Part shown: positions 1-64,000 of the stretch, piece after piece
How positions within the stretch are numbered: position 1 is the first letter of the stretch
Layout of the letters: each line of letters starts with the position of its first letter
Source of the DNA: Thermoanaerobaculia bacterium
Lineage (GTDB): Bacteria; Acidobacteriota; Thermoanaerobaculia; UBA5066
DNA length: 64,000 nt
Assembly: GCA_963719225.1 (NCBI GenBank)
Contig: CAVRAY010000001.1
Span: 1,600,001-1,664,000, forward strand
Direction: 5' to 3'
Translations under genes and position numbers: made by a program
Notes under the pieces: generated by a model
Database searches by the model: none
What the model was told of the DNA's origin: nothing
The model's input: the letters and a program-made list of their open reading frames with translations, nothing else

Positions 1-209
1 TGTACCTGGCCGACGTCTTCACGGTTCCCGCGAGCCTCGCGGGCCTGCCCGCGGTCTCGGTTCCCTCGGGCTTCTCCAGGGACGGACTACCCATCGGGAT
101 GCAGCTCATCGGGCCGGGCGACTCCGAGCCGCTCCTTTTCGCGCTCGCGCGCGTCCTCGAGGACGCATCCGGCGCCCTCGCGCGGCGCCCACCGGGCGCG
201 GTGAGTTGA
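1..209 (+). CDS. gatA: Asp/Glu-tRNA amidotransferase subunit A, 3' end (partial)
   Basis: Frame from base 3 reads [37 protein letters not shown]..., the conserved GatA C-terminus; TGA at 207-209. Confidence 0.88.
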
Positions 210-2059
210 GCGGACGGCGCTTTCTCGCCGCCGCGGCCGGCGCCGCGCTTTTCCTGCCGGCCGCCCCGTCGCTTCCCTCTGCTCCGGCCCGCCGGATCGA
301 GGTGTCGCGGGACTTCGCCGTCCAGCGCGCGGACGGAGCGATCACCGTCGAGGCGCGGCCTCTCGAAGGGGAGACGCCGATCGAGTTCGTCCGCCGCGTC
401 TCGACGGACGACGCGACGGCGCAGCGGCTGCTCGCCCTGCCGGGAGTCGCGGCGGGCACGCGAAGCGCCGTGCTCTCCTACGCCGCGCTCTCCGACGAAT
501 CCAAGCGCGCCGCGATCGCGGCGCTCTTTCCGTCCGACGTGCGGGCGACGACGGGCTGGCTCCACATCGCGGTGGAGGAGGAACGTCTCGCCGGGATCGC
601 CGAATGGTTCACGGGCACGGCCGACAACGCGAAGGCGCTGGCGACGGAGAACGCCCTCGGTCTCGACGTCGTGCCTCCCGGCGCGACCGTCCGGATTCCC
701 GTGCACCTCCTCCTGCCGCCGTTCCGCGACGCCGAAAGCGTGCCCGACATGGAGCCGCCGAATCTCGTCTACGACCAGGACGAGAGGGGCCGCTACGCGG
801 TGTACCGCCTGCGAAAAGGAGAGGCGCTCTATTCGGCGGTGGTGGTGCGCTTCACGGGCCGACTCGATGCCGTCGATGTGAACGACCTCGCCATGACCAT
901 CGCGGCGCGCTCCGCGATCGAGAACGTCCACGCGATCCCGGTCGGTTACCCCGTGAAGATCCCGATGGAGTACCTGACCGAGGAGTTCCTCCCGAAGGGG
1001 GACCCGCGCTCCGTGGAGCGCGCGAAGGAGAAGGCCGAGTCCCAGCAGTTCGCGCGGCCCGAGATCGCCCGGGGCCTGGCGGGCGTGCGCGTGATCCTCG
1101 ACGCGGGTCACGGCGGCCGCGACACGGGGACTCTCCACGGGGACGTATGGGAATCGACGTACGTCTACGACGTCGCCTGCCGGCTGCGGAAGATCCTGGC
1201 CGAGAGAACGCGCGCCGAGGTCATCATGACGACGAAGGACTCGGCGCTGGGGTGGAAGGTGCCGGACCGCGACGGGCTTCGCGGTCGTCGGACCCAGTTC
1301 CTCCTCACCGACCCGGCCTACTCGCTCGCCGATCCCACGGTCGGCGTCAACCTCCGGTGGTACCTCGCGAACAGCCTGATCCGGCGGCCCGGGCCGGACG
1401 GCGAGAAGGTGCCTCCCGAACGGACGATCTTCGTCTCCCTTCACGCCGACTCGCTGCACCCGTCGGTGCGCGGCGCCATGGTCTACGTGCCCGGCGAGCG
1501 CTACCTGCGCGAACGCTACGGCAAGAAAGGTGCGGCGTACGCGGGGTATCGGGAGGTAAAGGAGCAGCCGGTCGTCTCGTTCAACCGCAAGGAGCGCGTC
1601 GCTTCCGAGGGCGCCTCCACGACGCTCGCGAACGCCATCATCGCCGCCATGCGCGAGGCGGGCCTGCCGATTCACAGTTTCTCGCCGGTGCGCACGCACG
1701 TGATCCGCTCGGGCCGCGAGTGGGTGCCGGCGGTCCTGCGCTACAACCGGGTCCCGAACCGGGTGCTCGTCGAGCTCGCGAATCTCGGAAACGAGGAGGA
1801 CCGCGCGCTCATGAAGACGCGCGCCTTCCGCGACTCGCTCGCCGACTCGCTCGCGTCCGCGGTCGTCGCCTTCTTCGGCGGCCCACCGCCCGGGCTCTAC
1901 GGGCCGGTGCCGCAGACCGCGTCCGCCCGGACGCCGAAACCGGTCAAGCCGGCGCCGAAAAGGCCGCGCAAGAGACGCTGGGGGCCACCGCCTCGAACCA
2001 GTTCCGGCGCGAGGCGTCGAGGAGTCCCGCGAGATCCACGAGCGCGACCGCACGGGTGA
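206..2059 (+). CDS. N-acetylmuramoyl-L-alanine amidase (Amidase_3) with long N-terminal region; true end probably near 1981
   Basis: ILDAGHGG, E in VWES, SLHAD and VLVELANL zinc motifs; GRRFL Tat-like N-terminus; TTG start overlaps the gatA stop. Confidence 0.85.
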
Positions 2060-3452
2060 CGTCGGCGAGGAGCCGGGCGCGGGAAGGCGTGTCCCGCGGC
2101 GAGAGGGCCGCACGGCAGCAGGCGTCGAAGGCCGGCGCGAACTCGCCATGCGAACCGCACAGGAACGTGCCCGCGAGGTCGGGCCTTCCGGCCCGCCGCG
2201 CCGATTCCGAGAAGTGGGCCGCGGCGAAGTAGAGCTTGGACAACTGGACGAAGAGCGGAAAATCGCCGAGAGCCGAATAGAGCGCCGCGACCAGCCGGGC
2301 GGAGCGGTCGGCCTCCTGGAGGGTGAGGGCGCCGAAGGCCGCGAGGCGGGCGTCGAAGCGCGGCGTCCCGAAATCCTGCTCGAGCGCCTCGGCGAGCCGC
2401 TGAATGCCGAGGAGCGCGAGCGGGAAGCCCGTCGAGAGGAGCGGGTCGGCGAACGCCGCGGCCGACGGGAGGAGAGCCCACCCCGGCCCGGCGGCGCGGG
2501 CGCGCCGGAACCCGAGGCGCGGCTCATGGACGAACGGGCGGACGGGACGCGCGTTCGCGAACTGGGCGCCGACGCTCGGGAAGCGGGCGAGCAGACGCTC
2601 CCATGCGGGAGCGCCCTCCTCCAGACGAAGGTCGCGCGCGAGAGGCTTCTCGGCGGCGACGCCCGCGCTCGTGACGCCGTTCGAGAAGCGGAGGACCCAG
2701 ATCCAGCCGCCGGGGAAGACGTGGTGAACCGCCGCGTCGTCGACGGGGTAGGGCGGGGAGTCCGGCGACGCGAAGTCGGGCATCTCGTCGAGGCGGCGAA
2801 CGCCCGTGAAATGGGAGAAGAGGGATTCCGTCGAAGGAAGGCCGGCGGGAGCCGCCTCACCAGCGCCCAGCGCGGCGGCGAGCGCACCGTCGCGGCCCGA
2901 CGCATCCACGAGGAACGCGGCGCGGACGGAGAGCGGGCCATCTTCCCTTTCGAAGGAGATCTCCCATCCCCTTTCCCCGCGAACGACGTCCCGCAGGGCG
3001 GCGCGATCCAGATAACGGGCGCCGGCCGCCTCCGCCTCCTTCAGAAGAAGGAAATCGAATTCTTCCCGGTACCAATGCGTGTCGGCGACCTCGTCGTCCG
3101 GGCTCGCCGCGACGAGGAGCTGGTCCTGCCGATCCGGGGCGTTCGCGAACGGGCGACCCTCCGCGTGATGGAAGAAGCTGAAGCCGCGTTTCAGGCCGCA
3201 GCTCACCTCGGGGTACGCGCGCCTCCACGAGCCCCACTTCGCGAACGGCCGGATCCGGGGGAGGTCGTAGCGCCCGGCGATCTCCTCGAGCAGGAGATTC
3301 GCAAGCGGCGACGTGGACTCGCCGATCGCGAAACGCGGATGGGACCCTCTTTCGAGGAGCACGACGGAGAGTCCGAGCCGCCGCGACACGAGAGCGAGAA
3401 GCGTGCCCGCGAAGCCGGACCCCACGATCGCGACGTCGAACGCGCCTTGCAT
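1944..3452 (-). CDS. Flavin-dependent halogenase family protein
   Basis: GSGFAG FAD motif, RFAIGES, Lys in CGLKRGF, WIWVLRF (WxWxIP-like), DPLLSTG. Confidence 0.8.
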   Translation of the reverse strand: MQGAFDVAIVGSGFAGTLLALVSRRLGLSVVLLERGSHPRFAIGESTSPLANLLLEEIAGRYDLPRIRPFAKWGSWRRAYPEVSCGLKRGFSFFHHAEGRPFANAPDRQDQLLVAASPDDEVADTHWYREEFDFLLLKEAEAAGARYLDRAALRDVVRGERGWEISFEREDGPLSVRAAFLVDASGRDGALAAALGAGEAAPAGLPSTESLFSHFTGVRRLDEMPDFASPDSPPYPVDDAAVHHVFPGGWIWVLRFSNGVTSAGVAAEKPLARDLRLEEGAPAWERLLARFPSVGAQFANARPVRPFVHEPRLGFRRARAAGPGWALLPSAAAFADPLLSTGFPLALLGIQRLAEALEQDFGTPRFDARLAAFGALTLQEADRSARLVAALYSALGDFPLFVQLSKLYFAAAHFSESARRAGRPDLAGTFLCGSHGEFAPAFDACCRAALSPRDTPSRARLLADVTRAVALVDLAGLLDASRRNWFEAVAPSVSCAAFSAPA

Positions 3453-3455
3453 GCG

Positions 3456-4517
3456 TTACGCCCCAGTGCGCGAGCGACCCAGGCACGAGGGACATTGAGG
3501 AGGAAGAGGAAGATTTCGTTGAATGAGGTTCATTTCGCGGAGCCTGTGCACGCGAGCCGCGGCGCAGCAGGCCGGGGCGCTGAGAGCGTCCGCATTCCAG
3601 AGATCCGCAAGAACGAGACCCGCCGCGCGGTGTCGTCCTTCTTCACCTTCTAGGAAATCCCCCGGCGCTTTCCCCTCTTCCCCTTCTAAGAAATCTTCTC
3701 TTCGTTCTTCTTCCAGGGAATCTCCCAGCGCCATCTCCAGATCCTCGAGCGTCGGGGGAATGAACAGACCCTGCCTCTGCAGCTCTTCCATCGCGCCGTT
3801 GCCGAGGCGCGTCGGGATGAGAGAGACGACCTCCGCGCCCGCCCGAAAGGACGTCGCGACGCTCCTGCGCGTTGCGTCCGCCCACTCCTCTCTCCGCAGA
3901 AACGGGAGCCCGACGAGGACGAAGCTGCGGACGCCGATCGCGTGAGACGAGAGGAATCGACAGGCGTTCTCGAAATCTTCGACCGTCATCCCCTTGTCCA
4001 GTCTTCTCAGGATCTCCTCGTTGGCGGTCTCGAGCCCGAGAGCGATCTGGAGGCGCGGGCCCCCGAGGAGATCGCGAAACCGCAGGCTCGATTCGCCGAC
4101 GAGCGCGGGGTGGCATTCCACGACCACGCTCTCGAAACCGCGCGCGAGCGAGGCGATTTCCTCGTGGTCCCCCCGCGGAATCGACGCGCGGTCGAAGAAG
4201 CTGCCCGCGTTGTAGAGCTTCAGGACGTTCGCGGCGGGCAGCCTCTCGAGCGCGTAGCGGAGCTGCGCCGGAATCGCGCCCCTCGGCGTCGGCGCCTCGA
4301 GCGTGTTCTTCCAGAGATCGCACATGAGGCAGTGCCAGGGGCACTCCCGGTTCGTCAGGAAGACCGTGGCGACCCGGTCCGTTCCGCCGTCCACGCGGGG
4401 CTCCTCCTCGACGAAGACGCCGTACGGGCGGAACGGATCCACCGCGTTGCGGTCGGGCCGCAGGCCGAGGATCGCCTCCTCGCGCGCCTCGCGGTCGATG
4501 GAAGAGAAATCGATCAC
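3456..4517 (-). CDS. Radical SAM protein, RaSEA/TIGR01210-like
   Basis: CPWHCLMC; KLYNAGSFFD; IALGLETAN; GTG start at 4517 overlaps the upstream TGA (GTGA). Confidence 0.8.
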   Translation of the reverse strand: MIDFSSIDREAREEAILGLRPDRNAVDPFRPYGVFVEEEPRVDGGTDRVATVFLTNRECPWHCLMCDLWKNTLEAPTPRGAIPAQLRYALERLPAANVLKLYNAGSFFDRASIPRGDHEEIASLARGFESVVVECHPALVGESSLRFRDLLGGPRLQIALGLETANEEILRRLDKGMTVEDFENACRFLSSHAIGVRSFVLVGLPFLRREEWADATRRSVATSFRAGAEVVSLIPTRLGNGAMEELQRQGLFIPPTLEDLEMALGDSLEEERREDFLEGEEGKAPGDFLEGEEGRHRAAGLVLADLWNADALSAPACCAAARVHRLREMNLIQRNLPLPPQCPSCLGRSRTGA

Positions 4518-5856
4518 GCGGCGCCGAGGTATCGCGACAGGAACGCGGCGCGATACTGCGCCTCGGAGAAGGGAAAGCGCCGCGCGTAGACGTCCTGTCC
4601 GCCGGCGCCGTGCTGGAACCTCCGTTTCGGGTAGACGGGCATCCTCCGGCCGGTGATCGCTTCGACCCCGCGCGAGACGATCCCGCCCTTCAGCGCGTAG
4701 AGCTTCTGGACGTCTCCCTCGGTGAGCGCGTCGAACGGGATTCCCTCGGCCACGGCAATGACGCGGGACGCGTGAACGGGCTGAAGCCGGAGAAGCCGCA
4801 GGCGCGAAGGGGTGCGTACGTGCGCGCGTACGAGCGGCTCTGGCCTCCGGAGTACGTGTCCGAGTGCTTGAGCGAGCCGACGCCCCAGCCTTCCTGGTAG
4901 AGCATGGGGTTCGTGACGACGCTCCGGATCGTGAGCTCGGGTTTTCGTCGATGGGGTAGTCCTTCAGGTTCTCGTCGCCGCCGTCGCCGTCCAGGAGGAA
5001 CCGCCACCGGGGATGGCGGGCGCGGATCCCGCGGAGGAGCGCGAGCGCCATCGTCGCGGACTCCACGTCGCGCGGCTTGTAATCCTCGATGATCCGCACG
5101 GCCTCCACCGGGTCGCAGCGAAGCCGGGTCGACCTCGACGTTCTCGAGGAAGAAACCGAGGTCGAGAGCCTCGAGGAAGGCCCTCGCCTGCGCGAGATCC
5201 GGGCCTTCGAAGGTCGGCCCGCTGCCGAGGGAGAGCGTGAAGGCCTTGAGGCGCGACGGGCTCATGCCCAGGCGGCGGAGGACATGGTGCGTCACGAGGA
5301 AAACGGCACCGCTGTCGATGCCGCCCGAGAAGCAGACGCCGACGGGCTCGTTCGGGGGAACCGTACGGAGCCACTTCGCGATCTCGTTCGCGAGCGCGCC
5401 CACGTAGAGGCGGCCGATCTCGCCGAGGTCGGAAGGAAGGACGTTCCGCGCGGGCGTGAACGTCCGCACGTAGCTCGGGGCGGGGTCCGGGCAGCCGACG
5501 AGCCGCAGCGTGACGACGTGGTGCGCAGGCACCATGCGCGTATAGCTCGGGTGGAACTGGTCGGCGTGAGAGTGCTCGGCGAGCCAGCTCTCGATCGCGT
5601 CGATCCGGTCCGCGACGACGAGAACGGGGCCGTCCTTTTCCTTCGCGAGGAAATACCTCAGGGGGCGGTCGAGAGAGCGCGCGAGCCGCACGGTGATCCC
5701 GTCCACCCCGACGAGCGCGTACGAGCCGTCGAGGGCGGCGACGGCTTCCGCGTCCCCGGACGCCACGCGCGCGCGGGCGACCTCGAGGGAGCGGCCGTGG
5801 AGAACGTTGAGGGCCGGATCGGTGAGATCGACGACGCGGGCGACGGAACGGTACAT
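4514..5856 (-). CDS. Asparagine-synthetase-like ATP pyrophosphatase (three apparent frameshifts near 5115, 4940 and 4765)
   Basis: PP-loop CFSGGIDSG and DGDGGDENL; reading frame reconstructed across ORFs 4690..6012, 3456..5108 and 4514..4753; ATG at 5856; no N-terminal Cys. Confidence 0.75.
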
Positions 5857-5997
5857 CGGCCTCGAGCCTCCGGGGGCGATGCTAACGCGGCCGACGGCCT
5901 TCCTCCGCGCGGGCCTGCTATATTCCGACGGCTTCTGCGCCCGCCGGCGGCCTCGCGGCATCCGGTCGAGGCCCGACGCGGAGGTCACCGAAAAGAG

Positions 5998-6999
5998 ATG
6001 CTCGAAGCGCACGGACTCTCAAAGTCGTTTTACGGAACACCGGCGGTCACGGACGTGAGCTTCCGGGTCGAGAGCGGCGAGATCCTCGGCTTTCTCGGCC
6101 CCAACGGAGCCGGCAAGACGACCACGATGCGGATGATCACGGGCTTCCTCGAGCCGACCGCCGGCCGCGTGACGCTCGCGGACGTGGACGTCATGGAAAA
6201 GCCCCTTCTCGCCAAGCGCTCGCTCGGATACCTGCCCGAGACGCTCGCGCTCTACCCGGAGATGCGGGTCCGGGAATACGTCGCCTTCCGCGCCGAGCTC
6301 TGCGGAGTCCCGGGTCGCGAGGTGAAGGCGTTCGTCGACGAGGCGCTCCGGAAGTGCTTCGTGGACGACGTCGCGTCGAATCCGATCGGCAACCTCTCGA
6401 AGGGATACCGCCAGCGCGTCGGCCTCGCGGGAGCGCTCGTCCACAAGCCGAAGGTGCTCGTGCTCGACGAGCCCACGGTCGGGCTGGACCCGCGCCAGAT
6501 CGTGAAGGTGCGCGAGCTTATCCGGGACCTCAGAAAGGACCACACGATCCTGCTGTCGACGCACATCCTTCCCGAAGCCGAGCTCGTCTGCGACCGGATC
6601 CTCATCATCGACAAGGGTCGCATCGTGGCTTCCGGGACGCCCGAGACGCTTCGCCACCAGATGTCGCAGATGCCCAGCGTGACCGTCACCCTGAAGGGCG
6701 AGGTGCCCGAGGCCGATGCCGTCTTCCGCCAGCTGGCCGGCGTCTCGCGCGCCTCGCGCATCGGGGCAGGCGGCGAGACGCGCGTCACGCTCGACGGCGA
6801 GGCGGGCACGGACCTGCGCGAATCCGTCTTCAAGGAGACCGTCACGCGCGGCTGGACCCTGCTCGAGCTCACGCCCCGCCAGGCTTCGCTCGAGGACGTG
6901 TTCGTGCGCCTCGTCTCCCGCGACGCCGCCGTCGAGGTCGACACGAAGCCGGGCGTCGACCCGAGCCTCGAGGCGACCGCCACGGGGGTTCCGAAGTGA
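5998..6999 (+). CDS. ABC transporter ATP-binding protein (GldA-like)
   Basis: GPNGAGKTT, LSKGYRQRV, LDEPT; ATG at 5998. Confidence 0.92.
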   Translation: MLEAHGLSKSFYGTPAVTDVSFRVESGEILGFLGPNGAGKTTTMRMITGFLEPTAGRVTLADVDVMEKPLLAKRSLGYLPETLALYPEMRVREYVAFRAELCGVPGREVKAFVDEALRKCFVDDVASNPIGNLSKGYRQRVGLAGALVHKPKVLVLDEPTVGLDPRQIVKVRELIRDLRKDHTILLSTHILPEAELVCDRILIIDKGRIVASGTPETLRHQMSQMPSVTVTLKGEVPEADAVFRQLAGVSRASRIGAGGETRVTLDGEAGTDLRESVFKETVTRGWTLLELTPRQASLEDVFVRLVSRDAAVEVDTKPGVDPSLEATATGVPK

Positions 7000-7733
7000 A
7001 GGCCTTCGTCGCGATCGTCAAGCGCGAGTTCTTCTCGTACTTCGTCTCACCGCTCGGCTACCTCGTGCTGACGTCGTTCCTGCTCGTGAGCGGGTGGGTC
7101 TTCATGGTGCTCGTCGGAGCGCTCAATTCGCCGGATACGCCCCGGATGGCGCTCATGTCCACGTTCTTCACGAACGTGTTTCAGTGGATCTTCCTGATGC
7201 TCGTCTCGGCGATCATCGCGATGCGGCTCCTCACGGAAGAGCGCAAGTCGGGCTCCATCGAGACGCTGCTGACCGCGCCCGTGTCCGAGGCGACCGTCGT
7301 GGCGGCGAAGTTCACGGGAGCCTGGTGCTTCTTCCTTTTCCTGTTCGTTCCGACGGTGACCTATCCGCTCCTGCTCTCGCGCTTCGGAGGATTCGACCTC
7401 GGGCCGGTCCTCGCGGGCTACCTCGGAATCGCGCTCATCGGCGCGCTCTTCATCTCCGCCGGCACGTTCGCGTCCGCGCTCACGAAGAACCAGATCGTCG
7501 CCGCCATCCTCGCGTTCGTTCTCATCCTCGGCAGCTTCATCATCGGGATCGCGCGAGACTTCCTGCCCTTCCCCTCGGCGCGCGAGGCGCTGAGCTACCT
7601 GAACATCCTCGAGCACATGGATGACTTCGCCCGGGGCATCGTGGACACGCGCCGAATTCTCTACGTCGTCTCGACTGTGGTCTTCTTCCTCTTCCTCTCG
7701 ACGCGCGCCCTCGAGGCGAACAAGGCCCGCTGA
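6996..7733 (+). CDS. ABC-2 type permease (GldF-like)
   Basis: REFFSYFVSPLGY, EERKSGSIETLLTAP, multiple TM helices; GTGA overlap. Confidence 0.88.
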   Translation: MKAFVAIVKREFFSYFVSPLGYLVLTSFLLVSGWVFMVLVGALNSPDTPRMALMSTFFTNVFQWIFLMLVSAIIAMRLLTEERKSGSIETLLTAPVSEATVVAAKFTGAWCFFLFLFVPTVTYPLLLSRFGGFDLGPVLAGYLGIALIGALFISAGTFASALTKNQIVAAILAFVLILGSFIIGIARDFLPFPSAREALSYLNILEHMDDFARGIVDTRRILYVVSTVVFFLFLSTRALEANKAR

Positions 7734-7734
7734 G

Positions 7735-9252
7735 ATGGACGACACGCGGAAAGACACACCCTCGCGCTCCGCCTATCGCGCGACGCTCGCGCTCTCGGTC
7801 GTCCTCGGGCTCGGGATCCTGATCCTCGTGAACTTCATCGGCTCGCGGCGCTACGCGCGCTTCGACTGGACGACCGCGGGTCGCTACTCCCTCTCCGAGA
7901 AGACGGTCAACGTCCTCAAGGACCTCAAGACGCCGGTCCAGATCACCGTCTTCATGACGGCGGGAACGCCGCTCTATCCGGAGGTCGACGAGCTCCTCAA
8001 GCGTTACAAGGCGAAGAGCCCGATGCTGACCGTCGAGACGCTCGATCCGACGCGCAACCCGGTCCGGGCGAAGACGTTCGTCGAGGAGACGGGCCTGAGG
8101 AACCTCGCCGTCGTCTTCCGCGCCGGAGACAAGAAGAAGATCGTGACGGAAGACCGCATCGTCGAATACGACTACTCGAGGGCCCGCATGGGCGGCGAGC
8201 CCTCGGTGAAGAGCTTCCGCGGCGAGCAGGAGTTCACTTCCGCGATCCTCAGCGTCACGCAGGCCCGGGCGCCGAAGGTCCTCTTCACGTCGGGGCACGG
8301 AGAACGCAGGTTCGACGCGGCCCGGAGCCGCGAGGGATTCTCGGAGGTCGCGGAGTCCCTCAAGGCCGACAACTGCACCGTCGAGGAATGGGCGACGCTC
8401 GGCGCGAAGTCCGCGCCCGAGGACGCCGATCTCGTCGTCGTCGCGGGGCCGCGGACGCCCTTCACGGAGAGTGAGCGCGACGTGCTGAAGAAGTACCTCG
8501 ACGGCGGGGGCCGCGTTCTGTTCTTTCTGGACGTCGAGTTTCCGCCGGGAGCGCCGGCCGCGCTGTCCGATTTCGGGCTGGGACCCCTGCTCACGTCCCT
8601 CGGTCTGACTCTCGACGGCGACGTCGTGGTGGACCCGAAGAACACGCTTCCCATGATGGGAGCCGAGACGGTCTTCGCGAAGAGCTTCCGGAGCCATCCC
8701 GTCACGAAGCTGCTCGCCGGAATGCCCGTCGTCTTCCCGCTGGCGCGCTCGGTGAGCGTGGCACAGACGGGTGCCCCGGGATGGAAAGCCACGCCGCTCG
8801 TCGAGACTTCTTCCGACGGCTGGGGCGAAACGAGCCTGAAGGACCTCGAGAAGACGGGTTTGCCGAAGAAGGACGACAAGGACGTCAAGGGTCCCGTGTG
8901 CCTGGCGGCCGCCGTGGAGGCGGACGAGGGTTCCAAGCCCGTGGTCGTCGAGGCGCCGAAAGCGGGCGAGGCTGCTCCGAAGAAGAAAGCCCGCGTCGTC
9001 GTTTTCGGGGATGCGGACTGGGCGTCGAACGCGGGGATCGCGAACGCCGCGAACCGGCTTCTCCTGTCTTCCGCGGTGAACTGGGCGCTCGAGCGCGAGT
9101 CGCTCGTGGCGATCCCCCCGAAGAGCGCGGATCAGGTCGCCGTCACGCTCACGCGCCGCGACGTCGGCCAGGTCGCGTTCGTGGTTCTCCTTCTCCTGCC
9201 GCTCGCGGCTGTCGCGATGGGAGTCGCGATCTGGGTCCGCCGCCGCAAGTAG
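7735..9252 (+). CDS. GldG-like ABC transporter auxiliary component
   Basis: FDWTTAGRYSLS, FTSGHGE, VVVFGDADW, TM helices at both ends; ATG at 7735. Confidence 0.85.
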   Translation: MDDTRKDTPSRSAYRATLALSVVLGLGILILVNFIGSRRYARFDWTTAGRYSLSEKTVNVLKDLKTPVQITVFMTAGTPLYPEVDELLKRYKAKSPMLTVETLDPTRNPVRAKTFVEETGLRNLAVVFRAGDKKKIVTEDRIVEYDYSRARMGGEPSVKSFRGEQEFTSAILSVTQARAPKVLFTSGHGERRFDAARSREGFSEVAESLKADNCTVEEWATLGAKSAPEDADLVVVAGPRTPFTESERDVLKKYLDGGGRVLFFLDVEFPPGAPAALSDFGLGPLLTSLGLTLDGDVVVDPKNTLPMMGAETVFAKSFRSHPVTKLLAGMPVVFPLARSVSVAQTGAPGWKATPLVETSSDGWGETSLKDLEKTGLPKKDDKDVKGPVCLAAAVEADEGSKPVVVEAPKAGEAAPKKKARVVVFGDADWASNAGIANAANRLLLSSAVNWALERESLVAIPPKSADQVAVTLTRRDVGQVAFVVLLLLPLAAVAMGVAIWVRRRK

Positions 9253-9256
9253 AGCC

Positions 9257-10699
9257 ATGCCGACGAAGAAGCTCCTGATCCTGTCCGGCGTCTTTCTCGC
9301 CCTTCTGGCGTTCGTGATCCTGTTCGAGCGCAAGCAGCCGACCTCCGAGGAGCGCGCGAAATCGGCGAAGAGGCTCGCGGACGTGAACGTCGAGGAAGTC
9401 GTCTCGCTCCTTCTCGAGCGGCCCGGCCAGCCGAAGGTGGATCTGGTTCGGCGCGAAAAGAACCGATGGGTGCTCAAAGGCGAGCCGGACGGCCCGGCGG
9501 ACGGGTTCGCGGCAGAAAACCTCGTCGGTGACCTCGGACGGCTCGACGTCGTCGGGGAGGTGCGCACCGACGTGGACCCGAAGGAGTTCGGCCTCGACCC
9601 GCCGAAGGCGAAGGTCACCGTCACCTTCAAGGACAAATCCGTGAAGACGTTCGCCTTCGGGGAGTCCATCCCGGGGACGGACGCCACGGCGGCCTCCGAA
9701 GGGGGACGGTTCGCGGCCGTCCGGGCGGCGCCGGTCGCGGCCCTGACGAAGCCGCTGGACGATTACCGGAGCCGTTCGATTTTCGAGACGCCGGCCGCCG
9801 AGATCACGCGCGTCACCGTGACGAAGGGACCGTACGCCGTCGTCGTCGCGCGCGGATCCAAGCCGGACCGCGGCTCCGGCGGCTGGAGAATGGAAAAGCC
9901 CGTCGCGGACCTGGCGTCGGGCACGTTCGTCGACCGCCTGCTCGGCGACCTCGCGAGCGAGCGGATTTCCGAGTTCCCGGCCGTTCCTCCGTCCGAGCTG
10001 CAGCGCGTCGGTCTGTCCCCGTCCTGGGCCACCGTGAAGCTCGAAAAAGGGGAGGAGGTCGTCGTCACGATCTCGTTCGGCTCCGCCAAGGCGGACGCCG
10101 GAGGCAAGCTCTACGCGAAGATCGGAAACGTCGTCGCCGTGATGGACGACCGCGTGCGCGAGGACCTCGATGCGGAGATGTCCGCATGGCGGGAGAGTCA
10201 CGTTCTCCCCGTCGACCTGGCCGCTCTCCGGCGCGTCTCGTTCGCCGCGGACGAGCTCCGCGCCGGTGCCGAGAAAGTGGAAGGATCCTGGCGTTCGACC
10301 GGCCGCGAGATCCCGGCGGAAACCGCCGAGGCTCCGGCCACCGTCGTCGCGCGCGCCGAAGTGAGGTCGTTCCTGCCGAAGCGAAGCGGGAAATCCGCGA
10401 AGGAAAAGCCCGTCGCGACGCTCGAGCTCCTGTTCGAGGGAGAGTCGACCGAGAGGGTCGTTTCGTTCTTCGAAGCGCCGGCCGGCGCCGCCGGAGCGCT
10501 GGCGGAGGTCACGGGACGGCCTGAGCCGATGCTCGTCGAGAAGGCGGTCCTCGACGATCTGCGCGGCGCGGCGGCCGCGCTGCGCGACGCGGCGAGCGGC
10601 AAGCCGAAGGAGCCCGGCAAGCCGAAGGCGGGCGCGAAAGCGAAACCCACGCCCGGACCGGGCGCCGCCGCGACCCTCCCGCCCCCGAAAAAGAAGTAG
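9257..10699 (+). CDS. DUF4340-like membrane-anchored protein
   Basis: N-terminal TM helix, repeated W..P..AD...L...FGL..P units; usual position after gldG. Confidence 0.7.
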   Translation: MPTKKLLILSGVFLALLAFVILFERKQPTSEERAKSAKRLADVNVEEVVSLLLERPGQPKVDLVRREKNRWVLKGEPDGPADGFAAENLVGDLGRLDVVGEVRTDVDPKEFGLDPPKAKVTVTFKDKSVKTFAFGESIPGTDATAASEGGRFAAVRAAPVAALTKPLDDYRSRSIFETPAAEITRVTVTKGPYAVVVARGSKPDRGSGGWRMEKPVADLASGTFVDRLLGDLASERISEFPAVPPSELQRVGLSPSWATVKLEKGEEVVVTISFGSAKADAGGKLYAKIGNVVAVMDDRVREDLDAEMSAWRESHVLPVDLAALRRVSFAADELRAGAEKVEGSWRSTGREIPAETAEAPATVVARAEVRSFLPKRSGKSAKEKPVATLELLFEGESTERVVSFFEAPAGAAGALAEVTGRPEPMLVEKAVLDDLRGAAAALRDAASGKPKEPGKPKAGAKAKPTPGPGAAATLPPPKKK

Positions 10700-10702
10700 C
10701 GC

Positions 10703-12199
10703 TCAGCTCCTCTTCGGGGTCTCCGGCGACGATCGGGTCGGCTCGTTGGACGGCTCGGCGTCGCGCCGGACGCCCATCGCCCGCGCGCGTTCGTCCGCGG
10801 TCCGCTCGAGCTGCGCGAGGCGCGAAAGGCGCTCGGCCTCCTTGTCCCGCTCGATTTGCTCGGTCTTCTTCTTCGCCGAGCCCAGGAGCGAGCTCGCGGC
10901 CAGAACGAGCTTCAGATGAAACTGGCCCGTGAACTTCGTGTTCTCGCCGAAGGCGCCCACGAACGAGGCGCCGCTCAAGCGGGCCTCCGAGAAATCCGCG
11001 CCGCCGATGTTCGCCTGCTTGAAGGAGGCGCCCTCGAGCTTCGCGCCGACGAGCTGGGCGAAGCGCACGTCACTGCCCGAGAAATCGGCGTCGTCGGCTT
11101 CGATCCCGAAGAGGTTGGCGCCGGACAGGTTCCCTCCCACCGCGATCGCGCTCGAGAGCCGCGAGCGCTTGAGGTTTGCGCGCCTCAGGTTCGTCCGCGC
11201 GAGCTTGACCTTGGCCATGATGCAGCCTTCGAGATTCGCCTCTGAGAGATCGGCCCCCGAGAGATCGGCTTCCGTGAAGTTCGAGCCGCGCAGGTTCGCG
11301 CGAGAGCCGTTGGCCTCCAGAAGACGTGCGGCCGTGAAGTTGGCCATCCGCATGCGGGGCGTCCTCAGGTCGATCTTGTCGAGCATGGCCCCCGTGAAGT
11401 CGGTCTCCTCGAGCTGCGCCCCGGTGAAGGTGCTGCCCCTCAGGTCCGCCCGATGGGCGCTCGTCTTGCGCATGACGGCTTCGGAGAAGTTCGCGGCCTG
11501 GGCCACGACGCGCTCGAAATCGGCCTCGGAGAGATCGGCTCCCGTGAAATCGGCGCCGTTCGCCTCGGCGCCGCGGAAGACGGCGCGCTGAAGCTTCGCG
11601 CCCTTGAAAGACGTTCCCGTGAGCTTGGCGTCGCGGAAGAACGCGAGGGTCAGGTTCGCCTTGTCGAATCGGCCCTTCCGGTAGGTGACTCCGTCGAAGA
11701 CCGCCTGCGTGAGATCGGTGCCCTCGAAAACGCATCGCTCGAGCTGGGCGCCCCGGAAGTTCGCGTAGAGGAGGCGCCCGAAGGAGAAATCGGTGGCCGT
11801 GAAATCGGTTCCGTCGAGCTTCGCACCCGTCATGTCGACGGCGGTCATGCTGCATTCGCGCACGGTGGCGCTCCTCAGGGTCGAGTTGCGGAAGATCGCG
11901 CCGACGAAGGAGACCCTGTCGAGGACGAGATAGTCGAGGTTCGTGTCGGAGAGATCGACCCGGTCGAGCTTCGAGCCGTTGAACGAAGCCCCCGTGAAGT
12001 GGGCCCGAGCCAGCGACGCGCCCGAGAGGTTGCAGCCCTCGACCTTCGCGCGCGAAAAGTCGGCTCCGGAAAGGTTCTTTCCCGAGAAATCGAGCGCGTG
12101 AAGGCGTGCGTCCGTGAAGTCCGGCGTCAGGGACGGCCGTTCGGCTCGCCAGTCGTTCCAGTCGGGTGCCTGAACGTGTTCGAGGTGTTCTGGGTTCAC
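10703..12199 (-). CDS. Pentapeptide repeat protein
   Basis: About 400 aa of A(D/N)(L/F)xx repeats followed by a charged C-terminal tail. Confidence 0.93.
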   Translation of the reverse strand: MNPEHLEHVQAPDWNDWRAERPSLTPDFTDARLHALDFSGKNLSGADFSRAKVEGCNLSGASLARAHFTGASFNGSKLDRVDLSDTNLDYLVLDRVSFVGAIFRNSTLRSATVRECSMTAVDMTGAKLDGTDFTATDFSFGRLLYANFRGAQLERCVFEGTDLTQAVFDGVTYRKGRFDKANLTLAFFRDAKLTGTSFKGAKLQRAVFRGAEANGADFTGADLSEADFERVVAQAANFSEAVMRKTSAHRADLRGSTFTGAQLEETDFTGAMLDKIDLRTPRMRMANFTAARLLEANGSRANLRGSNFTEADLSGADLSEANLEGCIMAKVKLARTNLRRANLKRSRLSSAIAVGGNLSGANLFGIEADDADFSGSDVRFAQLVGAKLEGASFKQANIGGADFSEARLSGASFVGAFGENTKFTGQFHLKLVLAASSLLGSAKKKTEQIERDKEAERLSRLAQLERTADERARAMGVRRDAEPSNEPTRSSPETPKRS

Positions 12200-12237
12200 G
12201 TCCGTCTAGTGTATCGAAGCCTGTAACATTCGTGGGA

Positions 12238-13722
12238 ATGGCCGATGCCGTCCGGGGACCGGAGCGGATACGCCGAGCGCTGCTCGGAGGCTACCCCCTC
12301 CTTTACATCGTGTCCTGGGAGGAAGGACGCGTGGAGCGGGCGATCGCGGCGCTCGCCCAGAAGTTTTACGAGAAACCCGTCCCGTTCTCGATGTGGAGCT
12401 GCGTGGACGGCATCGTCACCGGGTCGGAGAGGGTCCCCGACACGGCTGATCCCCTCAAGGCGCTGGACGCAATCCTCGCGACGACAGGGCCCGCCTTCTT
12501 CCTCATGAAGGACCTCACGGCCTTCCTCGGCAAGCCCGAGGTCGTCCGGCGGCTCCGGGACGCCTATCGGGCCCTCAAGGGCAAGGGGCGGTTCCTCGTC
12601 CTCATGTCCCCGCGCCTCGTCATCCCCGACGATCTCAAGAAAGAGATCTACATCCTCGACTACGACCTTCCGGACGAGAGCGAGATCCTGTTCCTCCTCG
12701 GCCACCTCGGAAAGCGCTACTTCGCGGGGAAGGGCCTCTCCGAAGCGGATGCGAAGAAGCTCGCCATGGCGCTGAAGGGCCTCACGCAGGACGAGACGGA
12801 GCACGTCATCTCGCGGGTCTTCTCGCGCCGGCCCGTCTTCGACGAAGAGGCCTATTTCGAGGTCCTCGCCGAGAAGCAGCAGGCGACCCGCAAGGACGGC
12901 GTTCTCGAGTTCGTGCCGCCGCGGTTCTCCCTCGCGGACGTGGGAGGCCTCGAGAATCTCAAGGAATGGCTCGTGAAGCGCCAGAACCTCTTCACGAAGG
13001 AGGCGCAGGATGCCGGCGTGTCCGTGCCGAAGGGCATCCTGCTCATGGGGGTCTCAGGCTGCGGAAAGTCGCTCTCCGTCAAGGCCATCTCCGCGCTCTG
13101 GAACCTGCCGCTCTTCCGCCTGGACATGAACCTCGTCTTCGGCACGGACAACCCGGAACAGACGTTCCACCGCGCGCTCCAGAGCGTGGAGTCGCTCTCG
13201 CCCGCGCTCCTCTGGATCGACGAGATCGAGATGGCGATCACGGGCGGACGCGACGCCGGGGGCGGCGACCCGTCGCTCGGGCGCATCTTCTCGGCGTTTC
13301 TCACCTGGATGCAGGAGAAGCAGGGTCTCGTCTTCGTGGCGGCGACCGCGAACCGCATCCACCTCCTGCCCGCCGAGATCATCCGCAAGGGCCGATTCGA
13401 CCAGGTGTTCTTCCTCGACCTGCCGAACGAGAACGAGCGCAAGGCCATCTTCAACGTCCATCTCAGGAAAGTGGGGTCGGACGTCACGCTCTTCGACGTC
13501 GTGTTCCTGTCGAAGGCGACGAAGGGCTTCGTCGGTTCGGAGATCGAGGCAGCCGTTCAGGCCGCGGCCGTCGAGGCCTTCAACCAGGGGCGAAAGCTCA
13601 CCGAGGACGACATGTCGAAGATGCTGACCGCCACCGTGCCCCTCTCGCGCACGATGGACGAGCAGATCAAGGCCATCAAGAGCTGGGCGCACGATCGCGC
13701 CATGCCCGCCTCGAAGGCCTGA
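12238..13722 (+). CDS. AAA+ ATPase, Ycf46-like
   Basis: YIVSWEEGR N-domain, VGGLENLKEWL, GVSGCGKS, WIDEIE, ATAN, RKGRFDQVFF; ATG at 12238. Confidence 0.88.
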   Translation: MADAVRGPERIRRALLGGYPLLYIVSWEEGRVERAIAALAQKFYEKPVPFSMWSCVDGIVTGSERVPDTADPLKALDAILATTGPAFFLMKDLTAFLGKPEVVRRLRDAYRALKGKGRFLVLMSPRLVIPDDLKKEIYILDYDLPDESEILFLLGHLGKRYFAGKGLSEADAKKLAMALKGLTQDETEHVISRVFSRRPVFDEEAYFEVLAEKQQATRKDGVLEFVPPRFSLADVGGLENLKEWLVKRQNLFTKEAQDAGVSVPKGILLMGVSGCGKSLSVKAISALWNLPLFRLDMNLVFGTDNPEQTFHRALQSVESLSPALLWIDEIEMAITGGRDAGGGDPSLGRIFSAFLTWMQEKQGLVFVAATANRIHLLPAEIIRKGRFDQVFFLDLPNENERKAIFNVHLRKVGSDVTLFDVVFLSKATKGFVGSEIEAAVQAAAVEAFNQGRKLTEDDMSKMLTATVPLSRTMDEQIKAIKSWAHDRAMPASKA

Positions 13723-13728
13723 ACCGGC

Positions 13729-14088
13729 TCAGCGCAGCGGCGGGGGAGGCGGCGTGGCGCCCTCGGGGGCCACGATCACGGCCGTCCCGTAGCAGAGAAC
13801 CTCGGTGACGCCGTCCATCACCTCCGTCGCGTCGTAGCGAACGCCGACCACCGCATTCGCACCGATGTCGCGCGCGTGGGTCAGCATCATGTCGAAGGCC
13901 TCGGTCCGCGTCTTCTCGCACAGCTCGGTGAAGAGCGTGATGTTCCCGCCGACGAGCGTCTGCAGCGACCCGCCGATCGTCCCGAAGATCGAGCGCGAGC
14001 GCACCGTGATGCCACGCACGACGCCGAGGTTTCGCGTCACGCGGTAGCCGTCGAGGGTGAACGTGGTCGTCGTCATCGGATGCGTCAT
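13729..14088 (-). CDS. YbjQ/UPF0145 family protein
   Basis: [12 protein letters not shown]...[11 protein letters not shown]...YGTAV. Confidence 0.88.
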
Positions 14089-14101
14089 GGAGGCATTCTC
14101 C

Positions 14102-14785
14102 TCAGTTGCTGCGCGGATCGATTCCGGACCGCCGGTACGGACCGAGGAAATCGAGCCGCCTCTGCACGTCCGCGATGTGCTCGATCGCCCACGCATAACG
14201 CTCTTCGAGGCGGTCCATGACGAGGAGCCGGTAGCCGTCCTCGGCATCCAGCCCGAGCCGCGTGAGCGCCTCGTTCACGAAGCCTTCGTCGGAGAGCTGC
14301 GACGGCAGAGAGCGCGCCTGCGAGCGGCCGACGGAGTCGGCGAGCCGTTCCACGCTCTTGGCGAGGAGCCGGCGGAGGTCGCGCCGGGTCCGGCCTCCGG
14401 TCGACGTCGCCGGAAGCGGACGAACGGCGAGCGGATCGACCTCGGCCACGCGATAGGGGGCGGGCGTTTCGCGCTCGCCCGCGATCCGGTATCGGAAGGT
14501 TCCCCTGAGAAGGATGTTCGAGCGCCCGTCCTCGAGCGGCTCGTGCCGCACGATCTCGCCGGCGCAGCCGACCTCGAAGACGGCGGGCCGTCCGGCGCCG
14601 TCGGGGGGAGCGGCCGGGTTCAGGAGCTGGATGCCGATGACCCGGTCGCCCGCGAGCGCGTCCGCGAGCATCGTCCGGTATCGGGGCTCGAAGACGTGAA
14701 GCGGGAGCGTCGTCTCCGGCAGCAGCAGCACGTTCGGGAGCGGGAACAGAGGGAGGAGGATCCGTTCGTTCATGCGCGCGACCAT
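14102..14785 (-). CDS. LON peptidase substrate-binding domain protein
   Basis: [41 protein letters not shown]. Confidence 0.9.
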
Positions 14786-14836
14786 GATGCAACCAGATGA
14801 GTGCGCCCCGAATCGGGCATGTTATCTTTCCTCGGG

Positions 14837-15067
14837 ATGGCCAATAAGGACGACCGCTACGCCGAGAACGCTCCCGGGAAATTCTACGTCGATACGCAGT
14901 GCATCGACTGCGACGTCTGCCGCGTCACGGCGCCGGCGAATTTCACCCGCCAGGAAGACAAGGGCTTCTCGTACGTGATGAAGCAGGCCGAGACGCCCGA
15001 GGAAGAGGCCCAGTGCCAGGAAGCCATGGACTCCTGCCCGGTCGAAGCCATCGGGAACGACGGCTAG
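14837..15067 (+). CDS. Single-cluster ferredoxin
   Basis: CIDCDVC...CPVEAIG; ATG at 14837. Confidence 0.9.
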
Positions 15068-15990
15068 AGCGCCCTTCTCGCGTGGTAGCTCGACCTGACG
15101 AGCGGTCCTGATTCGACGAGAGAAAACCCCATCTCCTCCCCCTCTGTTCGAATCTCCTCGAACTCCGCCGGCGTGTAGTACCGCTCGATCGGGAGGCGGC
15201 GCGCGTGGGGCTGGAGGTACTGGCCCACCGTGACGACGTCCGCGCCGCAGGACCGGATGTCGCGTAGCGTCGCCCGAAGCTCCTCGCGCGTCTCGCCGAG
15301 CCCCACCATGACCCCGCTCTTCACTTTCAAAGAAATCTTCTCCTCGTCTCTCCTCTTGGCGGCCCTCCGGAGGAGCTCCAGCGATCGGGCGTAGATCGCG
15401 TCCGGCCGCACGCGCCGGTAGAGGCGCTCGACGGTCTCCGTGTTGTGGTTGAGCACCTCCGGCCACGCGTCGAGGACGGTCCCGAGGGCGGCCTCGCTGC
15501 CGAGAAAGTCCGGGATGAGAACCTCGATCGTGACGCCGGTCGCGAGGGAGCGAATCTCCCGGATCGTCGCCGCGAAGTGAGCGGCGCCGCCGCCCGGGAG
15601 CTCGTCGCGGTTCACGGACGTTATGACGGCGTGTGCGACGCCGAGCGTCTTCACCGCCTCGGCCACGTGGCGCGGCTCTTCGGGGTCGAGAGGCTTCCCG
15701 GCACCCTGCGCCACCGCGCAGAAGCCGCAATGCCGCGTGCACACGTCGCCCATGAGCATGAACGTCGCCGTCTTCTCGACGCCCCAGCATTCGAAGATGT
15801 TCGGGCAGCGCGCCTCCTGGCACACGGTGTTGAGGTGCTTGTCCTCCAAGAGTTTCGCGATGCCGCGCGAGGTCTCGTTGTCGTGGACCCGCACCTTGAG
15901 CCACTCGGGCCGGGGGGTGATGCCGTAAAGAGGCCGCGCGGCGCTCACGCTTTTCAGTCTAGCGCGTGTGACTGCGTTGCGATCGGCCAT
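15064..15990 (-). CDS. lipA: Lipoyl synthase
   Basis: [40 protein letters not shown]. Confidence 0.96.
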
Positions 15991-16034
15991 ACCGGCTCCG
16001 GATATGCTCCTGTGGAACAAGGAGGAGATCTTTC

Positions 16035-16598
16035 ATGGTGTCCATCCCGTCCCTCTGGCTGCCCATCCTGCTCTCCGCCGTCGCCGTGTTCATTGCGAGC
16101 TCGATCATTCACATGGTCCTCGGGTACCACGCCGCGGATTACAAGAAGCTTCCCGCAGAGGACGACGTGATGGCCGCCCTGCGGAAGTTCGACATTCCGC
16201 CCGGCGACTATCTGGTGCCGTGCGCCGGCAGCGCGAAGGCCATGAAGGATCCCGCTTTCATGGAGAAGTTCAAGGCCGGGCCGAGAATCATGATGACCGT
16301 CATGGGGAGCGGCGGCGAGATGAGCATGGCGCCGCAGTTCATCCAGTGGTTCCTGTACTGCGTCGTCATCGGCATCACGTCCGCGTACATTTCCGGCCGC
16401 GCCCTCGCGCCCGGAGCGCACTACCTCCAGGTCTTCCGGTTCGCGGGCGCGACGGCGTTCTTCGGCTACAGCCTCGCGCTCTGGCAGTCGTCGATCTGGT
16501 ACCGGAGGTCCTGGGGGACGACCTTCCGGCTCACGATCGACGGCCTGATCTTCGGGCTCCTGACGGGCGGCTTCTTCGGGTGGCTCTGGCCCCGGTAG
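16035..16598 (+). CDS. Hypothetical integral membrane protein
   Basis: Strong SD AAGGAGG; about 4 hydrophobic segments; genome-typical codon usage. Confidence 0.75.
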   Translation: MVSIPSLWLPILLSAVAVFIASSIIHMVLGYHAADYKKLPAEDDVMAALRKFDIPPGDYLVPCAGSAKAMKDPAFMEKFKAGPRIMMTVMGSGGEMSMAPQFIQWFLYCVVIGITSAYISGRALAPGAHYLQVFRFAGATAFFGYSLALWQSSIWYRRSWGTTFRLTIDGLIFGLLTGGFFGWLWPR

Positions 16599-16628
16599 CC
16601 AGGAAGAATCAGTCGACGCGAAAGAAAT

Positions 16629-17285
16629 TCAACCCCGCCCGCGGATTCCCTCGCGCGCGGCCCACTGCCAGACGGGATCCCACGCGTGATACAGGCAGCG
16701 GACGCCTTCGACGTCCTCTTCCTCGAGCGGCGCGGGGAAACGCATGTCGGCCGTCCGCTCGACGGCCGCACGCGCGGCCTCGCGTACGACGAGCCATTCG
16801 CGGGCGTCCTCCTCGCGTCCCTCGTGATAAGGGTCCACGCCGAGCGTAAGTAGCGTAGGGAGGTTCTTCGGACTGCGTTCGACGTCCAGGATGCGGACGG
16901 CCTGCAGGCGATTGCGGCCGTTCGGATCCGTCAGGAACTCGCGCACGGCCACCTGGAGATCGTCGGGGTCGAAGTAGGCGAACGCCATGAGCGCGTCGCA
17001 GCGTACGGCCGGCTCGGCATCGAGAAGGAGGTCGCGCACCTGGCCCGCGAGCGGCCGGAAGGGCTCGAGCCGTTCGGCCGAGTCGTCCTGGAGGCCAGCG
17101 AAGATGAAAAGGCCGGCCCGGCGGGTGTCGGCGTCGGGATCGACGAGCGCCTGCGCGACGAGGCCCACGGTCTCGTCGTCCACGGGGGCGTGCACGATCT
17201 GGTCGAACCGCAGCGTCTCCCCCTCGCCGGCGTACGGCGCGATGCGCCCCGTGAGGAGCTCGTAGATCCCACCCCGCTCCGTCAT
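16629..17285 (-). CDS. HEAT-repeat-like protein
   Basis: L.DPD..TR..., LLDAEPAVRCDAL, LTDPNGRNRLQAV units; ATGA overlap with lipB. Confidence 0.65.
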   Translation of the reverse strand: MTERGGIYELLTGRIAPYAGEGETLRFDQIVHAPVDDETVGLVAQALVDPDADTRRAGLFIFAGLQDDSAERLEPFRPLAGQVRDLLLDAEPAVRCDALMAFAYFDPDDLQVAVREFLTDPNGRNRLQAVRILDVERSPKNLPTLLTLGVDPYHEGREEDAREWLVVREAARAAVERTADMRFPAPLEEEDVEGVRCLYHAWDPVWQWAAREGIRGRG

Positions 17286-17959
17286 GGCGTTTCTCCCTTC
17301 TCCCGATCGAAGACTCTCAGGAAATGACTTACGAAGCTCTCCGCGACCTCCTGCAGCGCCGGCGGCGGCCTGTCCGGCGTCTCCCGCGAAAGGGACGTCA
17401 CGCCGCCGTCTGCGATCCCGCACGGGATGAAAAGCGAAAACCTTGCCAGGTCGGTCGAGACGTTCAGTGCGGCGCCGTGCGTCGTGACCCAGCGGGACAG
17501 ATGGACTCCGATCGCCGCCAATTTGTCGTTTCCGACCCAGATCGAGGCCTTCCTTTCCGGAACGGAGCTTCGAGCCGCCGACACTCCGAAGTCGCTGGCG
17601 GTACGAATAAGTGTCTCCTCGAGGTCGCAAACGTAACGCCGCACGTCGCGCCTGCCGGCCGCGAGATCGAGGACGGGGTACACGACGAGCTGTCCGGGTC
17701 CGTGAAACGTGAGCTTTCCACCCCGATCTGTGACGCGTACCACAACGCCACGCTGGAGCAGGAAGTCCTCCGACACGAGAAGCTCCCCGAGCCCGGCGTT
17801 CCGTCCCACGGTGATGACGTCCGTGTGCTCGAGAAGGAAGAGCGTGTCGTGCCCGCCGGCCTTCACGCGCGCCTCGGCTTCCTGCTGAAGCGCGAAGGCC
17901 GCGTCCCACGAGACGCGGCCCTTCGGAAGGAGGTTGACGACGTCGAGCGACCGGGGCAT
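17282..17959 (-). CDS. lipB: Octanoyl/lipoyl transferase
   Basis: LLEH..VITVGR, DRGGKLTFHGPGQLVVYP, KLAAIG, HGAALN, IPCG. Confidence 0.94.
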   Translation of the reverse strand: MPRSLDVVNLLPKGRVSWDAAFALQQEAEARVKAGGHDTLFLLEHTDVITVGRNAGLGELLVSEDFLLQRGVVVRVTDRGGKLTFHGPGQLVVYPVLDLAAGRRDVRRYVCDLEETLIRTASDFGVSAARSSVPERKASIWVGNDKLAAIGVHLSRWVTTHGAALNVSTDLARFSLFIPCGIADGGVTSLSRETPDRPPPALQEVAESFVSHFLRVFDREKGETP

Positions 17960-17967
17960 GGAGAATT

Positions 17968-19640
17968 CTACTCGATCGCCTCCAGCTCGCTCCACGCGCC
18001 CTTCTCGAGCGTCGCCTTGACGACGTTCACGAACGCATCTCCCTCGGCCCCGTCGATGAGCCGGTGGTCGAACGTGAGCGCGATGTAGCCCATCGTCTTG
18101 ATGGCGAGCGAATCGGAGCCGTCCGGCATCTCGACGACCTTCGCCCTCTTCTCGATCGCGCCGACGCCCATGATGGCGACCTGCGGCTGGTTGATGACGG
18201 GCGTCGCGAAGAGCGACCCGAACGAGCCGTGATTCGTCACGGTGAACGTGCCCCCCGCCACCTCGTCCGGCACGAGCTTCTTCGCGCGCGCCCGCGTGGC
18301 GAGGTCGTTCGCCGCGCGCGCCAGGCCCACGAGGGAGAGGTCGTCCGCGCGGCGGATGACGGGCACGATGAGACCCCAGTCGAGCGCGACGGCGATACCC
18401 AGGTTCACCTCGCGGTGATAGACCACGTCGTCGCCGACGATGGAGGCGTTCACGAGCGGGCGTGCCTTGAGAGCCGCGACCGCCGCGCGCAGAAGGAAGG
18501 GCAGGTACGACAGCTTCGTGCCGTACTGCTGCTCGAAGCGGGCCTTCACGCGGTTCCTCAGCTTCGCGATGCCCGAGTAGTCGACTTCGAACACGGTCGT
18601 CACGTGAGCCGACGTCTGCTTCGACTCGACCATCCGCTGCGCGATCTTCCGTCGCATCGCGCTCATGGGCTCGACGGTGACGCTGCTTCCGGACGGGAAC
18701 GCGAGCGCCGTGGGCGACGGCGCGGGCGCGCGGGGGGGACCGGAGCTTCCGCGGGTCGCGCGGCGAGGACCGCGGGAGCCGGCTCGGGAGCTGCGGGAGA
18801 GGGAGCCGGAGGTTCGGAGATTTTCTGAGAAGGCGCGGGAGCGGGCGCTGCAGCCTGTGTTGCCGGTGCCGCGGCGGCAGCCGGCTGTACACCCTTCGAA
18901 GAATCTTCTCTCCCGGTCCCCGGCGCGGCCGAAGGCCGCGCTCCTCCCGCCAGGTATCCCTCGATGTCCTGCTTCGTCACCCGGCCCGAGATGCCCGTGC
19001 CCGGGATCTGCGAGATGTCGACGCCCTTCTCCTCCGCGATCGCGCGGACGACGGGCGACGAGCGCCGCCGAAGGAGCTCTTCCTGTGATTCGCCGGGTTG
19101 AGCGGGAACGGAAGAAGGAATTGAAGATTGCTTGGAAGGCGCGGGAACGGCTGCCGCAGATGGTGTCGCCGGAGCCGCGGCGGGGGCCGGCTGCCCACCC
19201 TTCGAAGAAACCGGCGCCGCCGGAGGCGGCGCTCCTGTCCCCGGTCTCTCTTTAGCCTTCGAAGAATCTTCCGCCGGCGGAGCCGGCGGTGGCGCCGCGG
19301 CGGCCTGAGCCGCCATTCCCGCCGCGGTCGAGCTTTTCACCTCGTCCGACGAAGCCTGTTCTTCCGCAGCCGGCGGCGCAGGCGCCGCAGCGGCTTTCTC
19401 TCCCGCCTCTCCGAGGCGCGCGACGACGGTGTTGATGGGCACTGTCTGCCCTTCTGGGACGAGGATTTCGAGGAGGGTACCGCTGCCCGGAGAGGGGATT
19501 TCGGCGTCCACCTTGTCGGTGGAAATCTCGAAGAGAGGTTCGTCGCGCTTCACCGCGTCGCCGGGCTTCTTGAGCCATTTCGTGAGCGTGCCTTCGGCGA
19601 TCGACTCGCCCATCTGCGGCATGATGACGTTCGTCGGCAT
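17968..19640 (-). CDS. 2-oxoacid dehydrogenase E2 dihydrolipoamide acyltransferase (apparent frameshift at the homopolymer 18732-18738)
   Basis: Lipoyl domain STDKVDAE, E3-binding GTGISGRVTKQD, catalytic FDHRLIDG in the second frame. Confidence 0.9.
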
Positions 19641-19658
19641 GGTCTTTATCTCCGGTGG

Positions 19659-20696
19659 CTAATACCGCACGAGCTTGCGCACGGCGGCCAGCAGCGTCTT
19701 CACGTTCGGGAGGAACGCCTCCTCCAGGGGTGGAGAGTACGGCACCGGAGTGTCGGGCGCCGTCACGCGCAGGATCGGGCCGTCCAGCCATTCGAACGCT
19801 TTCTCGGAAAGCGTGGCGGCGATCTCGGCTCCGAGCCCGCCCGTGCGCGTGTCCTCGTGGAGAACGAGGCACTTTCCGGTGCGCTTGACGGACTCGAGGA
19901 TCGCTTCCTCGTCCAGGGGCAGGAGCGTCCTGAGGTCGAGCACCTCGGCCGAGACGCCGTCTTTCTCGAGAATCGCGGCGGCTTCGAGGGCCATCCAGAG
20001 CATCGCGCCGTAGGTGACGATCGTGAGGTCCCGTCCGGCCCGGCGCACGGCGGCCTTTCCGATCGGGACGACGTAGTCCTCCTCGGGCACGCGGTCTTTC
20101 ACCCTTCTGTAGAGGAACTTGTGCTCCAGGAAGATGACCGGATCGTCGTCGCGGATCGCGGCCTTCAGGAGCCCTTTCGCGTCGTAAGCGGTCGCGGGCG
20201 CCACGACCTTGAGGCCCGGCGTCTTGACGAAGTACATCTCGGGGCTCTGCGAGTGATACGGCCCTCCGTGGACTCCGGCGCCCGACGGACCGCGCACGAC
20301 CATCGGGACGCCGACGCCGGTCCGGTACCGGTTCTTGGCCGCGAAGTTCGTGAGGAGGTCGAAGGCGCGCGAGATGAAGTCGATGAACTGCATCTCCGCT
20401 ACGGGACGCATGCCTCGCATCGCCGCCCCGATCGCGCCGCCGACGATGCCCTCCTCGGCGAGCGGCGTGTCGAGGACGCGTGCCTTGCCGAATCTCTCCT
20501 GCAGCCCCTCCGTCGCCTTGAAAGCGCCGCCGTAGACGCCTACGTCCTGGCCGAGGACGAAGACCCGTTCGTCGCGCTCCATCTCCTCGAAGAGCGCCTG
20601 TCGGATGGCCTCGAGGTAGAAGATCTCGACGCCGGCGGTCGCGTCGGCCGTCAGGGTCAGCGCCGCACCGCTTCGGGCGACTCGCGGGTCTGCCAT
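19659..20696 (-). CDS. 2-oxoacid dehydrogenase E1 beta (branched-chain type likely)
   Basis: GQDVGVYGGAF, DTPLAE, HGGPYHSQS, DLRTLLPLD. Confidence 0.92.
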   Translation of the reverse strand: MADPRVARSGAALTLTADATAGVEIFYLEAIRQALFEEMERDERVFVLGQDVGVYGGAFKATEGLQERFGKARVLDTPLAEEGIVGGAIGAAMRGMRPVAEMQFIDFISRAFDLLTNFAAKNRYRTGVGVPMVVRGPSGAGVHGGPYHSQSPEMYFVKTPGLKVVAPATAYDAKGLLKAAIRDDDPVIFLEHKFLYRRVKDRVPEEDYVVPIGKAAVRRAGRDLTIVTYGAMLWMALEAAAILEKDGVSAEVLDLRTLLPLDEEAILESVKRTGKCLVLHEDTRTGGLGAEIAATLSEKAFEWLDGPILRVTAPDTPVPYSPPLEEAFLPNVKTLLAAVRKLVRY

Positions 20697-21712
20697 CAGA
20701 GGCCCCCCGTGAAAACACCGGCGCGGCTGCGCGCGAGGATGCTCTCGTCGGCGTAGACGCCGCGGAAGGCGAGGGCCGGGTCGGGGAACGGCGAGGCCTC
20801 GGCGAACGCCACGTCCGCGTCGAGCTGCCTCTCCACCTCTTCGTGGATCCTGTGCCGCTCGGCGGCCGGCATCGCGCCGGAGGACTCGAGTGCGGATTCG
20901 AAGCGGGCAATCGGGTCCCGGGCGCGCCAGGCGGTCAGCTCTTTCGGATCGACGTACGCCTGCGCGTCGTGCTCGGCGTGACCCTTCATGCGGTAGGTCT
21001 TGCACTCGAGAAGAGTGGGACCGCCGCCCAGACGCGCTCGACTCACCGCCGTGCGGGCGGCCTCGTACACGGCGAGCGCGTCGTTTCCGTCGACGACCTC
21101 GCCGGGAATCCCGTAGCCGGGGGCCTTGTCGGCGAGTGTCCGGGCCGCACACTGCTTTTCGTAGGGCGTCGAGTACGCCCACCCGTTGAACTCCACGACG
21201 AGGACGAGCGGAAGCCTCTGCACGGCGGCGAAGTTCAGGCCTTCGTGGAACGCTCCCACGGACGTCCCGCCGTCTCCGAGGTACGTCATGCCGACCGTGC
21301 TCTTGCCCTGCATGCGATCGGCGAGGAGCATTCCCGCCACGACCGGGACGAGCGTCCCGAGCATCGCGATCGGCGAATAGACGCCCTTCTCCGGGACGGA
21401 GAAGTGGAGGTTCGCGTCCTTGCCGCCGGAGGGGGCGGTCGCGCGCGCCATGTATTGCGTGAGGATGTCGCGCGGCGAAATGCCGCGCGCGAGAACGGAG
21501 CCGAGGTTCCGGATGAGCGGCGCGAGGAGGTCTCCCTCGTCGAGCGCGAACGCGCTCGCCACGGAGGTCGCTTCCTGCCCGAGCGAGCGGTAGAGGCCGC
21601 CCACGACCTTCCCCTGGCGGTACAGGTTCACGAGCCGCTCCTCGAGCAGCCGATTCAACAGCATGCAGCGATAGAGGTCGGCGAGGCGTTGCGGCGGCAG
21701 AGACGTCGTCAT
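20696..21712 (-). CDS. 2-oxoacid dehydrogenase E1 alpha
   Basis: GQEA, TPP motif GDG...N, YRMKGHAEHD; ATG at 21712. Confidence 0.92.
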   Translation of the reverse strand: MTTSLPPQRLADLYRCMLLNRLLEERLVNLYRQGKVVGGLYRSLGQEATSVASAFALDEGDLLAPLIRNLGSVLARGISPRDILTQYMARATAPSGGKDANLHFSVPEKGVYSPIAMLGTLVPVVAGMLLADRMQGKSTVGMTYLGDGGTSVGAFHEGLNFAAVQRLPLVLVVEFNGWAYSTPYEKQCAARTLADKAPGYGIPGEVVDGNDALAVYEAARTAVSRARLGGGPTLLECKTYRMKGHAEHDAQAYVDPKELTAWRARDPIARFESALESSGAMPAAERHRIHEEVERQLDADVAFAEASPFPDPALAFRGVYADESILARSRAGVFTGGL

Positions 21713-21842
21713 CTTCGGGAGCTCGTCCGGATTGCGGAGCGAGCCGCGATTATCAAGGTCCGCTCCGGCGAGGGCAAACGAGCCGGCGAAGCGCCTTGCC
21801 CCGTCCATCCGGGGCGTGTAACGTCATTCCGTCGGACGAGTG

Positions 21843-23597
21843 ATGGACACGAGCGGATACGAGTTTCCCGCCCGGCGGAACCTGCAAGTCTTCGCGTTCG
21901 ACCCGATGCGGGGCCGGACCGCCGGGAACCGCCTGACTCTGGGCGTCCCCTACGAACGCCTCGCTCCCGGGCCGCTCGGCCAGAGAGTGCAGGTGATCGA
22001 CTTCGACGGGACGAATCGCGTGTTCTACGTGCCCGTGGACCTCGAAGATCCCGCCGTCCTCATGAACGACGGCCTGCAGCCGTCCGAGTCGGACCCGCGC
22101 TTTCACCAGCAGATGGTCTACGCGGTGACGATGTCGGTCGTCGAGACGTTCGAGTCGGCCCTCGGGCGGAAGCTCGCTTTCCGCAGACAGAAGGCGCTGA
22201 GGCTCTTCCCGCATGCGTTCGAGGGAGAGAACGCCTTCTACGACCGGGAGCTCTCGGCCGTGCTCTTCGGGTTCTTCAAGGCCGACGAAAAGGATCCCGG
22301 CCCGAACCTCCCGGGCCAGACCGTCTTCACGTGTCTCTCGCACGACATCATCGCCCACGAGGTGACGCACGCGCTCGTCGATCGACTGAAGCCGTTTCTC
22401 ATCGAGGCCAGCAATCCCGACGTGTACGCGTTCCACGAGGGCTTTGCGGATCTCGTCGCCATCTTTCAGCACTTCACCTTGAAGGAGGTGCTGACCGATA
22501 CGATCCAGAAGACGCGGGGAGACCTCCGGTCGCCCGGGCCTCTCGCGGACCTCGCACAACAATTCGGTTACACGACGGGCCGCCGCGGAGCTCTCCGGAC
22601 GGCGATCGACAAGCCCGACCCGTCCCTGTATCGCACCTCGACGGAGCCGCACGAGAGGGGCTCGATCCTCGTCGCGGCGGTCTTCGACGCGTTCTTCGCC
22701 GTCTACCAGCGCCGCATCGAGGATCTGATCCGCATCGCCACGGGCGGAACCGGCCGGCTCCCCGAGGGCTACCTGCACCCCGATCTCGTGAACCGGATCG
22801 CGACCGAGGCCGCCAAGACCGCCCGGAATGTCCTGACGATGTGCGTGCGGGCCTTCGAATACCTGCCTCCGGTGGACGTGACCTACAGCGACTTCCTGCG
22901 TGCCGTCGTGACGGCCGACTTCGAGACCGTTCCCGCGGACGAGCGAGGCTTGCGCGCTTCGCTGATCGAGGCGTTCCGGCTCCGCGGGGTCTATCCGGAG
23001 GGGCAGGGGGTCGTTTCGCTCGCGGAGGAATCGCTCCTGTGGAGGCCTCCCGAGGGGCCCCTCAAGCTGCCTTTCGATCCTTCGCGGGAGGCCCTCGTCG
23101 TCAGCGCCCAGGCTTTCGACCGCGGACCGAGGCGGGGGGAGCCTTCGGCTCCCGGAGCGGACGAGCGAAGTGCTCTCGACCAATGGGCGGGCCTCCTCGG
23201 GGTCTTCGCGAGCGAGCATCGCCGCGAGCTGGGCCTCGACCCGGACGTCAAGCCCCGCCTCGAAGGCTTCCACACCGTCTTTCGCTTTTCGCCGGAGGGC
23301 CGCCTCGTCGTGGAGCTGGTCGCCCAGTTCGTCCAGGAAGACCACGAAGCCGAAAAGGACCCGGCCTACGGCGGCGTCAAGGTCCTGGGCGGCACGACGG
23401 TGATCGCGTCGGTCAACGGCGACATCCGTTACGTGATCGCCAAGCCCCTTACGAAAGAGCGGCGCGAGGTCCAGCTCGAATTCGCGGCGGCGAGTGACCG
23501 GGAGGATCCGATGCTCGCGTGCGGGCGGGAAGGCTACGAGGCGCATCGGCTGAGATTCCGGAACTTCGCGCGTTTGCACGCGTCGAGGCCGCGTTGA
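21843..23597 (+). CDS. Cytoplasmic gluzincin (M4/M36-like) metallopeptidase
   Basis: NAFY, HDIIAHEVTH (HExxH), AFHEGFAD (third ligand ExxxD), EPH; no signal peptide. Confidence 0.78.
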   Translation: MDTSGYEFPARRNLQVFAFDPMRGRTAGNRLTLGVPYERLAPGPLGQRVQVIDFDGTNRVFYVPVDLEDPAVLMNDGLQPSESDPRFHQQMVYAVTMSVVETFESALGRKLAFRRQKALRLFPHAFEGENAFYDRELSAVLFGFFKADEKDPGPNLPGQTVFTCLSHDIIAHEVTHALVDRLKPFLIEASNPDVYAFHEGFADLVAIFQHFTLKEVLTDTIQKTRGDLRSPGPLADLAQQFGYTTGRRGALRTAIDKPDPSLYRTSTEPHERGSILVAAVFDAFFAVYQRRIEDLIRIATGGTGRLPEGYLHPDLVNRIATEAAKTARNVLTMCVRAFEYLPPVDVTYSDFLRAVVTADFETVPADERGLRASLIEAFRLRGVYPEGQGVVSLAEESLLWRPPEGPLKLPFDPSREALVVSAQAFDRGPRRGEPSAPGADERSALDQWAGLLGVFASEHRRELGLDPDVKPRLEGFHTVFRFSPEGRLVVELVAQFVQEDHEAEKDPAYGGVKVLGGTTVIASVNGDIRYVIAKPLTKERREVQLEFAAASDREDPMLACGREGYEAHRLRFRNFARLHASRPR

Positions 23598-23604
23598 GGC
23601 GCCC

Positions 23605-24915
23605 ATGAGCGCGTCCCTTTCGGTCCGCATGTACGACGTGGGCTTCGGAGACTCCTTCCTGTTCACGTTCCCCGCCAAGGGCGGCCGGCGTCCGAAAGTC
23701 CTCGTGGACTGCGGAGTCCATCAGGGTGGACCGGGGCCGGTGCCGATGAAGAAGATCGTGGAAGCGATCGTCGAGGACGTGACGGAAAAGGGCCAGCCGC
23801 GCATCGACCTCGTCATCGCCACGCATCGGCACCGCGATCACGTCTCGGGCTTCGAGCAGGCCGCGTGGAAGGACGTGCGCGTGGACGAGGTCTGGATGCC
23901 GTGGACCGAGCATCCGACCGATCCGGAGGCGCGGGCGATCCGCGAAGCCCAGGCGAAGAAAGCGCAGAAACTGGCGCTGGCGTTCGCCCGCCTCGATCTG
24001 CCGGCCGATCAGAAGCAGTCCCTCCAGGCCGTGGCCGGGAACAACCTGACGAACGCGAAGGCGATGGAGACCCTCCACGAGGGGTTCAAGGGCGCGCCGG
24101 CCCGCCGTTTCCTGCCCGAGAAGGCCGGAGCACGCTCGTGGAAGGAGGACCGGCTGCCCGGCACGACCGTGCATCTCCTGGGGCCCTCCCGAAGCCGGGA
24201 CACCATCCGCGACATGAATCCGCCTCCTGACGAGAGCTTCCTTCGGGCAGCGGCCCTGGAAGCGGCTGGAAAGCTCCTTTCCCCGTTCGAATCGCGCTGG
24301 TACTTCTCCGCCGCCGGAAAGGACTTCGAGGCCTGGTGGTCGAGGCTCGCGCGCTCCCGTCATGAGAAACCGGACGAAGATCAGGACGCGAACCTCCGGC
24401 CCGATGATTCCCTCTTCGCGGCGCGGTGGCTCGACTTCGTGGGGCTCCGCCGCGCCGACCTGAAAGCTGTCGAGGAGAAGGGCAAGGACGATCCCTTCGC
24501 CGCGGCGGTCGCCCTCGAACAGGCGGTGAACGGCACGAGCCTGATGCTGATGCTCGAGATCGGCAAGGCGTTTCTCCTCCTTCCCGGCGACGCGCAATGG
24601 GGGACGTGGCACGAGGCGCTCGACGATGCCGACTCGGCCGAGCTCCTGAAGAAGACGACCTTCTACAAGGTGGGCCACCACGGCAGCCACAACGCCACGC
24701 CCGTCGACTTCGTGAAGCTGCTCAAGGGAGAGGGTCTCACCGCGATGGTCTCGACGGAGACGAAGCCGTTCGACACCATTCCCCGCCTGCCCCTCCTCGA
24801 AGCGCTGAAGGCGAAGTCGAAACGCATCGTGCGCAGCGACGACGCAAAGGCGGACGTGAAGCCGCCGTTCAAGCGCGTCGACGCGATCCGGACCGACCTC
24901 GAGCTCGCGGTCTAG
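23605..24915 (+). CDS. Metallo-beta-lactamase fold hydrolase, ComEC/Rec2-like
   Basis: DVGFGDS, LVDCG, THRHRDH, NGTS, LLPGDAQ, KVGHHGSHN. Confidence 0.82.
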   Translation: MSASLSVRMYDVGFGDSFLFTFPAKGGRRPKVLVDCGVHQGGPGPVPMKKIVEAIVEDVTEKGQPRIDLVIATHRHRDHVSGFEQAAWKDVRVDEVWMPWTEHPTDPEARAIREAQAKKAQKLALAFARLDLPADQKQSLQAVAGNNLTNAKAMETLHEGFKGAPARRFLPEKAGARSWKEDRLPGTTVHLLGPSRSRDTIRDMNPPPDESFLRAAALEAAGKLLSPFESRWYFSAAGKDFEAWWSRLARSRHEKPDEDQDANLRPDDSLFAARWLDFVGLRRADLKAVEEKGKDDPFAAAVALEQAVNGTSLMLMLEIGKAFLLLPGDAQWGTWHEALDDADSAELLKKTTFYKVGHHGSHNATPVDFVKLLKGEGLTAMVSTETKPFDTIPRLPLLEALKAKSKRIVRSDDAKADVKPPFKRVDAIRTDLELAV

Positions 24916-24934
24916 GTCCGCTCGTCACCGGCTC

Positions 24935-24963
24935 TTGACAGGTCCGTCTCCCGCGCCTAGGCT
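24935..24963 (+). promoter_or_regulatory. Sigma70-type promoter of the asd-lysC-dap operon
   Basis: TTGACA (24935-24940), 17-nt spacer, TAGGCT (24958-24963). Confidence 0.8.
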
Positions 24964-24973
24964 GCACGCCACG

Positions 24974-25051
24974 ATGAGCGCCCCCTGCGCCCGAAAGCGC
25001 AAGACCGCGAAGAAGACTACGCCGCAAGGCGGGCGATGGAGCGTTCTCTAA
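24974..25051 (+). CDS. Putative attenuation leader peptide MSAPCARKRKTAKKTTPQGGRWSVL
   Basis: 25-codon ORF right after the promoter with 4 Lys and 3 Thr codons clustered in KRKTAKKTT. Confidence 0.72.
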   Translation: MSAPCARKRKTAKKTTPQGGRWSVL

Positions 25052-25091
25052 GATCGACGTCTTTCGACGATCACCACGGAGACACACCAGG

Positions 25092-25122
25092 GGCCCGCCG
25101 GAAACGGCGGGCCTTTTCGTTT
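25092..25122 (+). terminator. Intrinsic terminator (attenuator) upstream of asd
   Basis: GGCCCGCCG-GAAA-CGGCGGGCC followed by TTTTCGTTT. Confidence 0.85.
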
Positions 25123-25137
25123 CGAGAAGGAGAACCC

Positions 25138-26217
25138 ATGGCGACCCCGAACGATTTCCGGATTCCGGTGGCGGTCCTCGGCGCGACGGGCGCCGTGGGA
25201 CAGCGCCTCGTCTCCCTGCTGGAGGGTCACCCGCGGTTCGTCCTCGCGGAGGTCGCGGCCTCGGAGAGATCGGCGGGGAAGCGCTACGCCGACGCGACGC
25301 GCTGGTTCCTGCCGGGCGACGTCCCGGCCGCCGCGCGCGACCTCGTCGTCACCTCCGTCGAAGACGAGCTGTCGTCGCCGCTCTGCCTGTCCGCGCTCGA
25401 TGCGGCCGTCGCGGACACCGTCGAGCCGCTCCAGGCCTCACGCGGGAAGCTCGTCGTCTCGAACACGAAGTCGTTCCGGATGAAGCCGGACGTCCCTCTC
25501 GTCATCCCGGAAGTGAACCCGGACCATCTCGCTCTTCTCGACGTGCAGTCGTGGCACGCCGCGGGCGGCGGCATCGTGACGAACCCGAACTGCTCCGTCG
25601 TGGGCCTCGCCATGGCGCTCGCGCCGCTCGAGCGCGCCTTCGGCGTCGGGCGCGTTTCGGTCACGACGATGCAGGCGCTCTCGGGAGCCGGCTATCCCGG
25701 AGTGGCATCGCTGGACGCGCAGGGCAACGTGATTCCGTTCATCGACGGCGAGGAGGAGAAGATCGAGAGGGAGCCGCGAAAGATCCTGGGTCGCCTCGTG
25801 AACGGGCGCGTCGTGGACGCGGACTTCCCGATCTCGGTTTCCGTGAACCGCGTGCCGGTGCGAGACGGCCACACGGAATCGGTCTTCGTCGATCTCAGGA
25901 ACAAGGCGTCTCTGGACGAGGTGCGCGGCGTGCTCGACGCTTTCACGGGAGAGCCGCAGCGGCTGAAGCTGCCCTCTGCTCCGGCGCGGCCGATCGTCGT
26001 CCGCGACGAGCGGGACCGGCCCCAGCCCGCGCGCGACGTCGACGCGGGAAACGGCATGACGGTGACGATCGGGCGCCTGCGGCCCGATCCCGCGTTCGAC
26101 TTCAAGTTCACCGTTCTCGTCCACAACACGGTACGCGGGGCGGCCGGAGCGGCCCTGCTCAACGCCGAGCTGCTCCTGGCGCAGGGGCGCGTCGTCTCGC
26201 GAGCTCCCGTGCGATGA
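25138..26217 (+). CDS. asd: Aspartate-semialdehyde dehydrogenase
   Basis: VLGATGAVGQ, TNPNCS, QALSGAGY, HNTVRGAAG; SD GAAGGAG; ATG at 25138. Confidence 0.95.
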   Translation: MATPNDFRIPVAVLGATGAVGQRLVSLLEGHPRFVLAEVAASERSAGKRYADATRWFLPGDVPAAARDLVVTSVEDELSSPLCLSALDAAVADTVEPLQASRGKLVVSNTKSFRMKPDVPLVIPEVNPDHLALLDVQSWHAAGGGIVTNPNCSVVGLAMALAPLERAFGVGRVSVTTMQALSGAGYPGVASLDAQGNVIPFIDGEEEKIEREPRKILGRLVNGRVVDADFPISVSVNRVPVRDGHTESVFVDLRNKASLDEVRGVLDAFTGEPQRLKLPSAPARPIVVRDERDRPQPARDVDAGNGMTVTIGRLRPDPAFDFKFTVLVHNTVRGAAGAALLNAELLLAQGRVVSRAPVR

Positions 26218-27578
26218 CCGACGTCCTCAAGTTCGGCGGGACGTCGGTGGGATCGGCCGAGCGGATCCGGGACGTCGCGCGCCTCGTCGAAACGCGCGGG
26301 GGAGAGCCGGGCCTCGTCGTCGTCTCGGCGATGGCCGGGGTGACGGACCTTCTGGTCGGATTGAAGAATTCTTCGAAAGAGAAGGAGCGGGCCGCTGCCG
26401 AGTCCGCGCTCGACGAGCTGGAAGGTCGCCACCGCGCGGCGCTCGATGGCCTTTCCCTTCCCGAAAGCGAGAAGCGGATCTGCGCCGTCGCGATCGACGA
26501 GGAGATGCGGCGATGCCGGGAGCTGTCTCTCGGGATCTCCCTACTCGAAGAAATCTCTCCTCGAACCTCGGATGCGCTCCTGGCGATCGGAGAATTGATC
26601 TGCTCGCGCCTCGTCGCCGCCGCGCTCCGCGCGAGCGGCGCGGAGGCCGTGTGGATCGATCCGCGCGACGTCCTCGCGACGGACCGCTCGTACGGCGCGG
26701 CGCTGGCGGACGAGAAGGAGACCGCGATCCGCGTGGCCAGGCACGTCGCGCCTCACCTCGCGGCGAGCCGGATCGTCGTCACGGGGGGCTTCGTCGGCGC
26801 CGCGCCGGACGGCTCGACGACGACCCTCGGCCGGGGAGGGTCGGACTACTCGGCCGCGCTCTTCGGCGCCGCGCTCCACGACATCGGGCGGTCCGTGGGC
26901 CGGATCGAGATCTGGACGGACGTGGACGGAATCCTGACCGCCGATCCACGCGTGGTTTCCGCGGCGCGGCTCGTGCCGGAGGTGAGCTATCCCGAGGCGG
27001 CCGAGCTGGCGTTCTTCGGAGCGAAGGTCCTCCATCCGGCCACGATCCGCCCGGCCGTGGCGCGCGGGATCCCGGTCGCCGTCAAGAACACGTTCCGCCC
27101 CGAATGCCCTGGAACCGTCGTGCGCCAGGACGTGCCCGGGAACGGCGTCCGGGCCGTCGCCATGCGCGGGGGGGTGACGGCGCTCTTCGTGGGCAGCCCG
27201 CGCATGCTGCTCGCCCACGGCTACGCGGCGAAGGTCTTCTCCGTCTTCGAGAAGCACGGCGTGCCGGTGGACGTCATCGCGACGAGCGAGGTCTCGATTT
27301 CCATCACGGTGAGCGAAAAGGCGCCCCTCGAAGGCGTCGTGCGCGACCTTTCCGAGTTCGCCGAGGTCTCGCTCCTCAAGCATCTCGCGGTCGTGTCCGT
27401 CGTCGGAAAGGGTCTGCGCTCGACGGCCGGGGTCGCCTTCCGGATCTTCGGCGCGGTCGGCGACGTGAACGTCGTCCTCATCTCGCAGGGCGCATCCGAC
27501 ACGAACGTGACTTTCGTGGTCGACGGAAACGACGCACCAGAAGCGCTGCGAAGGCTCCACAGGGAGTTCTTCGAATGA
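26214..27578 (+). CDS. lysC: Aspartokinase
   Basis: KFGGTSV, TLGRGGSDYSA, WTDVDG, FFGAKVLHP, two ACT domains. Confidence 0.95.
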   Translation: MTDVLKFGGTSVGSAERIRDVARLVETRGGEPGLVVVSAMAGVTDLLVGLKNSSKEKERAAAESALDELEGRHRAALDGLSLPESEKRICAVAIDEEMRRCRELSLGISLLEEISPRTSDALLAIGELICSRLVAAALRASGAEAVWIDPRDVLATDRSYGAALADEKETAIRVARHVAPHLAASRIVVTGGFVGAAPDGSTTTLGRGGSDYSAALFGAALHDIGRSVGRIEIWTDVDGILTADPRVVSAARLVPEVSYPEAAELAFFGAKVLHPATIRPAVARGIPVAVKNTFRPECPGTVVRQDVPGNGVRAVAMRGGVTALFVGSPRMLLAHGYAAKVFSVFEKHGVPVDVIATSEVSISITVSEKAPLEGVVRDLSEFAEVSLLKHLAVVSVVGKGLRSTAGVAFRIFGAVGDVNVVLISQGASDTNVTFVVDGNDAPEALRRLHREFFE

Positions 27579-28267
27579 AAGCCCTTCTGGTCGGATACGG
27601 GAAGATGGGGAAAGCCATCGAGATGGCGCTGATCCACAGCGGGCACGAAGTCGCCGGACGGTTGGGGCGCAAAGAGATTTCGGACTTTCCGATCTGCGAA
27701 GTCGCCTTTGAGTTCACCACGCCCGCCTCCGCTCCTCTGGTGGTCCCCCTTCTCCTTTCTCAGAAAATCCCGGTCGTCTCCGGGACGACCGGCTGGGACA
27801 CGACTTCGGCCGCGCACCTCGCACGGGAACAAAAGACTCTTTTTCTTCACTCCTCGAATTTTTCCCTAGGCGTCGCCGCGCTCAGGCGCGCGGTCGCCGC
27901 CGCTGCCGCCGCTCTCGCGCCGTTCTCCGAGTTCGAGCCGGGAATCGTGGAGCGGCATCACGCGGCCAAGAAAGACTCCCCCTCGGGAACCGCACGCACC
28001 CTCGCGCTCGACATCACGCGCGAGCCTCTCTCGAAGAGGTCCATCCCGATCGTCTCCCTCAGGCAGGGCGGCCAGCCGGGAGAGCATTCGGTCTACTTCG
28101 AGGGCACGGACGAGACGCTGGAGCTCGTGCACCGCGCCCGCTCGCGTTCGATCTTTGCGCTTGGCGCCGTGCGCGCCGCGGAATGGATGATCGACTCGGG
28201 CCGCTCGGGCCCGGTGACCTTCGACGAATTCTTCGACGATCTGTCGCTCAAGGGAGGCACTTCATGA
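27575..28267 (+). CDS. dapB: 4-hydroxy-tetrahydrodipicolinate reductase
   Basis: GYGKMG, VSGTTG, NFSLG, ERHHAAKKDSPSGTA. Confidence 0.94.
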   Translation: MKALLVGYGKMGKAIEMALIHSGHEVAGRLGRKEISDFPICEVAFEFTTPASAPLVVPLLLSQKIPVVSGTTGWDTTSAAHLAREQKTLFLHSSNFSLGVAALRRAVAAAAAALAPFSEFEPGIVERHHAAKKDSPSGTARTLALDITREPLSKRSIPIVSLRQGGQPGEHSVYFEGTDETLELVHRARSRSIFALGAVRAAEWMIDSGRSGPVTFDEFFDDLSLKGGTS

Positions 28268-29232
28268 TTACGTCAGCACCCGGGCAGAACTCTTCATCCT
28301 CCAGGAATCTCCCTCTCTCCGGGGTCTTCACCGCGATCGTCACGCCGTTTCGCGACGACGGGTCCGTCGACGAAGCGGGCCTCCGCCGGCTCGCGAAACG
28401 CCAGATCGAGGGCGGCGTCGCGGGTCTCGTCCCGTGCGGGACGACGGGCGAAGCCGTCACGCTGGACGCCGAGGAGCACGAGCGTGTCGTCGCCATCGTC
28501 GCCGAGGAGGCGCGGACGTCGTCGCGGCGCGTCACGGTGATCGCGGGCTGCGGCTCGAACGACACGCGGAAGTCACAGGCTCTCGCCGAACGGTGCCGTC
28601 GGGCGGGCGCCGACGCGCTTCTCGTCGTCACGCCTTACTACAACAAGCCCACGCCGAGAGGCCTGGTCGCGCACTTCCTGGCCGTCGCCGACGCGGGACG
28701 CCTGCCGCTCGTTCTTTACAACGTGCCGGGACGCACCGGACTGAACATGCAGCCGGACACCATTCTCGAGCTCGCGAAGGACCCGCGCATCGTCGCCGTG
28801 AAGGAAGCTTCGGGCAGCCTCGACCAGGCCTGCGAGATCCTCCGCGCCCGTCCGGCCGGATTCACCGTCCTCTCCGGCGAGGACTCGCTGGCGATCCCGA
28901 TGATCTCCTGCGGCGCCGAGGGCGTGATCGCGGTCGTCTCGAACGAGGCCCCCGGTCTTTACGCGGAGGCGATTGCCGCGGCCCTCGCCGGGAATCGCGC
29001 GCGCGCGTCGGAGCTCCAGGCAAAGATCTTCCCGCTCATGAAAGCGAATTTCCGCGAATCGAATCCGATCCCGGTCAAGTGGGCTCTCGAGCGGCTCGGC
29101 CTGATCGGGGGCGCGCTGCGTCTCCCGCTCGTTCCGCTCTCGCCGCAGCACCAAGCCCCGGTCGAGGAGGCGCTCAGGACCGCCGGTCTCCTCGATGCCG
29201 CGGGCAAGCCGGTCGAGATGGCGGCCGCGTGA
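28264..29232 (+). CDS. dapA: 4-hydroxy-tetrahydrodipicolinate synthase
   Basis: CGTTGE, PYYNKP, LYNVPGRT, VKEASG, SNPIPVK. Confidence 0.95.
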   Translation: MITSAPGQNSSSSRNLPLSGVFTAIVTPFRDDGSVDEAGLRRLAKRQIEGGVAGLVPCGTTGEAVTLDAEEHERVVAIVAEEARTSSRRVTVIAGCGSNDTRKSQALAERCRRAGADALLVVTPYYNKPTPRGLVAHFLAVADAGRLPLVLYNVPGRTGLNMQPDTILELAKDPRIVAVKEASGSLDQACEILRARPAGFTVLSGEDSLAIPMISCGAEGVIAVVSNEAPGLYAEAIAAALAGNRARASELQAKIFPLMKANFRESNPIPVKWALERLGLIGGALRLPLVPLSPQHQAPVEEALRTAGLLDAAGKPVEMAAA

Positions 29233-29996
29233 CGCGCGAGGAGGTCGTGGCTCTTCTCGAGGCGCTCGAGCGCGGCGAGGTCCGCGCGGCTTCTTCTGAC
29301 GCCGAGGGAAACTGGGTTGCCAACGCGGGCGTCAAGGAGGGCATCCTCGAGGCCTTCCGGCTCGGCGTCGAAGAGCCGAGCGAGGCCGGCCCGCTGCTCT
29401 TCCGGGACCGCGACACGCTGCCACCCCGCCGGCCTCTTCCCGAAGGCGTGCGCGTCGTCCCGGGCGGGACGGCGCTTCGCCGCGGCGCGTTTCTCGCGAG
29501 GGGCGTCGTCGTGATGCCGCCCGCCTACGTGAACGTGGGCGCGTACGTCGACGAGGGATCGATGATCGACAGCCATGCGCTCGTGGGCTCCTGCGCGCAG
29601 ATCGGGAAGAAGGTCCACCTCTCGGCGGCCGCGCAGGTGGGCGGCGTCCTCGAGCCCGTGGGCGCGGTCCCCGTCGTCATCGAGGACGAAGTCTTCGTGG
29701 GCGGCGGTGCCGGGATCTACGAAGGCGTCCGCGTGAGGAAGCGAGCCGTCCTCGCGGCGGGCGTCATCCTGACGGCCTCGAGCGTCGTGTTCGATCCCGT
29801 GAACGAGCGGGAGCTGCGCTCGGCGCCGGGCCGCCCGCTCGTCATCCCCGAGGGCGCCGTCGTCGTCCCGGGCTCGAGGCGGGCCTCGGGCGCCTGGGCG
29901 GAGGCCCGGGGGCTTTCGCTCTCGGCTCCGATCATCGTGAAGTATCGCGACGCGAAGACGGACGCGAGGACGGTGCTCGAGAGCGCGCTGCGGTGA
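29229..29996 (+). CDS. dapD: Tetrahydrodipicolinate N-succinyltransferase
   Basis: YVNVGAYVDEG, VGSCAQIG, GGVLEP hexapeptide region. Confidence 0.92.
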   Translation: MTREEVVALLEALERGEVRAASSDAEGNWVANAGVKEGILEAFRLGVEEPSEAGPLLFRDRDTLPPRRPLPEGVRVVPGGTALRRGAFLARGVVVMPPAYVNVGAYVDEGSMIDSHALVGSCAQIGKKVHLSAAAQVGGVLEPVGAVPVVIEDEVFVGGGAGIYEGVRVRKRAVLAAGVILTASSVVFDPVNERELRSAPGRPLVIPEGAVVVPGSRRASGAWAEARGLSLSAPIIVKYRDAKTDARTVLESALR

Positions 29997-30076
29997 AGCG
30001 AAGAGAAGAGATTTGCACGCGGCCTTCGGCCGCGCGACCGGGGAGTCGGAGAAGATTTCTTAGAAGGGAATAGGGA

Positions 30077-31339
30077 TTGCCGGACTCCGTTTTGCGTCGT
30101 GCCGCGAGTCTCTTCGGAACGCCGCTGTATCTGTACGACTTCGATGTGATCGAACGCCAGGTGTTGCGCCTCAGGCACGCCCTCGGCCCCCGCTTCGAGC
30201 TCGCGTATGCGGTCAAGGCCAACCCCTCGCTCGGAATTCTTTCCTTTCTAAGAAAATTCGGTCTCTCCTCGGACGTCGCGTCCCGGGGCGAGCTGCTCGC
30301 GGTGCGCCTGGCCGGATGTCCACCTTCCAAGATCCTCTCGACCGGCCCCGCGAAAACCGACGCCGACCTCGAAGCGCTCGTGCGCGCTCGAGTGTCGATT
30401 GTCCATGCGGAGGGTGAATGGGAGCTCGAACGCCTCGAGGAACTGGCAAGACGCCTGAGAAGGCAAGTTCCCGTGGGCCTTCGCCTGAACCCGCCCTGGG
30501 GCATTGCCGAAAAGCGCGTCATCATCGGTGGCCCCGGCGCGAAGAAGTTCGGATTCGACTTGAAGAGCGCGAGAGACGTTCTTCGAACGACGAAGAAATT
30601 CCCGCATCTCGACGTCTGCGGCTTTCAGGTGTTCAACGCCTCGAACGTCCTCGACGCGCGGCTCCTCGTCGAGAACACGCGTCGCGTGCTCGACCTCGCT
30701 CTTTCACTTTCGAAGAAATACGGCGTTCCGCTCCGCTCCGTGGATTTCGGTGGCGGCTTCGGCGTGCCATACGCCGGAAGAGAAAGACCACTGGATCTAG
30801 GAGTTCTTGGAAAGGGGCTGAGGGAGGTCGCGAAGGAGGCGCGCTCGAGCGGCCTGCCCGACTCGACTCGCCTCGTGTTCGAGCCCGGGCGCTTTCTCGT
30901 GGCCGAAAGCGGAACGTACCTCGTGAAGGTTCTGGGGACGAAACGGAGCCGCGGCGTCGACTACGTCCTCATGGATGGCGGTGTCCACCACTTCCTCCGC
31001 CCGGTCCTCCTCGGAACTCCCCACCGCGTCAGGCTCGTCAAAGGAACGGCGGGCGCTCGCGGCGGCCGGTCTTCACCTTCTAAGAAATCTCTGGTTCTTT
31101 CCGGTCCCCTCTGTACGTCTCTCGACATCCTCCATCCGGCCGCGCACCTCCCGCTCCCCGCCCGTGGCGACCTCCTCGCCTTCGAGAAAGCGGGCGCCTA
31201 CGGCTTCACCGAGTCGATGCCGCTCTTCCTCTCGCACGCGTGGCCGGCCGAGGTCGCCGTGTGGAAAGGTCGAATCACTCTCCTGAGGAGGCCGCCGACG
31301 GTGGAATCGCTCCTTCGTGCGCAGAGGCGGCAGGTGTGA
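30077..31339 (+). CDS. Fold-type III PLP decarboxylase, diaminopimelate decarboxylase-like (atypical motifs)
   Basis: YAVKANP, KFG, DFGGGFG, EPGRFLV, GPLCTSLD, GAYG; downstream of the dap genes. Confidence 0.8.
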   Translation: MPDSVLRRAASLFGTPLYLYDFDVIERQVLRLRHALGPRFELAYAVKANPSLGILSFLRKFGLSSDVASRGELLAVRLAGCPPSKILSTGPAKTDADLEALVRARVSIVHAEGEWELERLEELARRLRRQVPVGLRLNPPWGIAEKRVIIGGPGAKKFGFDLKSARDVLRTTKKFPHLDVCGFQVFNASNVLDARLLVENTRRVLDLALSLSKKYGVPLRSVDFGGGFGVPYAGRERPLDLGVLGKGLREVAKEARSSGLPDSTRLVFEPGRFLVAESGTYLVKVLGTKRSRGVDYVLMDGGVHHFLRPVLLGTPHRVRLVKGTAGARGGRSSPSKKSLVLSGPLCTSLDILHPAAHLPLPARGDLLAFEKAGAYGFTESMPLFLSHAWPAEVAVWKGRITLLRRPPTVESLLRAQRRQV

Positions 31340-32877
31340 AGCTTCAGCGCACCCTCGTTCGCTACGGCGCGGCCGTCGCCGCGGCGGCCGTCGCATGCGG
31401 TCTCCGGCTCGCGCTCGCGCCGTTTCTGGGTTCCCGACTCGCGTTCGTGATGTTCATCGCGGCGTCGCTCTTCGCCGCGTGGTACGGCGGAATCGGCCCC
31501 GGCGTCCTCGCGTCGGTCATCGGTGGCGCGCTCGCGGTCTGGCTCTTCCAGCACCCGACGAAACCGAATCCGGATCTCGCCTTCACGCTCGGCGGTTATG
31601 CGTTCGTCTGTCTCGTCTGCATCGGCTTCGTCGAATGGAGTCGCCGCAACCACGAGCGGTTCGCGCGAAGCGAAGCGCTGAGCCGGATGTCGCTGGAAAT
31701 CTCCCTCGCGGAGCGGAAGGAGCTCGAGGAGGCGCTTCGGACCCGGCTCGACGAGCTCGGCATCGTGAATCGCCGGAAGAGCGAGTTCCTCGCGGCCCTC
31801 GCACACGAGCTCCGCAACCCGCTCGCCCCCGTGAGCAACGCGATCGAGGTCCTGGAACGCGATCCGGACGAGCCCACGCGCGCGCGGATGCTCGCGGTCC
31901 TCAGGCATCAGGCGGCGCGTCTCGCGCATGTCGTGGACGACCTCATCGACGTGTCGCGGATCGAGCAGGGAAGAGTCGACCTCAAGATGGAGGCCGTGGA
32001 CCTTGCCGAGCCCGTGCGCCATGCCATCGCGGCCTGCGAAAGCGCGTTCTCCGTCGCACACCCTTCGCTTTCGGCGAACCTCCCGGTTTCTCCTCTCTGG
32101 GTCAGAGGCGACCCGGACCGGCTCGAGCAGATCGTCCTCAACCTGCTCCAGAACGCGCTGAAATACACGCCGTCGGACGGCCACGTGTGGATCAGCCTCT
32201 TCGAGGGAAACGACGAGGCCATCCTTCGCGTGCGGGACGACGGCTTCGGGATCCCAACGGATCTCCTCGAGAGGATCTTCGATCTCTTCGCGCAGGCGCC
32301 GCAACCGCTGGCCCGGACACAGGGCGGGCTCGGCATCGGTCTCAGCCTCGTCCGGACGCTCGTCGAGCGCCACGGGGGGAAGGTGAGCGCGGCGAGCCAG
32401 GGGCCCGGACTCGGAAGCGAGTTCGTGGTGAGACTGTCGCTCTCGGAGCCTCCCGAGAGGAGCGAAACACCCGCTCCCGGGCCCGCGCCGCACGTCGTCC
32501 GTCCTCTCCGCGTCCTCGTCATCGAGGACAACGCCGACATGCGCGATTCGATGCGCGACCTCCTCCACCTGTGGGGCCACATGTCGGAAGGCGCGGCCGA
32601 CGGCCTCGAAGGCCTCGCTCAGGTTCTCCTCTTCAAGCCGGATGTCGCGCTCGTCGACCTCGGGCTTCCCCGGATGGACGGGTACGAGGTCGCCCGCCAG
32701 ATCAGAGGGCAGGAAGGGGGCGTCCGCGTGCTCCTCATCGCCCTGAGCGGCTACGGGCAGCCCGCGGACCGCGAGGCGGCCGATGCCGCTGGGTTCGACA
32801 GGCACATCGTCAAGCCGCCCGACCTCGTGGAGCTGGAACGTCTGCTGGCGGAGGAAGCGATGCGGCGATTCAATTGA
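31336..32877 (+). CDS. Hybrid sensor histidine kinase/receiver with membrane (DUF4118-like) input
   Basis: AHELRNPL, NLLQNALKY, DDGFGI, GLGIGL, C-terminal receiver DLGLP; GTG at 31336. Confidence 0.92.
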   Translation: MKLQRTLVRYGAAVAAAAVACGLRLALAPFLGSRLAFVMFIAASLFAAWYGGIGPGVLASVIGGALAVWLFQHPTKPNPDLAFTLGGYAFVCLVCIGFVEWSRRNHERFARSEALSRMSLEISLAERKELEEALRTRLDELGIVNRRKSEFLAALAHELRNPLAPVSNAIEVLERDPDEPTRARMLAVLRHQAARLAHVVDDLIDVSRIEQGRVDLKMEAVDLAEPVRHAIAACESAFSVAHPSLSANLPVSPLWVRGDPDRLEQIVLNLLQNALKYTPSDGHVWISLFEGNDEAILRVRDDGFGIPTDLLERIFDLFAQAPQPLARTQGGLGIGLSLVRTLVERHGGKVSAASQGPGLGSEFVVRLSLSEPPERSETPAPGPAPHVVRPLRVLVIEDNADMRDSMRDLLHLWGHMSEGAADGLEGLAQVLLFKPDVALVDLGLPRMDGYEVARQIRGQEGGVRVLLIALSGYGQPADREAADAAGFDRHIVKPPDLVELERLLAEEAMRRFN

Positions 32878-32892
32878 CCGTGCCGTTCGGGG

Positions 32893-35184
32893 TCATCCCT
32901 CGAGGCCCAGCCTCTTCAGGAGCTCGAGGAATCGCGGCTCGCTCCGAAGAGGGTCGAAACGGGGATGGACCTTCAGCCAGACGAGCGTGGAGTCGTGCTC
33001 GTCGTACGCGCGCTCGAGCCATTCCAGCGCGAATCCGGTTTCCCCGAGGCGCGCGTAGATCGACGCGAGTCCCCAGGGAGAGACGTATTGCCGGTCGCGC
33101 CGCGCCTTGAGCTCCTCGAGAACGTCGAGAGCCTCCTGCCGCCGACCCGCGACCGCGCAGGCGTTCGCGAGCCCGATCGACGGATCCGCGACGGTGTTCC
33201 CGGCGAGCGCGACGGCCCTCTCGTAGTGCCGGATCGCCTCGTCGATCCTCCCGCACGACTCGAGGGCACGCGCGAGGTCGCTGTGGCCGGCCAGGAAGTC
33301 GGGATCGAGCTCCAGCGCCTTGCGGTACGCCTCGATCGCCTCGTCGTAGCGGCGCGCGTAGAAGAGGACGTCCCCGACGGCCGTGTGGATGATCACGGAG
33401 AGAGGATCGAGCTCCAGGGCGCGGCGCGCCTCGGTGATCGCCTCTTCGTGGCGGCCCAGCCCCGAGAGGAGCTGCCCGTACCAGCGGTGGCCCGTCGCGT
33501 AGCCGGGACTCAGCCGCACGGCGTCCCGGAATTCCCGCTCCGCCGAGGACCACTCCCAATCGTAAAAGCGGCGCACGAATCCGAGAGAGGCATGGGCTTC
33601 CGCGAGGTTGGGGTCGAGCTCGAGGGCGCGCAGAGCGGCGCTCTTGGCCTGCGGGAAGGCCTCGGAGGGCGGCAGCGCCTTGATGTTGCCGAGCACGCCG
33701 AAGGCATCGGCAATCCCTCCCCACGCAAGGGCATACGATGGATCCAGCTCGATCGCGCTCTCGTAGTTTTGGATCGCGGCGCGCATGCCTTCGGGTGTCC
33801 ACTTGTTCCAGAAGAAACGTCCTTTCAGATAGAGCTGATACGCCTCGGCGTTCCGCGTGTGCTGCTTGGCGACCTTCCGCCTTTCCGGAGCGCTCAGCTT
33901 GAAGCGCAGGTGCTCGCAGATCTCGTGTGAGATTCCCTCTTCGATCGCGAGGAGGTCCTGCATCGGCCGCTCGTAGCGTGCTCCCCAGAGTCGGAATCCG
34001 GAGGAGACGTCCACGAGCTCCGCCTGCACGCGCAGGAGGTCGCCGACCTTCGAAAGGCGGCCGGTCACGACGGCGCGTACGTCGAGCTCGCGGCCCGCGG
34101 CCAGAGGATCGATCTCGCGTCCGGAAAAGCGAAAAACGGTGCTCCGCGCCATGACGCGAAGCTTCGGGAGATGGGAGAGCGTGTCGATCAGGCGTTCCGT
34201 GATGCCGTCTCCGAGGTAGTCGTGTTCGCTCTCGCCGCCGGCGTTCACGAGGGGCAGCACCGCGACCGAATCGATGGCCTTTCTCTTCCGGCTTCGCGAA
34301 GGCCCCGAGGCAGAAGCTTCGAGGAGTTCGCGGAGTCGCGTCGCGAGGACGACAGCCGAGGAGGCGCGGCGGGCGGGGTCCTTCTCGAGACACTGCCGCA
34401 CGATGTCTTCGACGGCGGCGGGGACGTTTGCGCCGGACGTCTTCGGCGGCTGTTCGTGAAGAATCGCCGTCATGATCTCGGCCGCGGTCTCCTTCTGGAA
34501 CGCCCGGCGACCGGTCAACATTTCGTAGAGGATTGCGCCGAAGGAAAAAACATCCGAGCGCGCGTCGGCAGGCAAGCCGCGCACCTGTTCGGGGGACATG
34601 TAGCCGACAGTGCCGAGGACGGTCCCCGGCTCCGTCGGGCGCGTCAGCGTCGGCGCATCCGCCTCAGGAGAGGAAACGCCCGCCGTCAGGTCCTTCGCGA
34701 GGCCGAAATCCAGGACCTTCGCCCGGCCGTCGCTCGTGATCATGACGTTCTCGGGCTTCAGGTCGCGGTGGACGACGTTCTTCTGGTGTGCCGTCGCGAG
34801 GCCCTCCGCGATCTGCCGGGCGAGGTCGAGAGCCGTGCGCGTCGGAAGGGGTCCCGAAAACAGGCGGTGCCGGAGCGTTTCGCCTTCGACGAGCTCCATG
34901 ATCAGGAGATGACGCGTCGACGATGAGGAAGAGAGGGGACCGGGGATTTCTTCGAATGAGTAGATGGCAGCGATTCCGGGATGATTGAGCGCTGCGAGTA
35001 GCCGGGCCTCCCTCTCGAACCGCTCTTTCCTCTCTTCACCTTCTAGGAAATCCTCCGGCAGTACCTTTACCGCGACCTCCCTCGCGAGCCGCAGGTCTCT
35101 CGCCCGATAGACTTCGCCCATCCCGCCGGCCCCGAGGGGCTCGAGGATCTCGAAAGACCCGAACCGGGTACCCGAGGGAATCAA
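32893..35184 (-). CDS. Ser/Thr protein kinase with TolB-N-like and TPR domains
   Basis: [26 protein letters not shown], TPRs; likely TTG start at 35184. Confidence 0.92.
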
Positions 35185-35257
35185 GATCCTGAAGCGTATG
35201 ACGACGTCGCGGGCCCGCGACTCGCCCTCTTCACCTTCTAGGAAATACAATCCCCGG

Positions 35258-36982
<1,725 letters not shown>

Positions 36983-37109
36983 GGAAGAGCGAAGAGAAGA
37001 TTCTCTTGGAAGGGTGGAAGACGGGGCCGGGCGGTCGCGCCATCGAGCTCTATTCACTTTCTAAGAAGATTCTCTTCATCCGCGGCCCGGTTCTTGCGAG
37101 GTAGACTGC

Positions 37110-39095
37110 ATGTCGATGCCGGAGAGACGCATTCTTTTCGCCCTGGCCGCCACCTTCGTTGTACTTGCCATGCCGGTCGGCGCCCAGACCGGCGGCGGGG
37201 CCGTCGGGAAGACCTCGGCGAAGGACGCCCTGACCCAGAAAGAGAGCCGCCGCCGCGAGGCGGTAGAGCACTATTTGCGCGCGAAGCTGTACGCGCAGGA
37301 CAGCGAGTTCGAAGCCGCCGTCCGGGAGTTCAAGAAGGCCGTCGAGCTGGATCCGACCGACGGCGCTCTCCGGCGCGAGTACGGGGAGCTGCTGCGTGAC
37401 CTTCCCGTCTACGCGGAGGCCGAGAAGGAAGCGCGCAAGGCCGTCGAGCTCGAGCCCCGGAGCGCCGGCGCGCACCGTCTCCTCGGCCAGATCCTCCTCT
37501 CGACGGCGAAGGACGCGCCACGCCTGGAACAGGCCGCCGCCGAGCTGAAGAAGGCAAACGAGCTCGCCCCCGCCGATCCCCAGGGAGCCATCGCGTACGC
37601 CCAGGTCCTCCTGCGGCTCGATAAGCCGAAGGAAGCGTCGAGCGTTCTCGAGGGGGTCCTCGATCGGGCGAACGGACCCGCGGTCCTGCTCCTCTACGGC
37701 GAAACGCTCGAACGCAGCGGCCAGCTCCAGCAGGCCGAGGAGGTCTACAAGGGGCTCGGGAGGCTCGACCCGGAGAACCGCGCGGCCCTCCTGGGCCTTC
37801 TGCGCGTCTACGACCGTGGCCGCCAGTTCGACAAGGCTGCTCCCATCCTCCAGGAGTTCCTCAAGTCCCAGCCGGGCAACCTCGGGCTCAAGACCCAGTA
37901 CGCAGGCCTCCTGCTCCGTGGGCGCCGTTTCGCCGAGGCGCGGAAGATGTTCGAGGAAGTGCTCGCCGCCGATCCCGGGAACCGTGAGGCCCTGCGTCTC
38001 TACGCGGCGCTGCTGTCCGAGACGCGCGAGCCCGACAAGGCCGACGAGATTCTGCGCAAGCTCCAGTCGCTCGAACCAGACGATCTCGAAGCGCCCTATC
38101 GACGCGCCGTGAACTTCCTCGAGGCGCGGAGAATTCCCGAGGCGGAAGCGGTTCTCCGCGAGCTGCGCGCGGCGCTCGTCGCGAAGAAGCCGGACGCTCC
38201 GGAGGTCGGGCAGATCGACGGGCAGCTCGGGTACGCCGCGTATCTGCGTAAGGACTACGCGGCCGCCATCGCCCGCCTCGAGCCGCACCTGAGGGGCGAA
38301 GACGGCCTCAACCTGCAGGCCTACAACCTCCTCCTGCAGATCGCGCGGGACCGCGAAGACTGGCCCGCCGGCCTGAAGCTCGCGAAGGACGCATACGACA
38401 AGGCGCCCAGAAAAACCGCCCTGCTGCGGGCGAACTATGCCGAGTTCCTCCTGCGCTCTGCGGCGGCGACCGACCAGGCCGAAGGCGCGAAGATGCTCGA
38501 CGAGCTCGCGGCGGAGGACAAGACGGGGACGCTCGCGGCCGCGGACGCCTGGCAGCGTCTCGACAAGTACGGCCGCGCGGCGGCGGCGGCGCGGGCGGGT
38601 CTCGAGCGCGACAAGGAGGATCCGGACCTCCTCTTCCGGCTCGCCGCTTCGCTGGAGCGGGAGAAGAAGGTCGCCGAATCGGTGGACGCGTTCGAGAAGC
38701 TCCTGAAGGTGCGGGGCGACCATGCGCCGGGCCTCAATTACCTCGGCTACATGTGGGCGGACCGCGGCGAAAACCTGCCGCGGGCCCTCGAGCTCATCCG
38801 CAAGGCCGTCGAGCTGGAGCCCGGAAACGGCGCCTACCTCGATTCCCTCGGCTGGGTCTATTACCGGCTCAACAAGCTGGACAAGGCCGAGGAGAATCTG
38901 CGCGCGGCGGCCCTCTTGAATCCCGACGACGCGACCGTCGAGGAGCACCTCGGCGACCTCTTCGAGAAGAAGGGGGATCTCGCGCTCGCGCGATCGAGCT
39001 GGAAGCACGCGCTCACGCTCAAGCCCGACGAGGACGTGAAGCGCCGCCTCGACGAAAAGCTCGAGAAGACCGAAGGCCGCGCCGCGCAGAAGTGA
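37110..39095 (+). CDS. Exported TPR repeat protein
   Basis: Signal peptide, many TPRs, LNYLGY..AD...YLDSLGW C-terminal signature; start may be 37116. Confidence 0.88.
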   Translation: MSMPERRILFALAATFVVLAMPVGAQTGGGAVGKTSAKDALTQKESRRREAVEHYLRAKLYAQDSEFEAAVREFKKAVELDPTDGALRREYGELLRDLPVYAEAEKEARKAVELEPRSAGAHRLLGQILLSTAKDAPRLEQAAAELKKANELAPADPQGAIAYAQVLLRLDKPKEASSVLEGVLDRANGPAVLLLYGETLERSGQLQQAEEVYKGLGRLDPENRAALLGLLRVYDRGRQFDKAAPILQEFLKSQPGNLGLKTQYAGLLLRGRRFAEARKMFEEVLAADPGNREALRLYAALLSETREPDKADEILRKLQSLEPDDLEAPYRRAVNFLEARRIPEAEAVLRELRAALVAKKPDAPEVGQIDGQLGYAAYLRKDYAAAIARLEPHLRGEDGLNLQAYNLLLQIARDREDWPAGLKLAKDAYDKAPRKTALLRANYAEFLLRSAAATDQAEGAKMLDELAAEDKTGTLAAADAWQRLDKYGRAAAAARAGLERDKEDPDLLFRLAASLEREKKVAESVDAFEKLLKVRGDHAPGLNYLGYMWADRGENLPRALELIRKAVELEPGNGAYLDSLGWVYYRLNKLDKAEENLRAAALLNPDDATVEEHLGDLFEKKGDLALARSSWKHALTLKPDEDVKRRLDEKLEKTEGRAAQK

Positions 39096-39883
39096 GGGGG
39101 ACCCGAGCGCGGCAGCCCCGATTGCTTCGGGTTGCCGGTGGGGCTCTGGTCGCGGTGGTTTTCTTCTTAGAAAGTGGGTGCGTCAGCGGGAGCGGGCCGC
39201 GCGCGTCGAGTGCTGCCGCCGCGGCCACATCGACGGCGGCATCTCCCTCTTCCCCTTTCAAAGAAAACTCTTCGACAGCGTCTCCCGCTGCTTCTCTTCT
39301 TGAAGCGTACGAGAGGGCGCGGGTCGCGGCCTGGGATCCCGCCCGCCGCTTCAAAGCGCTCTTCAAGGCGGAGGTGTCGCCGAAGGCCGGCGCGGTGGGT
39401 CGCGGCTACCTCTCCGTCTGGTGGGACGGGGCGAGCGGCTCGCTCACGTGGCGGTCTTCGGCGCCGATCGCCGGAAGAGGAAGAGGGGGATTTCTTAGAA
39501 AGGGAAGAGGGGACGCCGGTGCCGCCGCGGCAGGTGCCGGTGCCGGCGGCGCCGGTCGCTCGCCGCTTCCTGGGAAAACCTCCGCGGATGACCTGATCGC
39601 CTGCGTCCTGGGCACGCCGGATGCCCCCGCCTCGTCCTCATTACCAGTCGACGAAACTCCGAGAGGCTTACTGCTGCGCATCGACGGCTCGAAGAGCTCC
39701 GTCCTCCTGGACCGGGAGGGAAAGCCGATTGAATTCTCTTTTCCGAACGACGAGACCGTGAAGCTGCAGCCGGGGGAAGGCGTGCCGCGCCGCATCGAGG
39801 CGAGCGGGCCGGAGGGCCGGGCGGTCCTCACTCTCGAATCCTATTCGTCGTGGCCGGAGAACGAGCGAGTGCCCCCGGCATGA
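39092..39883 (+). CDS. Putative lipoprotein in the lolB syntenic position
   Basis: Hydrophobic stretch plus SGC lipobox-like site; lies between TPR and ispE with GTGA/ATGA overlaps. Confidence 0.55.
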   Translation: MRGTRARQPRLLRVAGGALVAVVFFLESGCVSGSGPRASSAAAAATSTAASPSSPFKENSSTASPAASLLEAYERARVAAWDPARRFKALFKAEVSPKAGAVGRGYLSVWWDGASGSLTWRSSAPIAGRGRGGFLRKGRGDAGAAAAGAGAGGAGRSPLPGKTSADDLIACVLGTPDAPASSSLPVDETPRGLLLRIDGSKSSVLLDREGKPIEFSFPNDETVKLQPGEGVPRRIEASGPEGRAVLTLESYSSWPENERVPPA

Positions 39884-40818
39884 CCGGGGCCGGAAGGGCC
39901 ATCGTCGTCGAAGCGTTCGCGAAGGTGAACTGCTCGCTGCGCGTGCTGGGGAAGAGACCCGACGGTTTCCACGAGCTCGACACCATCTTCCAGACGGTGG
40001 ATCTCACCGACACGATGTATTTCTTAGAAGGTAAAGAGAAAGACGGCGCGGCGGGCGAGGTCTCTCTCACAATCGAGGGCGGCGCGTCGAAGGATCTGCC
40101 CGCGGACTCGAGCAACCTGATTCTCCGCGCCGCCAACGCGTTGCGCGAGAGGTTCGCGGTGCGCGCAGGCGCCCGTATTCACCTTTCTAAGAGAATCCCG
40201 ATCGGCGGCGGGCTCGGCGGCGGCAGTTCCAACGCTGCAGCGACCTTGAGGGCGCTCGACTCTCTCTGGCACTTGAACTCCTCTGACGCCGATCTCCACC
40301 GGCTCGCAGCCTCCCTCGGATCCGACGTGCCTTTCTTCCTTCTCGGCGGTCGCGCCCGGGGCACCGGGCGCGGCGAAATCCTGGAATCTCTTCTGGACGG
40401 CCCCGAAGAATGGCTCGTTCTCGTCTTTCCCCCGTTCTCTCTTTCCACGGCAGCGGTTTACGGCGCGTTTTCCGCGCCCGCGTTGACAGATTCCGCAGCC
40501 CAAACTAACCTGCGCGCCTCCGACTCCGGTGGCGGCCCGGACCGGAACGACCTGGAATCGGCGGCGGAGTCCCTCCGGGGAGAGTTGCGCGGGATCCGTC
40601 TGGCCCTGTCGGACCTCGGCGCGACGAGCGCACGCCTGTCCGGGAGCGGCTCGACGGTGTTCGGGGTATTCGGCGACGAAGAAAGCGCCCGTCGGGCGTT
40701 CGAAGGGCTCGAGGGATTGCGAAAAGAAATGATGGCGACGACGACGATCGTGAAGACCGTGTCGAAGGCGGCATTCGCGCGCCGCGCGACACCCACTGTC
40801 AGGGCGCAACGCGGATGA
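39880..40818 (+). CDS. ispE: 4-diphosphocytidyl-2C-methyl-D-erythritol kinase
   Basis: AKVN..L, KRIPIGGGLGGGSSNAA, LGSDVPFF, SGSGSTVF. Confidence 0.95.
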   Translation: MTGAGRAIVVEAFAKVNCSLRVLGKRPDGFHELDTIFQTVDLTDTMYFLEGKEKDGAAGEVSLTIEGGASKDLPADSSNLILRAANALRERFAVRAGARIHLSKRIPIGGGLGGGSSNAAATLRALDSLWHLNSSDADLHRLAASLGSDVPFFLLGGRARGTGRGEILESLLDGPEEWLVLVFPPFSLSTAAVYGAFSAPALTDSAAQTNLRASDSGGGPDRNDLESAAESLRGELRGIRLALSDLGATSARLSGSGSTVFGVFGDEESARRAFEGLEGLRKEMMATTTIVKTVSKAAFARRATPTVRAQRG

Positions 40819-40856
40819 TCCCGCTTTGCGCGAGAATCGAGGGCCGGACTTCCGGA

Positions 40857-40931
40857 TGGGGAGTCGACAAGTGGTAAGTCAGCGGTCTTTGGAACCGCCA
40901 TTCGGAGGTTCGAATCCTCCCTCCCCAGCCA
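40857..40931 (+). tRNA. tRNA-Gln(UUG)
   Basis: Acceptor TGGGGAG/CTCCCCA, anticodon arm GCGGT-CTTTGGA-ACCGC, GGTTCGAATCC, encoded CCA. Confidence 0.97.
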
Positions 40932-40959
40932 AACTCCGCATCGCGGACCCGAAGGCGTG

Positions 40960-41913
40960 ATGGAGCGTTTCCCGTACGGCGATCTCAAAGTCTTCGGAGG
41001 GCGGTCGCATCCGGCCCTCACGGGTGAGATCTGCCGGAACCTCGGCCGCGAGGCCGGCCGCGTCACGCTCTACAATTTTTCCGACGGGGAGAATTACTGC
41101 CAGATCGAGGAGAACGTCCGGGGCGCGGACGTGTTCATCGTGCAGCCCACGGGGCCGCCGGCGAACCACAACATCATGGAGCTCCTCATCATGCTGGACG
41201 CCTTCAAGCGCTCCTCGGCGTCGCGCGTCACCGCCGTGCTCCCGTATTACGGCTATGCGCGGCAGGACCGCAAGGACAAGCCGCGTGTCCCGATCACCGC
41301 GAAGCTCATCGCAGACCTCATCGTGGCGGCAGGTGCCGACCGCGTCCTGTGCGTCGACCTCCATGCCGCGCAGATCCAGGGCTTCTTCAACATCCCCGTC
41401 GACCACCTCTTCGCGGCGCCGGTCCTCCTCGACGCGATCCGCGACGCGAACCTCGACCCGCTCACCGTCGTCTCGCCCGACGCCGGCGGCGTCGAGCGCG
41501 CGCGTGCGTTCGCGAAACGTCTGGGCGCCGGTCTCGCGATCGTCGACAAGCGGAGGAAAGGAAAGAACGAGGTCGAGGTCCTGCACGTCATCGGCGACGT
41601 GAAAGACCGGAACGTCGTGGTGGTGGACGACATCATCGACACGGCAGGGACGCTCATCAACACGGTCATCGCGCTGAGGGACGCGGGTGCGCGCCGCATC
41701 TTCGCCGGATGCGTGCATCCCGTGCTGTCCGGCCCCGCGATCGATCGCATCAACGCGAGCCCCATCGAGCGCGTTTTCTGTACGAACACGCTTCCGCTCG
41801 ACGAGAAGCTCGCCCGCTGCCCTCTCGTTCAGCCACTCTCCATCGCACCCCTCCTGGCGGAGGCGACCCAGCGCATTCACCAGGGTGCGTCCGTTTCCTC
41901 TTTGTTCGTTTAG
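40960..41913 (+). CDS. prs: Ribose-phosphate pyrophosphokinase
   Basis: FSDGE, YARQDRK, DLHAAQIQGFF, DDIIDTAGT. Confidence 0.97.
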   Translation: MERFPYGDLKVFGGRSHPALTGEICRNLGREAGRVTLYNFSDGENYCQIEENVRGADVFIVQPTGPPANHNIMELLIMLDAFKRSSASRVTAVLPYYGYARQDRKDKPRVPITAKLIADLIVAAGADRVLCVDLHAAQIQGFFNIPVDHLFAAPVLLDAIRDANLDPLTVVSPDAGGVERARAFAKRLGAGLAIVDKRRKGKNEVEVLHVIGDVKDRNVVVVDDIIDTAGTLINTVIALRDAGARRIFAGCVHPVLSGPAIDRINASPIERVFCTNTLPLDEKLARCPLVQPLSIAPLLAEATQRIHQGASVSSLFV

Positions 41914-42015
41914 GCCGGTCGTGGGGAAGGCCAAAATCTGATATTCTCTTCAGTTCTCCAACTGGACCGTCCGCCCGGAGAATTCTCTCCGGACCGGGCG
42001 CCCTGAAAGGAAACC

Positions 42016-42777
42016 ATGCTCCAGGAACACATCGTCGTCGAAGTCGAGAAGCGACTCACCACCGGAAAGAACGCCGCGAATCGCTTGCGGGCCCAGGACC
42101 AGATCCCGGCCGTCCTCTACGGGGGCGGCAAGGACATGGACACCTGGTCGCTCCAGGTGCCGCGCAAGACGCTTGCGACCCTCCTCAACAAGGGTCTGCA
42201 CTCCAACGCGATCTTCAAGCTCAATCTGAAGGGCACGGATCAGACGCGCCACGTCATGATCCGCGACCTCGCTCTCGATCCCGTTTCGCGGAAAATGCTG
42301 CACGTCGACTTCGTGCGCGTGCTTCTCGACAGAAGGCTTCGGGTCAAGAGCGAGATCGCGATCGAGGGCGTGCCGAACGGCGTCAAGAATGCCGGGGGCA
42401 TCCTGAACATCGTCACGCACGAGATCCTCATCGAGTGCCTTCCCGCGGACATTCCCGAGTCGGTGAAGGTGGACGTCTCCGGCATGGAAATGCACGACTC
42501 TCTCCGCGTGTCGGACCTCAAGCTCGGCGACAAGATCAGGGTCCTCGAGAAGGCGGATCGCGTGATCGCGCACGTCGGCGTGCCGAAGGCCGAGGAGGTC
42601 GTCGCTCCGGCCGCGGCCGAAGTGGTCGGCGTGGAGGGCGCCGCCGCTCTCGCCGTCGAGCCCGAGGTGATCAAGAAGGGCAAGAAGGAAGAGGAAGGCG
42701 CCGAGCCCGCCGCGGCCGGGAAGGCCGCGGTGCCGGCGAAACCCGAGGGCAAGGCGGAGAAGAAGGAAAAGAAATAG
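42016..42777 (+). CDS. rplY: 50S ribosomal protein L25/Ctc
   Basis: IPAVLYG, HVDF, GVKNAGG, acidic tail. Confidence 0.94.
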   Translation: MLQEHIVVEVEKRLTTGKNAANRLRAQDQIPAVLYGGGKDMDTWSLQVPRKTLATLLNKGLHSNAIFKLNLKGTDQTRHVMIRDLALDPVSRKMLHVDFVRVLLDRRLRVKSEIAIEGVPNGVKNAGGILNIVTHEILIECLPADIPESVKVDVSGMEMHDSLRVSDLKLGDKIRVLEKADRVIAHVGVPKAEEVVAPAAAEVVGVEGAAALAVEPEVIKKGKKEEEGAEPAAAGKAAVPAKPEGKAEKKEKK

Positions 42778-43388
42778 GAACGGACGACCTCTTCCTCGTG
42801 GTGGGACTCGGCAATCCCGGCGACCGGTATTCCGGAACGCGCCACAACGTCGGCTTCGACGTCGTGCAGGCGTTCGCCCGGAAGGCCGCCGGCCGTCCGC
42901 CGCGCCTCGACCGGCTCGACTGTCGCGCGCTCACCGGGCGAATCAGGGTCGGAGATCATCCCGTCGTCGTCGCGCGGCCCCAGACCTACATGAACGCCTC
43001 GGGTGAGTCCGTGAAGGGTCTCGCGCTCAAGTACGAGGTCTCTCTCGAGAGGCTCATCGTCGTCTCCGACGACACGGCACTGCCCGTAGGCACGATCCGG
43101 ATTCGCCGGTCGGGTTCCTCCGGCGGCCAGAAGGGGCTGCAGTCCGTGATCGACTGCTTCGGCACGAACGCGGTCCCGCGGCTTCGTCTCGGCGTGCGCG
43201 GGGAGAACTTCCAGCCGGGAGAGGCGCTCGATACGTACGTGCTTTCACGATTCTCGAAGAAGGAACGCCCCGTCGCGGACGAGGCGATCGAATCGGCGTG
43301 CGAGGCCCTCGCGCTCTTCGTGACCGAGGGCATCGACGCCGCCATGAACCGTTTCAACCGCACGCCGGAGGAAGATCCGGCGAGCTGA
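42774..43388 (+). CDS. pth: Peptidyl-tRNA hydrolase (start uncertain: ATA 42774 or GTG 42798)
   Basis: VVGLGNPG, TRHNVGF, TYMNASG, RLRLGV. Confidence 0.93.
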   Translation: MGTDDLFLVVGLGNPGDRYSGTRHNVGFDVVQAFARKAAGRPPRLDRLDCRALTGRIRVGDHPVVVARPQTYMNASGESVKGLALKYEVSLERLIVVSDDTALPVGTIRIRRSGSSGGQKGLQSVIDCFGTNAVPRLRLGVRGENFQPGEALDTYVLSRFSKKERPVADEAIESACEALALFVTEGIDAAMNRFNRTPEEDPAS

Positions 43389-43508
43389 ATCTCAACCCCC
43401 GTTCGCCGGCGTGCCGGCGAACCACAACCTTGGCTCGGCACCGGACTCCGGTCCACAGCCGCGCCTCGTGACCGGCTCTTGCCGGCGCGATCCAGAAGGA
43501 GGATCCCC

Positions 43509-43958
43509 GTGACCACCCCGAACCTTCAACGCCAGTACGACATGGTCTTTCTCGTCGTTCCCGAGAAGGATGAGGCGGGAGCCGTCGCCGTCGTCGACGA
43601 GTTTCGAAAGCTCCTCGTCGACAACGGCGCCACGATCGAGAAGGACGAATCGATGGGGCGCCGCCGCCTCGCCTACACGGTCAAGAAGAGGACCGAGGCG
43701 ACGTACCACAACTTCCTGTTCCGGGCCCCGACGGCGTGCGTCGCCGAGGTGCAGCGCAAGATGAGGCTCTCGGAAAACATCCTCCGGTTCCTCTCCGTGC
43801 GGATCGACGAGGAGGTCAAGCACGGGCTGAAGGTGGCGCGCAACACGAAGCCGCGCCGTCCGCGTCCCGACTCGTCCGAAGCCCCATACGCCGGTCCGTC
43901 CCCTGCTTCCCCCAACCTGCCCCCGGCCGAGCCGGCCGGCGATTCCCGTCCCGAGTGA
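43509..43958 (+). CDS. rpsF: 30S ribosomal protein S6
   Basis: MGRRRLAY, ILRFLSVR; SD AGAAGGAGG before GTG 43509. Confidence 0.92.
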   Translation: MTTPNLQRQYDMVFLVVPEKDEAGAVAVVDEFRKLLVDNGATIEKDESMGRRRLAYTVKKRTEATYHNFLFRAPTACVAEVQRKMRLSENILRFLSVRIDEEVKHGLKVARNTKPRRPRPDSSEAPYAGPSPASPNLPPAEPAGDSRPE

Positions 43959-43982
43959 CCGGGAAGGATCAGGAGAAACACA

Positions 43983-44234
43983 ATGGCCGCCCCCGTTCGC
44001 AAGCCCGTCAAGAAGAAATTCTTCGTTCGCCGCAAGCGCGTCTGCAAATTCACGGTCGAGAAAATCGGATACATCGACTTCAAGGACGTGAAGCTCCTCG
44101 CGGGATTCGTCCCCGAGCGGGCGAAAATCCTCCCGCGCCGGATCAGCGGGACGTCGGCGTTCTACCAGCGCAAGCTGGCGACCGCCATCAAACGGGCGCG
44201 CTACCTCGCGCTTCTGCCTTACGTCTCCGATTAA
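43983..44234 (+). CDS. rpsR: 30S ribosomal protein S18
   Basis: [31 protein letters not shown]. Confidence 0.97.
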
Positions 44235-45207
44235 GCGGGCCCTCGCCGTTCTCGGGGCGGCGCTCGCGGCGGCTTTGACCGCGGCGGCTCCGCCCTTCGG
44301 CCTCGTTCTGGCGCCGCATGCGGCCGCGCGCCTGGGCCGCGCGGCGCTCGAGTCCCAGCGCCTGGCGACCGGCTTCCTTCTGCCGGCCCTCGCGGTTCCG
44401 ATCGCCCTCCTTCTCGGAGCCCTGCTCGTCCCGGAAGGCGCGATCGTCGCCTCGGTTCTCGCGATCGCGCTCGTCGCCCTTCCCGCGATCGCCCTCTTCG
44501 CGGCGGCGCGGGACGGCCGTCGCCGGGACGACGTCCTGCTCGTCGTCTTCGCGCTCACGGGGATCGGCGGCCTCGCGGCTCTCCTCGGCGTGTCCGTTGC
44601 CACGGGGCGGGACGCGGGGACGCTCCTCGCGGACCGCTGGGCCGCGCTCGTTCCGGAAATGCTCGCCAACTACCGATCCAGCGGCTGGAGCGAAACCTCG
44701 GTCGCGACGGTGGCGCGGATCTTCGAGTTCGGCCGGGTCCTGATCGAGGAGCAGCTCGCCGGTCTCGTTCTCGCGGCCGCCGTTCTTCATGCGGCCCTCG
44801 TCGTCTATGGGTTCGCGCGCGGCGCCGGCCTGGCCGAGGCGGACTGGTCCGAAGCGTCCTTCAGCCGTTTCCGCACACCGCTCGCGGCGGCCGCCGCGTT
44901 CGTTCCTGCCGGTCTTCTCGCGGCCGTGGGCGGCGCGGAGCTGCGCCGGCCCGCCGTCGATCTCCTGCTGCCGCTCGGCGTCTTGTTTTTTCTGAGAGGT
45001 CTCGCCATAATCCGCGCTCTTCTCGACCGCGGAAGAGCCGGCCTCGTCGGCCGGGTGCTCGTCTACGTGCTGGTCTTTCAGATGCCGTTTCCCCTTCTTC
45101 TCGCGCTTTCGGGCCTCTTCGACGAATTCGTCGACGTGAGGACGCGGCTCGAAAAGAGAGGAACCGGCGGCGAGTCCGCGGGTCCGCCCGGACCCGACGG
45201 ATTCTGA
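44230..45207 (+). CDS. YybS/DUF2232-like membrane protein (start uncertain: ATT 44230 or TTG 44275)
   Basis: Multi-TM, C-terminal [12 protein letters not shown]; position between rpsR and rplI. Confidence 0.72.
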
Positions 45208-45243
45208 CCGGCGGAAATTCCCAGAAAAGCTGAGGAGCTCACG

Positions 45244-45693
45244 ATGAAAGTGGTCCTGACCGACGACGTGAAGGGGCTCGGGCACCGGGGCGACGTGGTG
45301 AACGTCGCCGAGGGCTACGGCCGGAACTTCCTCCTGCCGAAGGCTCTCGCGTATCCCGCCACCGACGGAAACCTGAAGAGGCTGGAGCAGGAAAAGAAAC
45401 GCTACGACGCCCGCATCGAGCACGAGAAGGACCAGGCCGCCGCCGTGGCGAAATCCATCGAGGGCGCGAAGATCGTCCTGCACAAGAAGGCTGGCGACAA
45501 CAACGCGCTCTATGGCTCGGTGACGCCGTCCGAAGTGGCCGACGCCCTCGAAGCCAAGGGCATCACGGTCGACAAGAGGAAGATCGACCTGGAGGAGCCC
45601 ATCAAGCGCCTCGGCATCCACACGGTTCACGTGAAGCTCCATCGCGACGTAACGGTGGGCGTCACGGTCGAAGTCCTTCCGCTCGTCGTCTGA
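45244..45693 (+). CDS. rplI: 50S ribosomal protein L9
   Basis: LGHRGDVVNVAEGYGRNFLLP, LYGSVT. Confidence 0.97.
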   Translation: MKVVLTDDVKGLGHRGDVVNVAEGYGRNFLLPKALAYPATDGNLKRLEQEKKRYDARIEHEKDQAAAVAKSIEGAKIVLHKKAGDNNALYGSVTPSEVADALEAKGITVDKRKIDLEEPIKRLGIHTVHVKLHRDVTVGVTVEVLPLVV

Positions 45694-45789
45694 CACGGAA
45701 ACCGCCCGGAAAGAATCCTGGAGCCCGCGGCACCTTCGACTCCGTGTCCGCCGGGCTGACGACGTCCCGTACAATCGCGACACGTTCTC

Positions 45790-48390
45790 ATGACGCTCGC
45801 GCCAGGCACACGCCTCGGTCCTTATGAGGTTCTCGCCTCGCTCGGCGCGGGAGGAATGGGCGAGGTCTACCGGGCGAAAGACCCGAAACTCGCGAGAGAG
45901 GTCGCGGTAAAGGTTCTGCCTGGGGATTTCTTAGAAGGGGAAGAGAGACGGGAGCGATTCGAGCGGGAGGCGCGCGCGCTCGCGAGACTCAATCACCCTG
46001 GCATCGCCTCCGTATATTCATTCGAGGAAATCCCCGGTTCTTCCTCTTCCTCAACTTCTTCCTCTTCGTCTTCCTTGTCCCGCCACATCCTCGTCATGGA
46101 GCTGCTCGAGGGCGAGACGCTGCGCGCGCGCCTCGCGGGCGGGCCGCTGTCGGTCCGCAAGGCGGTGGACTTCGCGGTCCAGGTCGCACGGGGCCTCGCT
46201 GCGGCGCACGAGAAGGGCGTCGTCCACCGCGACCTCAAGCCGGAAAACCTCTTCGTGACGAGGGACGGCCGGGTCAAGATCCTCGACTTCGGTCTCGCGA
46301 AGTCCGTCGAAGCCGGCGCCGGGAGCGGCGGGACGAACCTCCCGACGATGTCGAAGGGCACGGAGCCGGGCGCGGTTCTCGGGACGCTCGGCTACATGTC
46401 GCCGGAGCAGCTCCGGGGCCTCCCCGCGGACCACCGGACCGACCTCTTCAGCTTCGGTGCGGTGCTCTACGAGATGCTTTCCGGGCGGAAAGCGTTCCGG
46501 GGCGACACGGCGGCCGACACCGTCTCGGCGATCCTGCGCGAAGAGCCGCCCGATCTCTCCGCGACGAACCGGACGATCCCGCCTGCGCTCGAGCGGATCG
46601 TGCGCCACTGCCTCGAGAAGAGTCCGGATGAAAGAGCCCATTCCGCGCACGACCTCGCGTTCGACCTCGAGTCCCTCTCGACGGCGTCTTCCGGGTCCAT
46701 CGCGCCGTCTCGAGCGGTCGCCTTCCGAAAACCCTCCCGGCAAGCTCTCATCCTCGCTTCCGTATGCGCCGCGGCCGGCTTGCTCGGCGGGCACGTCGTC
46801 TGGAGGACGCCCGTGCCGGCGCCGCCGACGTTCCACCGGCTCACGTTTCGGCGCGGGAACGTCCTCGGGGCGCGTTTCGCGCCCGACGGCCGGACGGTCG
46901 TGTACGGCGCGGCGTGGGGAGGCGCACCCTCGGAGATCTTCACGGTGCGCACGGAGGGTCCTGAGTCGCGGCCGCTGGGGTTCTCGTCCGCGACCGTGTT
47001 GTCCGTGTCTTCCGGCGGCGAGCTCGCGATCCTCACACGAGAGGGCATGACGGACCCGGGCGCCTGGGGAACGCTTGCGCGAGTGCCGCTTTCGGGCGGG
47101 GCTCCGCGGCCGCTTCTCGAGGAGGTCAACGACGCCGACTGGACGCCCGACGGCAAGGAACTGGCGGTCGTACGCGTCCGCACGGAAGGCGGTCGACGCA
47201 TCGAGCTTCCACCCGGGAAGACTCTCTACGAGACGTCGCGCAGGCTCGGGTCCCTGCGTGTCTCGCCGGACGGCTCGAAGGTCGCCTTCGTCGAGTACGG
47301 AGACGGGGACGCTTCGCTGCGCGTGGTCGACCGCGCGGGGAAAGCGCGCACGATCGCGGGACCGATGGCATCTTTCTCCGGCCGCTTTGCCTGGAACCCG
47401 TCGGGCCGCGAAGTCTGGTATTTCGGCGGGAGTGGCCGGAAGGACGCGGCGCTCCGCGCCGTGGATCTCTCGGGTCGGGTACGGACGCTCTATCGCTCGA
47501 CGGGCTTTCTCTTCGTGCACGATGTTTTCCCGGACGGGCGCGTGCTCCTCGAGCACGCCGCAAGCGTGCGCGGGCTCATGTTCGCGCGCACCGGCGACCG
47601 GCAGGAGACGGAGCTATCCTGGTTCGACAGCTCGCGGATCGTGGCGGTGGCTGCGAGGGGGCGCGCGGTCCTGTTCAACGAGGGCGGCGAGGCGCTGGGC
47701 GGCCGGCTGCAGGCCTTCTTCCGGAAGACGGACGGCTCGTCCGCCGTACGTCTCGCCGACGGCGAAGGGCTTGCTCTCTCCCCGGACGCGACGCGCGTCA
47801 TCATGCGCACCGGAGACGGCCTGACGATTGCCCCGGTGGGCGCCGGTGCGCCGGTTCCCGTTGGGCTCGGCCCGATCGCAGGCGTGACGTCCGCTTCGTT
47901 CTTCTCCGACGGAAGGCGGCTCCTTCTCCATGGAGCCGAGAAGGGAAAGCGTCCGCGGTTCTGGATCGTCGAACCCGGAGGCATCCCTCGTCCGATCTCG
48001 CCCGAAGGCACGCTCGGGGACGCCGGGCTCATGTCGCCTGACGAACGGAGGGTGATCGGCTGGGCGGCCGACACGTCGATCCTCTCGATCGTCTCGACCG
48101 AGGGAGCTGCGGCACGCACCCTCGCCGGAACGCAGTACGACGAACCCCTCGGCTGGACGGCCGACGGCCGGTCGATCTACATCCGCCCGAGCCCCGGACA
48201 GCTGGGGATGATCGGCACGCTCGACGTGGACACGCTTGCACGCAAGCCCTGGAAATCGTTCGCACCGCCGGATCCCTCGAGCGTCTCGTCCTTCCCGGGA
48301 GTCGCGTTCGCTCCGGATGGATCCGCGTATGCCTACACGTACCAGCGCGTGCTGACGTCCGACCTCTACGTGGTCGAAGGGCTGAAGTGA
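45790..48390 (+). CDS. Ser/Thr protein kinase with TM helix and TolB-like beta-propeller
   Basis: [23 protein letters not shown], repeated (F/W)(A/S/T)PDG blades. Confidence 0.93.
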   Translation: MTLAPGTRLGPYEVLASLGAGGMGEVYRAKDPKLAREVAVKVLPGDFLEGEERRERFEREARALARLNHPGIASVYSFEEIPGSSSSSTSSSSSSLSRHILVMELLEGETLRARLAGGPLSVRKAVDFAVQVARGLAAAHEKGVVHRDLKPENLFVTRDGRVKILDFGLAKSVEAGAGSGGTNLPTMSKGTEPGAVLGTLGYMSPEQLRGLPADHRTDLFSFGAVLYEMLSGRKAFRGDTAADTVSAILREEPPDLSATNRTIPPALERIVRHCLEKSPDERAHSAHDLAFDLESLSTASSGSIAPSRAVAFRKPSRQALILASVCAAAGLLGGHVVWRTPVPAPPTFHRLTFRRGNVLGARFAPDGRTVVYGAAWGGAPSEIFTVRTEGPESRPLGFSSATVLSVSSGGELAILTREGMTDPGAWGTLARVPLSGGAPRPLLEEVNDADWTPDGKELAVVRVRTEGGRRIELPPGKTLYETSRRLGSLRVSPDGSKVAFVEYGDGDASLRVVDRAGKARTIAGPMASFSGRFAWNPSGREVWYFGGSGRKDAALRAVDLSGRVRTLYRSTGFLFVHDVFPDGRVLLEHAASVRGLMFARTGDRQETELSWFDSSRIVAVAARGRAVLFNEGGEALGGRLQAFFRKTDGSSAVRLADGEGLALSPDATRVIMRTGDGLTIAPVGAGAPVPVGLGPIAGVTSASFFSDGRRLLLHGAEKGKRPRFWIVEPGGIPRPISPEGTLGDAGLMSPDERRVIGWAADTSILSIVSTEGAAARTLAGTQYDEPLGWTADGRSIYIRPSPGQLGMIGTLDVDTLARKPWKSFAPPDPSSVSSFPGVAFAPDGSAYAYTYQRVLTSDLYVVEGLK

Positions 48391-48393
48391 CCG

Positions 48394-50793
48394 TCAGCCC
48401 GGCGGACCGGGGCCGGGCTTTGGCGGAGGTGCGGCGAGCTTCGGGGCGTCCGTCACGGTGACTTCGTCGCTCTTCGTCTCCCCGCGTTTCGGCGAGTAGA
48501 TCGCCCGCTGGAGGTATTCGGGAAGCCTCGCGACCGCGTGCGGCTGGTCGCCGCACATCTCCGTGGGCTGCGTGCCGCTCACGAACGCCATGAGCACGAC
48601 CTTCGCGCAGGAGGGTGCCGCGCGGTAACCGGTGGCCTCGTCGACGGCCACGAGAACGACGCCCTGCGGCGTCTCGAAATCCTCGGCCTGGGTCACGAGG
48701 CCTGCATCGCGCATCTTCTCGACGATCTTGACGAAGATCGGAAGAGCCACGTCGGCGCCCGCGGACCTCGGCCCGAGCGTTTTCTTCGTGTCATGCCCGA
48801 CCCACACGGCGATCGTGTGGCGCGGCGTCATGCCGATGAACCAGGCGTCCGTGAAGTCGTTCGTCGTGCCCGTCTTTCCGGCGAGAGGGAGCTTGAGCCG
48901 GGCCGCGGAGCCCGCGGTGCCGCGCGCCACGACACCCCGCATCATGTTCAGCAGGACGTAGGCGGCGGCGGGCGATGTGGCCTCCTTCGGCTCGGGCGTG
49001 TTCTGCTCGAGCAGGATTCCGTCCGCGTTGCGGATCCGCTCGACGAGGTAGGGCTTGTACGCCACGCCGCCGCTCGCGATGGCGGAGTAGGCGGCGGCCA
49101 TCTCGATCGGAGTCACCTCGAAAGAGCCGAGAGCGAGAGAGGGATAAGCGAGGAGGTTCTGCCGGACCCCGAGCCTGCGCGCCGCCTCGATGACCTTTTT
49201 CGTGCCCACGAGCAGATCCACGCGCACCGTCGCGACGTTCAGGGAATGCTCGAGCGCGTATTGGTACGTCACGATGCCGTTGTATTTGCGCTCGTAGTTC
49301 TGCGGCTGCCAGGGCGGCTCTCTGGGGTCCATGACGATCGAGAGCGGCGCGTCGAGGACCGTGTCCGCGGGAGTGAATCCCTGCTCGATGGCCGCCAGGT
49401 ACACGGCGGGCTTGAACGCGGAGCCGACCTGACGAAGCGCCTGGACGGCCCGGTCGAATTTCGAGCGGTTGAAATCGTATCCCCCGGTGAGCGCCCGGAC
49501 CGCGCCGGTGCCGTTCTCCAGGATGACGACCGCTCCTTCGACGTGGGGATCCTGCGCGACGAGCGTCTCCTCCTTGCCCGTGTCGTTCACGAACGTCTCG
49601 ATCTGGATCAGGTCTCCCCGCTGGACGGCTTTCGCGGGACTTTCGGCGCGCGTCCACCGGAACGCCGCCGCAGGGACGGTGAAGCGCTTCGTGTCGACCC
49701 GCACCTCGACCCCCGCTTTCGAGGCCGACAGGACGACGCCCGTGAGCGTGTCGGAGGGAGGAACCCCGTCGAACCAGGACGGGTCTCGGTACTTCTCCGG
49801 GTCGATCCCTTCGGAGACGAGGTTGCGCGGCTTGCGGAAGCCCGCGCGGCGGTCGACGCGCCGAAGACCGCTTCGCAGAGCCTCCTCCGCCCACGTCTCG
49901 AGCCGGGGGTCGAGTGTCGTGTCGACCCGCAGTCCCTCGCGATAGAGGTCTCCCTCCCCGTACTCCTTCTCGAGATACTGGCGGACCTCCTCGCAGAAAT
50001 AGAGGCCGAGCGTCGTCTCGCGCGACGAGCGGATGACCTCCACGGGAGTCGCCTGAGCCGCCGCCCGCTGCGCGTCCGAAAGGAATCCCTCCTCGGCCAT
50101 GCGGCGAAGAACGAGGTCGCGGCGGTTTTTCGCAGCGGTCGCGTTGTTGAAGGGCGAGTAGTACGCGGGACGCTGAATGACGCCTGCCAGGAGCGCCGCC
50201 TCGGGCAAGGTCAGCGTCTTGGCGCCATGTCCGAAGTACCAACGCGATGCCGCCTCGACGCCGTAGGTCCCGTGCCCGAACGGGATCTGGTTCAGGTACA
50301 TCGTCAGGATCTGGTCCTTCGAGAACTGTTTCTCGATCTCGACCGTGAGGAAGATCTCGTTGATCTTCCGCGCCCACGTCTTCTCGGGCGTCAGGAAGAC
50401 GGCGCGGGCGAGCTGTTGCGTCAAGGTGGAGGCGCCCTGCGACATCCGGCGCGTCGCGAGGTCCCGCATCGCTGCGCCTCCGATCCGGATGAGGTCGAGG
50501 CCGCTGTGGTCGAAAAAGCGCGCGTCCTCGGCGGCGAGCAGCGCCTTGACCATCACGTCCGGAATTTCCTGCCGCTCGACGAGGGTTCGGCGCTCGATCG
50601 CGAAGCGCGCGATGACGGAGCCGTCGGCGCCGCGCAGCTCGGTGATGATGTCGGGCCGGTACGTGGCGAGCTCGGAAACCTTCGGCACGCGGATCACGCG
50701 CGACAGGGCGTATCCGGCTCCGGCGCCGAGGCCGGCCGTGAGAAGGACCGGCAGGAAAAGGACGGCCAGGGCCGCCGCGCGGCGCGCGCTCAC
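48394..50793 (-). CDS. Class A penicillin-binding protein 1A family
   Basis: AEDARFFDHSG, GASTLTQQL, SAFK, SLN, KTG. Confidence 0.94.
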   Translation of the reverse strand: MSARRAAALAVLFLPVLLTAGLGAGAGYALSRVIRVPKVSELATYRPDIITELRGADGSVIARFAIERRTLVERQEIPDVMVKALLAAEDARFFDHSGLDLIRIGGAAMRDLATRRMSQGASTLTQQLARAVFLTPEKTWARKINEIFLTVEIEKQFSKDQILTMYLNQIPFGHGTYGVEAASRWYFGHGAKTLTLPEAALLAGVIQRPAYYSPFNNATAAKNRRDLVLRRMAEEGFLSDAQRAAAQATPVEVIRSSRETTLGLYFCEEVRQYLEKEYGEGDLYREGLRVDTTLDPRLETWAEEALRSGLRRVDRRAGFRKPRNLVSEGIDPEKYRDPSWFDGVPPSDTLTGVVLSASKAGVEVRVDTKRFTVPAAAFRWTRAESPAKAVQRGDLIQIETFVNDTGKEETLVAQDPHVEGAVVILENGTGAVRALTGGYDFNRSKFDRAVQALRQVGSAFKPAVYLAAIEQGFTPADTVLDAPLSIVMDPREPPWQPQNYERKYNGIVTYQYALEHSLNVATVRVDLLVGTKKVIEAARRLGVRQNLLAYPSLALGSFEVTPIEMAAAYSAIASGGVAYKPYLVERIRNADGILLEQNTPEPKEATSPAAAYVLLNMMRGVVARGTAGSAARLKLPLAGKTGTTNDFTDAWFIGMTPRHTIAVWVGHDTKKTLGPRSAGADVALPIFVKIVEKMRDAGLVTQAEDFETPQGVVLVAVDEATGYRAAPSCAKVVLMAFVSGTQPTEMCGDQPHAVARLPEYLQRAIYSPKRGETKSDEVTVTDAPKLAAPPPKPGPGPPG

Positions 50794-50825
50794 GTCTCAT
50801 TCTCGCACGTGGTAATTTCGCGGCG

Positions 50826-51269
50826 ATGAGCGGGACTCCTCCTCCGGTTCCCTCCGCCCCCGGGACGCCTCCGCAGATTCCCATGACGCTGCCGCCCTTC
50901 GAGGACGCGGCGGCCCGCGCACGGAGGCAGGGCTGTTTGAAATGGGGGCTCGTCGGCTGCGCGGGCGCTTCGGTGGCCGTGATCGTCGGGCTCCTCTTCC
51001 TCATGAGCAACGCGAAGAAACTGATGGACTTCGCGTTCGACCAGATGGGCGACCAGATTCTCGTCGCATGCACGCCCGACGTGACGCCCTCCGAGAAGGA
51101 AAGTTTCCGGGGGGCGATGAGATCCTTCGCCGCGAAGGCGAAGGACCGGAAGGTGACGGCGCAGCAGGTCGCCGCGTTTCAGGGCCGCGTGAAAACGGCG
51201 ATCGCCGACAACCGGGTCACGAGGGAGGAGCTCCTTGCCCTCACGGTCTTCCTGAAGGACCCGCCCTGA
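50826..51269 (+). CDS. Hypothetical membrane-anchored protein
   Basis: Pro-rich N-terminus, GC..GC TM segment, genome-typical codon usage. Confidence 0.7.
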   Translation: MSGTPPPVPSAPGTPPQIPMTLPPFEDAAARARRQGCLKWGLVGCAGASVAVIVGLLFLMSNAKKLMDFAFDQMGDQILVACTPDVTPSEKESFRGAMRSFAAKAKDRKVTAQQVAAFQGRVKTAIADNRVTREELLALTVFLKDPP

Positions 51270-51290
51270 CGAAATCGCCGCGGTGAATCC

Positions 51291-53272
51291 GTGCCGGATT
51301 TCGAGTTCCTCTCCCCGCTGACCCCGCAGGGCGACCAGCCTCACGCCATCGAGCAGCTCGTCGCGGCCTATCGCGAAAGCCGCCAGAAGCAGGTTCTCCT
51401 CGGCGTCACGGGCTCCGGAAAGACGTTCACGATGGCGAAGGTCGTCGAGGCGCTGAACCGCCCCACGCTCGTCCTCTCCCACAACAAGACGCTCGCCGCC
51501 CAGCTCTACCAGGAATTCCGGAGCTTCTTTCCGAAGAACCGTGTGGAGTACTTCGTCTCCTACTACGACTATTACCAGCCCGAGGCGTACGTGCCGCAGT
51601 CGGACACGTACATCGAGAAGGAAACGCAGGTCAACGACGAGATCGACAAAATGCGCATCGCCGCGACGGCCGCGCTCTTCGAGAGGCGCGACGTGCTGAT
51701 CGTCGCCTCCGTGTCGTGCATTTACGGCCTCGGCAGCCCGGAGTCGTTCGGGAAGATGGCGATCGAGCTCCAGAAGGGCGCGCGCTACGGAATGACGTGG
51801 TATCTCAAGCAGCTCGTCGAGGCGCAGTACGAGCGGACGAGCCTCGACCTCGAGCGCGGCGGCTTCCGGGTTCGCGGCGACGTCCTCGAGATCCAGCCGT
51901 CGTACGAGGACCTCGGCCTGAGAGTCGAGTTCTTCGGCGACGAGATCGACCGCATCACGCGCTTCGAGATCGTGACCGGCAGGACGGTCGGGGAGATCGC
52001 GCGCTTCGAGCTCTTTCCGAAATCCCACTACGTGACCCCCGAAGAGATCCGGAAAGGGCGCTGGGATCGATCGAGGCTGAGCTCGTCGTGCGGCTCGAGG
52101 AACTTCACGCGCAGAACAAGCTGCTCGAGGCGCAGCGCCTCGAGCAGCGGACCCGATTCGACCTCGAGATGATGCGGGAGATCGGCTACTGCGCGGGCAT
52201 CGAGAATTACTCGCGCCACCTCTCGGGACGCCGGCCGGGGGAGCCGCCGCCCACGCTCCTGGACTATTTCCCGGCGGATTACCTCACGATCATCGACGAG
52301 AGCCACCAGACGGTGCCGCAGCTCCGCGCCATGTATCACGGCGACCAGTCCCGCAAGAAGACGCTCGTGGAGTACGGCTTCCGGCTTCCGTCCGCCCTCG
52401 ACAACCGCCCGCTGAAGTTCGAGGAGTGGCTCGAGCGCGCGGGCCAGCGGCTCTTCGTCTCCGCCACCCCTGCCGCGTACGAGCTCGCGGAGACGGGAGG
52501 AGAGGTCGTCGAGCAGCTCCTGAGGCCGACGGGCCTCCTCGACCCGCCCATCGAGGTGAAGCCCGTGAAAGGCCAGGTGGACGATCTCCTGTCGCGCGTG
52601 AAGGAGCGCACGGCGAAAGGCGAGCGAACGCTCGTCACGACGCTCACGAAGCGGATGGCCGAGGACCTGACGAACTACTACCTCGAGCTCGGCGTGCGCG
52701 TGCGGTACCTCCACAGCGACATCGAGACGCTCGAGCGCGTCCAGATCATCGGCGACTTCCGCCGCGGCGTCTTCGACGTTCTCGTGGGCGTGAACCTGCT
52801 GCGCGAGGGGCTCGACCTGCCCGAGGTTTCCCTCGTGGCCGTTCTCGACGCCGACAAGGAAGGCTTCCTGAGATCCGAGACGTCGCTCATCCAGACGGCC
52901 GGGCGCGCGGCGCGGAACGTGAACGGGATCGCCGTCTTCTACGCGGACCGCATCACGGATTCCATGCGGCGGGCAATGGACGAGACCGAGCGCCGCCGGA
53001 TACTCCAGCGCGCGTACAACGAGGAGCACGGCATCGTGCCGGAGACGATCGTCAAGTCGCTCGACTCGCCTCTCCTCCAGATGGCCGAGCTCGACTACCT
53101 CGAACCGAGCCGCCTCGACCGGCGGGTGAAGGCGAAGGACGCGCCGTCTCTCGACCGCGAGATCGCGGACCTCGAGAAGGAGATGAAGACGGCGGCGAAG
53201 GAGCTCGAGTTCGAGAAGGCCGCGCAGCTCCGCGACCGCATCCGGGAGCTCCGCGCGATGAAGCTTTTCTGA
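51291..53272 (+). CDS. uvrB: Excinuclease ABC subunit B (apparent frameshift near 52055)
   Basis: [18 protein letters not shown], then [20 protein letters not shown] and UVR domain in the second frame. Confidence 0.95.
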
Positions 53273-53343
53273 CGGCTGCCGGGGCCTTTCGGCCGCCTCT
53301 GGTCGGGACGCGGCGCCCGAATTAGACTGCGAGAGGGGTTTCG

Positions 53344-53898
53344 ATGAAGATCACACGAACGCTGGTCATCGCGGTGTCCGTTACCCTCGGCTCTTTGCCT
53401 GGACAGTCGCTCGCGCAGAAAGCCGCGGAGTCGACCGTGACCCTCGACCGGGCGGCTCAGAGCGCGGAGGCGACCAATGATCAACGGCAGGCGCTGGTGC
53501 CGGATCCCGGAAAGCGTTTCCTCTGGGTCGCGGCGACTCTGTCCGGCGCACCGAAAGACATCGACCTGACGAAGGTCACGCTCGTCGGCGGATCGGACAA
53601 GGCCTCACTGATCGGCGTCGACAGCGCATTCGGCGGCGAGCCGAAGCAGTTCTCGATGATCGCGCCGGCGCGCTCGAAGGACGGCAAGCTCCTCGAGCCG
53701 CTCGAAGAGACGAGGTCGATCGGCACCATCGGCTTCGCATTCACGCCGGGAAAGGTCGCCACGCTCAAGGTGATCGGGCCTCCGCAGTCGTTCTGTCTCC
53801 TGTTCAGCGTTTCGCACGGGTTCCGCACGGGCACGATCAGCGGGCTCGGCGCCAAGGCTCTTCCGCTGCCTGCACTCGCGGCGACCGGTCACCCTTGA
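53344..53898 (+). CDS. Hypothetical secreted protein
   Basis: Sec-type signal peptide (SLA-Q), SD-like GAGGGG. Confidence 0.7.
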
Positions 53899-53908
53899 GG
53901 AGCCCGAC

Positions 53909-54961
53909 ATGAGATCCCGCCTCGCTCTTCTCGTCTGCATGTCGGCGCTGGCCGGCGCGAGCCTGCCGGCCGCTGCAGCGGAAGTGCGGCTCCAGTACCG
54001 CGTCGTGTACGCCACCGCGAAAGACCTCGGCCGCCAGCTCGAGTCCGCCGGAAAGGAAGGCTTCGCCTGTCTCGCGGTCGCACGGCCCGATCCAGCTGTA
54101 GCGGTGCCCGGAGTCGTCGTCCTGCTCGGCCGCACCGCTTCATCCCCGGGGTCTCCCGTCTCGCATCGCGTCGTCGCCGCCGGATGGGCGGGCACGGACC
54201 TGGCCGAGCCGCTCGATCGCGCCGGCGGCGAGGGCTTTCGTCTCTGCGGCGCCGTCCTCGACGAGGAGCCGGGTCGGACGTCTCTCGTCGCCGTTCTGAC
54301 GCGGAAGGACGGCGCTCCGGCACCGGCTCGCTACGACGTCGAGGTCCTCAAGAACTACAAGGAGAGCCTCGTTCGCCTGAACGTCCGCGCGGCCGACGGA
54401 TTCGTGCCCGTCGCGGCGGCGCCGGTCAACGACAACCGGGTGCCCGAAATGCGGTCGTGGCTCGTCGTCGCCGAGAAGACCGGCTCACTCCCGCGTGAGG
54501 TGGCCGTCCGTTCGAGCTCGGGCCCGGACGGTTTTCAGAAGGTCCTCAACGAGCAGGGCGGCCAGGGCTATCGCGTCGACCTGATCTGGAAGGAAGGCAA
54601 CGACGCCGTGGCGATGATGTCGCGCCCACGCGGCGACGCGAAAGGAGCCGCCGTTTTCGCGGTCGACGCCGCGACGACCGACAAGATCCACTGGCTGAAG
54701 GGGCTCTACCTCGCCGACGTGGCCCATCGCGGCGAGGAGCGTCTCGTCATCCGCGACAGCGGCAGGTCCTCGTCGATCGAGGTGGAGGAGGATCCGTTGC
54801 CGCCGCTCTCGAAGCTGGGAACTGCCGATGCGGAGGCGCTCGAGGTGCTCGGCAACCATCTCTCGCGTCACGGCGGCTTCGTACCCGCGTCCGCACGCAT
54901 TCGTCGCGGGCCGGGCGGAACCTTCGTTCTCGCGACGGTGATCACACAACGCGGGCCGTGA
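53909..54961 (+). CDS. Hypothetical secreted protein with about four DUF4177-like repeats
   Basis: Signal peptide; repeats ending AGKEGF, AGGEGF, AADGF, GGQGY; SD GAGGAG. Confidence 0.65.
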   Translation: MRSRLALLVCMSALAGASLPAAAAEVRLQYRVVYATAKDLGRQLESAGKEGFACLAVARPDPAVAVPGVVVLLGRTASSPGSPVSHRVVAAGWAGTDLAEPLDRAGGEGFRLCGAVLDEEPGRTSLVAVLTRKDGAPAPARYDVEVLKNYKESLVRLNVRAADGFVPVAAAPVNDNRVPEMRSWLVVAEKTGSLPREVAVRSSSGPDGFQKVLNEQGGQGYRVDLIWKEGNDAVAMMSRPRGDAKGAAVFAVDAATTDKIHWLKGLYLADVAHRGEERLVIRDSGRSSSIEVEEDPLPPLSKLGTADAEALEVLGNHLSRHGGFVPASARIRRGPGGTFVLATVITQRGP

Positions 54962-55116
54962 GGCGGAAAGTTTTCGCTGGAGGCTCGTTTCGATAGAGAT
55001 TTTTTTCGCCGCGCGATACGATTCGCCTCAGGGGGTTTCCTCGATCCCATCGGGGGGATCCCGGGCGGCCGCCATGATTCTCGGACGCGCGTCGTCCCGC
55101 GACCGCGGAGGGACTG

Positions 55117-55749
55117 ATCGGGACTCGAATTCTCCTTGCCGACGACCATGAAGTCGTTCGTCAGGGTGTCCGCGCGCTCCTCGAGAAGGAGGGATACGAC
55201 GTCGTTGCCGAGGCCGGCGATGGCCGTGACGCCATTCGCCTCGCGCAGACGCATCGTCCCGACGTCGCGCTGCTCGACCTGACGATGCCGGTTCTGAACG
55301 GGATCGAGGCCGGCCGGGCCATCCGCGAGGCGTGTCCCGACGTGAAGCTCGTGGCCCTGACCGAGCATACGGAGGACAACTTCGTGCTCGACGCGCTCGA
55401 GGCGGGCTTTCGCGGTTACGTCTCGAAGCTGCAGGCGGTCACGGAGCTCGTCAAGGCGCTCGAAGAAGTCAAGGGCGGCTCGGTCTTCCTGAGTCCCGGG
55501 CTTTCCGACGTCGTCGTCGAGACCTACCTCGGCAAGGTACAGCCTCCAAAGGACTCCCTCACGCCGCGCGAGCGGGAAGTTCTGCAGCTCGTCGCCGAGA
55601 GCAAGACGACCAAGGACATCGCGCGCGTGCTCGGGATCGGCGTCAAGACGGTCGAATCGCACCGCACGCGGATCATGGCGAAGCTCGGGATCCACGAGAC
55701 CGCGGGTCTCGTGAGATACGCGATCCGGCGCGGATTGATCAAAGCCTGA
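55117..55749 (+). CDS. NarL/LuxR family response regulator (start codon unresolved)
   Basis: In-frame upstream RILLADDHEVVRQG...DVALLDLTMP; HTH LTPREREVL...TVESHR. Confidence 0.9.
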   Translation: MGTRILLADDHEVVRQGVRALLEKEGYDVVAEAGDGRDAIRLAQTHRPDVALLDLTMPVLNGIEAGRAIREACPDVKLVALTEHTEDNFVLDALEAGFRGYVSKLQAVTELVKALEEVKGGSVFLSPGLSDVVVETYLGKVQPPKDSLTPREREVLQLVAESKTTKDIARVLGIGVKTVESHRTRIMAKLGIHETAGLVRYAIRRGLIKA

Positions 55750-55880
55750 GCGGCTCCTAAGGGATTCTTCGGCGTCAAAGACGGGATTCGCCCCATGTTC
55801 GCGCGGCGCTCGAGGGCCTAGGTTTTCCTTGGCACCGGGTGACCCGGAATCCTGCCAATACCGACGAAAAGGAGAACCTC

Positions 55881-56333
55881 ATGGAAACCGCGAAAGTCGA
55901 CATCCGGAAACTCCAGCTTCTCAACGATCGCATCAATCAGTGCATCGATGCGTTGAATCAGGTTCGCGTCTCGGTACACGGCCTCTCCCATGCGTCCGCG
56001 GGCAACCCGGCGGGCCTGGGATCTCCCCTCGCGCAATCGCCCTTCGGCCAGCAATCGCCCTACGCGCAGATTCCCTACGGCGCGCAGGCCTTCGGGGCGG
56101 GTTACGTTCCGGGCCTCGGCCAGCAGACCGGGTTTCAGCAGGGATTCATCTCGCCTCAGGTCCCGGTCGGGATCGGCCAGGGCTTCAGTCCCGCGTTCGG
56201 GCTGAGCCACACGACGCAGGAGGGCCTCGAGAGCCGCCCGGTGTGGACGGATCCGCTCATGGCGGCGCGCATCGCGCAGACGTTCCCGTACCTTTATCTC
56301 TCGGTGTCGCCGGCAGTGGGAACGATCTACTAG
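55881..56333 (+). CDS. Hypothetical protein with N-terminal coiled segment and G/Q/P/F/Y low-complexity region
   Basis: SD AAAAGGAG before ATG 55881; METAKVDIRKLQLLNDRINQCIDALNQVR followed by Q/G-rich repeats. Confidence 0.8.
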   Translation: METAKVDIRKLQLLNDRINQCIDALNQVRVSVHGLSHASAGNPAGLGSPLAQSPFGQQSPYAQIPYGAQAFGAGYVPGLGQQTGFQQGFISPQVPVGIGQGFSPAFGLSHTTQEGLESRPVWTDPLMAARIAQTFPYLYLSVSPAVGTIY

Positions 56334-56447
56334 CCGCTTGCCGCGCGCCCGGGTTTATCCGGCGCCGGGAGGAAGCGAATCAGCGCCAGTGGCGGGGCCG
56401 CCCGGTGCGGCCCCGCTGCTTCTCTCCGAGCCGAAAAAGGAGTTGGT

Positions 56448-56993
56448 ATGAACAAGAACGTGGAAACCCTTCCGAACACGGGCATCGACGAGACGATCGG
56501 ACGCATCGAGGACCTCTACCAGAAGGTGACGGGAGTTCCCGTCCCGGCCGGCGATGCTCTCTATTCGCCGATCCCGGCCGAAAGAGATCCCGCCGAGCAC
56601 GTCGAGGAACAGCTCAACCGCCTGCTGGGAATGCTGGGCGGCTGGACGTCGCCGGTGAGTCCTGTGTGGGCGCCGCCGATCTCGATCTCCGAGAGCGAGT
56701 CCGAGATCGTCGTCGAGGCCGATCTTCCCGGAGTCGGCCGGGATCAGGTGACGGTGACGGTCCACGGGAACGCCCTCGTGATCACGGGATCGCGCCTTCT
56801 CTCGCGCGACAACGCGACGCAGCTCCGGCAGAGCGAGCGGCCCCTCGGGCCGTTCCGCCGGGTCGTGATGATACCGGGCATGCGGTCGGGCGAGCCCGTC
56901 GCCCAGATGAAGGACGGCGTCCTCGAGGTCCGGATCCAGAAGGACACGCAGGCGGTGAAGCCGCGGCAGATCGTCGTGAATCACGTGAACTGA
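56448..56993 (+). CDS. Hsp20/alpha-crystallin small heat-shock protein
   Basis: ADLPGV, ERPLGPFRR, AQMKDGVLEVRI; SD AAGGAG. Confidence 0.9.
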   Translation: MNKNVETLPNTGIDETIGRIEDLYQKVTGVPVPAGDALYSPIPAERDPAEHVEEQLNRLLGMLGGWTSPVSPVWAPPISISESESEIVVEADLPGVGRDQVTVTVHGNALVITGSRLLSRDNATQLRQSERPLGPFRRVVMIPGMRSGEPVAQMKDGVLEVRIQKDTQAVKPRQIVVNHVN

Positions 56994-57021
56994 ACGACGG
57001 CCCGAGCCCGCGGCGCGCCAG

Positions 57022-58977
57022 TTAACCGACCCAGACGTCCTTTCCGAAGGCGTGGACGACCGCCTCGTCGAGATCCGAGACGAACGCGACGATCTCGCGG
57101 CAGATGTCGGCCGGAACGAGGGAGCTTCCTTCGAGCTCGCGGCGGTTGCCAGCGGGCAGGAGGATCTTCGCGAGGTTGCGGTTGTAGGCCCCTCGCACCT
57201 TGTACTCGGGCTCTCCGATCGGCTTCACGACGAGGACGTCGTGGGCGTCGGCGACGAGGGCCCCCGTCGACGCGACTGTTTGCGGCACGGGTTTGTCGAG
57301 GAACACGGAGAGGAAGGCCAGCGCCGACGGAAGGCCGGCGGAGAGCCCTCCGGACGGCTCGTCCTCCTTCGTGACCTTGTACGTGTAGCCGTAGTCGAGG
57401 ATGTCGCGCGTTTTTTCCGGCCATTTCGCGCGCGCGTATTCCCGCGCCGAGAAGAACGTATTTCGGACGCCCTGCGTCATCTCGGGCGTGAGGTTTCCGA
57501 GAATCTCCTCGAGGAATCCGCCGCGGCCGCGCTCGGCGGGCCGGCGGGCGGACCAGACTTCGTGCACGAGACCTCGCGGCTTTCCGGCGAGGTGATAGAC
57601 GGCGGCGGCGAGGACGCGACCCACCGGATGCTGCGCGCGTTCCACGGCGTCTTCCAGAGCCGCGGCACGCTTGGCGCAGCGCTCGGCCTCTGCCTTGTGG
57701 CCGAAGATCCCGTGGAAGGCCGCCAGCTGCCGCCAGAGCGACGGCCGGAGCGGTGATGCGTGAAGTGCGGCCTCGAGGCATTCGAGGGTCGTGCGCGCTG
57801 TCTCGGGCCGGCTGAAGTACGCGGCGACGGCGCGCGACGGTTTCTGCCCGTGCCGCTCGAGGAGCCGGCCGATGACGCGAAGGTCGTCGGGCGACTTCTG
57901 GAGGCTCGCGAGGTGGAGGGAGACCGCTTCCTCATCCGCGCCCGCGAGCGCGGCCAGATCGCCGCGGTACTTGAGTCCGAGCGCGTCGTCGTCCCCGTCG
58001 AAGAGCTCGCCGGCGCTTCGACGGTCGCCGCCGAGGGCGAGCGCGATCGCGCTTTCCCGCGGAAAGTCCGGCGCCGCCGATGCCGCGTCCGGAAAGCGGA
58101 TCGTGCTCAGCTTGTCGAGCGGCAGGTAGTGCCGTGCGGCCGCTCGAACGACGTCGGCGAAGGAGGGCCGGTGCATGCGCCGGCGGAAGAGCTCGAGGAA
58201 GCGCCGTTCGTAGCCGGCCGCTTCCTCCTTCCGGCCGAGGAGCCGATAGAGAGACGCCAGGTGCCCCAGCACGGAGACCTTCTCGTAGCTCCTTTCGAAA
58301 TGCTGGTAGACGTTCACGGCCTTCTCCAGGAGATCCTTCGTTCCGATCCGCTCGTAGAGCCGCGCGAGCGCCAGCACCCGGTCGCTGTCGGTCTCGAAGC
58401 CGCGGTCCTTGCCGAGCGATTCCAGGATGGCGCGGGCGGCGTCGAGGTCGCCCGAGAGCTCGGCGATCCAGGCGTTCGCGAGGACGGCGAGCTTGTAGAC
58501 GTCGACGTCCGACGCGCGGTACTTGCGCGCGATCTCCTCGCAGCGCTGGCGCGCCTCGTCCGGACGCTGCTCGAGGAAGAGCCGGAACGCGCGCTCGAGC
58601 TCCAGGAGCGCCGCGGGTTTCCGCCAGAACTGGAACGGCCCGAGCGCGACGTAGTTTCCGGGGCCGCGCTCGCTTTCCCTCGCGAACTGCAGGAGAGAGC
58701 TCAGGCGGATCAAGGCGCCCTGCGCGCGCGGCGCCTTCTCGTGCACCTGCGACCAGCAGGCGATCGCCTCGGAAAGCTCCCCGCGAATGTGCTTGATCTT
58801 CGCGAGGAGGTCGAGCGCCGTCAGATCCTCGGGACGCTCCTCGAGGACGCCTTCGACCTCGGGCTCTGCGTCGTAAAGCTCGCCGAGCTCGACGAGGATG
58901 GAGGCATGGCGGAGGCGGTCGTCGGCGGAATCCGAGATCTCGGCCTGTCCGGAAGCGGCGTCGGTCGTCTCGCGCAT
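57022..58977 (-). CDS. TPR protein with C-terminal Lon-type (S16) protease domain
   Basis: TPR-like helices; PSGGLSAG (Ser), ASTG, KPIGEPEYKVRGA (Lys), ILLPAGN. Confidence 0.72.
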   Translation of the reverse strand: MRETTDAASGQAEISDSADDRLRHASILVELGELYDAEPEVEGVLEERPEDLTALDLLAKIKHIRGELSEAIACWSQVHEKAPRAQGALIRLSSLLQFARESERGPGNYVALGPFQFWRKPAALLELERAFRLFLEQRPDEARQRCEEIARKYRASDVDVYKLAVLANAWIAELSGDLDAARAILESLGKDRGFETDSDRVLALARLYERIGTKDLLEKAVNVYQHFERSYEKVSVLGHLASLYRLLGRKEEAAGYERRFLELFRRRMHRPSFADVVRAAARHYLPLDKLSTIRFPDAASAAPDFPRESAIALALGGDRRSAGELFDGDDDALGLKYRGDLAALAGADEEAVSLHLASLQKSPDDLRVIGRLLERHGQKPSRAVAAYFSRPETARTTLECLEAALHASPLRPSLWRQLAAFHGIFGHKAEAERCAKRAAALEDAVERAQHPVGRVLAAAVYHLAGKPRGLVHEVWSARRPAERGRGGFLEEILGNLTPEMTQGVRNTFFSAREYARAKWPEKTRDILDYGYTYKVTKEDEPSGGLSAGLPSALAFLSVFLDKPVPQTVASTGALVADAHDVLVVKPIGEPEYKVRGAYNRNLAKILLPAGNRRELEGSSLVPADICREIVAFVSDLDEAVVHAFGKDVWVG

Positions 58978-59031
58978 GACCCCCATTGTAGTGAGTGCGA
59001 ATGAGACGCAAAACCCTTGCAGCAGAAGCTC

Positions 59032-59059
59032 TTGACAGCCACTCGGGGGGAAACAGAAT
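59032..59059 (+). promoter_or_regulatory. Putative sigma70 promoter for the 59144 ORF and the ligase
   Basis: TTGACA (59032-59037), 16-nt spacer, CAGAAT (59054-59059). Confidence 0.55.
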
Positions 59060-59143
59060 CAGCTCAAATGGCGCCGCAATGCGCAGAAACCGCCAGGACG
59101 AGTAACTGGTTCCCCAATAGAACGATGGGAAGGAAGGTGGACC

Positions 59144-59323
59144 ATGGCACGCATCAAGTCCGGTAAGAAGATGTTGTCGCGAAAGGTCGCGATCGAGTCC
59201 ATGAACTTCGCCCAGGCTCGGAAGCTGCTCGACAAGGAAGGTTTTGCCCGGGTCGTCATCGTCCAGCGCAACGCTCTGGACCCGAGCAAGATCGTTTCCA
59301 TCGGGTTTCACGAAGCCGGTTAA
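59144..59323 (+). CDS. Small 59-aa protein, not in the ORF track (possible precursor or carrier peptide)
   Basis: SD-like GGAAGGAAGGT; MARIKSGKKMLSRKVAIESMNFAQARKLLDKEGFARVVIVQRNALDPSKIVSIGFHEAG; GC3-rich codons. Confidence 0.75.
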   Translation: MARIKSGKKMLSRKVAIESMNFAQARKLLDKEGFARVVIVQRNALDPSKIVSIGFHEAG

Positions 59324-59353
59324 GAGAGACGCGCACACCCGGCGGCCCCTTTC

Positions 59354-60817
59354 ATGAACCGAGAGGCTGCGCTCGGCCTGGAAGAGCTGCGGAAGGTACT
59401 CGAAGAACAGCGACGGGAAGGTGCCGCACCCCGGCCGGGGACCGATGCGGAGAGTGCAAGAGCCGGAGTCAGACGGCTCCTCGCCCGAGAGTTGCTCCTT
59501 TTGAAGCAGACGCTCGTCTACGCGGGCGCGAACGTGCCTTATTACGAGGAGCTGTTTCGGGAACAGCGGTTCGACCCGGACGATTTCCAGACCGTCGCCG
59601 ATCTCCGGCAGTTGCCGCCGCTCCAGAAGCACACGATCGCATCGAACCTCGAGTCATTCCTCAGCCGGAGGGCGATGGTCAATTCGATCGTCTGCACCTC
59701 GGGGACGACGGGCCTGCGGCTTCCCAGATTCATCAGCGAAGAAGAAGACGAGGCTTGCCGGCTGCTGGACAGGATCGACTTCGCCGCTTCGGGCAGGCGG
59801 CAGGAGAAGAAGGCGATTCTCCTGCGCGTGTTTCCCGCGATGCGGCGGTATAGCCGCCCCAGCCGAAACGAGACCTACCTCCAGATTGCAGTGACGCTCA
59901 ACTGGGATTACCCCAGGTACTACACCCGTGTCGATTACTACGATTTTGTCCTCCGGCAGCTCTTCGAGGAGTTCCCGGTGCCGGGAACCGAGGGCCGGGT
60001 GACGGTCGTTCACGTCACGCCTCCTTTCGTGATCCGGTTGCTGACGGAGGAGATGGCGGCGCGTTCCCTGTCTTTTCAAGACACGCGTGTCCGGACGATC
60101 GTCTGCTCCGGCGGTCTGCTGACCGACAGGATCCGCAGGCTCATCGAGCAGAAATGGGGCGCCCAGGCGCTTTCGGTCTACAGTATGACCGAGTCCAACG
60201 CCACGGCCGCGGAGTGTCCGACCTTCCGGAACCGCTACCACTTCAACGCGGCGGTCTATCTCGAGGTGGTCGATCCACTCACCCAGGCGCCGGTTCCGGA
60301 AGGCCATGAAGGCCAGCTCCTCGTGACGACGCTCTTTCCCTTCCAGCAGGCGCAGCCCTTCATCCGCTACAACAGCGGCGACGTCGTGAGGAACTGCGGA
60401 GCGCAGTGCGATTGCGGCGCCATCGCGCCGACTGTCGAGTTCCGCGGGCGACGTGAGCATTGCCTCGACCTGACGGACGTGATTCCCGCCTCCGCAGGAC
60501 ATCGCTTCGTCGCGTCAGCGGACATCCACAACCTCCTCGAGGACATCCCCGAGGTCCCGTCCTTGCTCTACCCGCGGTTCGACCTGAAGCGCGTGAACGG
60601 AAAGAAGGGTTCCGTGGTGGTCCAGCTGAATGTGGAAGCGAGTCACCTCACCGACCCGGCGATGGCCGAGAGGCTCACGCAGCAGGTCACCACCGCCCTG
60701 CAGGCGCAGTACCCGGAGTGGGATTCGCTGATCAGGCGCGGCCGGTTGGCCTGGGACATTCGCTGGCATCACCGGGGCGAAATGGAATCGTTCTTCCGCC
60801 TCTATCCGCCCAGTTGA
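59354..60817 (+). CDS. Phenylacetate-CoA ligase (PaaK)-family adenylate-forming enzyme
   Basis: VPYYEELF, CTSGTTG, YSMTE, EVVDP, GQLLVTTL, PFIRYNSGD, GRRE. Confidence 0.85.
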   Translation: MNREAALGLEELRKVLEEQRREGAAPRPGTDAESARAGVRRLLARELLLLKQTLVYAGANVPYYEELFREQRFDPDDFQTVADLRQLPPLQKHTIASNLESFLSRRAMVNSIVCTSGTTGLRLPRFISEEEDEACRLLDRIDFAASGRRQEKKAILLRVFPAMRRYSRPSRNETYLQIAVTLNWDYPRYYTRVDYYDFVLRQLFEEFPVPGTEGRVTVVHVTPPFVIRLLTEEMAARSLSFQDTRVRTIVCSGGLLTDRIRRLIEQKWGAQALSVYSMTESNATAAECPTFRNRYHFNAAVYLEVVDPLTQAPVPEGHEGQLLVTTLFPFQQAQPFIRYNSGDVVRNCGAQCDCGAIAPTVEFRGRREHCLDLTDVIPASAGHRFVASADIHNLLEDIPEVPSLLYPRFDLKRVNGKKGSVVVQLNVEASHLTDPAMAERLTQQVTTALQAQYPEWDSLIRRGRLAWDIRWHHRGEMESFFRLYPPS

Positions 60818-61794
60818 GGAGTACCGCTCTCATTCCGGAATTGGCAGGACGTTTCACACCCCATTTGGTCGTATTGCGCCCAATGTGACCCGAGGCAGCC
60901 TTTTCGGCAGACTGCAGAAACCCGACACGTCCTGGCCATCCACTCTTCGATCTCCCGCCGCGCCACAGCCAGCCGGGCGGCGGACAGGGTGTACGCCGCC
61001 GGCCCCGCCACGTCCCACAGTCCTTTGCCCTTGAAGAGGATGCAGGGCAGCAGGTTGCCGAGCGCGTCGATTCCGAAGATGTCCAGCCCGGCGCGGCATT
61101 CCTGAAACGGCACGTCGTTGAAGATCCTCTTCGTGTTGATTCGATAGCGTTCCCGGAATTCCGCCTGAAGCTCCCGCACGGCTTCTCTCACCGCGAAGCG
61201 TTCGGTTTCCGAAAGTCCCAACGCCTCGTCGTCGTTCAAGAGACCCAGAAGCGTGATGGATTCGGATCCGAGCTCGTGGCCCAGCCGGACGATCTCGCGC
61301 AGCTTCTCGTGGTTGCACCGGGTGACCACGGTGATCAAATGGACCTCGCACCCGGACCGGCTGAGGTGCTCGATCGCCTGCGTGACCCGGTCGAAGCCGC
61401 TCGCGTCGCCCCGCATCGCGTGGTAGGACGCCGCGTCCCATCCGTCCAGCGAGACGGAGATCTCGCTCAAGTATCCGGAGAGCTTCTTCGCCTGGTCGGC
61501 GTCCACGACCGTCCCGTTCGTACAGAGATCCACGCCGTGGCCGAGCCCATGGAGGTAGGCGACGATCTCGTAAATGTCTCTTCTCAACAGCGGCTCGCCA
61601 CCCGACAGAACGACATCGTCGATCCCGATGGCGGACAACCGGTCGGCGATGGCCTTGATCTCGGCGAGCGGCAATTGCGTCCGTCCCTCTTTCTCCACGT
61701 AGCAATGACGACACTCCAGGTTGCATCCCCGCGTGATCTCCCACAGCAATCGGGTCTTCCCGCCACCCGGCCTGAACAAGCACATGTTTTCCAT
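60802..61794 (-). CDS. Radical SAM enzyme with SPASM/twitch-like C-terminus
   Basis: CNLECRHC, SGGEP, ISVSLDG, CRAG...GNLLPC, C..SAVCRKGC. Confidence 0.88.
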   Translation of the reverse strand: MENMCLFRPGGGKTRLLWEITRGCNLECRHCYVEKEGRTQLPLAEIKAIADRLSAIGIDDVVLSGGEPLLRRDIYEIVAYLHGLGHGVDLCTNGTVVDADQAKKLSGYLSEISVSLDGWDAASYHAMRGDASGFDRVTQAIEHLSRSGCEVHLITVVTRCNHEKLREIVRLGHELGSESITLLGLLNDDEALGLSETERFAVREAVRELQAEFRERYRINTKRIFNDVPFQECRAGLDIFGIDALGNLLPCILFKGKGLWDVAGPAAYTLSAARLAVARREIEEWMARTCRVSAVCRKGCLGSHWAQYDQMGCETSCQFRNESGTPQLGG

Positions 61795-63011
61795 CAGCGC
61801 CTACACTGCCCGAGCCGGAGCCCGCGATAGACCTCGTGAAACGAATCGCAGATGTGATCGATCTGCGAAGCCGTCAGGGCTTCGTGGGTCGGGAGCGTGA
61901 TGATCGAACCAATCCACGCCTCCGCGTTGCGGCAGCGGCCGGCCTGGTATTGCGGCGCGTACCGGGAGCATGAAAAAGGGCAGTCCGTGAGGCCGTAGCC
62001 TGTTCGATTCGTCAGGATCGGGTACTCGTACGCCGGCCGGTAGCCGTATTCCAGCGTATCGGAAACGATCCCTTTTGCTTTCAGCCCTGCGGCGAAAGCC
62101 TCGGTCCCGTCCCGGTCCAGACCACGAAGATGGACGACGAGCGCGTACGCATTGGCCTTGCTGCCGGGGACCGATTCATAGGCTTCGGCCGCGGTGCAGT
62201 CGGCCAGCCGCTCCGTGATGCTCCGGGCGTGGGCGGATCTTTTTCGAATCTTCTCGTGGAGCTTCGCAACTTGACTGATGCCAAACGCGGCGGTGAACGC
62301 GTTGACTTTGTAATTCCATCCCAGGACGTGACCGGCGCGCCGGTGAATCGCGTCCCACCCCGCGCCCTTGCGGTACACCATCCCGTATCGCTGAATCTCG
62401 CGCATCCGATCCGCGAGATCGTCATCGTCCGTGAGCGTAAAGCCCCCTTCTCCGGTGGAAATCAGCTTTCGCTCGTGCGTGCTCGCGCAAGCCGCCACCC
62501 CGAAGGTGCCGAGCTTCCTCCCGTTGACGGAGGCTCCGACCGAGAGCGCGATGTCCTCGACGACCGGCACCCCGCGTGCTTCGCAGACGCGGGCGACGGC
62601 CTCGACATTCATGGGGTAGCCCCACATCGGCACACATACCACGGCCTTCGTGCGCGGGCCGAGCTTCGCTTGCAGATCGTCGAGGTCAAAATCGAAGCGA
62701 TCGGGTTCGACGTCCGCGAAGACGGGGATCGCATTCTGAAAGAGAACCGCCAGGACCGATTCGATCGTGCCCGCCGGCGACAGGATCACTTCGTCCCCCG
62801 GGCCGATCTCGAGGGCGGCGAGGGCGCCGTGAATCGCCGTGGTGCCCGACGAGAACGCCAGGGCATGCCGGACGCCGAAATACCTGGCAAGAGAGGTTTC
62901 GTACTCTCTGACGAGCTCGCTGCCCCCGGACACCGTCCGGCAGCCCGCGGCACGCTTCAACTGGGCCAGGTCGCAGTCGTCGACGTCGACGTGAAAAGAG
63001 CGCAGGTTCAT
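61794..63011 (-). CDS. DegT/DnrJ/EryC1/StrS family PLP aminotransferase
   Basis: SSGTTAI, GDEVI, VVED, STHERK, TGEGG, GWNYK, ITLP. Confidence 0.9.
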   Translation of the reverse strand: MNLRSFHVDVDDCDLAQLKRAAGCRTVSGGSELVREYETSLARYFGVRHALAFSSGTTAIHGALAALEIGPGDEVILSPAGTIESVLAVLFQNAIPVFADVEPDRFDFDLDDLQAKLGPRTKAVVCVPMWGYPMNVEAVARVCEARGVPVVEDIALSVGASVNGRKLGTFGVAACASTHERKLISTGEGGFTLTDDDDLADRMREIQRYGMVYRKGAGWDAIHRRAGHVLGWNYKVNAFTAAFGISQVAKLHEKIRKRSAHARSITERLADCTAAEAYESVPGSKANAYALVVHLRGLDRDGTEAFAAGLKAKGIVSDTLEYGYRPAYEYPILTNRTGYGLTDCPFSCSRYAPQYQAGRCRNAEAWIGSIITLPTHEALTASQIDHICDSFHEVYRGLRLGQCRR

Positions 63012-64000
63012 GTCGCCTGCCGGAAGGAGGCATGGACCCGGCGAAACGCGTCACTGATGTGGGCGATCTCGGGGTCGCCGAGCCCCTCGTGCGTGGGAAG
63101 GGTGACGATCGAAGCCGCGAGCTCCTCCGCGTTGGGGCACCGGTCCGTCCGATACGGCGCCGGGAACCGGGGGCAGGAAAACGGACAGTCGGTGTTCCCA
63201 TATCCGGCCTGCCCCTGGAACAGCGGATACTCGTAGAGCGCCCTGTAGTCGTACTCGAGCGTATCCGACACGATCCCTTCGGCGGCGAGCGCGCGGGCAA
63301 AATCGACGGCGGTCCTGCCGTGCACCGGGTCGATGTGCACGACCAGCGCGTAGTAGTTCGCGCGACTCCCAGCGGCGGGCCTGTACACGCGTGTGCCTGC
63401 CAGGTCGAGCAGCGAGCCCGCGATCCGCTCCGCGTTCCGGGTCCTGCGCCGGATCTTTGCCTCGAGCTTCCCGACCTGACTGATCCCGATCGCGGCTGTG
63501 AAGGCGTTCAGCTTGTAGTTCCAGCCCAGGGAGTGGCCGCCGCCGTCCCTCATGTGATCCAAATCCTTGCCGGAGGCCGCCGTCATCCCGTACCGCTGGA
63601 ATTCGCGCATGCGCCCGGCGAGCGTGGCATCGTCGGTGATCGTGAAGCCGCCTTCGCCGGTGCAGATCAGCTTTCGCTCGTGCGTGCTGGCGCAACCCAC
63701 CGCGCCGAACGTTCCGAGCTTCCTTCCTTCGAAGCAGGCGCCGGTCGCCTGCGCGATGTCCTCGATCAGCGGAACGCCTCGCCGTTCGCAGAGGCGCGCC
63801 AACGCCGCGACGTCCTGCGGATAGCCCCACAGGGGCACGCAGGCAACGGCTTTCGTCCGGGGCCCGATCTTGCGCCCGAGATCGTTCAAGTCCAGGTCGA
63901 AGCAACCCGGCTCGACGTCGCAAAAGACGGGCCTGGCATTCTGAAAGAGGACCGGCAGGCCGGTCATGACGGGCGCCGCCGCGGTCACGATGACCTCGTC
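63008..64000 (-). CDS. DegT/DnrJ family aminotransferase (5' end outside the window)
   Basis: DEVIV, IEDIAQA, STHERK, TGEGG, GWNYK; paralog of 61794..63011. Confidence 0.88.
   Translation of the reverse strand, partial: DEVIVTAAAPVMTGLPVLFQNARPVFCDVEPGCFDLDLNDLGRKIGPRTKAVACVPLWGYPQDVAALARLCERRGVPLIEDIAQATGACFEGRKLGTFGAVGCASTHERKLICTGEGGFTITDDATLAGRMREFQRYGMTAASGKDLDHMRDGGGHSLGWNYKLNAFTAAIGISQVGKLEAKIRRRTRNAERIAGSLLDLAGTRVYRPAAGSRANYYALVVHIDPVHGRTAVDFARALAAEGIVSDTLEYDYRALYEYPLFQGQAGYGNTDCPFSCPRFPAPYRTDRCPNAEELAASIVTLPTHEGLGDPEIAHISDAFRRVHASFRQAT

Follow-up and report, generated by a model that had tools for sequence, protein, structure and literature searches.

A conserved ligase and radical SAM enzyme pair with an optional halogenase-type flavoprotein: a predicted bacterial cassette for an amide-bearing small molecule

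Several described systems resemble parts of the locus reported here. The flavoprotein QhpG and its radical SAM partner QhpD build the quinone cofactor of a periplasmic dehydrogenase, and the flavin-dependent halogenases PltM and CtcP act on free small molecules. RaSEA converts preQ0-Lys, a lysine adduct formed beforehand in tRNA, to archaeosine by radical chemistry, and ArcS functions only in complex with RaSEA (PMC11298593).

We analyzed a window of 64,000 nucleotides from a Thermoanaerobaculia bacterium (Acidobacteriota). Open reading frames and their translations delineate a cassette of three co-oriented, tightly packed minus-strand genes in the order AsnB-like gene, radical SAM gene and flavoprotein gene. 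The cassette and its flanks comprise the following features.

5856-4514, minus strand: AsnB-like gene, encoding an asparagine-synthetase-fold PP-loop ATP enzyme (ATG 5856 to TGA 4516-4514)
4517-3456, minus strand: radical SAM gene, 353 aa (GTG 4517 to TAA 3458-3456)
3452-1944, minus strand: gene for a flavin-dependent halogenase-type flavoprotein, 502 aa, PltM/CtcP-like (ATG 3452)
206-2059, plus strand: Amidase_3 gene, overlapping the 3' end of the flavoprotein gene by 116 bases
Probable start 5998, divergent from the cassette: ABC-transporter ATPase gene
5857..5997, no strand: intergenic region of 141 bases between the cassette and the ABC-transporter ATPase gene

The tight coupling noted in a preliminary description of this DNA is borne out by the reading frames. 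The AsnB-like stop codon occupies 4516-4514 and the radical SAM gene starts at 4517, therefore the two genes overlap by a 4-base GTGA (4514-4517); only 3 bases (3453-3455) separate the radical SAM gene from the flavoprotein gene. The motifs listed in that description are also where it had put them: SGGIDS (5328-5311) and GDGGDE (4988-4971) in the AsnB-like gene, and YNAGSFFD (4214-4191) and ALGLET (4043-4026) in the radical SAM gene. The intergenic region 5857..5997 is the presumed promoter region of the cassette; searches of this region found no sigma-70-like site and no Rfam match or riboswitch. Inspection of the flanks agrees with the earlier statement that no NRPS, PKS or recognisable precursor gene is adjacent. 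Conservation across phyla does not extend to the flanking genes, the cassette has no consistent RRE/PqqD-type, protease or exporter companion from one phylum to the next, no conserved small ORF lies within 900 bases upstream (29 loci), and PADLOC returned no defence match.

The AsnB-like protein has ∼447 residues in intact orthologs. In the present assembly three 1-base indels split its gene into four pieces (5856-5119, 5117-4941, 4938-4765 and 4759-4514), and SGGIDS and GDGGDE therefore fall in different frames. The PP-loop residues S177, G179, D181 and S182 are invariant in 29 orthologs, none of which has a cysteine at position 2 (the N-terminus here is MYRSV); the PP-loop enzyme without an N-terminal Cys that had been proposed thus stands. 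PF00733 matches the frame pieces and scores 45.9 bits on an intact ortholog (cut-off 21), so the family assignment holds at the domain level. The scores for asparagine synthetase B (TIGR01536) are below the equivalog cut-off of 267.1 bits, reaching 40.7 bits for an intact ortholog and 22.3 bits for a piece from the window. No sequence-level match to any solved structure was found at E<=0.1. We modeled the ortholog from a related genome, G003 (89% identical, AF2 pLDDT 82.9), and compared it with the PDB using Foldseek. The best matches are human ASNS (E = 1.0e-12), beta-lactam synthetase (BLS, 5.3e-12), CarA (2.5e-10) and TsnB9, with ∼460 aligned columns; the matches cover the full length, with E from 1e-12 to 6e-9 and TM about 0.5-0.64. 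The model shows a two-domain AsnB/beta-lactam-synthetase fold lacking the glutaminase Cys, although confidence in it is low for an invariant 44-residue loop. The family is tight, with 283 representatives (E<=1e-30) in a set of 1.84 billion. Domain searches of the ligase gave no RNA-binding domain. The N-domain is strongly conserved and includes an invariant GCPDP cysteine (29 orthologs), which hints at a function outside the model proposed below.

The radical SAM enzyme carries the CxxxCxxC motif as CPWHCLMC (residues 59-66, positions 4343-4320), and C59, C63 and C66 are invariant in 35 orthologs. Within the core CPWHCLMCDLW, the Cys, Pro, Met, Asp, Leu and second Trp are invariant in the same orthologs, the first Trp and first Leu are nearly invariant, and the His is variable. 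PF04055 scores 28.6 bits, the AF2 model has a pLDDT of 91.6, and the protein bears a C-terminal tail containing Cys. The best curated family is RaSEA/TIGR01210 with 93.2 bits, followed by a family at 23.4 bits. The suggested resemblance to archaeal RaSEA is thereby upheld below the TIGR01210 equivalog cut-off of 212.15 bits. Scores rise to 99.2 and 113.5 bits for orthologs of other phyla, and 3 of 14 control genomes gave control matches above the cut-off. We regard the enzyme as a bacterial sister of archaeal RaSEA. Since its score is far below the cut-off and its partner is not ArcS, its chemistry may differ from that of RaSEA.

The flavoprotein passes the PF04820 search with 36.9 bits against a cut-off of 21. 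Among PDB entries, phmmer matched it to PltM (1.8e-48) and tetracycline 7-halogenase CtcP (1.4e-45) over ∼410 residues. The GxGxxG motif reads GSGFAG at residue 11, and K88 in CGLKRGFSF aligns with the Lys of CGIKLGFSF in PltM, which we take to be the catalytic Lys. GxGxxG, K88, W250/W252 and FxDPxxSxG are invariant in 21 orthologs. Of the two halogenase features pointed out previously, the Lys is therefore retained, while the WxWx-type motif is kept in its tryptophans only: the protein carries GGWIWVLRF, and all 21 orthologs have WIWVL[R/Q/K/N] where PltM has WLWVIP. Matches to the NCBIfam families QhpG (82.4 bits), LodB (50.9 bits) and GoxB (50.4 bits) are below the respective cut-offs of 240, 400 and 400. 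The protein is a true flavin-halogenase relative, PltM/CtcP-like and with the putative catalytic Lys kept. Hydroxylation or a protein substrate may be possible, because the WxWxIP motif is altered and the QhpG, LodB and GoxB matches exist, though below threshold. The C-terminus of the flavoprotein is shorter in this genus than in other orthologs.

Of 151 evenly sampled Acidobacteriota genomes, 12 carry the AsnB-like gene, and the radical SAM gene occurs in the same 12 plus one weak match. Halogenase orthologs (E<=1e-40) were identified in 11 genomes, in 10 of which they directly adjoin the ligase and radical SAM pair; elsewhere in the sample we found only a distant homolog. The association of the halogenase with the pair has a Fisher value of 5.7e-13, computed on kin that are not independent. 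Across 49 loci from Acidobacteriota, Verrucomicrobiota, Planctomycetota, Bacteroidota and Armatimonadota, the AsnB-like gene adjoins the radical SAM gene in 35 and the halogenase is present in 24. Five genomes have the radical SAM gene standing alone, and all five encode the AsnB-like protein elsewhere (61-67% identity). The halogenase is missing in 2 of the 12 pair-bearing genomes and in 8 of 24 genomes of the same genus, and among 100 additional sampled Verrucomicrobiota the pair was found in none. The ligase and the radical SAM enzyme form an obligate pair, and the halogenase is an optional, dispensable third member. The expectation that the trio is conserved across phyla is thus correct for a unit kept well beyond this genome, but not for the halogenase as a fixed component.

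A literature search found no described pathway for a ligase/radical SAM/halogenase cassette. We predict, with a probability of about 40%, that the trio builds an undescribed amide-bearing, possibly halogenated small molecule by ligation, radical cleavage and optional halogenation. The PP-loop enzyme would adenylate a carboxylate and, without a glutaminase, couple it either to an amine donor or to an internal amine. This adduct would then be cut or rearranged by the radical SAM enzyme, as preQ0-Lys is by RaSEA, so that together the two enzymes would transfer nitrogen or form an amide independently of glutamine. As optional tailoring, the halogenase would chlorinate or brominate an electron-rich ring of the substrate or product.

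The product may serve secreted CRTAC1-like FG-GAP propellers. CRTAC1-like FG-GAP/UnbV_ASPIC genes adjoin the cassette in loci of Terriglobia, Bacteroidota and Verrucomicrobiota and in the genomes G061 and G147, and they are encoded in all 12 pair-bearing genomes versus 48 of the 139 others. These propellers are common anyway (60 of 151 genomes), and in the genome studied here they lie ∼258-323 kb from the cassette.

The same propellers bear on a rather unlikely alternative, in which the cassette matures a protein or ribosomal peptide instead of a free small molecule. On this view, amidation or cross-linking of a side chain or the C-terminus would fall to the ligase, modification of the peptide to the radical SAM enzyme, and hydroxylation or halogenation of Trp or Tyr to the flavoprotein, much as QhpG and its radical SAM partner construct the quinone cofactor mentioned above; the target would be either a secreted CRTAC1-like propeller or a peptide whose gene lies elsewhere. 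The adjoining propeller genes in several lineages and their presence in every pair-bearing genome fit this proposal, as do the sub-threshold flavoprotein matches to QhpG, LodB and GoxB, but propellers also occur in the 48 of 139 genomes lacking the pair and are distant from the cassette here. The best solved relatives of the flavoprotein, PltM and CtcP, act on free small molecules, and the upstream regions and neighborhoods hold neither a conserved small ORF nor RRE/PqqD-type, protease or exporter genes. The AsnB fold does occur in peptide-modifying enzymes, of which the C-terminal nitrile synthetase described in PMC13060819 is an example.

Returning to a small-molecule product, we also considered a more specific and improbable version, namely that the pair is a bacterial glutamine-independent nitrogen-transfer machine feeding a diffusible aromatic cofactor or ligand of the secreted CRTAC1-like calcium propellers, with the halogenase tuning the molecule. 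Here the ligase would couple the amine of an amino acid (e.g. lysine) to the adenylated carboxylate, and the radical SAM enzyme would cut the C-N bond of the donor, so that the nitrogen stays behind. If true, chemistry of the ArcS-RaSEA kind would reach beyond archaeal tRNA to an aromatic molecule able to diffuse. PQQ, which is made in the cytoplasm and serves periplasmic propeller dehydrogenases, offers an analogy for such a cofactor.

The three frame breaks in the AsnB-like gene were located by DNA alignment with four relatives and from blastn gaps.

5116..5119, minus strand: frame break 1, one extra base compared with relatives
4937..4944, minus strand: frame break 2, one base missing in an A-run/C-run context
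4762..4766, minus strand: frame break 3, one base missing

All four pieces share one frame in six relatives. At break 1, the base at 5119 is left out at full depth in contigs from all four public short-read runs (X1 to X4). At break 2, an inserted base at 4937-4944 is present in contigs of X1 (1), X2 (3) and X4 (2); loose contig ends lie at 4938-4940, and the remaining depth there is without the inserted base. At break 3, the inserted base at 4762-4765 is found in X1 (depth 16.8 of 16.8), X2 (11.1 + 15.9 of 27) and X3 (2.9 of 2.9). These indel-free contigs represent relatives at 94-98% identity, distinct from the source reads. Each piece is under purifying selection, with dN/dS values against G003 of 0.17, 0.07, 0.06 and 0.16. 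In the same window the housekeeping gene uvrB and an E2 acyltransferase gene are frame-broken as well, one contig restoring uvrB, which fits consensus indel errors in this 2-contig metagenome assembly with 6.21% contamination. Because the relatives and the run contigs lack the indels, selection is purifying and these two other genes are also broken, the three breaks are very likely assembly errors, and the organism therefore probably carries an intact cassette. The opposite view, raised in the preliminary description, is that three real frameshifts made the AsnB-like gene a true pseudogene and the cassette a decaying remnant in this genome. The three indels are clustered within 350 bases, a tighter grouping than anywhere else in the 53 kb that align with G003, and a very recent triple inactivation may apply, given that the contradicting contigs come from relatives. 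We nevertheless judge decay quite unlikely: dN/dS stays at 0.06-0.17 with each piece in its own frame, no stops or larger lesions occur inside the pieces, and neither the radical SAM gene nor the halogenase gene downstream is broken.

Finally, PP-loop enzymes such as QueC act in deazapurine synthesis, and one could imagine an archaeosine-like bacterial system in which the pair acts on 7-deazaguanine or another base (in tRNA, DNA or a free nucleoside) and the AsnB-like enzyme replaces ArcS. This is very improbable: we found no support for a nucleoside or tRNA substrate beyond the fact that RaSEA is the closest curated family, every TIGR01210 score is below the equivalog cut-off (93-114 vs 212 bits), the ligase has no detected RNA-binding domain, the patchy distribution given above is unlike that of a core tRNA modification, PADLOC gave no defence match, and we know of no precedent for a phenolic-type halogenase as a regular third member in nucleoside modification. 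The requirement of RaSEA for an amine-loading partner (PMC11298593) fits such a system.

Compared with ArcS-RaSEA of Euryarchaeota, the cassette likewise has a radical SAM enzyme from the neighborhood of the same subfamily (best curated match, 93-114 bits), strictly paired with a putative nitrogen-group-loading enzyme. It differs in that the coupled partner at the locus is an AsnB-fold ATP pyrophosphatase rather than the TGT/PUA-type lysine-transferring ArcS, in that the score is below 212.15 bits and no tRNA link was found, and in that the hosts are bacteria with a patchy distribution and a halogenase as regular third member. The AsnB-like enzyme shares with BLS, CarA, TsnB9 and AsnB the two-domain fold over its full length as well as SGGxDS and GDGGDE, and with BLS and CarA the lack of the N-terminal catalytic Cys, but its family is separate from theirs by sequence (no match at E<=0.1; TIGR01536 40.7 vs 267.1 bits). 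QhpG, LodB and GoxB belong to the same superfamily as the flavoprotein (QhpG 82.4 bits, sub-threshold), and QhpG likewise works with a radical SAM enzyme, for a periplasmic client; unlike them, the flavoprotein keeps the halogenase Lys and scores far below 240-400 bits, and no SPASM-type radical SAM enzyme, small subunit gene, dedicated protease or exporter lies near the cassette. With PltM (phloroglucinol halogenase) and CtcP the flavoprotein has in common GxGxxG, the Lys in CG[IL]K[LR]GFSF, WxW and FxDPxxSxG, whereas the final two WxWxIP positions are L-[R/Q/K/N] and the neighboring genes encode a ligase and a radical SAM enzyme instead of a polyketide pathway.

The window (G+C ~70% by base composition) derives from a metagenome-assembled genome of 4.75 Mb in 2 contigs (97.19% completeness, 6.21% contamination), whose nearest named relatives are Thermoanaerobaculia, Acidobacteriota. 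ORF analysis and translation place on its minus strand a head-to-tail cassette of three genes, encoding an AsnB-like ligase, a RaSEA-like radical SAM enzyme and a halogenase-type flavoprotein, with the following layout and flanks.

5856 (ATG) to 4516-4514 (TGA), minus strand: AsnB-like (asparagine-synthetase-like) gene
4517 (GTG) to 3458-3456 (TAA), minus strand: radical SAM gene
3452 (ATG) to 1944, minus strand: flavoprotein gene
206-2059, convergent with the flavoprotein gene: Amidase_3 gene
from about 5998, on the other side of the cassette: divergent ABC-transporter operon (ATPase, then ABC_transp_aux and DUF4340 genes)

The preliminary description had called these genes tightly coupled, and the layout bears this out: the AsnB-like and radical SAM genes have a GTGA in common (4514-4517), and a 3-base gap precedes the flavoprotein gene. 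All motifs that it had named are present in the three translations at their assigned positions, and inspection of the flanking genes with Pfam agrees that none of the neighbors is an NRPS, PKS or precursor gene. The halogenase and Amidase_3 ORFs, which converge, share 116 bases at their 3' ends (1944-2059). No riboswitch or other RNA was found at the cassette, a promoter and terminator scan of it gave nothing useful, and PADLOC returned no defense-system match for it. No conserved small ORF was found upstream of the cassette beyond within-genus synteny, in a test that short peptides could escape. Less than 12 kb away lie genes for a pentapeptide-repeat protein (498 aa, 10703-12199, minus strand) and a second, unrelated radical SAM protein (308 aa, 15064-15990, minus strand), both syntenic in the relative G003. 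Two Ser/Thr protein kinase genes (Pkinase+TPR, 785 aa, 32893-35250, minus strand; Pkinase+PD40, 866 aa, 45790-48390, plus strand) occupy stretches absent from the syntenic region of G003 and thus represent lineage-specific insertions or losses.

Of 41 same-order relatives, 40 have the radical SAM gene at E<=0.001 and 39 at E<=1e-27; a halogenase ortholog is present in 32 of the 41, in each case directly adjoining the radical SAM gene. Within the genus, the halogenase ortholog is present in only 16 of the 24 other genomes drawn; in the same-genus genome G017 the next gene after the radical SAM gene is an Amidase_3 gene. Of 151 evenly sampled Acidobacteriota genomes, 12 contain the ligase; the radical SAM enzyme is in those 12 plus one weak match, and the halogenase ortholog is in 11, of which 10 carry the ligase/radical SAM pair with the halogenase adjoining it. 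A broader scan with one genome per species yielded 49 loci in Acidobacteriota, Verrucomicrobiota, Planctomycetota, Bacteroidota and Armatimonadota; the ligase and radical SAM genes are neighbors in 35 of these loci, and the halogenase is present in 24. All five genomes with a lone radical SAM gene possess the ligase elsewhere (61-67% identity), and one of five genomes with a pair but no adjacent halogenase has the ortholog elsewhere. The cassette is absent from a sample of 100 further Verrucomicrobiota genomes, and its distribution is therefore patchy. These tallies count the unpublished genome G025 as one genome, and no claim depends on it alone.

The obligate unit is thus the ligase plus the radical SAM enzyme; the halogenase, as third member, is dedicated yet dispensable. 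The expectation that the trio is kept together across phyla holds for the pair and, less regularly, for the halogenase. The unusual conservation of the pair, combined with its patchiness, points to a specific, transferable chemical capability. In G061 the AsnB-like and radical SAM genes are separated by an inserted toxin-antitoxin pair, a Phd/YefM antitoxin with a PIN-domain toxin (L089:3787-4472). In two Verrucomicrobiota (L082:6056-7879, L085:6858-8672) a lone AsnB-like gene is divergent from an adjoining YgiQ-type (Radical_SAM_N) gene, which belongs to a different family from the cassette's radical SAM partner.

The intact ligase ortholog of G003 (447 aa) is matched by Pfam Asn_synthase over the PP-loop region only (45.9 bits). 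This ortholog scores 40.7 bits with TIGR01536, against a cut-off of 267.1, and no solved structure matches it at the sequence level at E<=0.1. Its ESM Atlas matches are 'asparagine synthase family' clusters only, and NCBIfam has no curated model for either the ligase or the radical SAM enzyme. An AlphaFold model built from 29 orthologs (pLDDT 82.9, pTM 0.86) superposes full-length on human ASNS, beta-lactam synthetase, carbapenam synthetase and TsnB9 (Foldseek E 1e-12 to 6e-9). An N-terminal Cys is found in none of the 29 orthologs; these two results uphold the earlier view of an AsnB-type enzyme that lacks the glutaminase Cys. The same orthologs show (nearly) no variation in the PP-loop and the DGDGGDE motif, and the N-domain is strongly conserved too, with an invariant GCPDP. 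Residues 295-338 form an invariant 44-residue segment of low model confidence. A ligase profile retrieved 283 cluster representatives, many of them fragments, among 1.84 billion at E<=1e-30. Identity is 56-68% between most phyla sampled and 48% in Armatimonadota. In a tree built by a quick method (26 rows chosen from loci with complete genes), the ligase mostly follows phyla, with a pair made up of Bacteroidota and Planctomycetota nested among Acidobacteriota. As judged from sequence, the ligase family is tightly knit and only remotely related to ordinary AsnB.

The radical SAM enzyme (353 aa, motif CPWHCLMC) has RaSEA/TIGR01210 as its best curated match (93.2 bits, cut-off 212.15), followed by the MnmL/YtqA family at 23.4 bits; Verrucomicrobiota orthologs score 99 and 114 bits with TIGR01210. 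The resemblance to archaeal RaSEA noted in its motifs therefore extends to the profile level, though below the cut-off. The confident model (pLDDT 91.6) resembles in the PDB generic radical SAM barrels only (Elp3, PFL-AE, MgmA, TsrM; Foldseek TM <= 0.5).

The flavoprotein (502 aa) has as its closest solved relatives the phenolic halogenases PltM (1.8e-48) and CtcP (1.4e-45), and its sub-threshold NCBIfam matches (QhpG, LodB, GoxB) reflect a wider family relationship. Invariant in 21 orthologs are GxGxxG, K88, W250/W252 and FxDPxxSxG. The putative catalytic Lys proposed earlier is indeed retained, K88 being aligned with the lysine of PltM CGIKLGFSF. The proposed WxWx-type motif is retained in its tryptophans, whereas the end of WxWxIP deviates to L-[R/Q/K/N] in the orthologs. 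By its motifs, the third protein does qualify as a member of the flavin-dependent halogenase family, with one motif deviant. The halogenase of the window's genus lacks the C-terminal roughly 25 residues present in other orthologs.

On translation, the AsnB-like gene of the assembly falls into four pieces in three frames, and alignment with four relatives revealed exactly three single-base length differences.

near 5116-5119: break 1, one extra base
near 4938-4942: break 2, one base missing
near 4764-4766: break 3, one base missing

Six relatives, drawn from three families of the same order, have all four pieces in a single frame, and each piece in its own frame retains 89-95% protein identity to the G003 ortholog. 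Their dN/dS values against G003 (0.17, 0.07, 0.06 and 0.16) are equal to or lower than those of the intact downstream genes (0.23 and 0.21). We also aligned Logan contigs from four public sequencing runs to this stretch; at 94-98% identity to the window they represent close relatives rather than proven source reads, and the best run carried 0.27 of the sampled words of the stretch, none reaching half. In these contigs the extra base at 5119 is missing from all four runs at full depth. At 4762-4765 three runs have an additional base, and at 4937-4944 three runs have one in part of their contigs, with others ending at that point. When 53 kb of the window were compared with the corresponding syntenic stretch of G003, two further genes proved to contain isolated frame breaks. 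The uvrB gene (51291-53269, plus strand) is split in two frames by one base missing in an A-run at about 52052-52055; it is a single ORF of 660 aa in G003, a contig of run X1 has an extra A that restores the frame, and this break is most likely an assembly error. The gene for a 2-oxoacid dehydrogenase E2 acyltransferase with lipoyl, E3-binding and catalytic domains (17971-19872, minus strand) is in three frame pieces, broken near 19646 and 18738-18921 relative to the 583-aa G003 ortholog.

Since uvrB and the E2 gene are broken too and the thrice-broken gene is otherwise perfectly conserved, consensus indel errors explain the breaks far better than decay, and those in the AsnB-like gene are very probably assembly errors. 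A real pseudogene, which would concern this window's copy only and is a separate question from cassette function, is improbable: the clustering of the three breaks within 350 bases is a little odd for assembly errors, but the intact relatives, the low dN/dS, the run contigs lacking the indels and the breaks in uvrB and E2 all speak against the decay that had been offered as an alternative. Because the assembly has single-base indel errors, broken genes of the window should not be taken as pseudogenes.

A search for longer proteins (fused forms) found six, none of which we regard as reliable evidence of a Rosetta-stone fusion. The N-terminal extensions of two are rich in R/G/P and resemble ORF calls extended too far, one protein has a frameshift mid-gene, one joins all three enzymes in one ORF whose radical SAM C-terminus is garbled, and another contains DUF6807. 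In G017 one additional base at the junction, compared with relatives, makes the AsnB-like and radical SAM genes a single ORF of 787 aa (L025:4660-7020), which may be a real fusion or may reflect another long-read indel error.

In Pfam analysis of the flanks of nine diverse loci and five loci with a lone AsnB-like gene, the flanking genes differ between phyla, and no neighbor is conserved across them except secreted CRTAC1-like FG-GAP/UnbV_ASPIC proteins (propellers). CRTAC1-like genes lie within nine Terriglobia loci examined, in four copies around the pair in a Bacteroidota locus, and beside a lone ligase gene in one Verrucomicrobiota genome. In G061 an FG-GAP propeller gene directly follows the radical SAM gene, in the usual place of the halogenase, and in G147 a CRTAC1-like gene lies 167 bases after the halogenase. 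At E<=1e-60, propellers are present in 60 of the 151 sampled Acidobacteriota genomes, namely 12/12 pair-bearing genomes versus 48/139 others (Fisher 7.5e-6, a value that overstates the association because the genomes are related). In the window's own genome they lie about 258-323 kb from the cassette. One cluster there (C1:1906031-1923510, about 306-323 kb away) has at least four FG-GAP/UnbV_ASPIC genes together with DUF2911, DUF11 and ChaN-like haem-binding genes, and no cassette-like genes were found beside it. CRTAC1 neighbors are also mentioned by a 2025 paper on hydrazine-synthase homologs (anammox) (PMC12758564); in a word search of that paper none of the terms radical SAM, asparagine and halogenase turned up, and the system was set aside as different.

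The anatomy of the cassette, its families and its co-inheritance are shown, and the mechanism proposed here is inferred from them. PP-loop AsnB-fold enzymes adenylate a carboxylate, as is established for the fold, and a ligase devoid of a glutaminase has to rely on a different nucleophile. The radical SAM enzyme, its obligate partner, is by profile comparison apparently RaSEA's nearest relative in bacteria. As described in PMC11298593, RaSEA converts the lysine adduct preQ0-Lys to archaeosine, and its partner ArcS is active only when complexed with RaSEA. The most economical reading would be the RaSEA/ArcS logic with a different loader. The ligase would activate a carboxylate by adenylation and join an amine-bearing donor to it, or an internal amide would be closed; the radical SAM enzyme would then cut or rearrange the adduct. 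The PltM/CtcP-like halogenase requires an electron-rich ring and would act on the substrate or the product, and the repeated absence of the halogenase marks its step as tailoring. We tentatively favor such a small-molecule route (ligation, radical cleavage, optional halogenation), with a probability of roughly 40%. Maturation of a protein or peptide by the cassette is rather unlikely. A nucleoside or tRNA target, as in archaeosine formation, is highly improbable.

All three cassette enzymes fall in well-studied superfamilies, and the chemistry of Acidobacteriota, Verrucomicrobiota and Planctomycetota is little known. If the ligate-then-radical-cleave logic holds, the archaeosine trick would become a general glutamine-free installation of nitrogen, and natural-product chemistry would gain from these three phyla a new halogenated scaffold. 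The statistical association with CRTAC1-like propellers provides a handle on a very large secreted family of unknown function. The window itself contributes clean co-occurrence counts, a record of where the halogenase is present or missing within the genus, and an apparent pseudogene that is most likely an assembly artefact.

In the limited full-text collection searched, the ligase/radical SAM/halogenase combination is described nowhere. The nitrilobacillin AS-like nitrile synthetase, the sponge Halo_AMP clusters and the ammosamide pathway were set aside as different systems. The cassette ligase is not an AsnB member, since it lacks the N-terminal Cys and falls below the TIGR01536 cut-off. Likewise, the radical SAM enzyme is not a RaSEA equivalog, because it scores below the cut-off and has a different partner, an AsnB-fold protein rather than ArcS.

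Follow-up and report, generated by a model that had tools for sequence, protein, structure and literature searches.

The window analysed here is the whole 64-kb stretch of a Thermoanaerobaculia genome. Its genes include radical SAM and radical-SAM-like genes, a 2-oxoacid dehydrogenase E2 ORF, two Ser/Thr kinases, a methylmalonyl-CoA mutase, a TPR gene and a GHMP kinase (IspE), and in and between them lie copies of a DNA box with the core TTC(T/C)TAGAA. An earlier note on this DNA had reported at least 12 such cores on both strands; we count exactly 12 (nine TTCTTAGAA and three TTCCTAGAA), five on the + strand and seven on the - strand. The flanks and peptides that it quoted were all found, including GFLRKGRG, SSPSKKS and LSFLRKF, with DFLEGEE present in each of the two kinases and at two places in the radical-SAM-like ORF, and YFLEGKE in IspE. 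Nine of its ten degenerate copies score at least 14 bits on a profile trained on the genome; the tenth, at 27567, reaches 9 bits. The sites of the window are:

30057, 39164, 39492, 40021, 45928, + strand: exact cores TTC(T/C)TAGAA
3648, 3684, 30246, 31078, 35041, 35236, 37059, - strand: exact cores TTC(T/C)TAGAA
2949..2957, - strand: box core, TCCTTCGAA variant, 25 bits, beyond the range of the earlier note
3515..3692: two - boxes, 3648 (32 bits) and 3684 (38 bits), each encoding DFLEGEE and faced by a weak + box at 3515 (11 bits); radical-SAM-like gene
15326..15334, - strand: lone box, 34 bits, without a partner of at least 8 bits; radical SAM gene
18823..18903: convergent pair in the linker of the E2 ORF (2-oxoacid dehydrogenase), 20 and 22 bits, centres 72 bp apart
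19129..19266: second 72-bp pair in the same linker, 19129 + (15 bits) and 19201 - (14 bits)
19258, - strand: additional box in the E2 linker, 27 bits
26369..26552: convergent pair, 175 bp, 31 and 20 bits; within a single predicted gene
27567..27765: weak + box 27567 (9 bits) facing - box 27757 (30 bits), 190 bp
30057..30254: convergent pair, 189 bp, 35 and 31 bits; straddles a gene start
30579..30717: weak + partner 30579 (11 bits) and - box 30709 (29 bits), 130 bp
30804..31086: 30804 + (17 bits) with 31078 - (33 bits), 274 bp; 31078 encodes SSPSKKS
34948..35049: convergent pair, 93 bp, 29 and 32 bits; Ser/Thr kinase domain, DFLEGEE ... YSFEEIP
35236..35244, - strand: extra box, 28 bits; methylmalonyl-CoA mutase start
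37003..37067: convergent pair with a short spacing of 56 bp, 23 and 35 bits; in the gap separating the mutase gene from the TPR gene
39164..39265: convergent pair in intergenic DNA, 93 bp, one box slightly below 18 bits and the other at 33 bits
39492..39655: + box 39492 (36 bits), faced at 155 bp by a weak - box at 39647 (9 bits)
40021..40193: convergent pair, 164 bp, 34 and 26 bits; IspE gene, YFLEGKE ... IHLSKRIP
45928..46029: convergent pair, 93 bp, 35 and 23 bits; second Ser/Thr kinase, final site of the window

As had been noted, no strong copy follows after about 46.1 kb: there is no further site of at least 8 bits from 46021 to the window end, and the site-free gap runs for 45.9 kb, up to C1:1,691,885. 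The sole match of an Rfam search of the window was one tRNA.

A profile search of the genome returned about 800 box sites (796). TTCTTAGAA occurs 273 times against 6.7 expected under an order-4 Markov model, and 180 times in coding DNA against 0-5 across 16 synonymous-codon shuffles, bearing out the excess over chance claimed earlier. The motif is larger than the ~20 bp with a purine tail first described: the box spans about 30-40 bp, is purine-rich on either side and has a polar consensus (purine tract, TTTCTT(A/C)GAA, RG, purine tract), its core TTCT-N-AGAA forming a short dyad with a 3-bp centre between asymmetric flanks. Sites are strand-symmetric, with 386 on the leading and 410 on the lagging strand and no polarity switching at ori and dif. 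A reading as a sigma-70 -10 box (TAGAAT upstream of genes in relatives) was rejected because the box does not conserve its two key positions.

The main feature of these boxes, absent from the earlier note and from the predictions of its three models, is convergent pairing. Among neighbouring sites less than 300 bp apart in the genome, 256 are convergent, 7 divergent and 70 on the same strand, where independence would give about 10 convergent neighbours. The 257 pairs take in 514 of the 796 sites; 127 of the remaining 282 have a weaker facing partner (at least 8 bits), versus 9 with one on the opposite side. Facing boxes lie about 70-250 bp apart, with a sharp lower edge at about 68 bp and a mode at 70-80 bp (42 pairs at 70-79 bp, 9 at 60-69). 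Spacings of 41-64 bp are rare, and a small class of seven pairs at 37-40 bp has abutting arms. Median spacing is 76 bp for intergenic and 112 bp for in-gene pairs, and just 3 of the metagenome pairs, which were selected for 63-93 bp, fall at 63-68 bp. The spacings show no helical phasing at 10-11 bp (p about 0.2 or more), and the spacers are unrelated to one another in sequence. Neither a partner-strength correlation nor a heterotypic partner rule was found among the pairs: partners are no more alike than shuffled ones (25.64 versus 25.45 +/- 0.22 of 60 columns), and their duplex energies lie at z -0.7 to -1.5 relative to the shuffle (232 pairs). For the 30 intergenic pairs, the DNA energies point marginally to pairing that is specific to the partner (z -2.2 and -2.3).

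Most sites (630/796, 79%) lie in genes, which have no evident common function, and 183 of the 257 pairs fall within one gene; intergenic DNA, which makes up 8% of the genome, holds the other 166 sites at about three times the density. Sites occur in 10 of 248 divergent promoter gaps versus 14 of 96 convergent gaps, and the former have the lowest density (31 versus 79 per 100 kb). Intergenic sense-strand boxes peak 20-60 bp past stop codons, and sites are rare in the most codon-biased genes, in low-GC3 genes and in the integrase island. Alignment to orthologs, proposed earlier as a way of finding lineage-specific insertions, shows that the IspE and kinase boxes arose by substitution: their spacers align with orthologs from other taxa, which carry different residues at the box positions. 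Third-codon identity is 0.80 in cores versus 0.64 nearby, and sites are retained in 192 of 214 orthologous alignments. Given the codon shuffles, this third-codon identity and the differing residues outside the clade, we agree with the earlier note that selection acts on the DNA and not on the protein. Among 134 pairs from relatives, the spacer has the same orientation in 74 and is inverted in none, 32 being unclear and 28 not placed. No strand-change joint appeared among the matches listed in four contig sets at 85% likeness, which represent relatives and not this strain and are too divergent to extend the orientation count.

The pair pattern is present in 28/28 genomes of the genus and 8/8 of a sister genus, both made up of uncultured Acidobacteria, and in 0/26 other genomes of the family. 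Because pairs recur in these 36 related genomes and in independent metagenome contigs, the box is not the assembly artefact that had been considered as a possible source of the copies. The window's genus carries hundreds of boxes per genome, with exact 12-mers varying tenfold (27-245 per genome), and copy number in the sister genus is far lower; this looks more like gradual drive than fixed architecture. In viral contigs, a single-box scan gave scattered single matches, none in a locus above 58% GC, and a pair scan over one spacing range gave one match, also below 58% GC, and no pair-bearing phage.

Along the chromosome, with contig order inferred from GC skew, site clusters become denser towards the terminus: the origin tenth of the two arms has 2.7 and 5.5 per 100 kb, the terminus tenth 16.3 and 17.5, and the dif-centred half holds 315 of 444 clusters. 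The rise is about threefold and is seen within each of five codon-score classes, with sites all along both arms rather than restricted to the terminus. A second genome, G544, shows it too (58/86), being syntenic with the window genome and hence not independent. The gradient is mixed in G019 (among the 100 of 133 positions listed) and in G528, which has 12 sites on one side of dif and none in 400 kb on the other. In the window genome dif is flanked by one 70-bp and one 76-bp pair, and in 11/13 genomes of the genus a site lies at most about 420 bp downstream of the dif-adjacent gene. Clusters are clumped (gap CV 1.22 versus 0.94).

Our tentative preference, held at a little short of even confidence, is that each pair is a duplex site bridged by a putative protein into a small loop that helps to organise the terminus half of the chromosome. 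The motif would be one arm of a two-arm DNA signal whose polar boxes face each other, and the protein would probably grip both duplex boxes and hold the intervening DNA as a loop. The reader is presumably two-fold symmetric. A U-turn of the duplex would bring the facing boxes side by side, and the lower edge at ~68 bp would fit the tightest such turn or two adjoining footprints. A role at the terminus, in its organisation or segregation, is suggested by analogy with MatP/matS and XerD/XDS, by which SMC complexes are kept away from the terminus region. Pairs would be built in place wherever the protein tolerates it, as seen for IspE and the kinases, and since they are made by substitution, each costs codons and sometimes residues. 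Of the three candidates put forward earlier, a chromosome-organisation site thus fits best as regards the terminus gradient and the bracketing of dif, although no reader protein was found. Several observations run counter to this: the 10-11 bp phasing usual for a rigid short loop is missing, the gradient is only about threefold, depends on the contig order inferred from GC skew and is mixed in G019 and G528, copy number varies in the drive-like manner described above, and the intergenic pairs show the marginal partner-specific energies. We consider it a rather doubtful extension that the pairs are the cis half of a new chromosome system, in which convergent polar boxes, with ~100-bp loops along the ori-ter gradient and on both sides of dif, would partition the terminus together with the conserved ParA2-ParB2 operon that adjoins dif; convergent CTCF sites would then have a bacterial counterpart on a 100-bp scale.

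The genome encodes SMC, ScpA, ParAB-parS, FtsK, XerCD and topoisomerase IV. No clade-specific reader emerged among ParB2, XerD, extra Xer paralogs, topoisomerase IV and an AT-hook protein. ParB2, the paralog beside dif, is present in 46/46 genomes of the order with a near-identical helix-turn-helix in the family, where boxes occur in two genera only. The recognition helix of XerD is the same in genera without boxes, the extra Xer paralogs are shared with genera without pairs, and no tyrosine recombinase is clade-specific; four other integrases of the genome sit in mobile-looking contexts. ParC of topoisomerase IV is present in 39/41 family genomes and the basic AT-hook protein (164 aa) in 56/63, the latter having Atlas matches below 0.9, to unnamed clusters. 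No RAYT-type Y1 transposase was found, and a single small GIY-YIG gene, the Ssn-like candidate, is bordered by another repeat. A shared protein may still have changed its specificity in the pair-bearing clade, despite its presence elsewhere.

A live though unlikely rival is a paired uptake or transfer signal that accumulates by molecular drive, in which, for instance, a dimeric receptor folding the duplex into a U-turn would start internal uptake. The boxes are clade-limited, strand-symmetric and made by substitution, their tenfold copy-number variation suits drive, and the genome has ComEC, DprA and type IV pilin-like genes. According to PMC2817400, uptake sequences are rare in highly conserved and transferred genes, as boxes are in the most codon-biased and low-GC3 genes and in the integrase island; that paper also states that they are distributed more evenly than random, occur less than expected in coding DNA and form pairs in intergenic terminators. 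DUS of Neisseriaceae and USS of Pasteurellaceae resemble the box in their clade-specific non-palindromic core with weaker flanks, their occurrence on both strands, their origin by substitution in genes, and their rarity in foreign and highly conserved genes. They act singly and are spread more evenly than random, whereas the boxes are clumped, rise threefold towards the terminus and are paired at 70-250 bp, mostly within genes (183/257). It is improbable, more so than uptake, that the arms pair in single-stranded DNA or RNA into a long imperfect hairpin for a nuclease, helicase or RNA processing (REP-, NTS/Ssn- or RNase III-like). Any two facing consensus arms do pair (mean about -27 kcal/mol as RNA), and the abutting arms at 37-40 bp, the peak past stop codons and the intergenic z of about -2.2 would suit such a structure. 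However, there is no overall partner covariation; hairpins favour short loops, yet 41-64 bp is rare and the mode is 70-80 bp; and no RAYT was found, the repeat beside the one small GIY-YIG gene being a different one.

We regard operators of a global transcription regulator, looping DNA across two inverted sites, as very improbable: the short dyad and the threefold density in intergenic DNA speak for them, but divergent promoter gaps are the least dense. Because sites shun these gaps and 79% of them are in genes, whose functions have nothing evident in common, the regulator proposed earlier is not supported. Least credible, and already largely refuted, is a reading of the pairs as ends of a miniature mobile element or as recombination sites that invert or excise the spacer. 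Inverted ends with a variable interior do recall IS ends and invertons, and the core is one or two letters off the left arm of Bacillus subtilis dif as given in PMC3025954. The spacers, however, are ordinary orthologous coding sequence, never inverted among the relatives' pairs (74 of 134 clearly in the same orientation), the clade has no tyrosine recombinase of its own and an unchanged XerD recognition helix, and its own dif arms differ from the box.

Returning to the preferred looped pair, matS is a single palindrome that is confined to the Ter domain and numbers about two dozen copies, whereas XDS comprise a few sites that resemble the XerD arm. Both, MatP/matS in E. coli and XerD/XDS in B. 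subtilis, are described in PMC11894783 and PMC11840125 as sites of SMC unloading in the terminus region. The boxes resemble them in being short, scattered over genes and intergenic DNA alike, and enriched towards the terminus of a genome with SMC, ParAB-parS, XerCD and dif; they differ in being polar, in numbering hundreds, in their obligate facing pairs and in a threefold gradient across the whole chromosome. The box matches 7/11 letters of the genome's own XerD arm. KOPS and Chi are likewise polar, over-represented and written into coding DNA, but are replichore-polarised, whereas the boxes have no leading-strand bias and their unit is the facing pair. parS and Noc-binding sites share the TTTC...GAA dyad, and a second ParB paralog adjoins dif; their dyad has a 4-bp centre, however, in contrast to the 3-bp centre and asymmetric flanks of the box, and the helix of the paralog is the same in box-free genera. 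REP/BIME, NIME (dRS3), NTS/Ssn and Rickettsia palindromic elements (RPE) are inserted sequences or hairpins outside genes that a nuclease mobilises, RPE occurring in reading frames as the boxes do. They share inverted arms and a variable interior with the pairs (for Ssn, see PMC11893778). In contrast, the interior of a box pair is the orthologous sequence of the host gene, partners do not covary, no RAYT or linked Ssn gene was found, and the conserved interior and insertion relative to orthologs that mark REP, MITE and RPE are both missing.

To our knowledge, few DNA signals rewrite proteins genome-wide in bacteria (uptake sequences, Chi, KOPS, matS), and we know of none among these that depends on a second copy facing it from a fixed minimum distance. 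No published account of facing box pairs was found in a full-text search of the openly available literature. A two-arm signal would imply a new reader and a new geometry of DNA recognition. Should it organise the terminus, it would join MatP/matS and XerD/XDS as a third way of doing so; should it drive uptake, the known uptake signals would gain a third family, the first to work in pairs. Since the split is clean (36 genomes with pairs, 26 close relatives without), the reader should be findable by gene profiling, and the low-copy sister genus may hold the signal in an early or decaying state.

The earlier note had claimed that an AT-rich core, TTC(T/C)TAGAA, is dispersed through genes and gaps and selected at the DNA level. 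All 12 exact cores it counted in the window are there, the peptides it quoted are encoded by boxes as described, and nine of its ten degenerate copies hold up. Across the window's own genome, G000 (4.75 Mb, 68% GC, two contigs, C1 and C2), TTCTTAGAA is the most over-represented 9-mer, with 273 copies observed against 6.7 expected; coding DNA holds 180 of them versus 0-5 across 16 synonymous shuffles, and 71 of its 361 TTA codons lie inside a box. A whole-genome scan with a profile trained on G000 finds 796 sites at ≥18 bits, of which about one in ten may be noise, because, where the profile itself scores 403 and 395 per strand, reversed and complemented controls still score 40 and 37. The consensus consists of a purine tract, (A/T)TTTCTT(A/C)GAA(G/A)G, (G/T)GAA and a second purine tract, with a purine excess extending ~25 bp upstream. 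In a sub-class of 14 of the 796 sites, TCTGC(A/C)(A/G)A precedes the box centre at a constant distance of 13-14 bp.

The boxes are polar and face each other. Among neighbouring sites ≤300 bp apart, 256 arrangements are convergent, 70 same-strand and 7 divergent; the 257 facing pairs take in 514 of the 796 sites, and 127 of the 282 unpaired sites have a weaker facing partner, versus 9 with one behind. Pair counts in successive bins from 20 to 69 bp (centre to centre) are 1, 3, 5, 5 and 9, followed by 42 pairs at 70-79 bp and a tail reaching ~300 bp, with no helical phasing among the G000 pairs. Median spacing is 76 bp for the 33 intergenic pairs versus 112 bp for in-gene pairs. High-GC metagenome loci, mostly a 60-95% match to G000 proteins, repeat the lower edge near 69 bp, in a sample of at least 120 loci that was chosen for 63-93 bp pair spacing. 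Spacers are mutually unrelated, paralogous kinases excepted; the Ser/Thr kinase paralogs that stand in tandem at C1:2,293,000-2,320,000, at least nine in number, each carry the 93-bp pair in the kinase domain.

The pattern has a sharp taxonomic boundary. The exact 12-mer occurs in all 24 genus genomes at 27-245 copies each, 0-2 times in each of 140 further class genomes, and is absent from all 16 genomes drawn from two further families. Pairs were found in 28/28 genomes of the genus and 8/8 of its sister genus, in 0/26 from eight other genera of the family and in 0/397 other phylum genomes, a sample without the sister genus; phyla beyond its own were covered by the metagenome scan alone, among the matches listed.

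Within the chromosome, the window occupies C1:1,600,001-1,664,000. A dif site is at C1:2,037,568, dnaA is found together with a perfect parS near C2:327-334 kb, and GC skew supports the circular order C1 then C2. Clusters of sites rise along the two arms from 2.7 and 5.5 per 100 kb at the origin end to 16.3 and 17.5 at the dif end, and the dif-centred half holds 315 of 444 clusters, an excess present in all five codon-score classes. A second genome, G544, is consistent with this excess (58/86), and the trend is mixed in G019 and G528; G000 sites show no replichore strand bias. Two pairs, of 70 and 76 bp, flank dif on either side, and a site lies beside dif in 11/13 genus loci, 1/2 sister-genus loci and 0/15 other-genus loci.

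Using our own dicodon gene model (4,188 genes, 92% coding, gene edges approximate), 183 of the 257 pairs lie in a single gene, 33 in a single gap and 41 across a gene edge. Once sites are masked, genes with a GC3 of 0.70-0.85 hold 23-27 sites per 100 kb, those at 0.90-0.95 hold 6.9, those above 0.95 none and those below 0.70 (44 genes) 3.6; divergent promoter gaps are the lowest-density intergenic class. In IspE, the 55 residues between boxes align to orthologs from other taxa, with a few extra residues at the first box, and the kinase pair encloses ordinary kinase sequence, in keeping with pairs that arose in place. Orthologous sites were retained in 192/214 mutually non-independent alignments of genus and metagenome loci and in 5/33 sister-genus alignments; third-codon identity, again from non-independent alignments, is 0.80 for cores versus 0.64 for neighbouring codons. 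The stretch from window position 46,100 to 64,000 and onward to C1:1,691,885 is site-free; it carries an integrase (C1:1,666.7 kb) besides genes for radical SAM proteins and a DegT aminotransferase, and is consistent with a recently acquired island.

Because partners each resemble the consensus independently rather than one another, spacings suited to hairpins are rare and no spacer inversion was found in relatives, we suggest that a protein would read each box on duplex DNA and require facing orientation at ≥68 bp. In a U-turn of the DNA, two facing polar boxes would come to lie next to each other, related by two-fold symmetry, and a dimer or tetramer of matching symmetry might join them; alternatively, the ~68 bp edge could stem from two adjacent large footprints. 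According to passages of PMC11894783 and PMC11840125, MatP/matS and XerD/XDS keep SMC off the terminus. Since boxes become denser towards the terminus, form pairs at dif and avoid both promoters and strongly codon-biased genes, we tentatively lean, at a little below an even chance, towards a candidate bridging protein with a role analogous to these systems. A paired DNA-uptake signal, which we consider unlikely, would explain why copy number varies and why sites sit where they do least harm; it leaves clumping and the gradient unexplained, and both run contrary to statements on uptake sequences in passages of PMC2817400. More improbable still is a single-strand hairpin signal. In its favour, any two consensus arms can pair, and 30 intergenic pairs give a marginal partner-specific pairing signal; overall, a partner-specific hairpin is unsupported.

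G000 has genes for SMC, ScpA, FtsK, XerC and XerD, and for two type II topoisomerases, one of them gyrase. As for the protein that would read the pairs, the first suspect, a ParB paralog beside dif, is order-wide, with its recognition helix unchanged in box-free genera; XerD, extra Xer paralogs, topoisomerase IV, an AT-hook protein, RAYT and Ssn-like genes fail as clade markers. Each known family compared differs from the pairs in at least one defining feature (the comparison took in matS/XDS copy number, RPE, NIME, KOPS, Chi, parS and Noc sites), and a full-text literature search, covering the main text of openly accessible papers, found no published description of paired boxes. Analogues are known for the likely function of the facing box pairs.

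Several observations stand apart. A second parA-parB operon immediately adjoins dif (locus L211:9568-11524, or C1:2,037,568-2,039,524) and may be a terminus partition module; the literature search found no paper on a parA-parB operon beside dif. Its ParB2 occurs in 46/46 order genomes searched, with a dif-like site downstream within ~350 bp in 21/21 family loci; in a second family, 7/9 loci have one within 900 bp. Genome G025 is counted among these ParB2 carriers and among the zeros of the other-family, class and phylum samples, and none of the claims hangs on G025 alone. In family f2 (loci L245, L249 and L250, three genomes), extra XerD-arm-like half sites, reminiscent of XDS, lie 3' of parB2, 40-170 bp from dif. 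The genome of G019 measures 3.9 Mb, yet its contig C2 holds dnaA at 838 kb and dif at 108 kb, a distance of just 730 kb, which is a large inversion or a misassembly. A 164-aa basic protein with an AT-hook-like RRGRPGRPPK segment (L413:4045-4539, minus strand), present in 56/63 family genomes and without a name in Atlas, is possibly an undescribed nucleoid protein. An apparently broken small GIY-YIG gene with its own hairpin repeats on either side (C2:804,500-805,400) resembles Ssn. The plus strand of C1:55,000-63,500 is nearly C-free over ~8 kb, with no converted copy elsewhere in G000, and is likely a long-read consensus artefact. Short tandem heptamer arrays, absent from G000, recur in a genome of another family (G033:C1:920,001-1,060,000, L280-L286), with TGAAAC(C/T) and ATCACAA-type units often in back-to-back inverted groups.

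Follow-up and report, generated by a model that had tools for sequence, protein, structure and literature searches.

A probable leader-peptide attenuator with Lys, Thr and Met codons upstream of the asd-lysC-dap operon in Thermoanaerobaculia

The asd-lysC-dapB-dapA-dapD-lysA operon of a Thermoanaerobaculia bacterium is preceded by a short leader whose sequence makes it very probably a classical ribosome-mediated transcription attenuator working by tRNA charging. We observe this leader before asd in 50 genomes from two Thermoanaerobaculia (Acidobacteriota) families. A promoter, an in-frame start, a codon block, an antiterminator core and a predicted terminator are kept in these genomes and substitutions favour the amino acids of the pathway, which fits the classical attenuation geometry proposed by a sequence-only reading of this DNA. 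On the best reading of the codons, the attenuator senses mainly Lys, also Thr and, in most relatives, Met.

Layout of the leader and its operon

The window analyzed is a stretch of 64,000 nucleotides (assembly GCA_963719225.1, contig CAVRAY010000001.1, positions 1,600,001 to 1,664,000), and positions below are counted from its first base. The leader and the genes that follow it contain these features:

24935..24940, + strand: −35 box TTGACA, with a spacing of 17-18 nt to the −10 box in 48/50 leaders
24958..24963, + strand: −10 box TAGGCT (YAnnnT in relatives), 17 nt after the −35 box in this copy
24974..25051, + strand: leader ORF MSAPCARKRKTAKKTTPQGGRWSVL*, 25 codons, ATG at 24974, near-leaderless and with no Shine-Dalgarno sequence
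24992..24997, + strand: CGA-AAG, a rare Arg codon and the first Lys codon, invariant in the alignment columns
24995..25021, + strand: putative sensing codons K-R-K-T-A-K-K-T-T, from codon counts and a substitution test
25020..25031, + strand: predicted protector/pause hairpin (region 1:2), CGCC-GCAA-GGCG, −7.4 kcal/mol in this copy
25028..25034, + strand: antiterminator core (region 2) GGCGGGC, complementary to GCCCGCC at 25093-25099
25052..25072, + strand: predicted spacer hairpin within the antiterminator loop, GATCG/CGATC stem with G-U variants in genus g1
25092..25113, + strand: intrinsic-terminator-like hairpin (regions 3:4), −24 kcal/mol
25114..25122, + strand: interrupted U-tract TTTTCGTTT, read from the sequence
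25128..25132, + strand: Shine-Dalgarno sequence AGGAG of asd, read from the sequence
25138..26217, + strand: asd, aspartate-semialdehyde dehydrogenase, the genome's only asd match (profile match)
26214..27578, + strand: lysC, aspartokinase closest to the lysine-sensitive AK III (profile match)
27575..28267, + strand: dapB (profile match)
28264..29232, + strand: dapA, start approximate (profile match)
29229..29996, + strand: dapD (profile match)
30077..31339, + strand: lysA-like PLP decarboxylase (profile match)

The sequence-only reading had described the promoter as TTGACA-N17-TAGGCT, and we find it base for base; the 25-residue ORF with KRKTAKKTT and both arms of the GGCGGGC/GCCCGCC complementarity likewise lie exactly where they had been placed. 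Overlooked in that reading were the lack of a Shine-Dalgarno sequence at the leader ORF and its start about 3 nt past the likely transcription start, which would fall near 24970. It had also described a strong terminator just before the Shine-Dalgarno sequence of asd. The stem, at −24 kcal/mol, deserves the word, but the U-tract is interrupted and does not, since a consensus scanner run on the leader region called no terminator (and no promoter). The fold of the leader is more stable than chance (z = −2.7), and of the genome's 9.5 million six-frame windows of nine codons only 401 contain at least 7 Lys or Thr.

In the genes downstream, lysC, dapB and lysA gave their top scores on these families at values slightly below the NCBIfam cut-offs, and lysC clears the general aspartokinase model. 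Absent from the six operon genes (25138-31339) are dapE and dapF. The closest named relatives of asd belong to Thermoanaerobaculia, Acidobacteriota. Just upstream of the leader (21840-24915) lies a two-gene unit that is missing upstream of asd in most relatives and is possibly a mobile defence-type locus. Its 585-aa protein has no NCBIfam match and carries an HEVTH zinc-peptidase-like motif by eye, and its 436-aa protein is of the MBL fold with weak matches to Avs1a, ComEC and 6A-MBL models.

Conservation across genomes

A first survey of 30 asd loci from 41 related genomes recovered the leader in 22/22 other g1 loci having upstream sequence and in 2 g3 loci; one further g1 locus, L018, ends at a contig edge and was not counted. 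All four asd loci of family f2 (L027-L030) are without it, including L028 from the unpublished genome G025, which was used solely as a negative. Among 17 further loci in a second survey, 4 from g10 and g13 carried the leader, and the asd loci of g12 and 12 of family f5 (L036-L047) did not. We then built a covariance model from 29 leaders and ran it over 100 genomes of the order, where it matched beside asd in 43 of the 47 other genomes of family f1 and in 3 of the 7 of family f3; 21 of the asd-adjoining matches lay outside the training set. Altogether, this comparison of asd upstream regions in relatives, which the sequence-only reading had suggested, finds a conserved leader with Lys/Thr codons in 50 genomes.

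Family f2 gave 12 matches to the model, all weak, and none of the three inspected was at asd. A second match in the window's genome and non-asd matches below about 42 bits were rejected as further copies; the seven inspected were three groEL terminators, two pheA leaders and two unrelated sequences. Twelve RNA runs showed small shares, and the four that were aligned all gave contigs of relatives; two of these cover the leader but are neutral on its transcription, since they continue across the promoter and could derive from DNA.

Beyond these families, a simple screen of 63 distant asd loci identified 6 with a Lys-containing leader and a terminator, all from Acidobacteriota and including Vicinamibacterales. 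CGAAAG is kept in five of the six. Their antiterminator arm GTCGG faces CCGAC in the 5′ arm of the terminator, so that by eye both sides differ from those of the window's family. The asd leader of L154, also from Vicinamibacterales, has the same type of terminator with Thr/Met codons and no Lys, and may be another retuned variant.

Frame and codon selection in the leader ORF

We chose the start codon from the promoter alone, as the first ATG or GTG past the −10 box. In all 50 leaders this codon follows the box by 7-10 nt, so by standard promoter spacing transcription likely starts 1-4 nt before it, and no SD-like word precedes it in any of the 50. The start so chosen is in frame with CGA-AAG (Arg-Lys) in 50/50 leaders; the distance between them falls into seven length classes (9, 18, 21, 24, 27, 30 or 39 nt), while that from stop to terminator varies freely between 26 and 41. 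The start and frame kept throughout, together with synonymous changes, point to coding constraint on this short upstream ORF.

The nine codons after CGA are rich in end products of the pathway. They average 2.9 Lys, 3.1 Thr and 0.9 Met in g1 and 2.5 Lys, 3.2 Thr and 0.9 Met in g13, and contain 5 Lys with no Thr or Met in 3 genomes of g3. The share of K/T/M/I is 0.56-0.83 in 8 of 9 genera and 0.33 in g10. The copy in the window has no internal Met, unlike the mean of 0.9 in g1 and g13. The g10 locus L031 (genome G075) has a 38-codon leader with only 2 Lys and a very long GC-rich antiterminator helix; it fits the stalling model described below poorly and is either degenerate or differently tuned.

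Substitutions point to selection for these codons. Parsimony on the asd tree, run with 26 of the 27 g1 leaders, places 12 non-synonymous events at the Lys codons of the leader; 11 of them led to Thr or Met, compared with 1 of 30 at the Lys codons of asd itself, which change mostly to Arg (Fisher p 3e-8, a guide only, because event counts can be inflated when parsimony uses a single gene tree). The sensing block of the same 26 genomes also shows 8 synonymous events.

Predicted RNA structures and ribosome stalling

For the first 29 leaders, the predicted stem energies of the terminator span −19.5 to −26.6 kcal/mol, and 5-9 T occur in the 11 nt past its core arm across the 50. The antiterminator core spans 7 bp in 44/50 leaders and 5-6 bp in the others, in a set extracted with patterns that required the antiterminator and terminator cores. 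Compensatory changes, which the sequence-only reading had named as a check, are found in one of the two stems: the two outer pairs of the terminator co-vary, being kept in 50/50 leaders as G-C, G-U, A-U or C-G, but the antiterminator core shows no covariation. Within the class, the antiterminator and terminator cores can give none because they are almost invariant. A weak 1:2 hairpin that could act as protector or pause is predicted in 47/50 leaders. A longer extension of the antiterminator was rejected as a conserved helix. Its cognate partner is the best in only 3 of 9 lineages, it does no better than shuffles in the window's genome (p 0.27), and it beats them only in g3 (p 0.03) and g11 (p 0.007). 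Apart from the terminator, nothing resembling a conserved aptamer was seen in the folds.

Folding of the alternative structures, likewise suggested by the sequence-only reading, was modelled on nascent RNA ending in the terminator loop, with the ribosome footprint masked and the RNA 5′ of it left free. In this model a stalled ribosome frees an antiterminator that excludes the terminator. With a footprint of −15/+12, the mean probability of the antiterminator is 0.79-0.94 when the A-site is 4-13 codons before the first Gly codon, and falls to 0 from 2 codons before it onward; a larger footprint moves the boundary for antiterminator formation from 4 to at least 5 codons. Naked nascent RNA of the window's copy gives a probability of 0.94, which for a start-codon mutant predicts read-through and not super-attenuation. 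The K/T/M codons sit at −12 to −3 relative to the first Gly, just upstream of this switching boundary. For the window's copy, stalls at K8, K10, K13 and K14 give an antiterminator probability of 1.0, and those at T11 and T15 only 0.65 and 0.41. T16 blocks the antiterminator. Lys is therefore likely the main signal here, T16 being too near to free the antiterminator and T11 and T15 acting in part. The Lys+Thr sensing proposed by the sequence-only reading fits the codons of the family, which read as Lys, Thr and Met, and is weakened for Thr in the window's copy. With a ribosome at the stop codon, the model still lets the antiterminator form in 13-16 of the 50 leaders. Folding of the full-length RNA always favours the terminator, and the switch must therefore be kinetic.

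The invariant CGA-AAG

All 50 leaders share CGA-AAG down to the nucleotide, and CGA makes up only 4.7% of the Arg codons of the genome. Hungry-codon sensing alone does not explain this. Both tRNA-Arg(UCG) and tRNA-Lys(CUU) are present. PMC5009743 describes CGA-AAG as a programmed −1 frameshift site in B. subtilis cdd and in IS1222. A −1 frameshift into asd was nevertheless rejected, with asd lying in frames 0, 1 and 2 in 16, 17 and 16 of the 50 leaders (1 not scored). Two RNA-level candidates were also discarded: pairing of CGAAAG with the U-tract or spacer gives weak duplexes at varying positions, and a C(GAAA)G tetraloop reaches P > 0.5 in only 7/50 leaders.

Sensing codons and pathway content

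The product of Asd feeds the synthesis of Lys, Thr and Met. The genome has a single asd, its second aspartokinase sits with thrB and thrC in a separate operon that has no leader, and its homoserine dehydrogenase gene is separate from the asd operon; Asd therefore serves synthesis of all three amino acids. (A transposase-like ORF lies right after the homoserine dehydrogenase gene, at L051 2376-3386, G000:C1 near 1966236.) Multivalent sensing is proposed because this only asd supplies lysine, threonine and methionine, and the sensing codons appear, from sequence comparison, to track pathway content. Homoserine dehydrogenase was matched in 0/4 genomes of g3, the lineage with Lys-only leaders, versus 45/47 genomes of f1. 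Two of the four g3 genomes are 97-98% complete. The g3 genomes G026 and G028 have one aspartokinase each, and G028 has one ThrC-family match above cut-off, which scores about as high as the non-operon paralogue of f1. The link between a Lys-only leader and the missing homoserine dehydrogenase comes from one lineage and is a single evolutionary contrast, not a statistical test.

As an internal control, we screened for a similar leader at a methionine gene, and a leader with Met/Cys codons precedes metY in 25/26 genomes of the lineage:

G000:C1:3564601-3564835 (L052/L191): leader of metY (O-acetylhomoserine sulfhydrylase), with relatives at L192-L216

It has the same layout of promoter and start, a strong terminator, no Shine-Dalgarno sequence, a CMCMCSM core and no Rfam match, and is likely a second uncatalogued attenuator. 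We also observed a short Tyr/Phe leader ORF (MSRYRTLSF...) with a terminator at two family-f2 loci, L107 (G152:C4:316711-316857) and L108 (G212:C215:725-825). The gene behind it resembles prephenate dehydratase by eye, which makes it a probable Phe/Tyr attenuator.

Proposed mechanism and alternative explanations

In the mechanism we favour, the ribosome would load without a Shine-Dalgarno sequence on the ATG, because transcription probably starts only about 3 nt before it. When charged tRNA-Lys is scarce (or tRNA-Thr, or in most relatives tRNA-Met), a stall is expected at codons 8-15, where the footprint of the ribosome would open the 1:2 hairpin and free GGCGGGC, which could then capture GCCCGCC before the 3′ arm of the terminator is made, allowing transcription of asd-lysC-dapB-dapA-dapD-lysA. 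With charged tRNAs available, the ribosome would translate through the Gly-Gly codons, approach the stop and mask the core, leaving the 25092-25113 hairpin and the U-tract to end transcription before asd.

The same attenuator could instead sense lysine alone, with Thr and Met as tolerated neighbours of AAG (ACG, ATG) in an RNA-level A-x-G pattern. These three codons differ at the middle base alone, Lys is the only invariant sensing codon, and the operon is that of the lysine pathway; T16 is badly placed in the window's copy and the aspartokinase-thrB-thrC operon has no leader. However, an A-x-G pattern would allow AGG (Arg) equally, and K changed to R in 1 event versus 11 to Met or Thr. Thr codons also swap synonymously among ACG, ACC and ACT, and Thr/Met codons are missing exactly where no homoserine dehydrogenase was found. 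We therefore hold lysine-only sensing to be unlikely, and multivalent sensing, with Thr and Met as further inputs beside Lys, to be reasonably probable. A TnaC- or SpeFL-like arrest peptide, in which Arg-Lys-Arg or the rare CGA would pause the ribosome in response to a free metabolite or general translation speed and act through the same terminator, could account for CGA-AAG in all 50 leaders and in 5 distant Acidobacteriota ones despite the rarity of CGA. Outside these elements, however, the peptide shows little conservation from genus to genus, and its changes follow amino-acid identity (K/T/M) and pathway content, so this reading seems very improbable.

Two further explanations do without ribosome-controlled termination. 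The hairpin and its TTTCG tail could sequester the ribosome-binding site of asd and control translation initiation, as the interrupted U-tract and the pairing of the tail with CGAGAA beside the Shine-Dalgarno sequence in the window's predicted fold would permit. Yet that Shine-Dalgarno sequence lies tens of bases past the hairpin in g13, g10, g69 and g70, and the groEL terminators of these genomes share the same style of stem and tail, so such control is scarcely to be expected. That the leader is a metabolite-binding riboswitch or protein-binding RNA with an incidental ORF is harder still to credit and extremely unlikely. Nucleotide conservation is high within g1 and there is a weak, sub-threshold Rfam Moco match (25 bits versus a cut-off of 36), but the length changes preserve the frame, start and stop are conserved, synonymous changes occur and the codons are biased, and no aptamer-like fold is conserved past the terminator.

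Relation to known regulatory leaders

Our preferred reading, attenuation by tRNA charging, has close counterparts. The thrL leader of E. coli is a multivalent Thr/Ile attenuator of the thr operon. It resembles the present leader in its short ORF with pathway codons, in Gly codons that overlap one arm of the antiterminator, in a terminator (predicted here) ahead of an operon of the aspartate pathway, and in multivalency (proposed here); it differs in that Lys is the signal kept constant in the present leader, the genes that follow are asd-lysC-dapBAD-lysA, and there is neither a Shine-Dalgarno sequence nor an Rfam match. The aminoadipate-pathway lysine operon of Thermus thermophilus reportedly has a leader-peptide attenuator with Lys codons alone. 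As so described, it likewise attenuates lysine biosynthesis through Lys codons in a leader peptide, but it belongs to another phylum and to the aminoadipate rather than the DAP pathway, and the codons observed here are not only Lys.

Genes of the lysC/asd/dap type are described in PMC2659441 and PMC1262725 as controlled by the lysine riboswitch (L-box) through a terminator or RBS switch. Free lysine is there bound by an aptamer of about 180 nt, unlike the window's leader. We found no match to this riboswitch (RF00168) in 41 genomes of the order (the window's and 40 others), and the control matched in 4 of 14. Rfam gave nothing at the gathering cut-off on the leader (best leader family Trp_leader, 12.8 bits versus 41) and no match on 5 other leader loci. 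Similar in form are the uORF of Corynebacterium ilvB-II (PMC10272879) and the cys leaders of Mycobacterium (PMC1262725), with a conserved uORF, lengths in multiples of three and pathway-product codons in high-GC bacteria; those serve other amino acids and operons, and the cys leaders have no terminators. PMC1262725 reports that the lysine, threonine and methionine operons of Actinobacteria are not preceded by conserved RNA elements, and PMC2965389 that attenuators predicted in Acidobacteria almost all lack function. Full-text literature yielded no Lys-codon attenuator before asd/lysC/dap or in Acidobacteriota; the subscription surveys (Vitreschak 2004, Lopatovskaya 2010) and supplements, which lie outside this scope, may list one. 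The mechanism is textbook and the sequence family is uncatalogued.

Implications for Acidobacteriota

A bolder extension is that the leader belongs to an old Acidobacteriota-wide near-leaderless family, in which the sensing codons are rewired per lineage to what Asd feeds and CGA-AAG is a ribosome brake or second metabolite input. Such a hybrid of tRNA charging and arrest, replacing the lysine riboswitch in the phylum, is an idea we consider quite unlikely. For the attenuator itself, the metY and pheA leaders taken together with it suggest that Thermoanaerobaculia use near-leaderless uORF attenuators instead of L-box and S-box riboswitches. If true, it would explain the regulation of the DAP/lysine pathway in a large soil phylum that has no lysine riboswitches and would add to leader-peptide attenuation a case in which Lys, Thr and Met are sensed together at the branch-point enzyme they share, with a natural experiment in which the sensor codons follow pathway loss.
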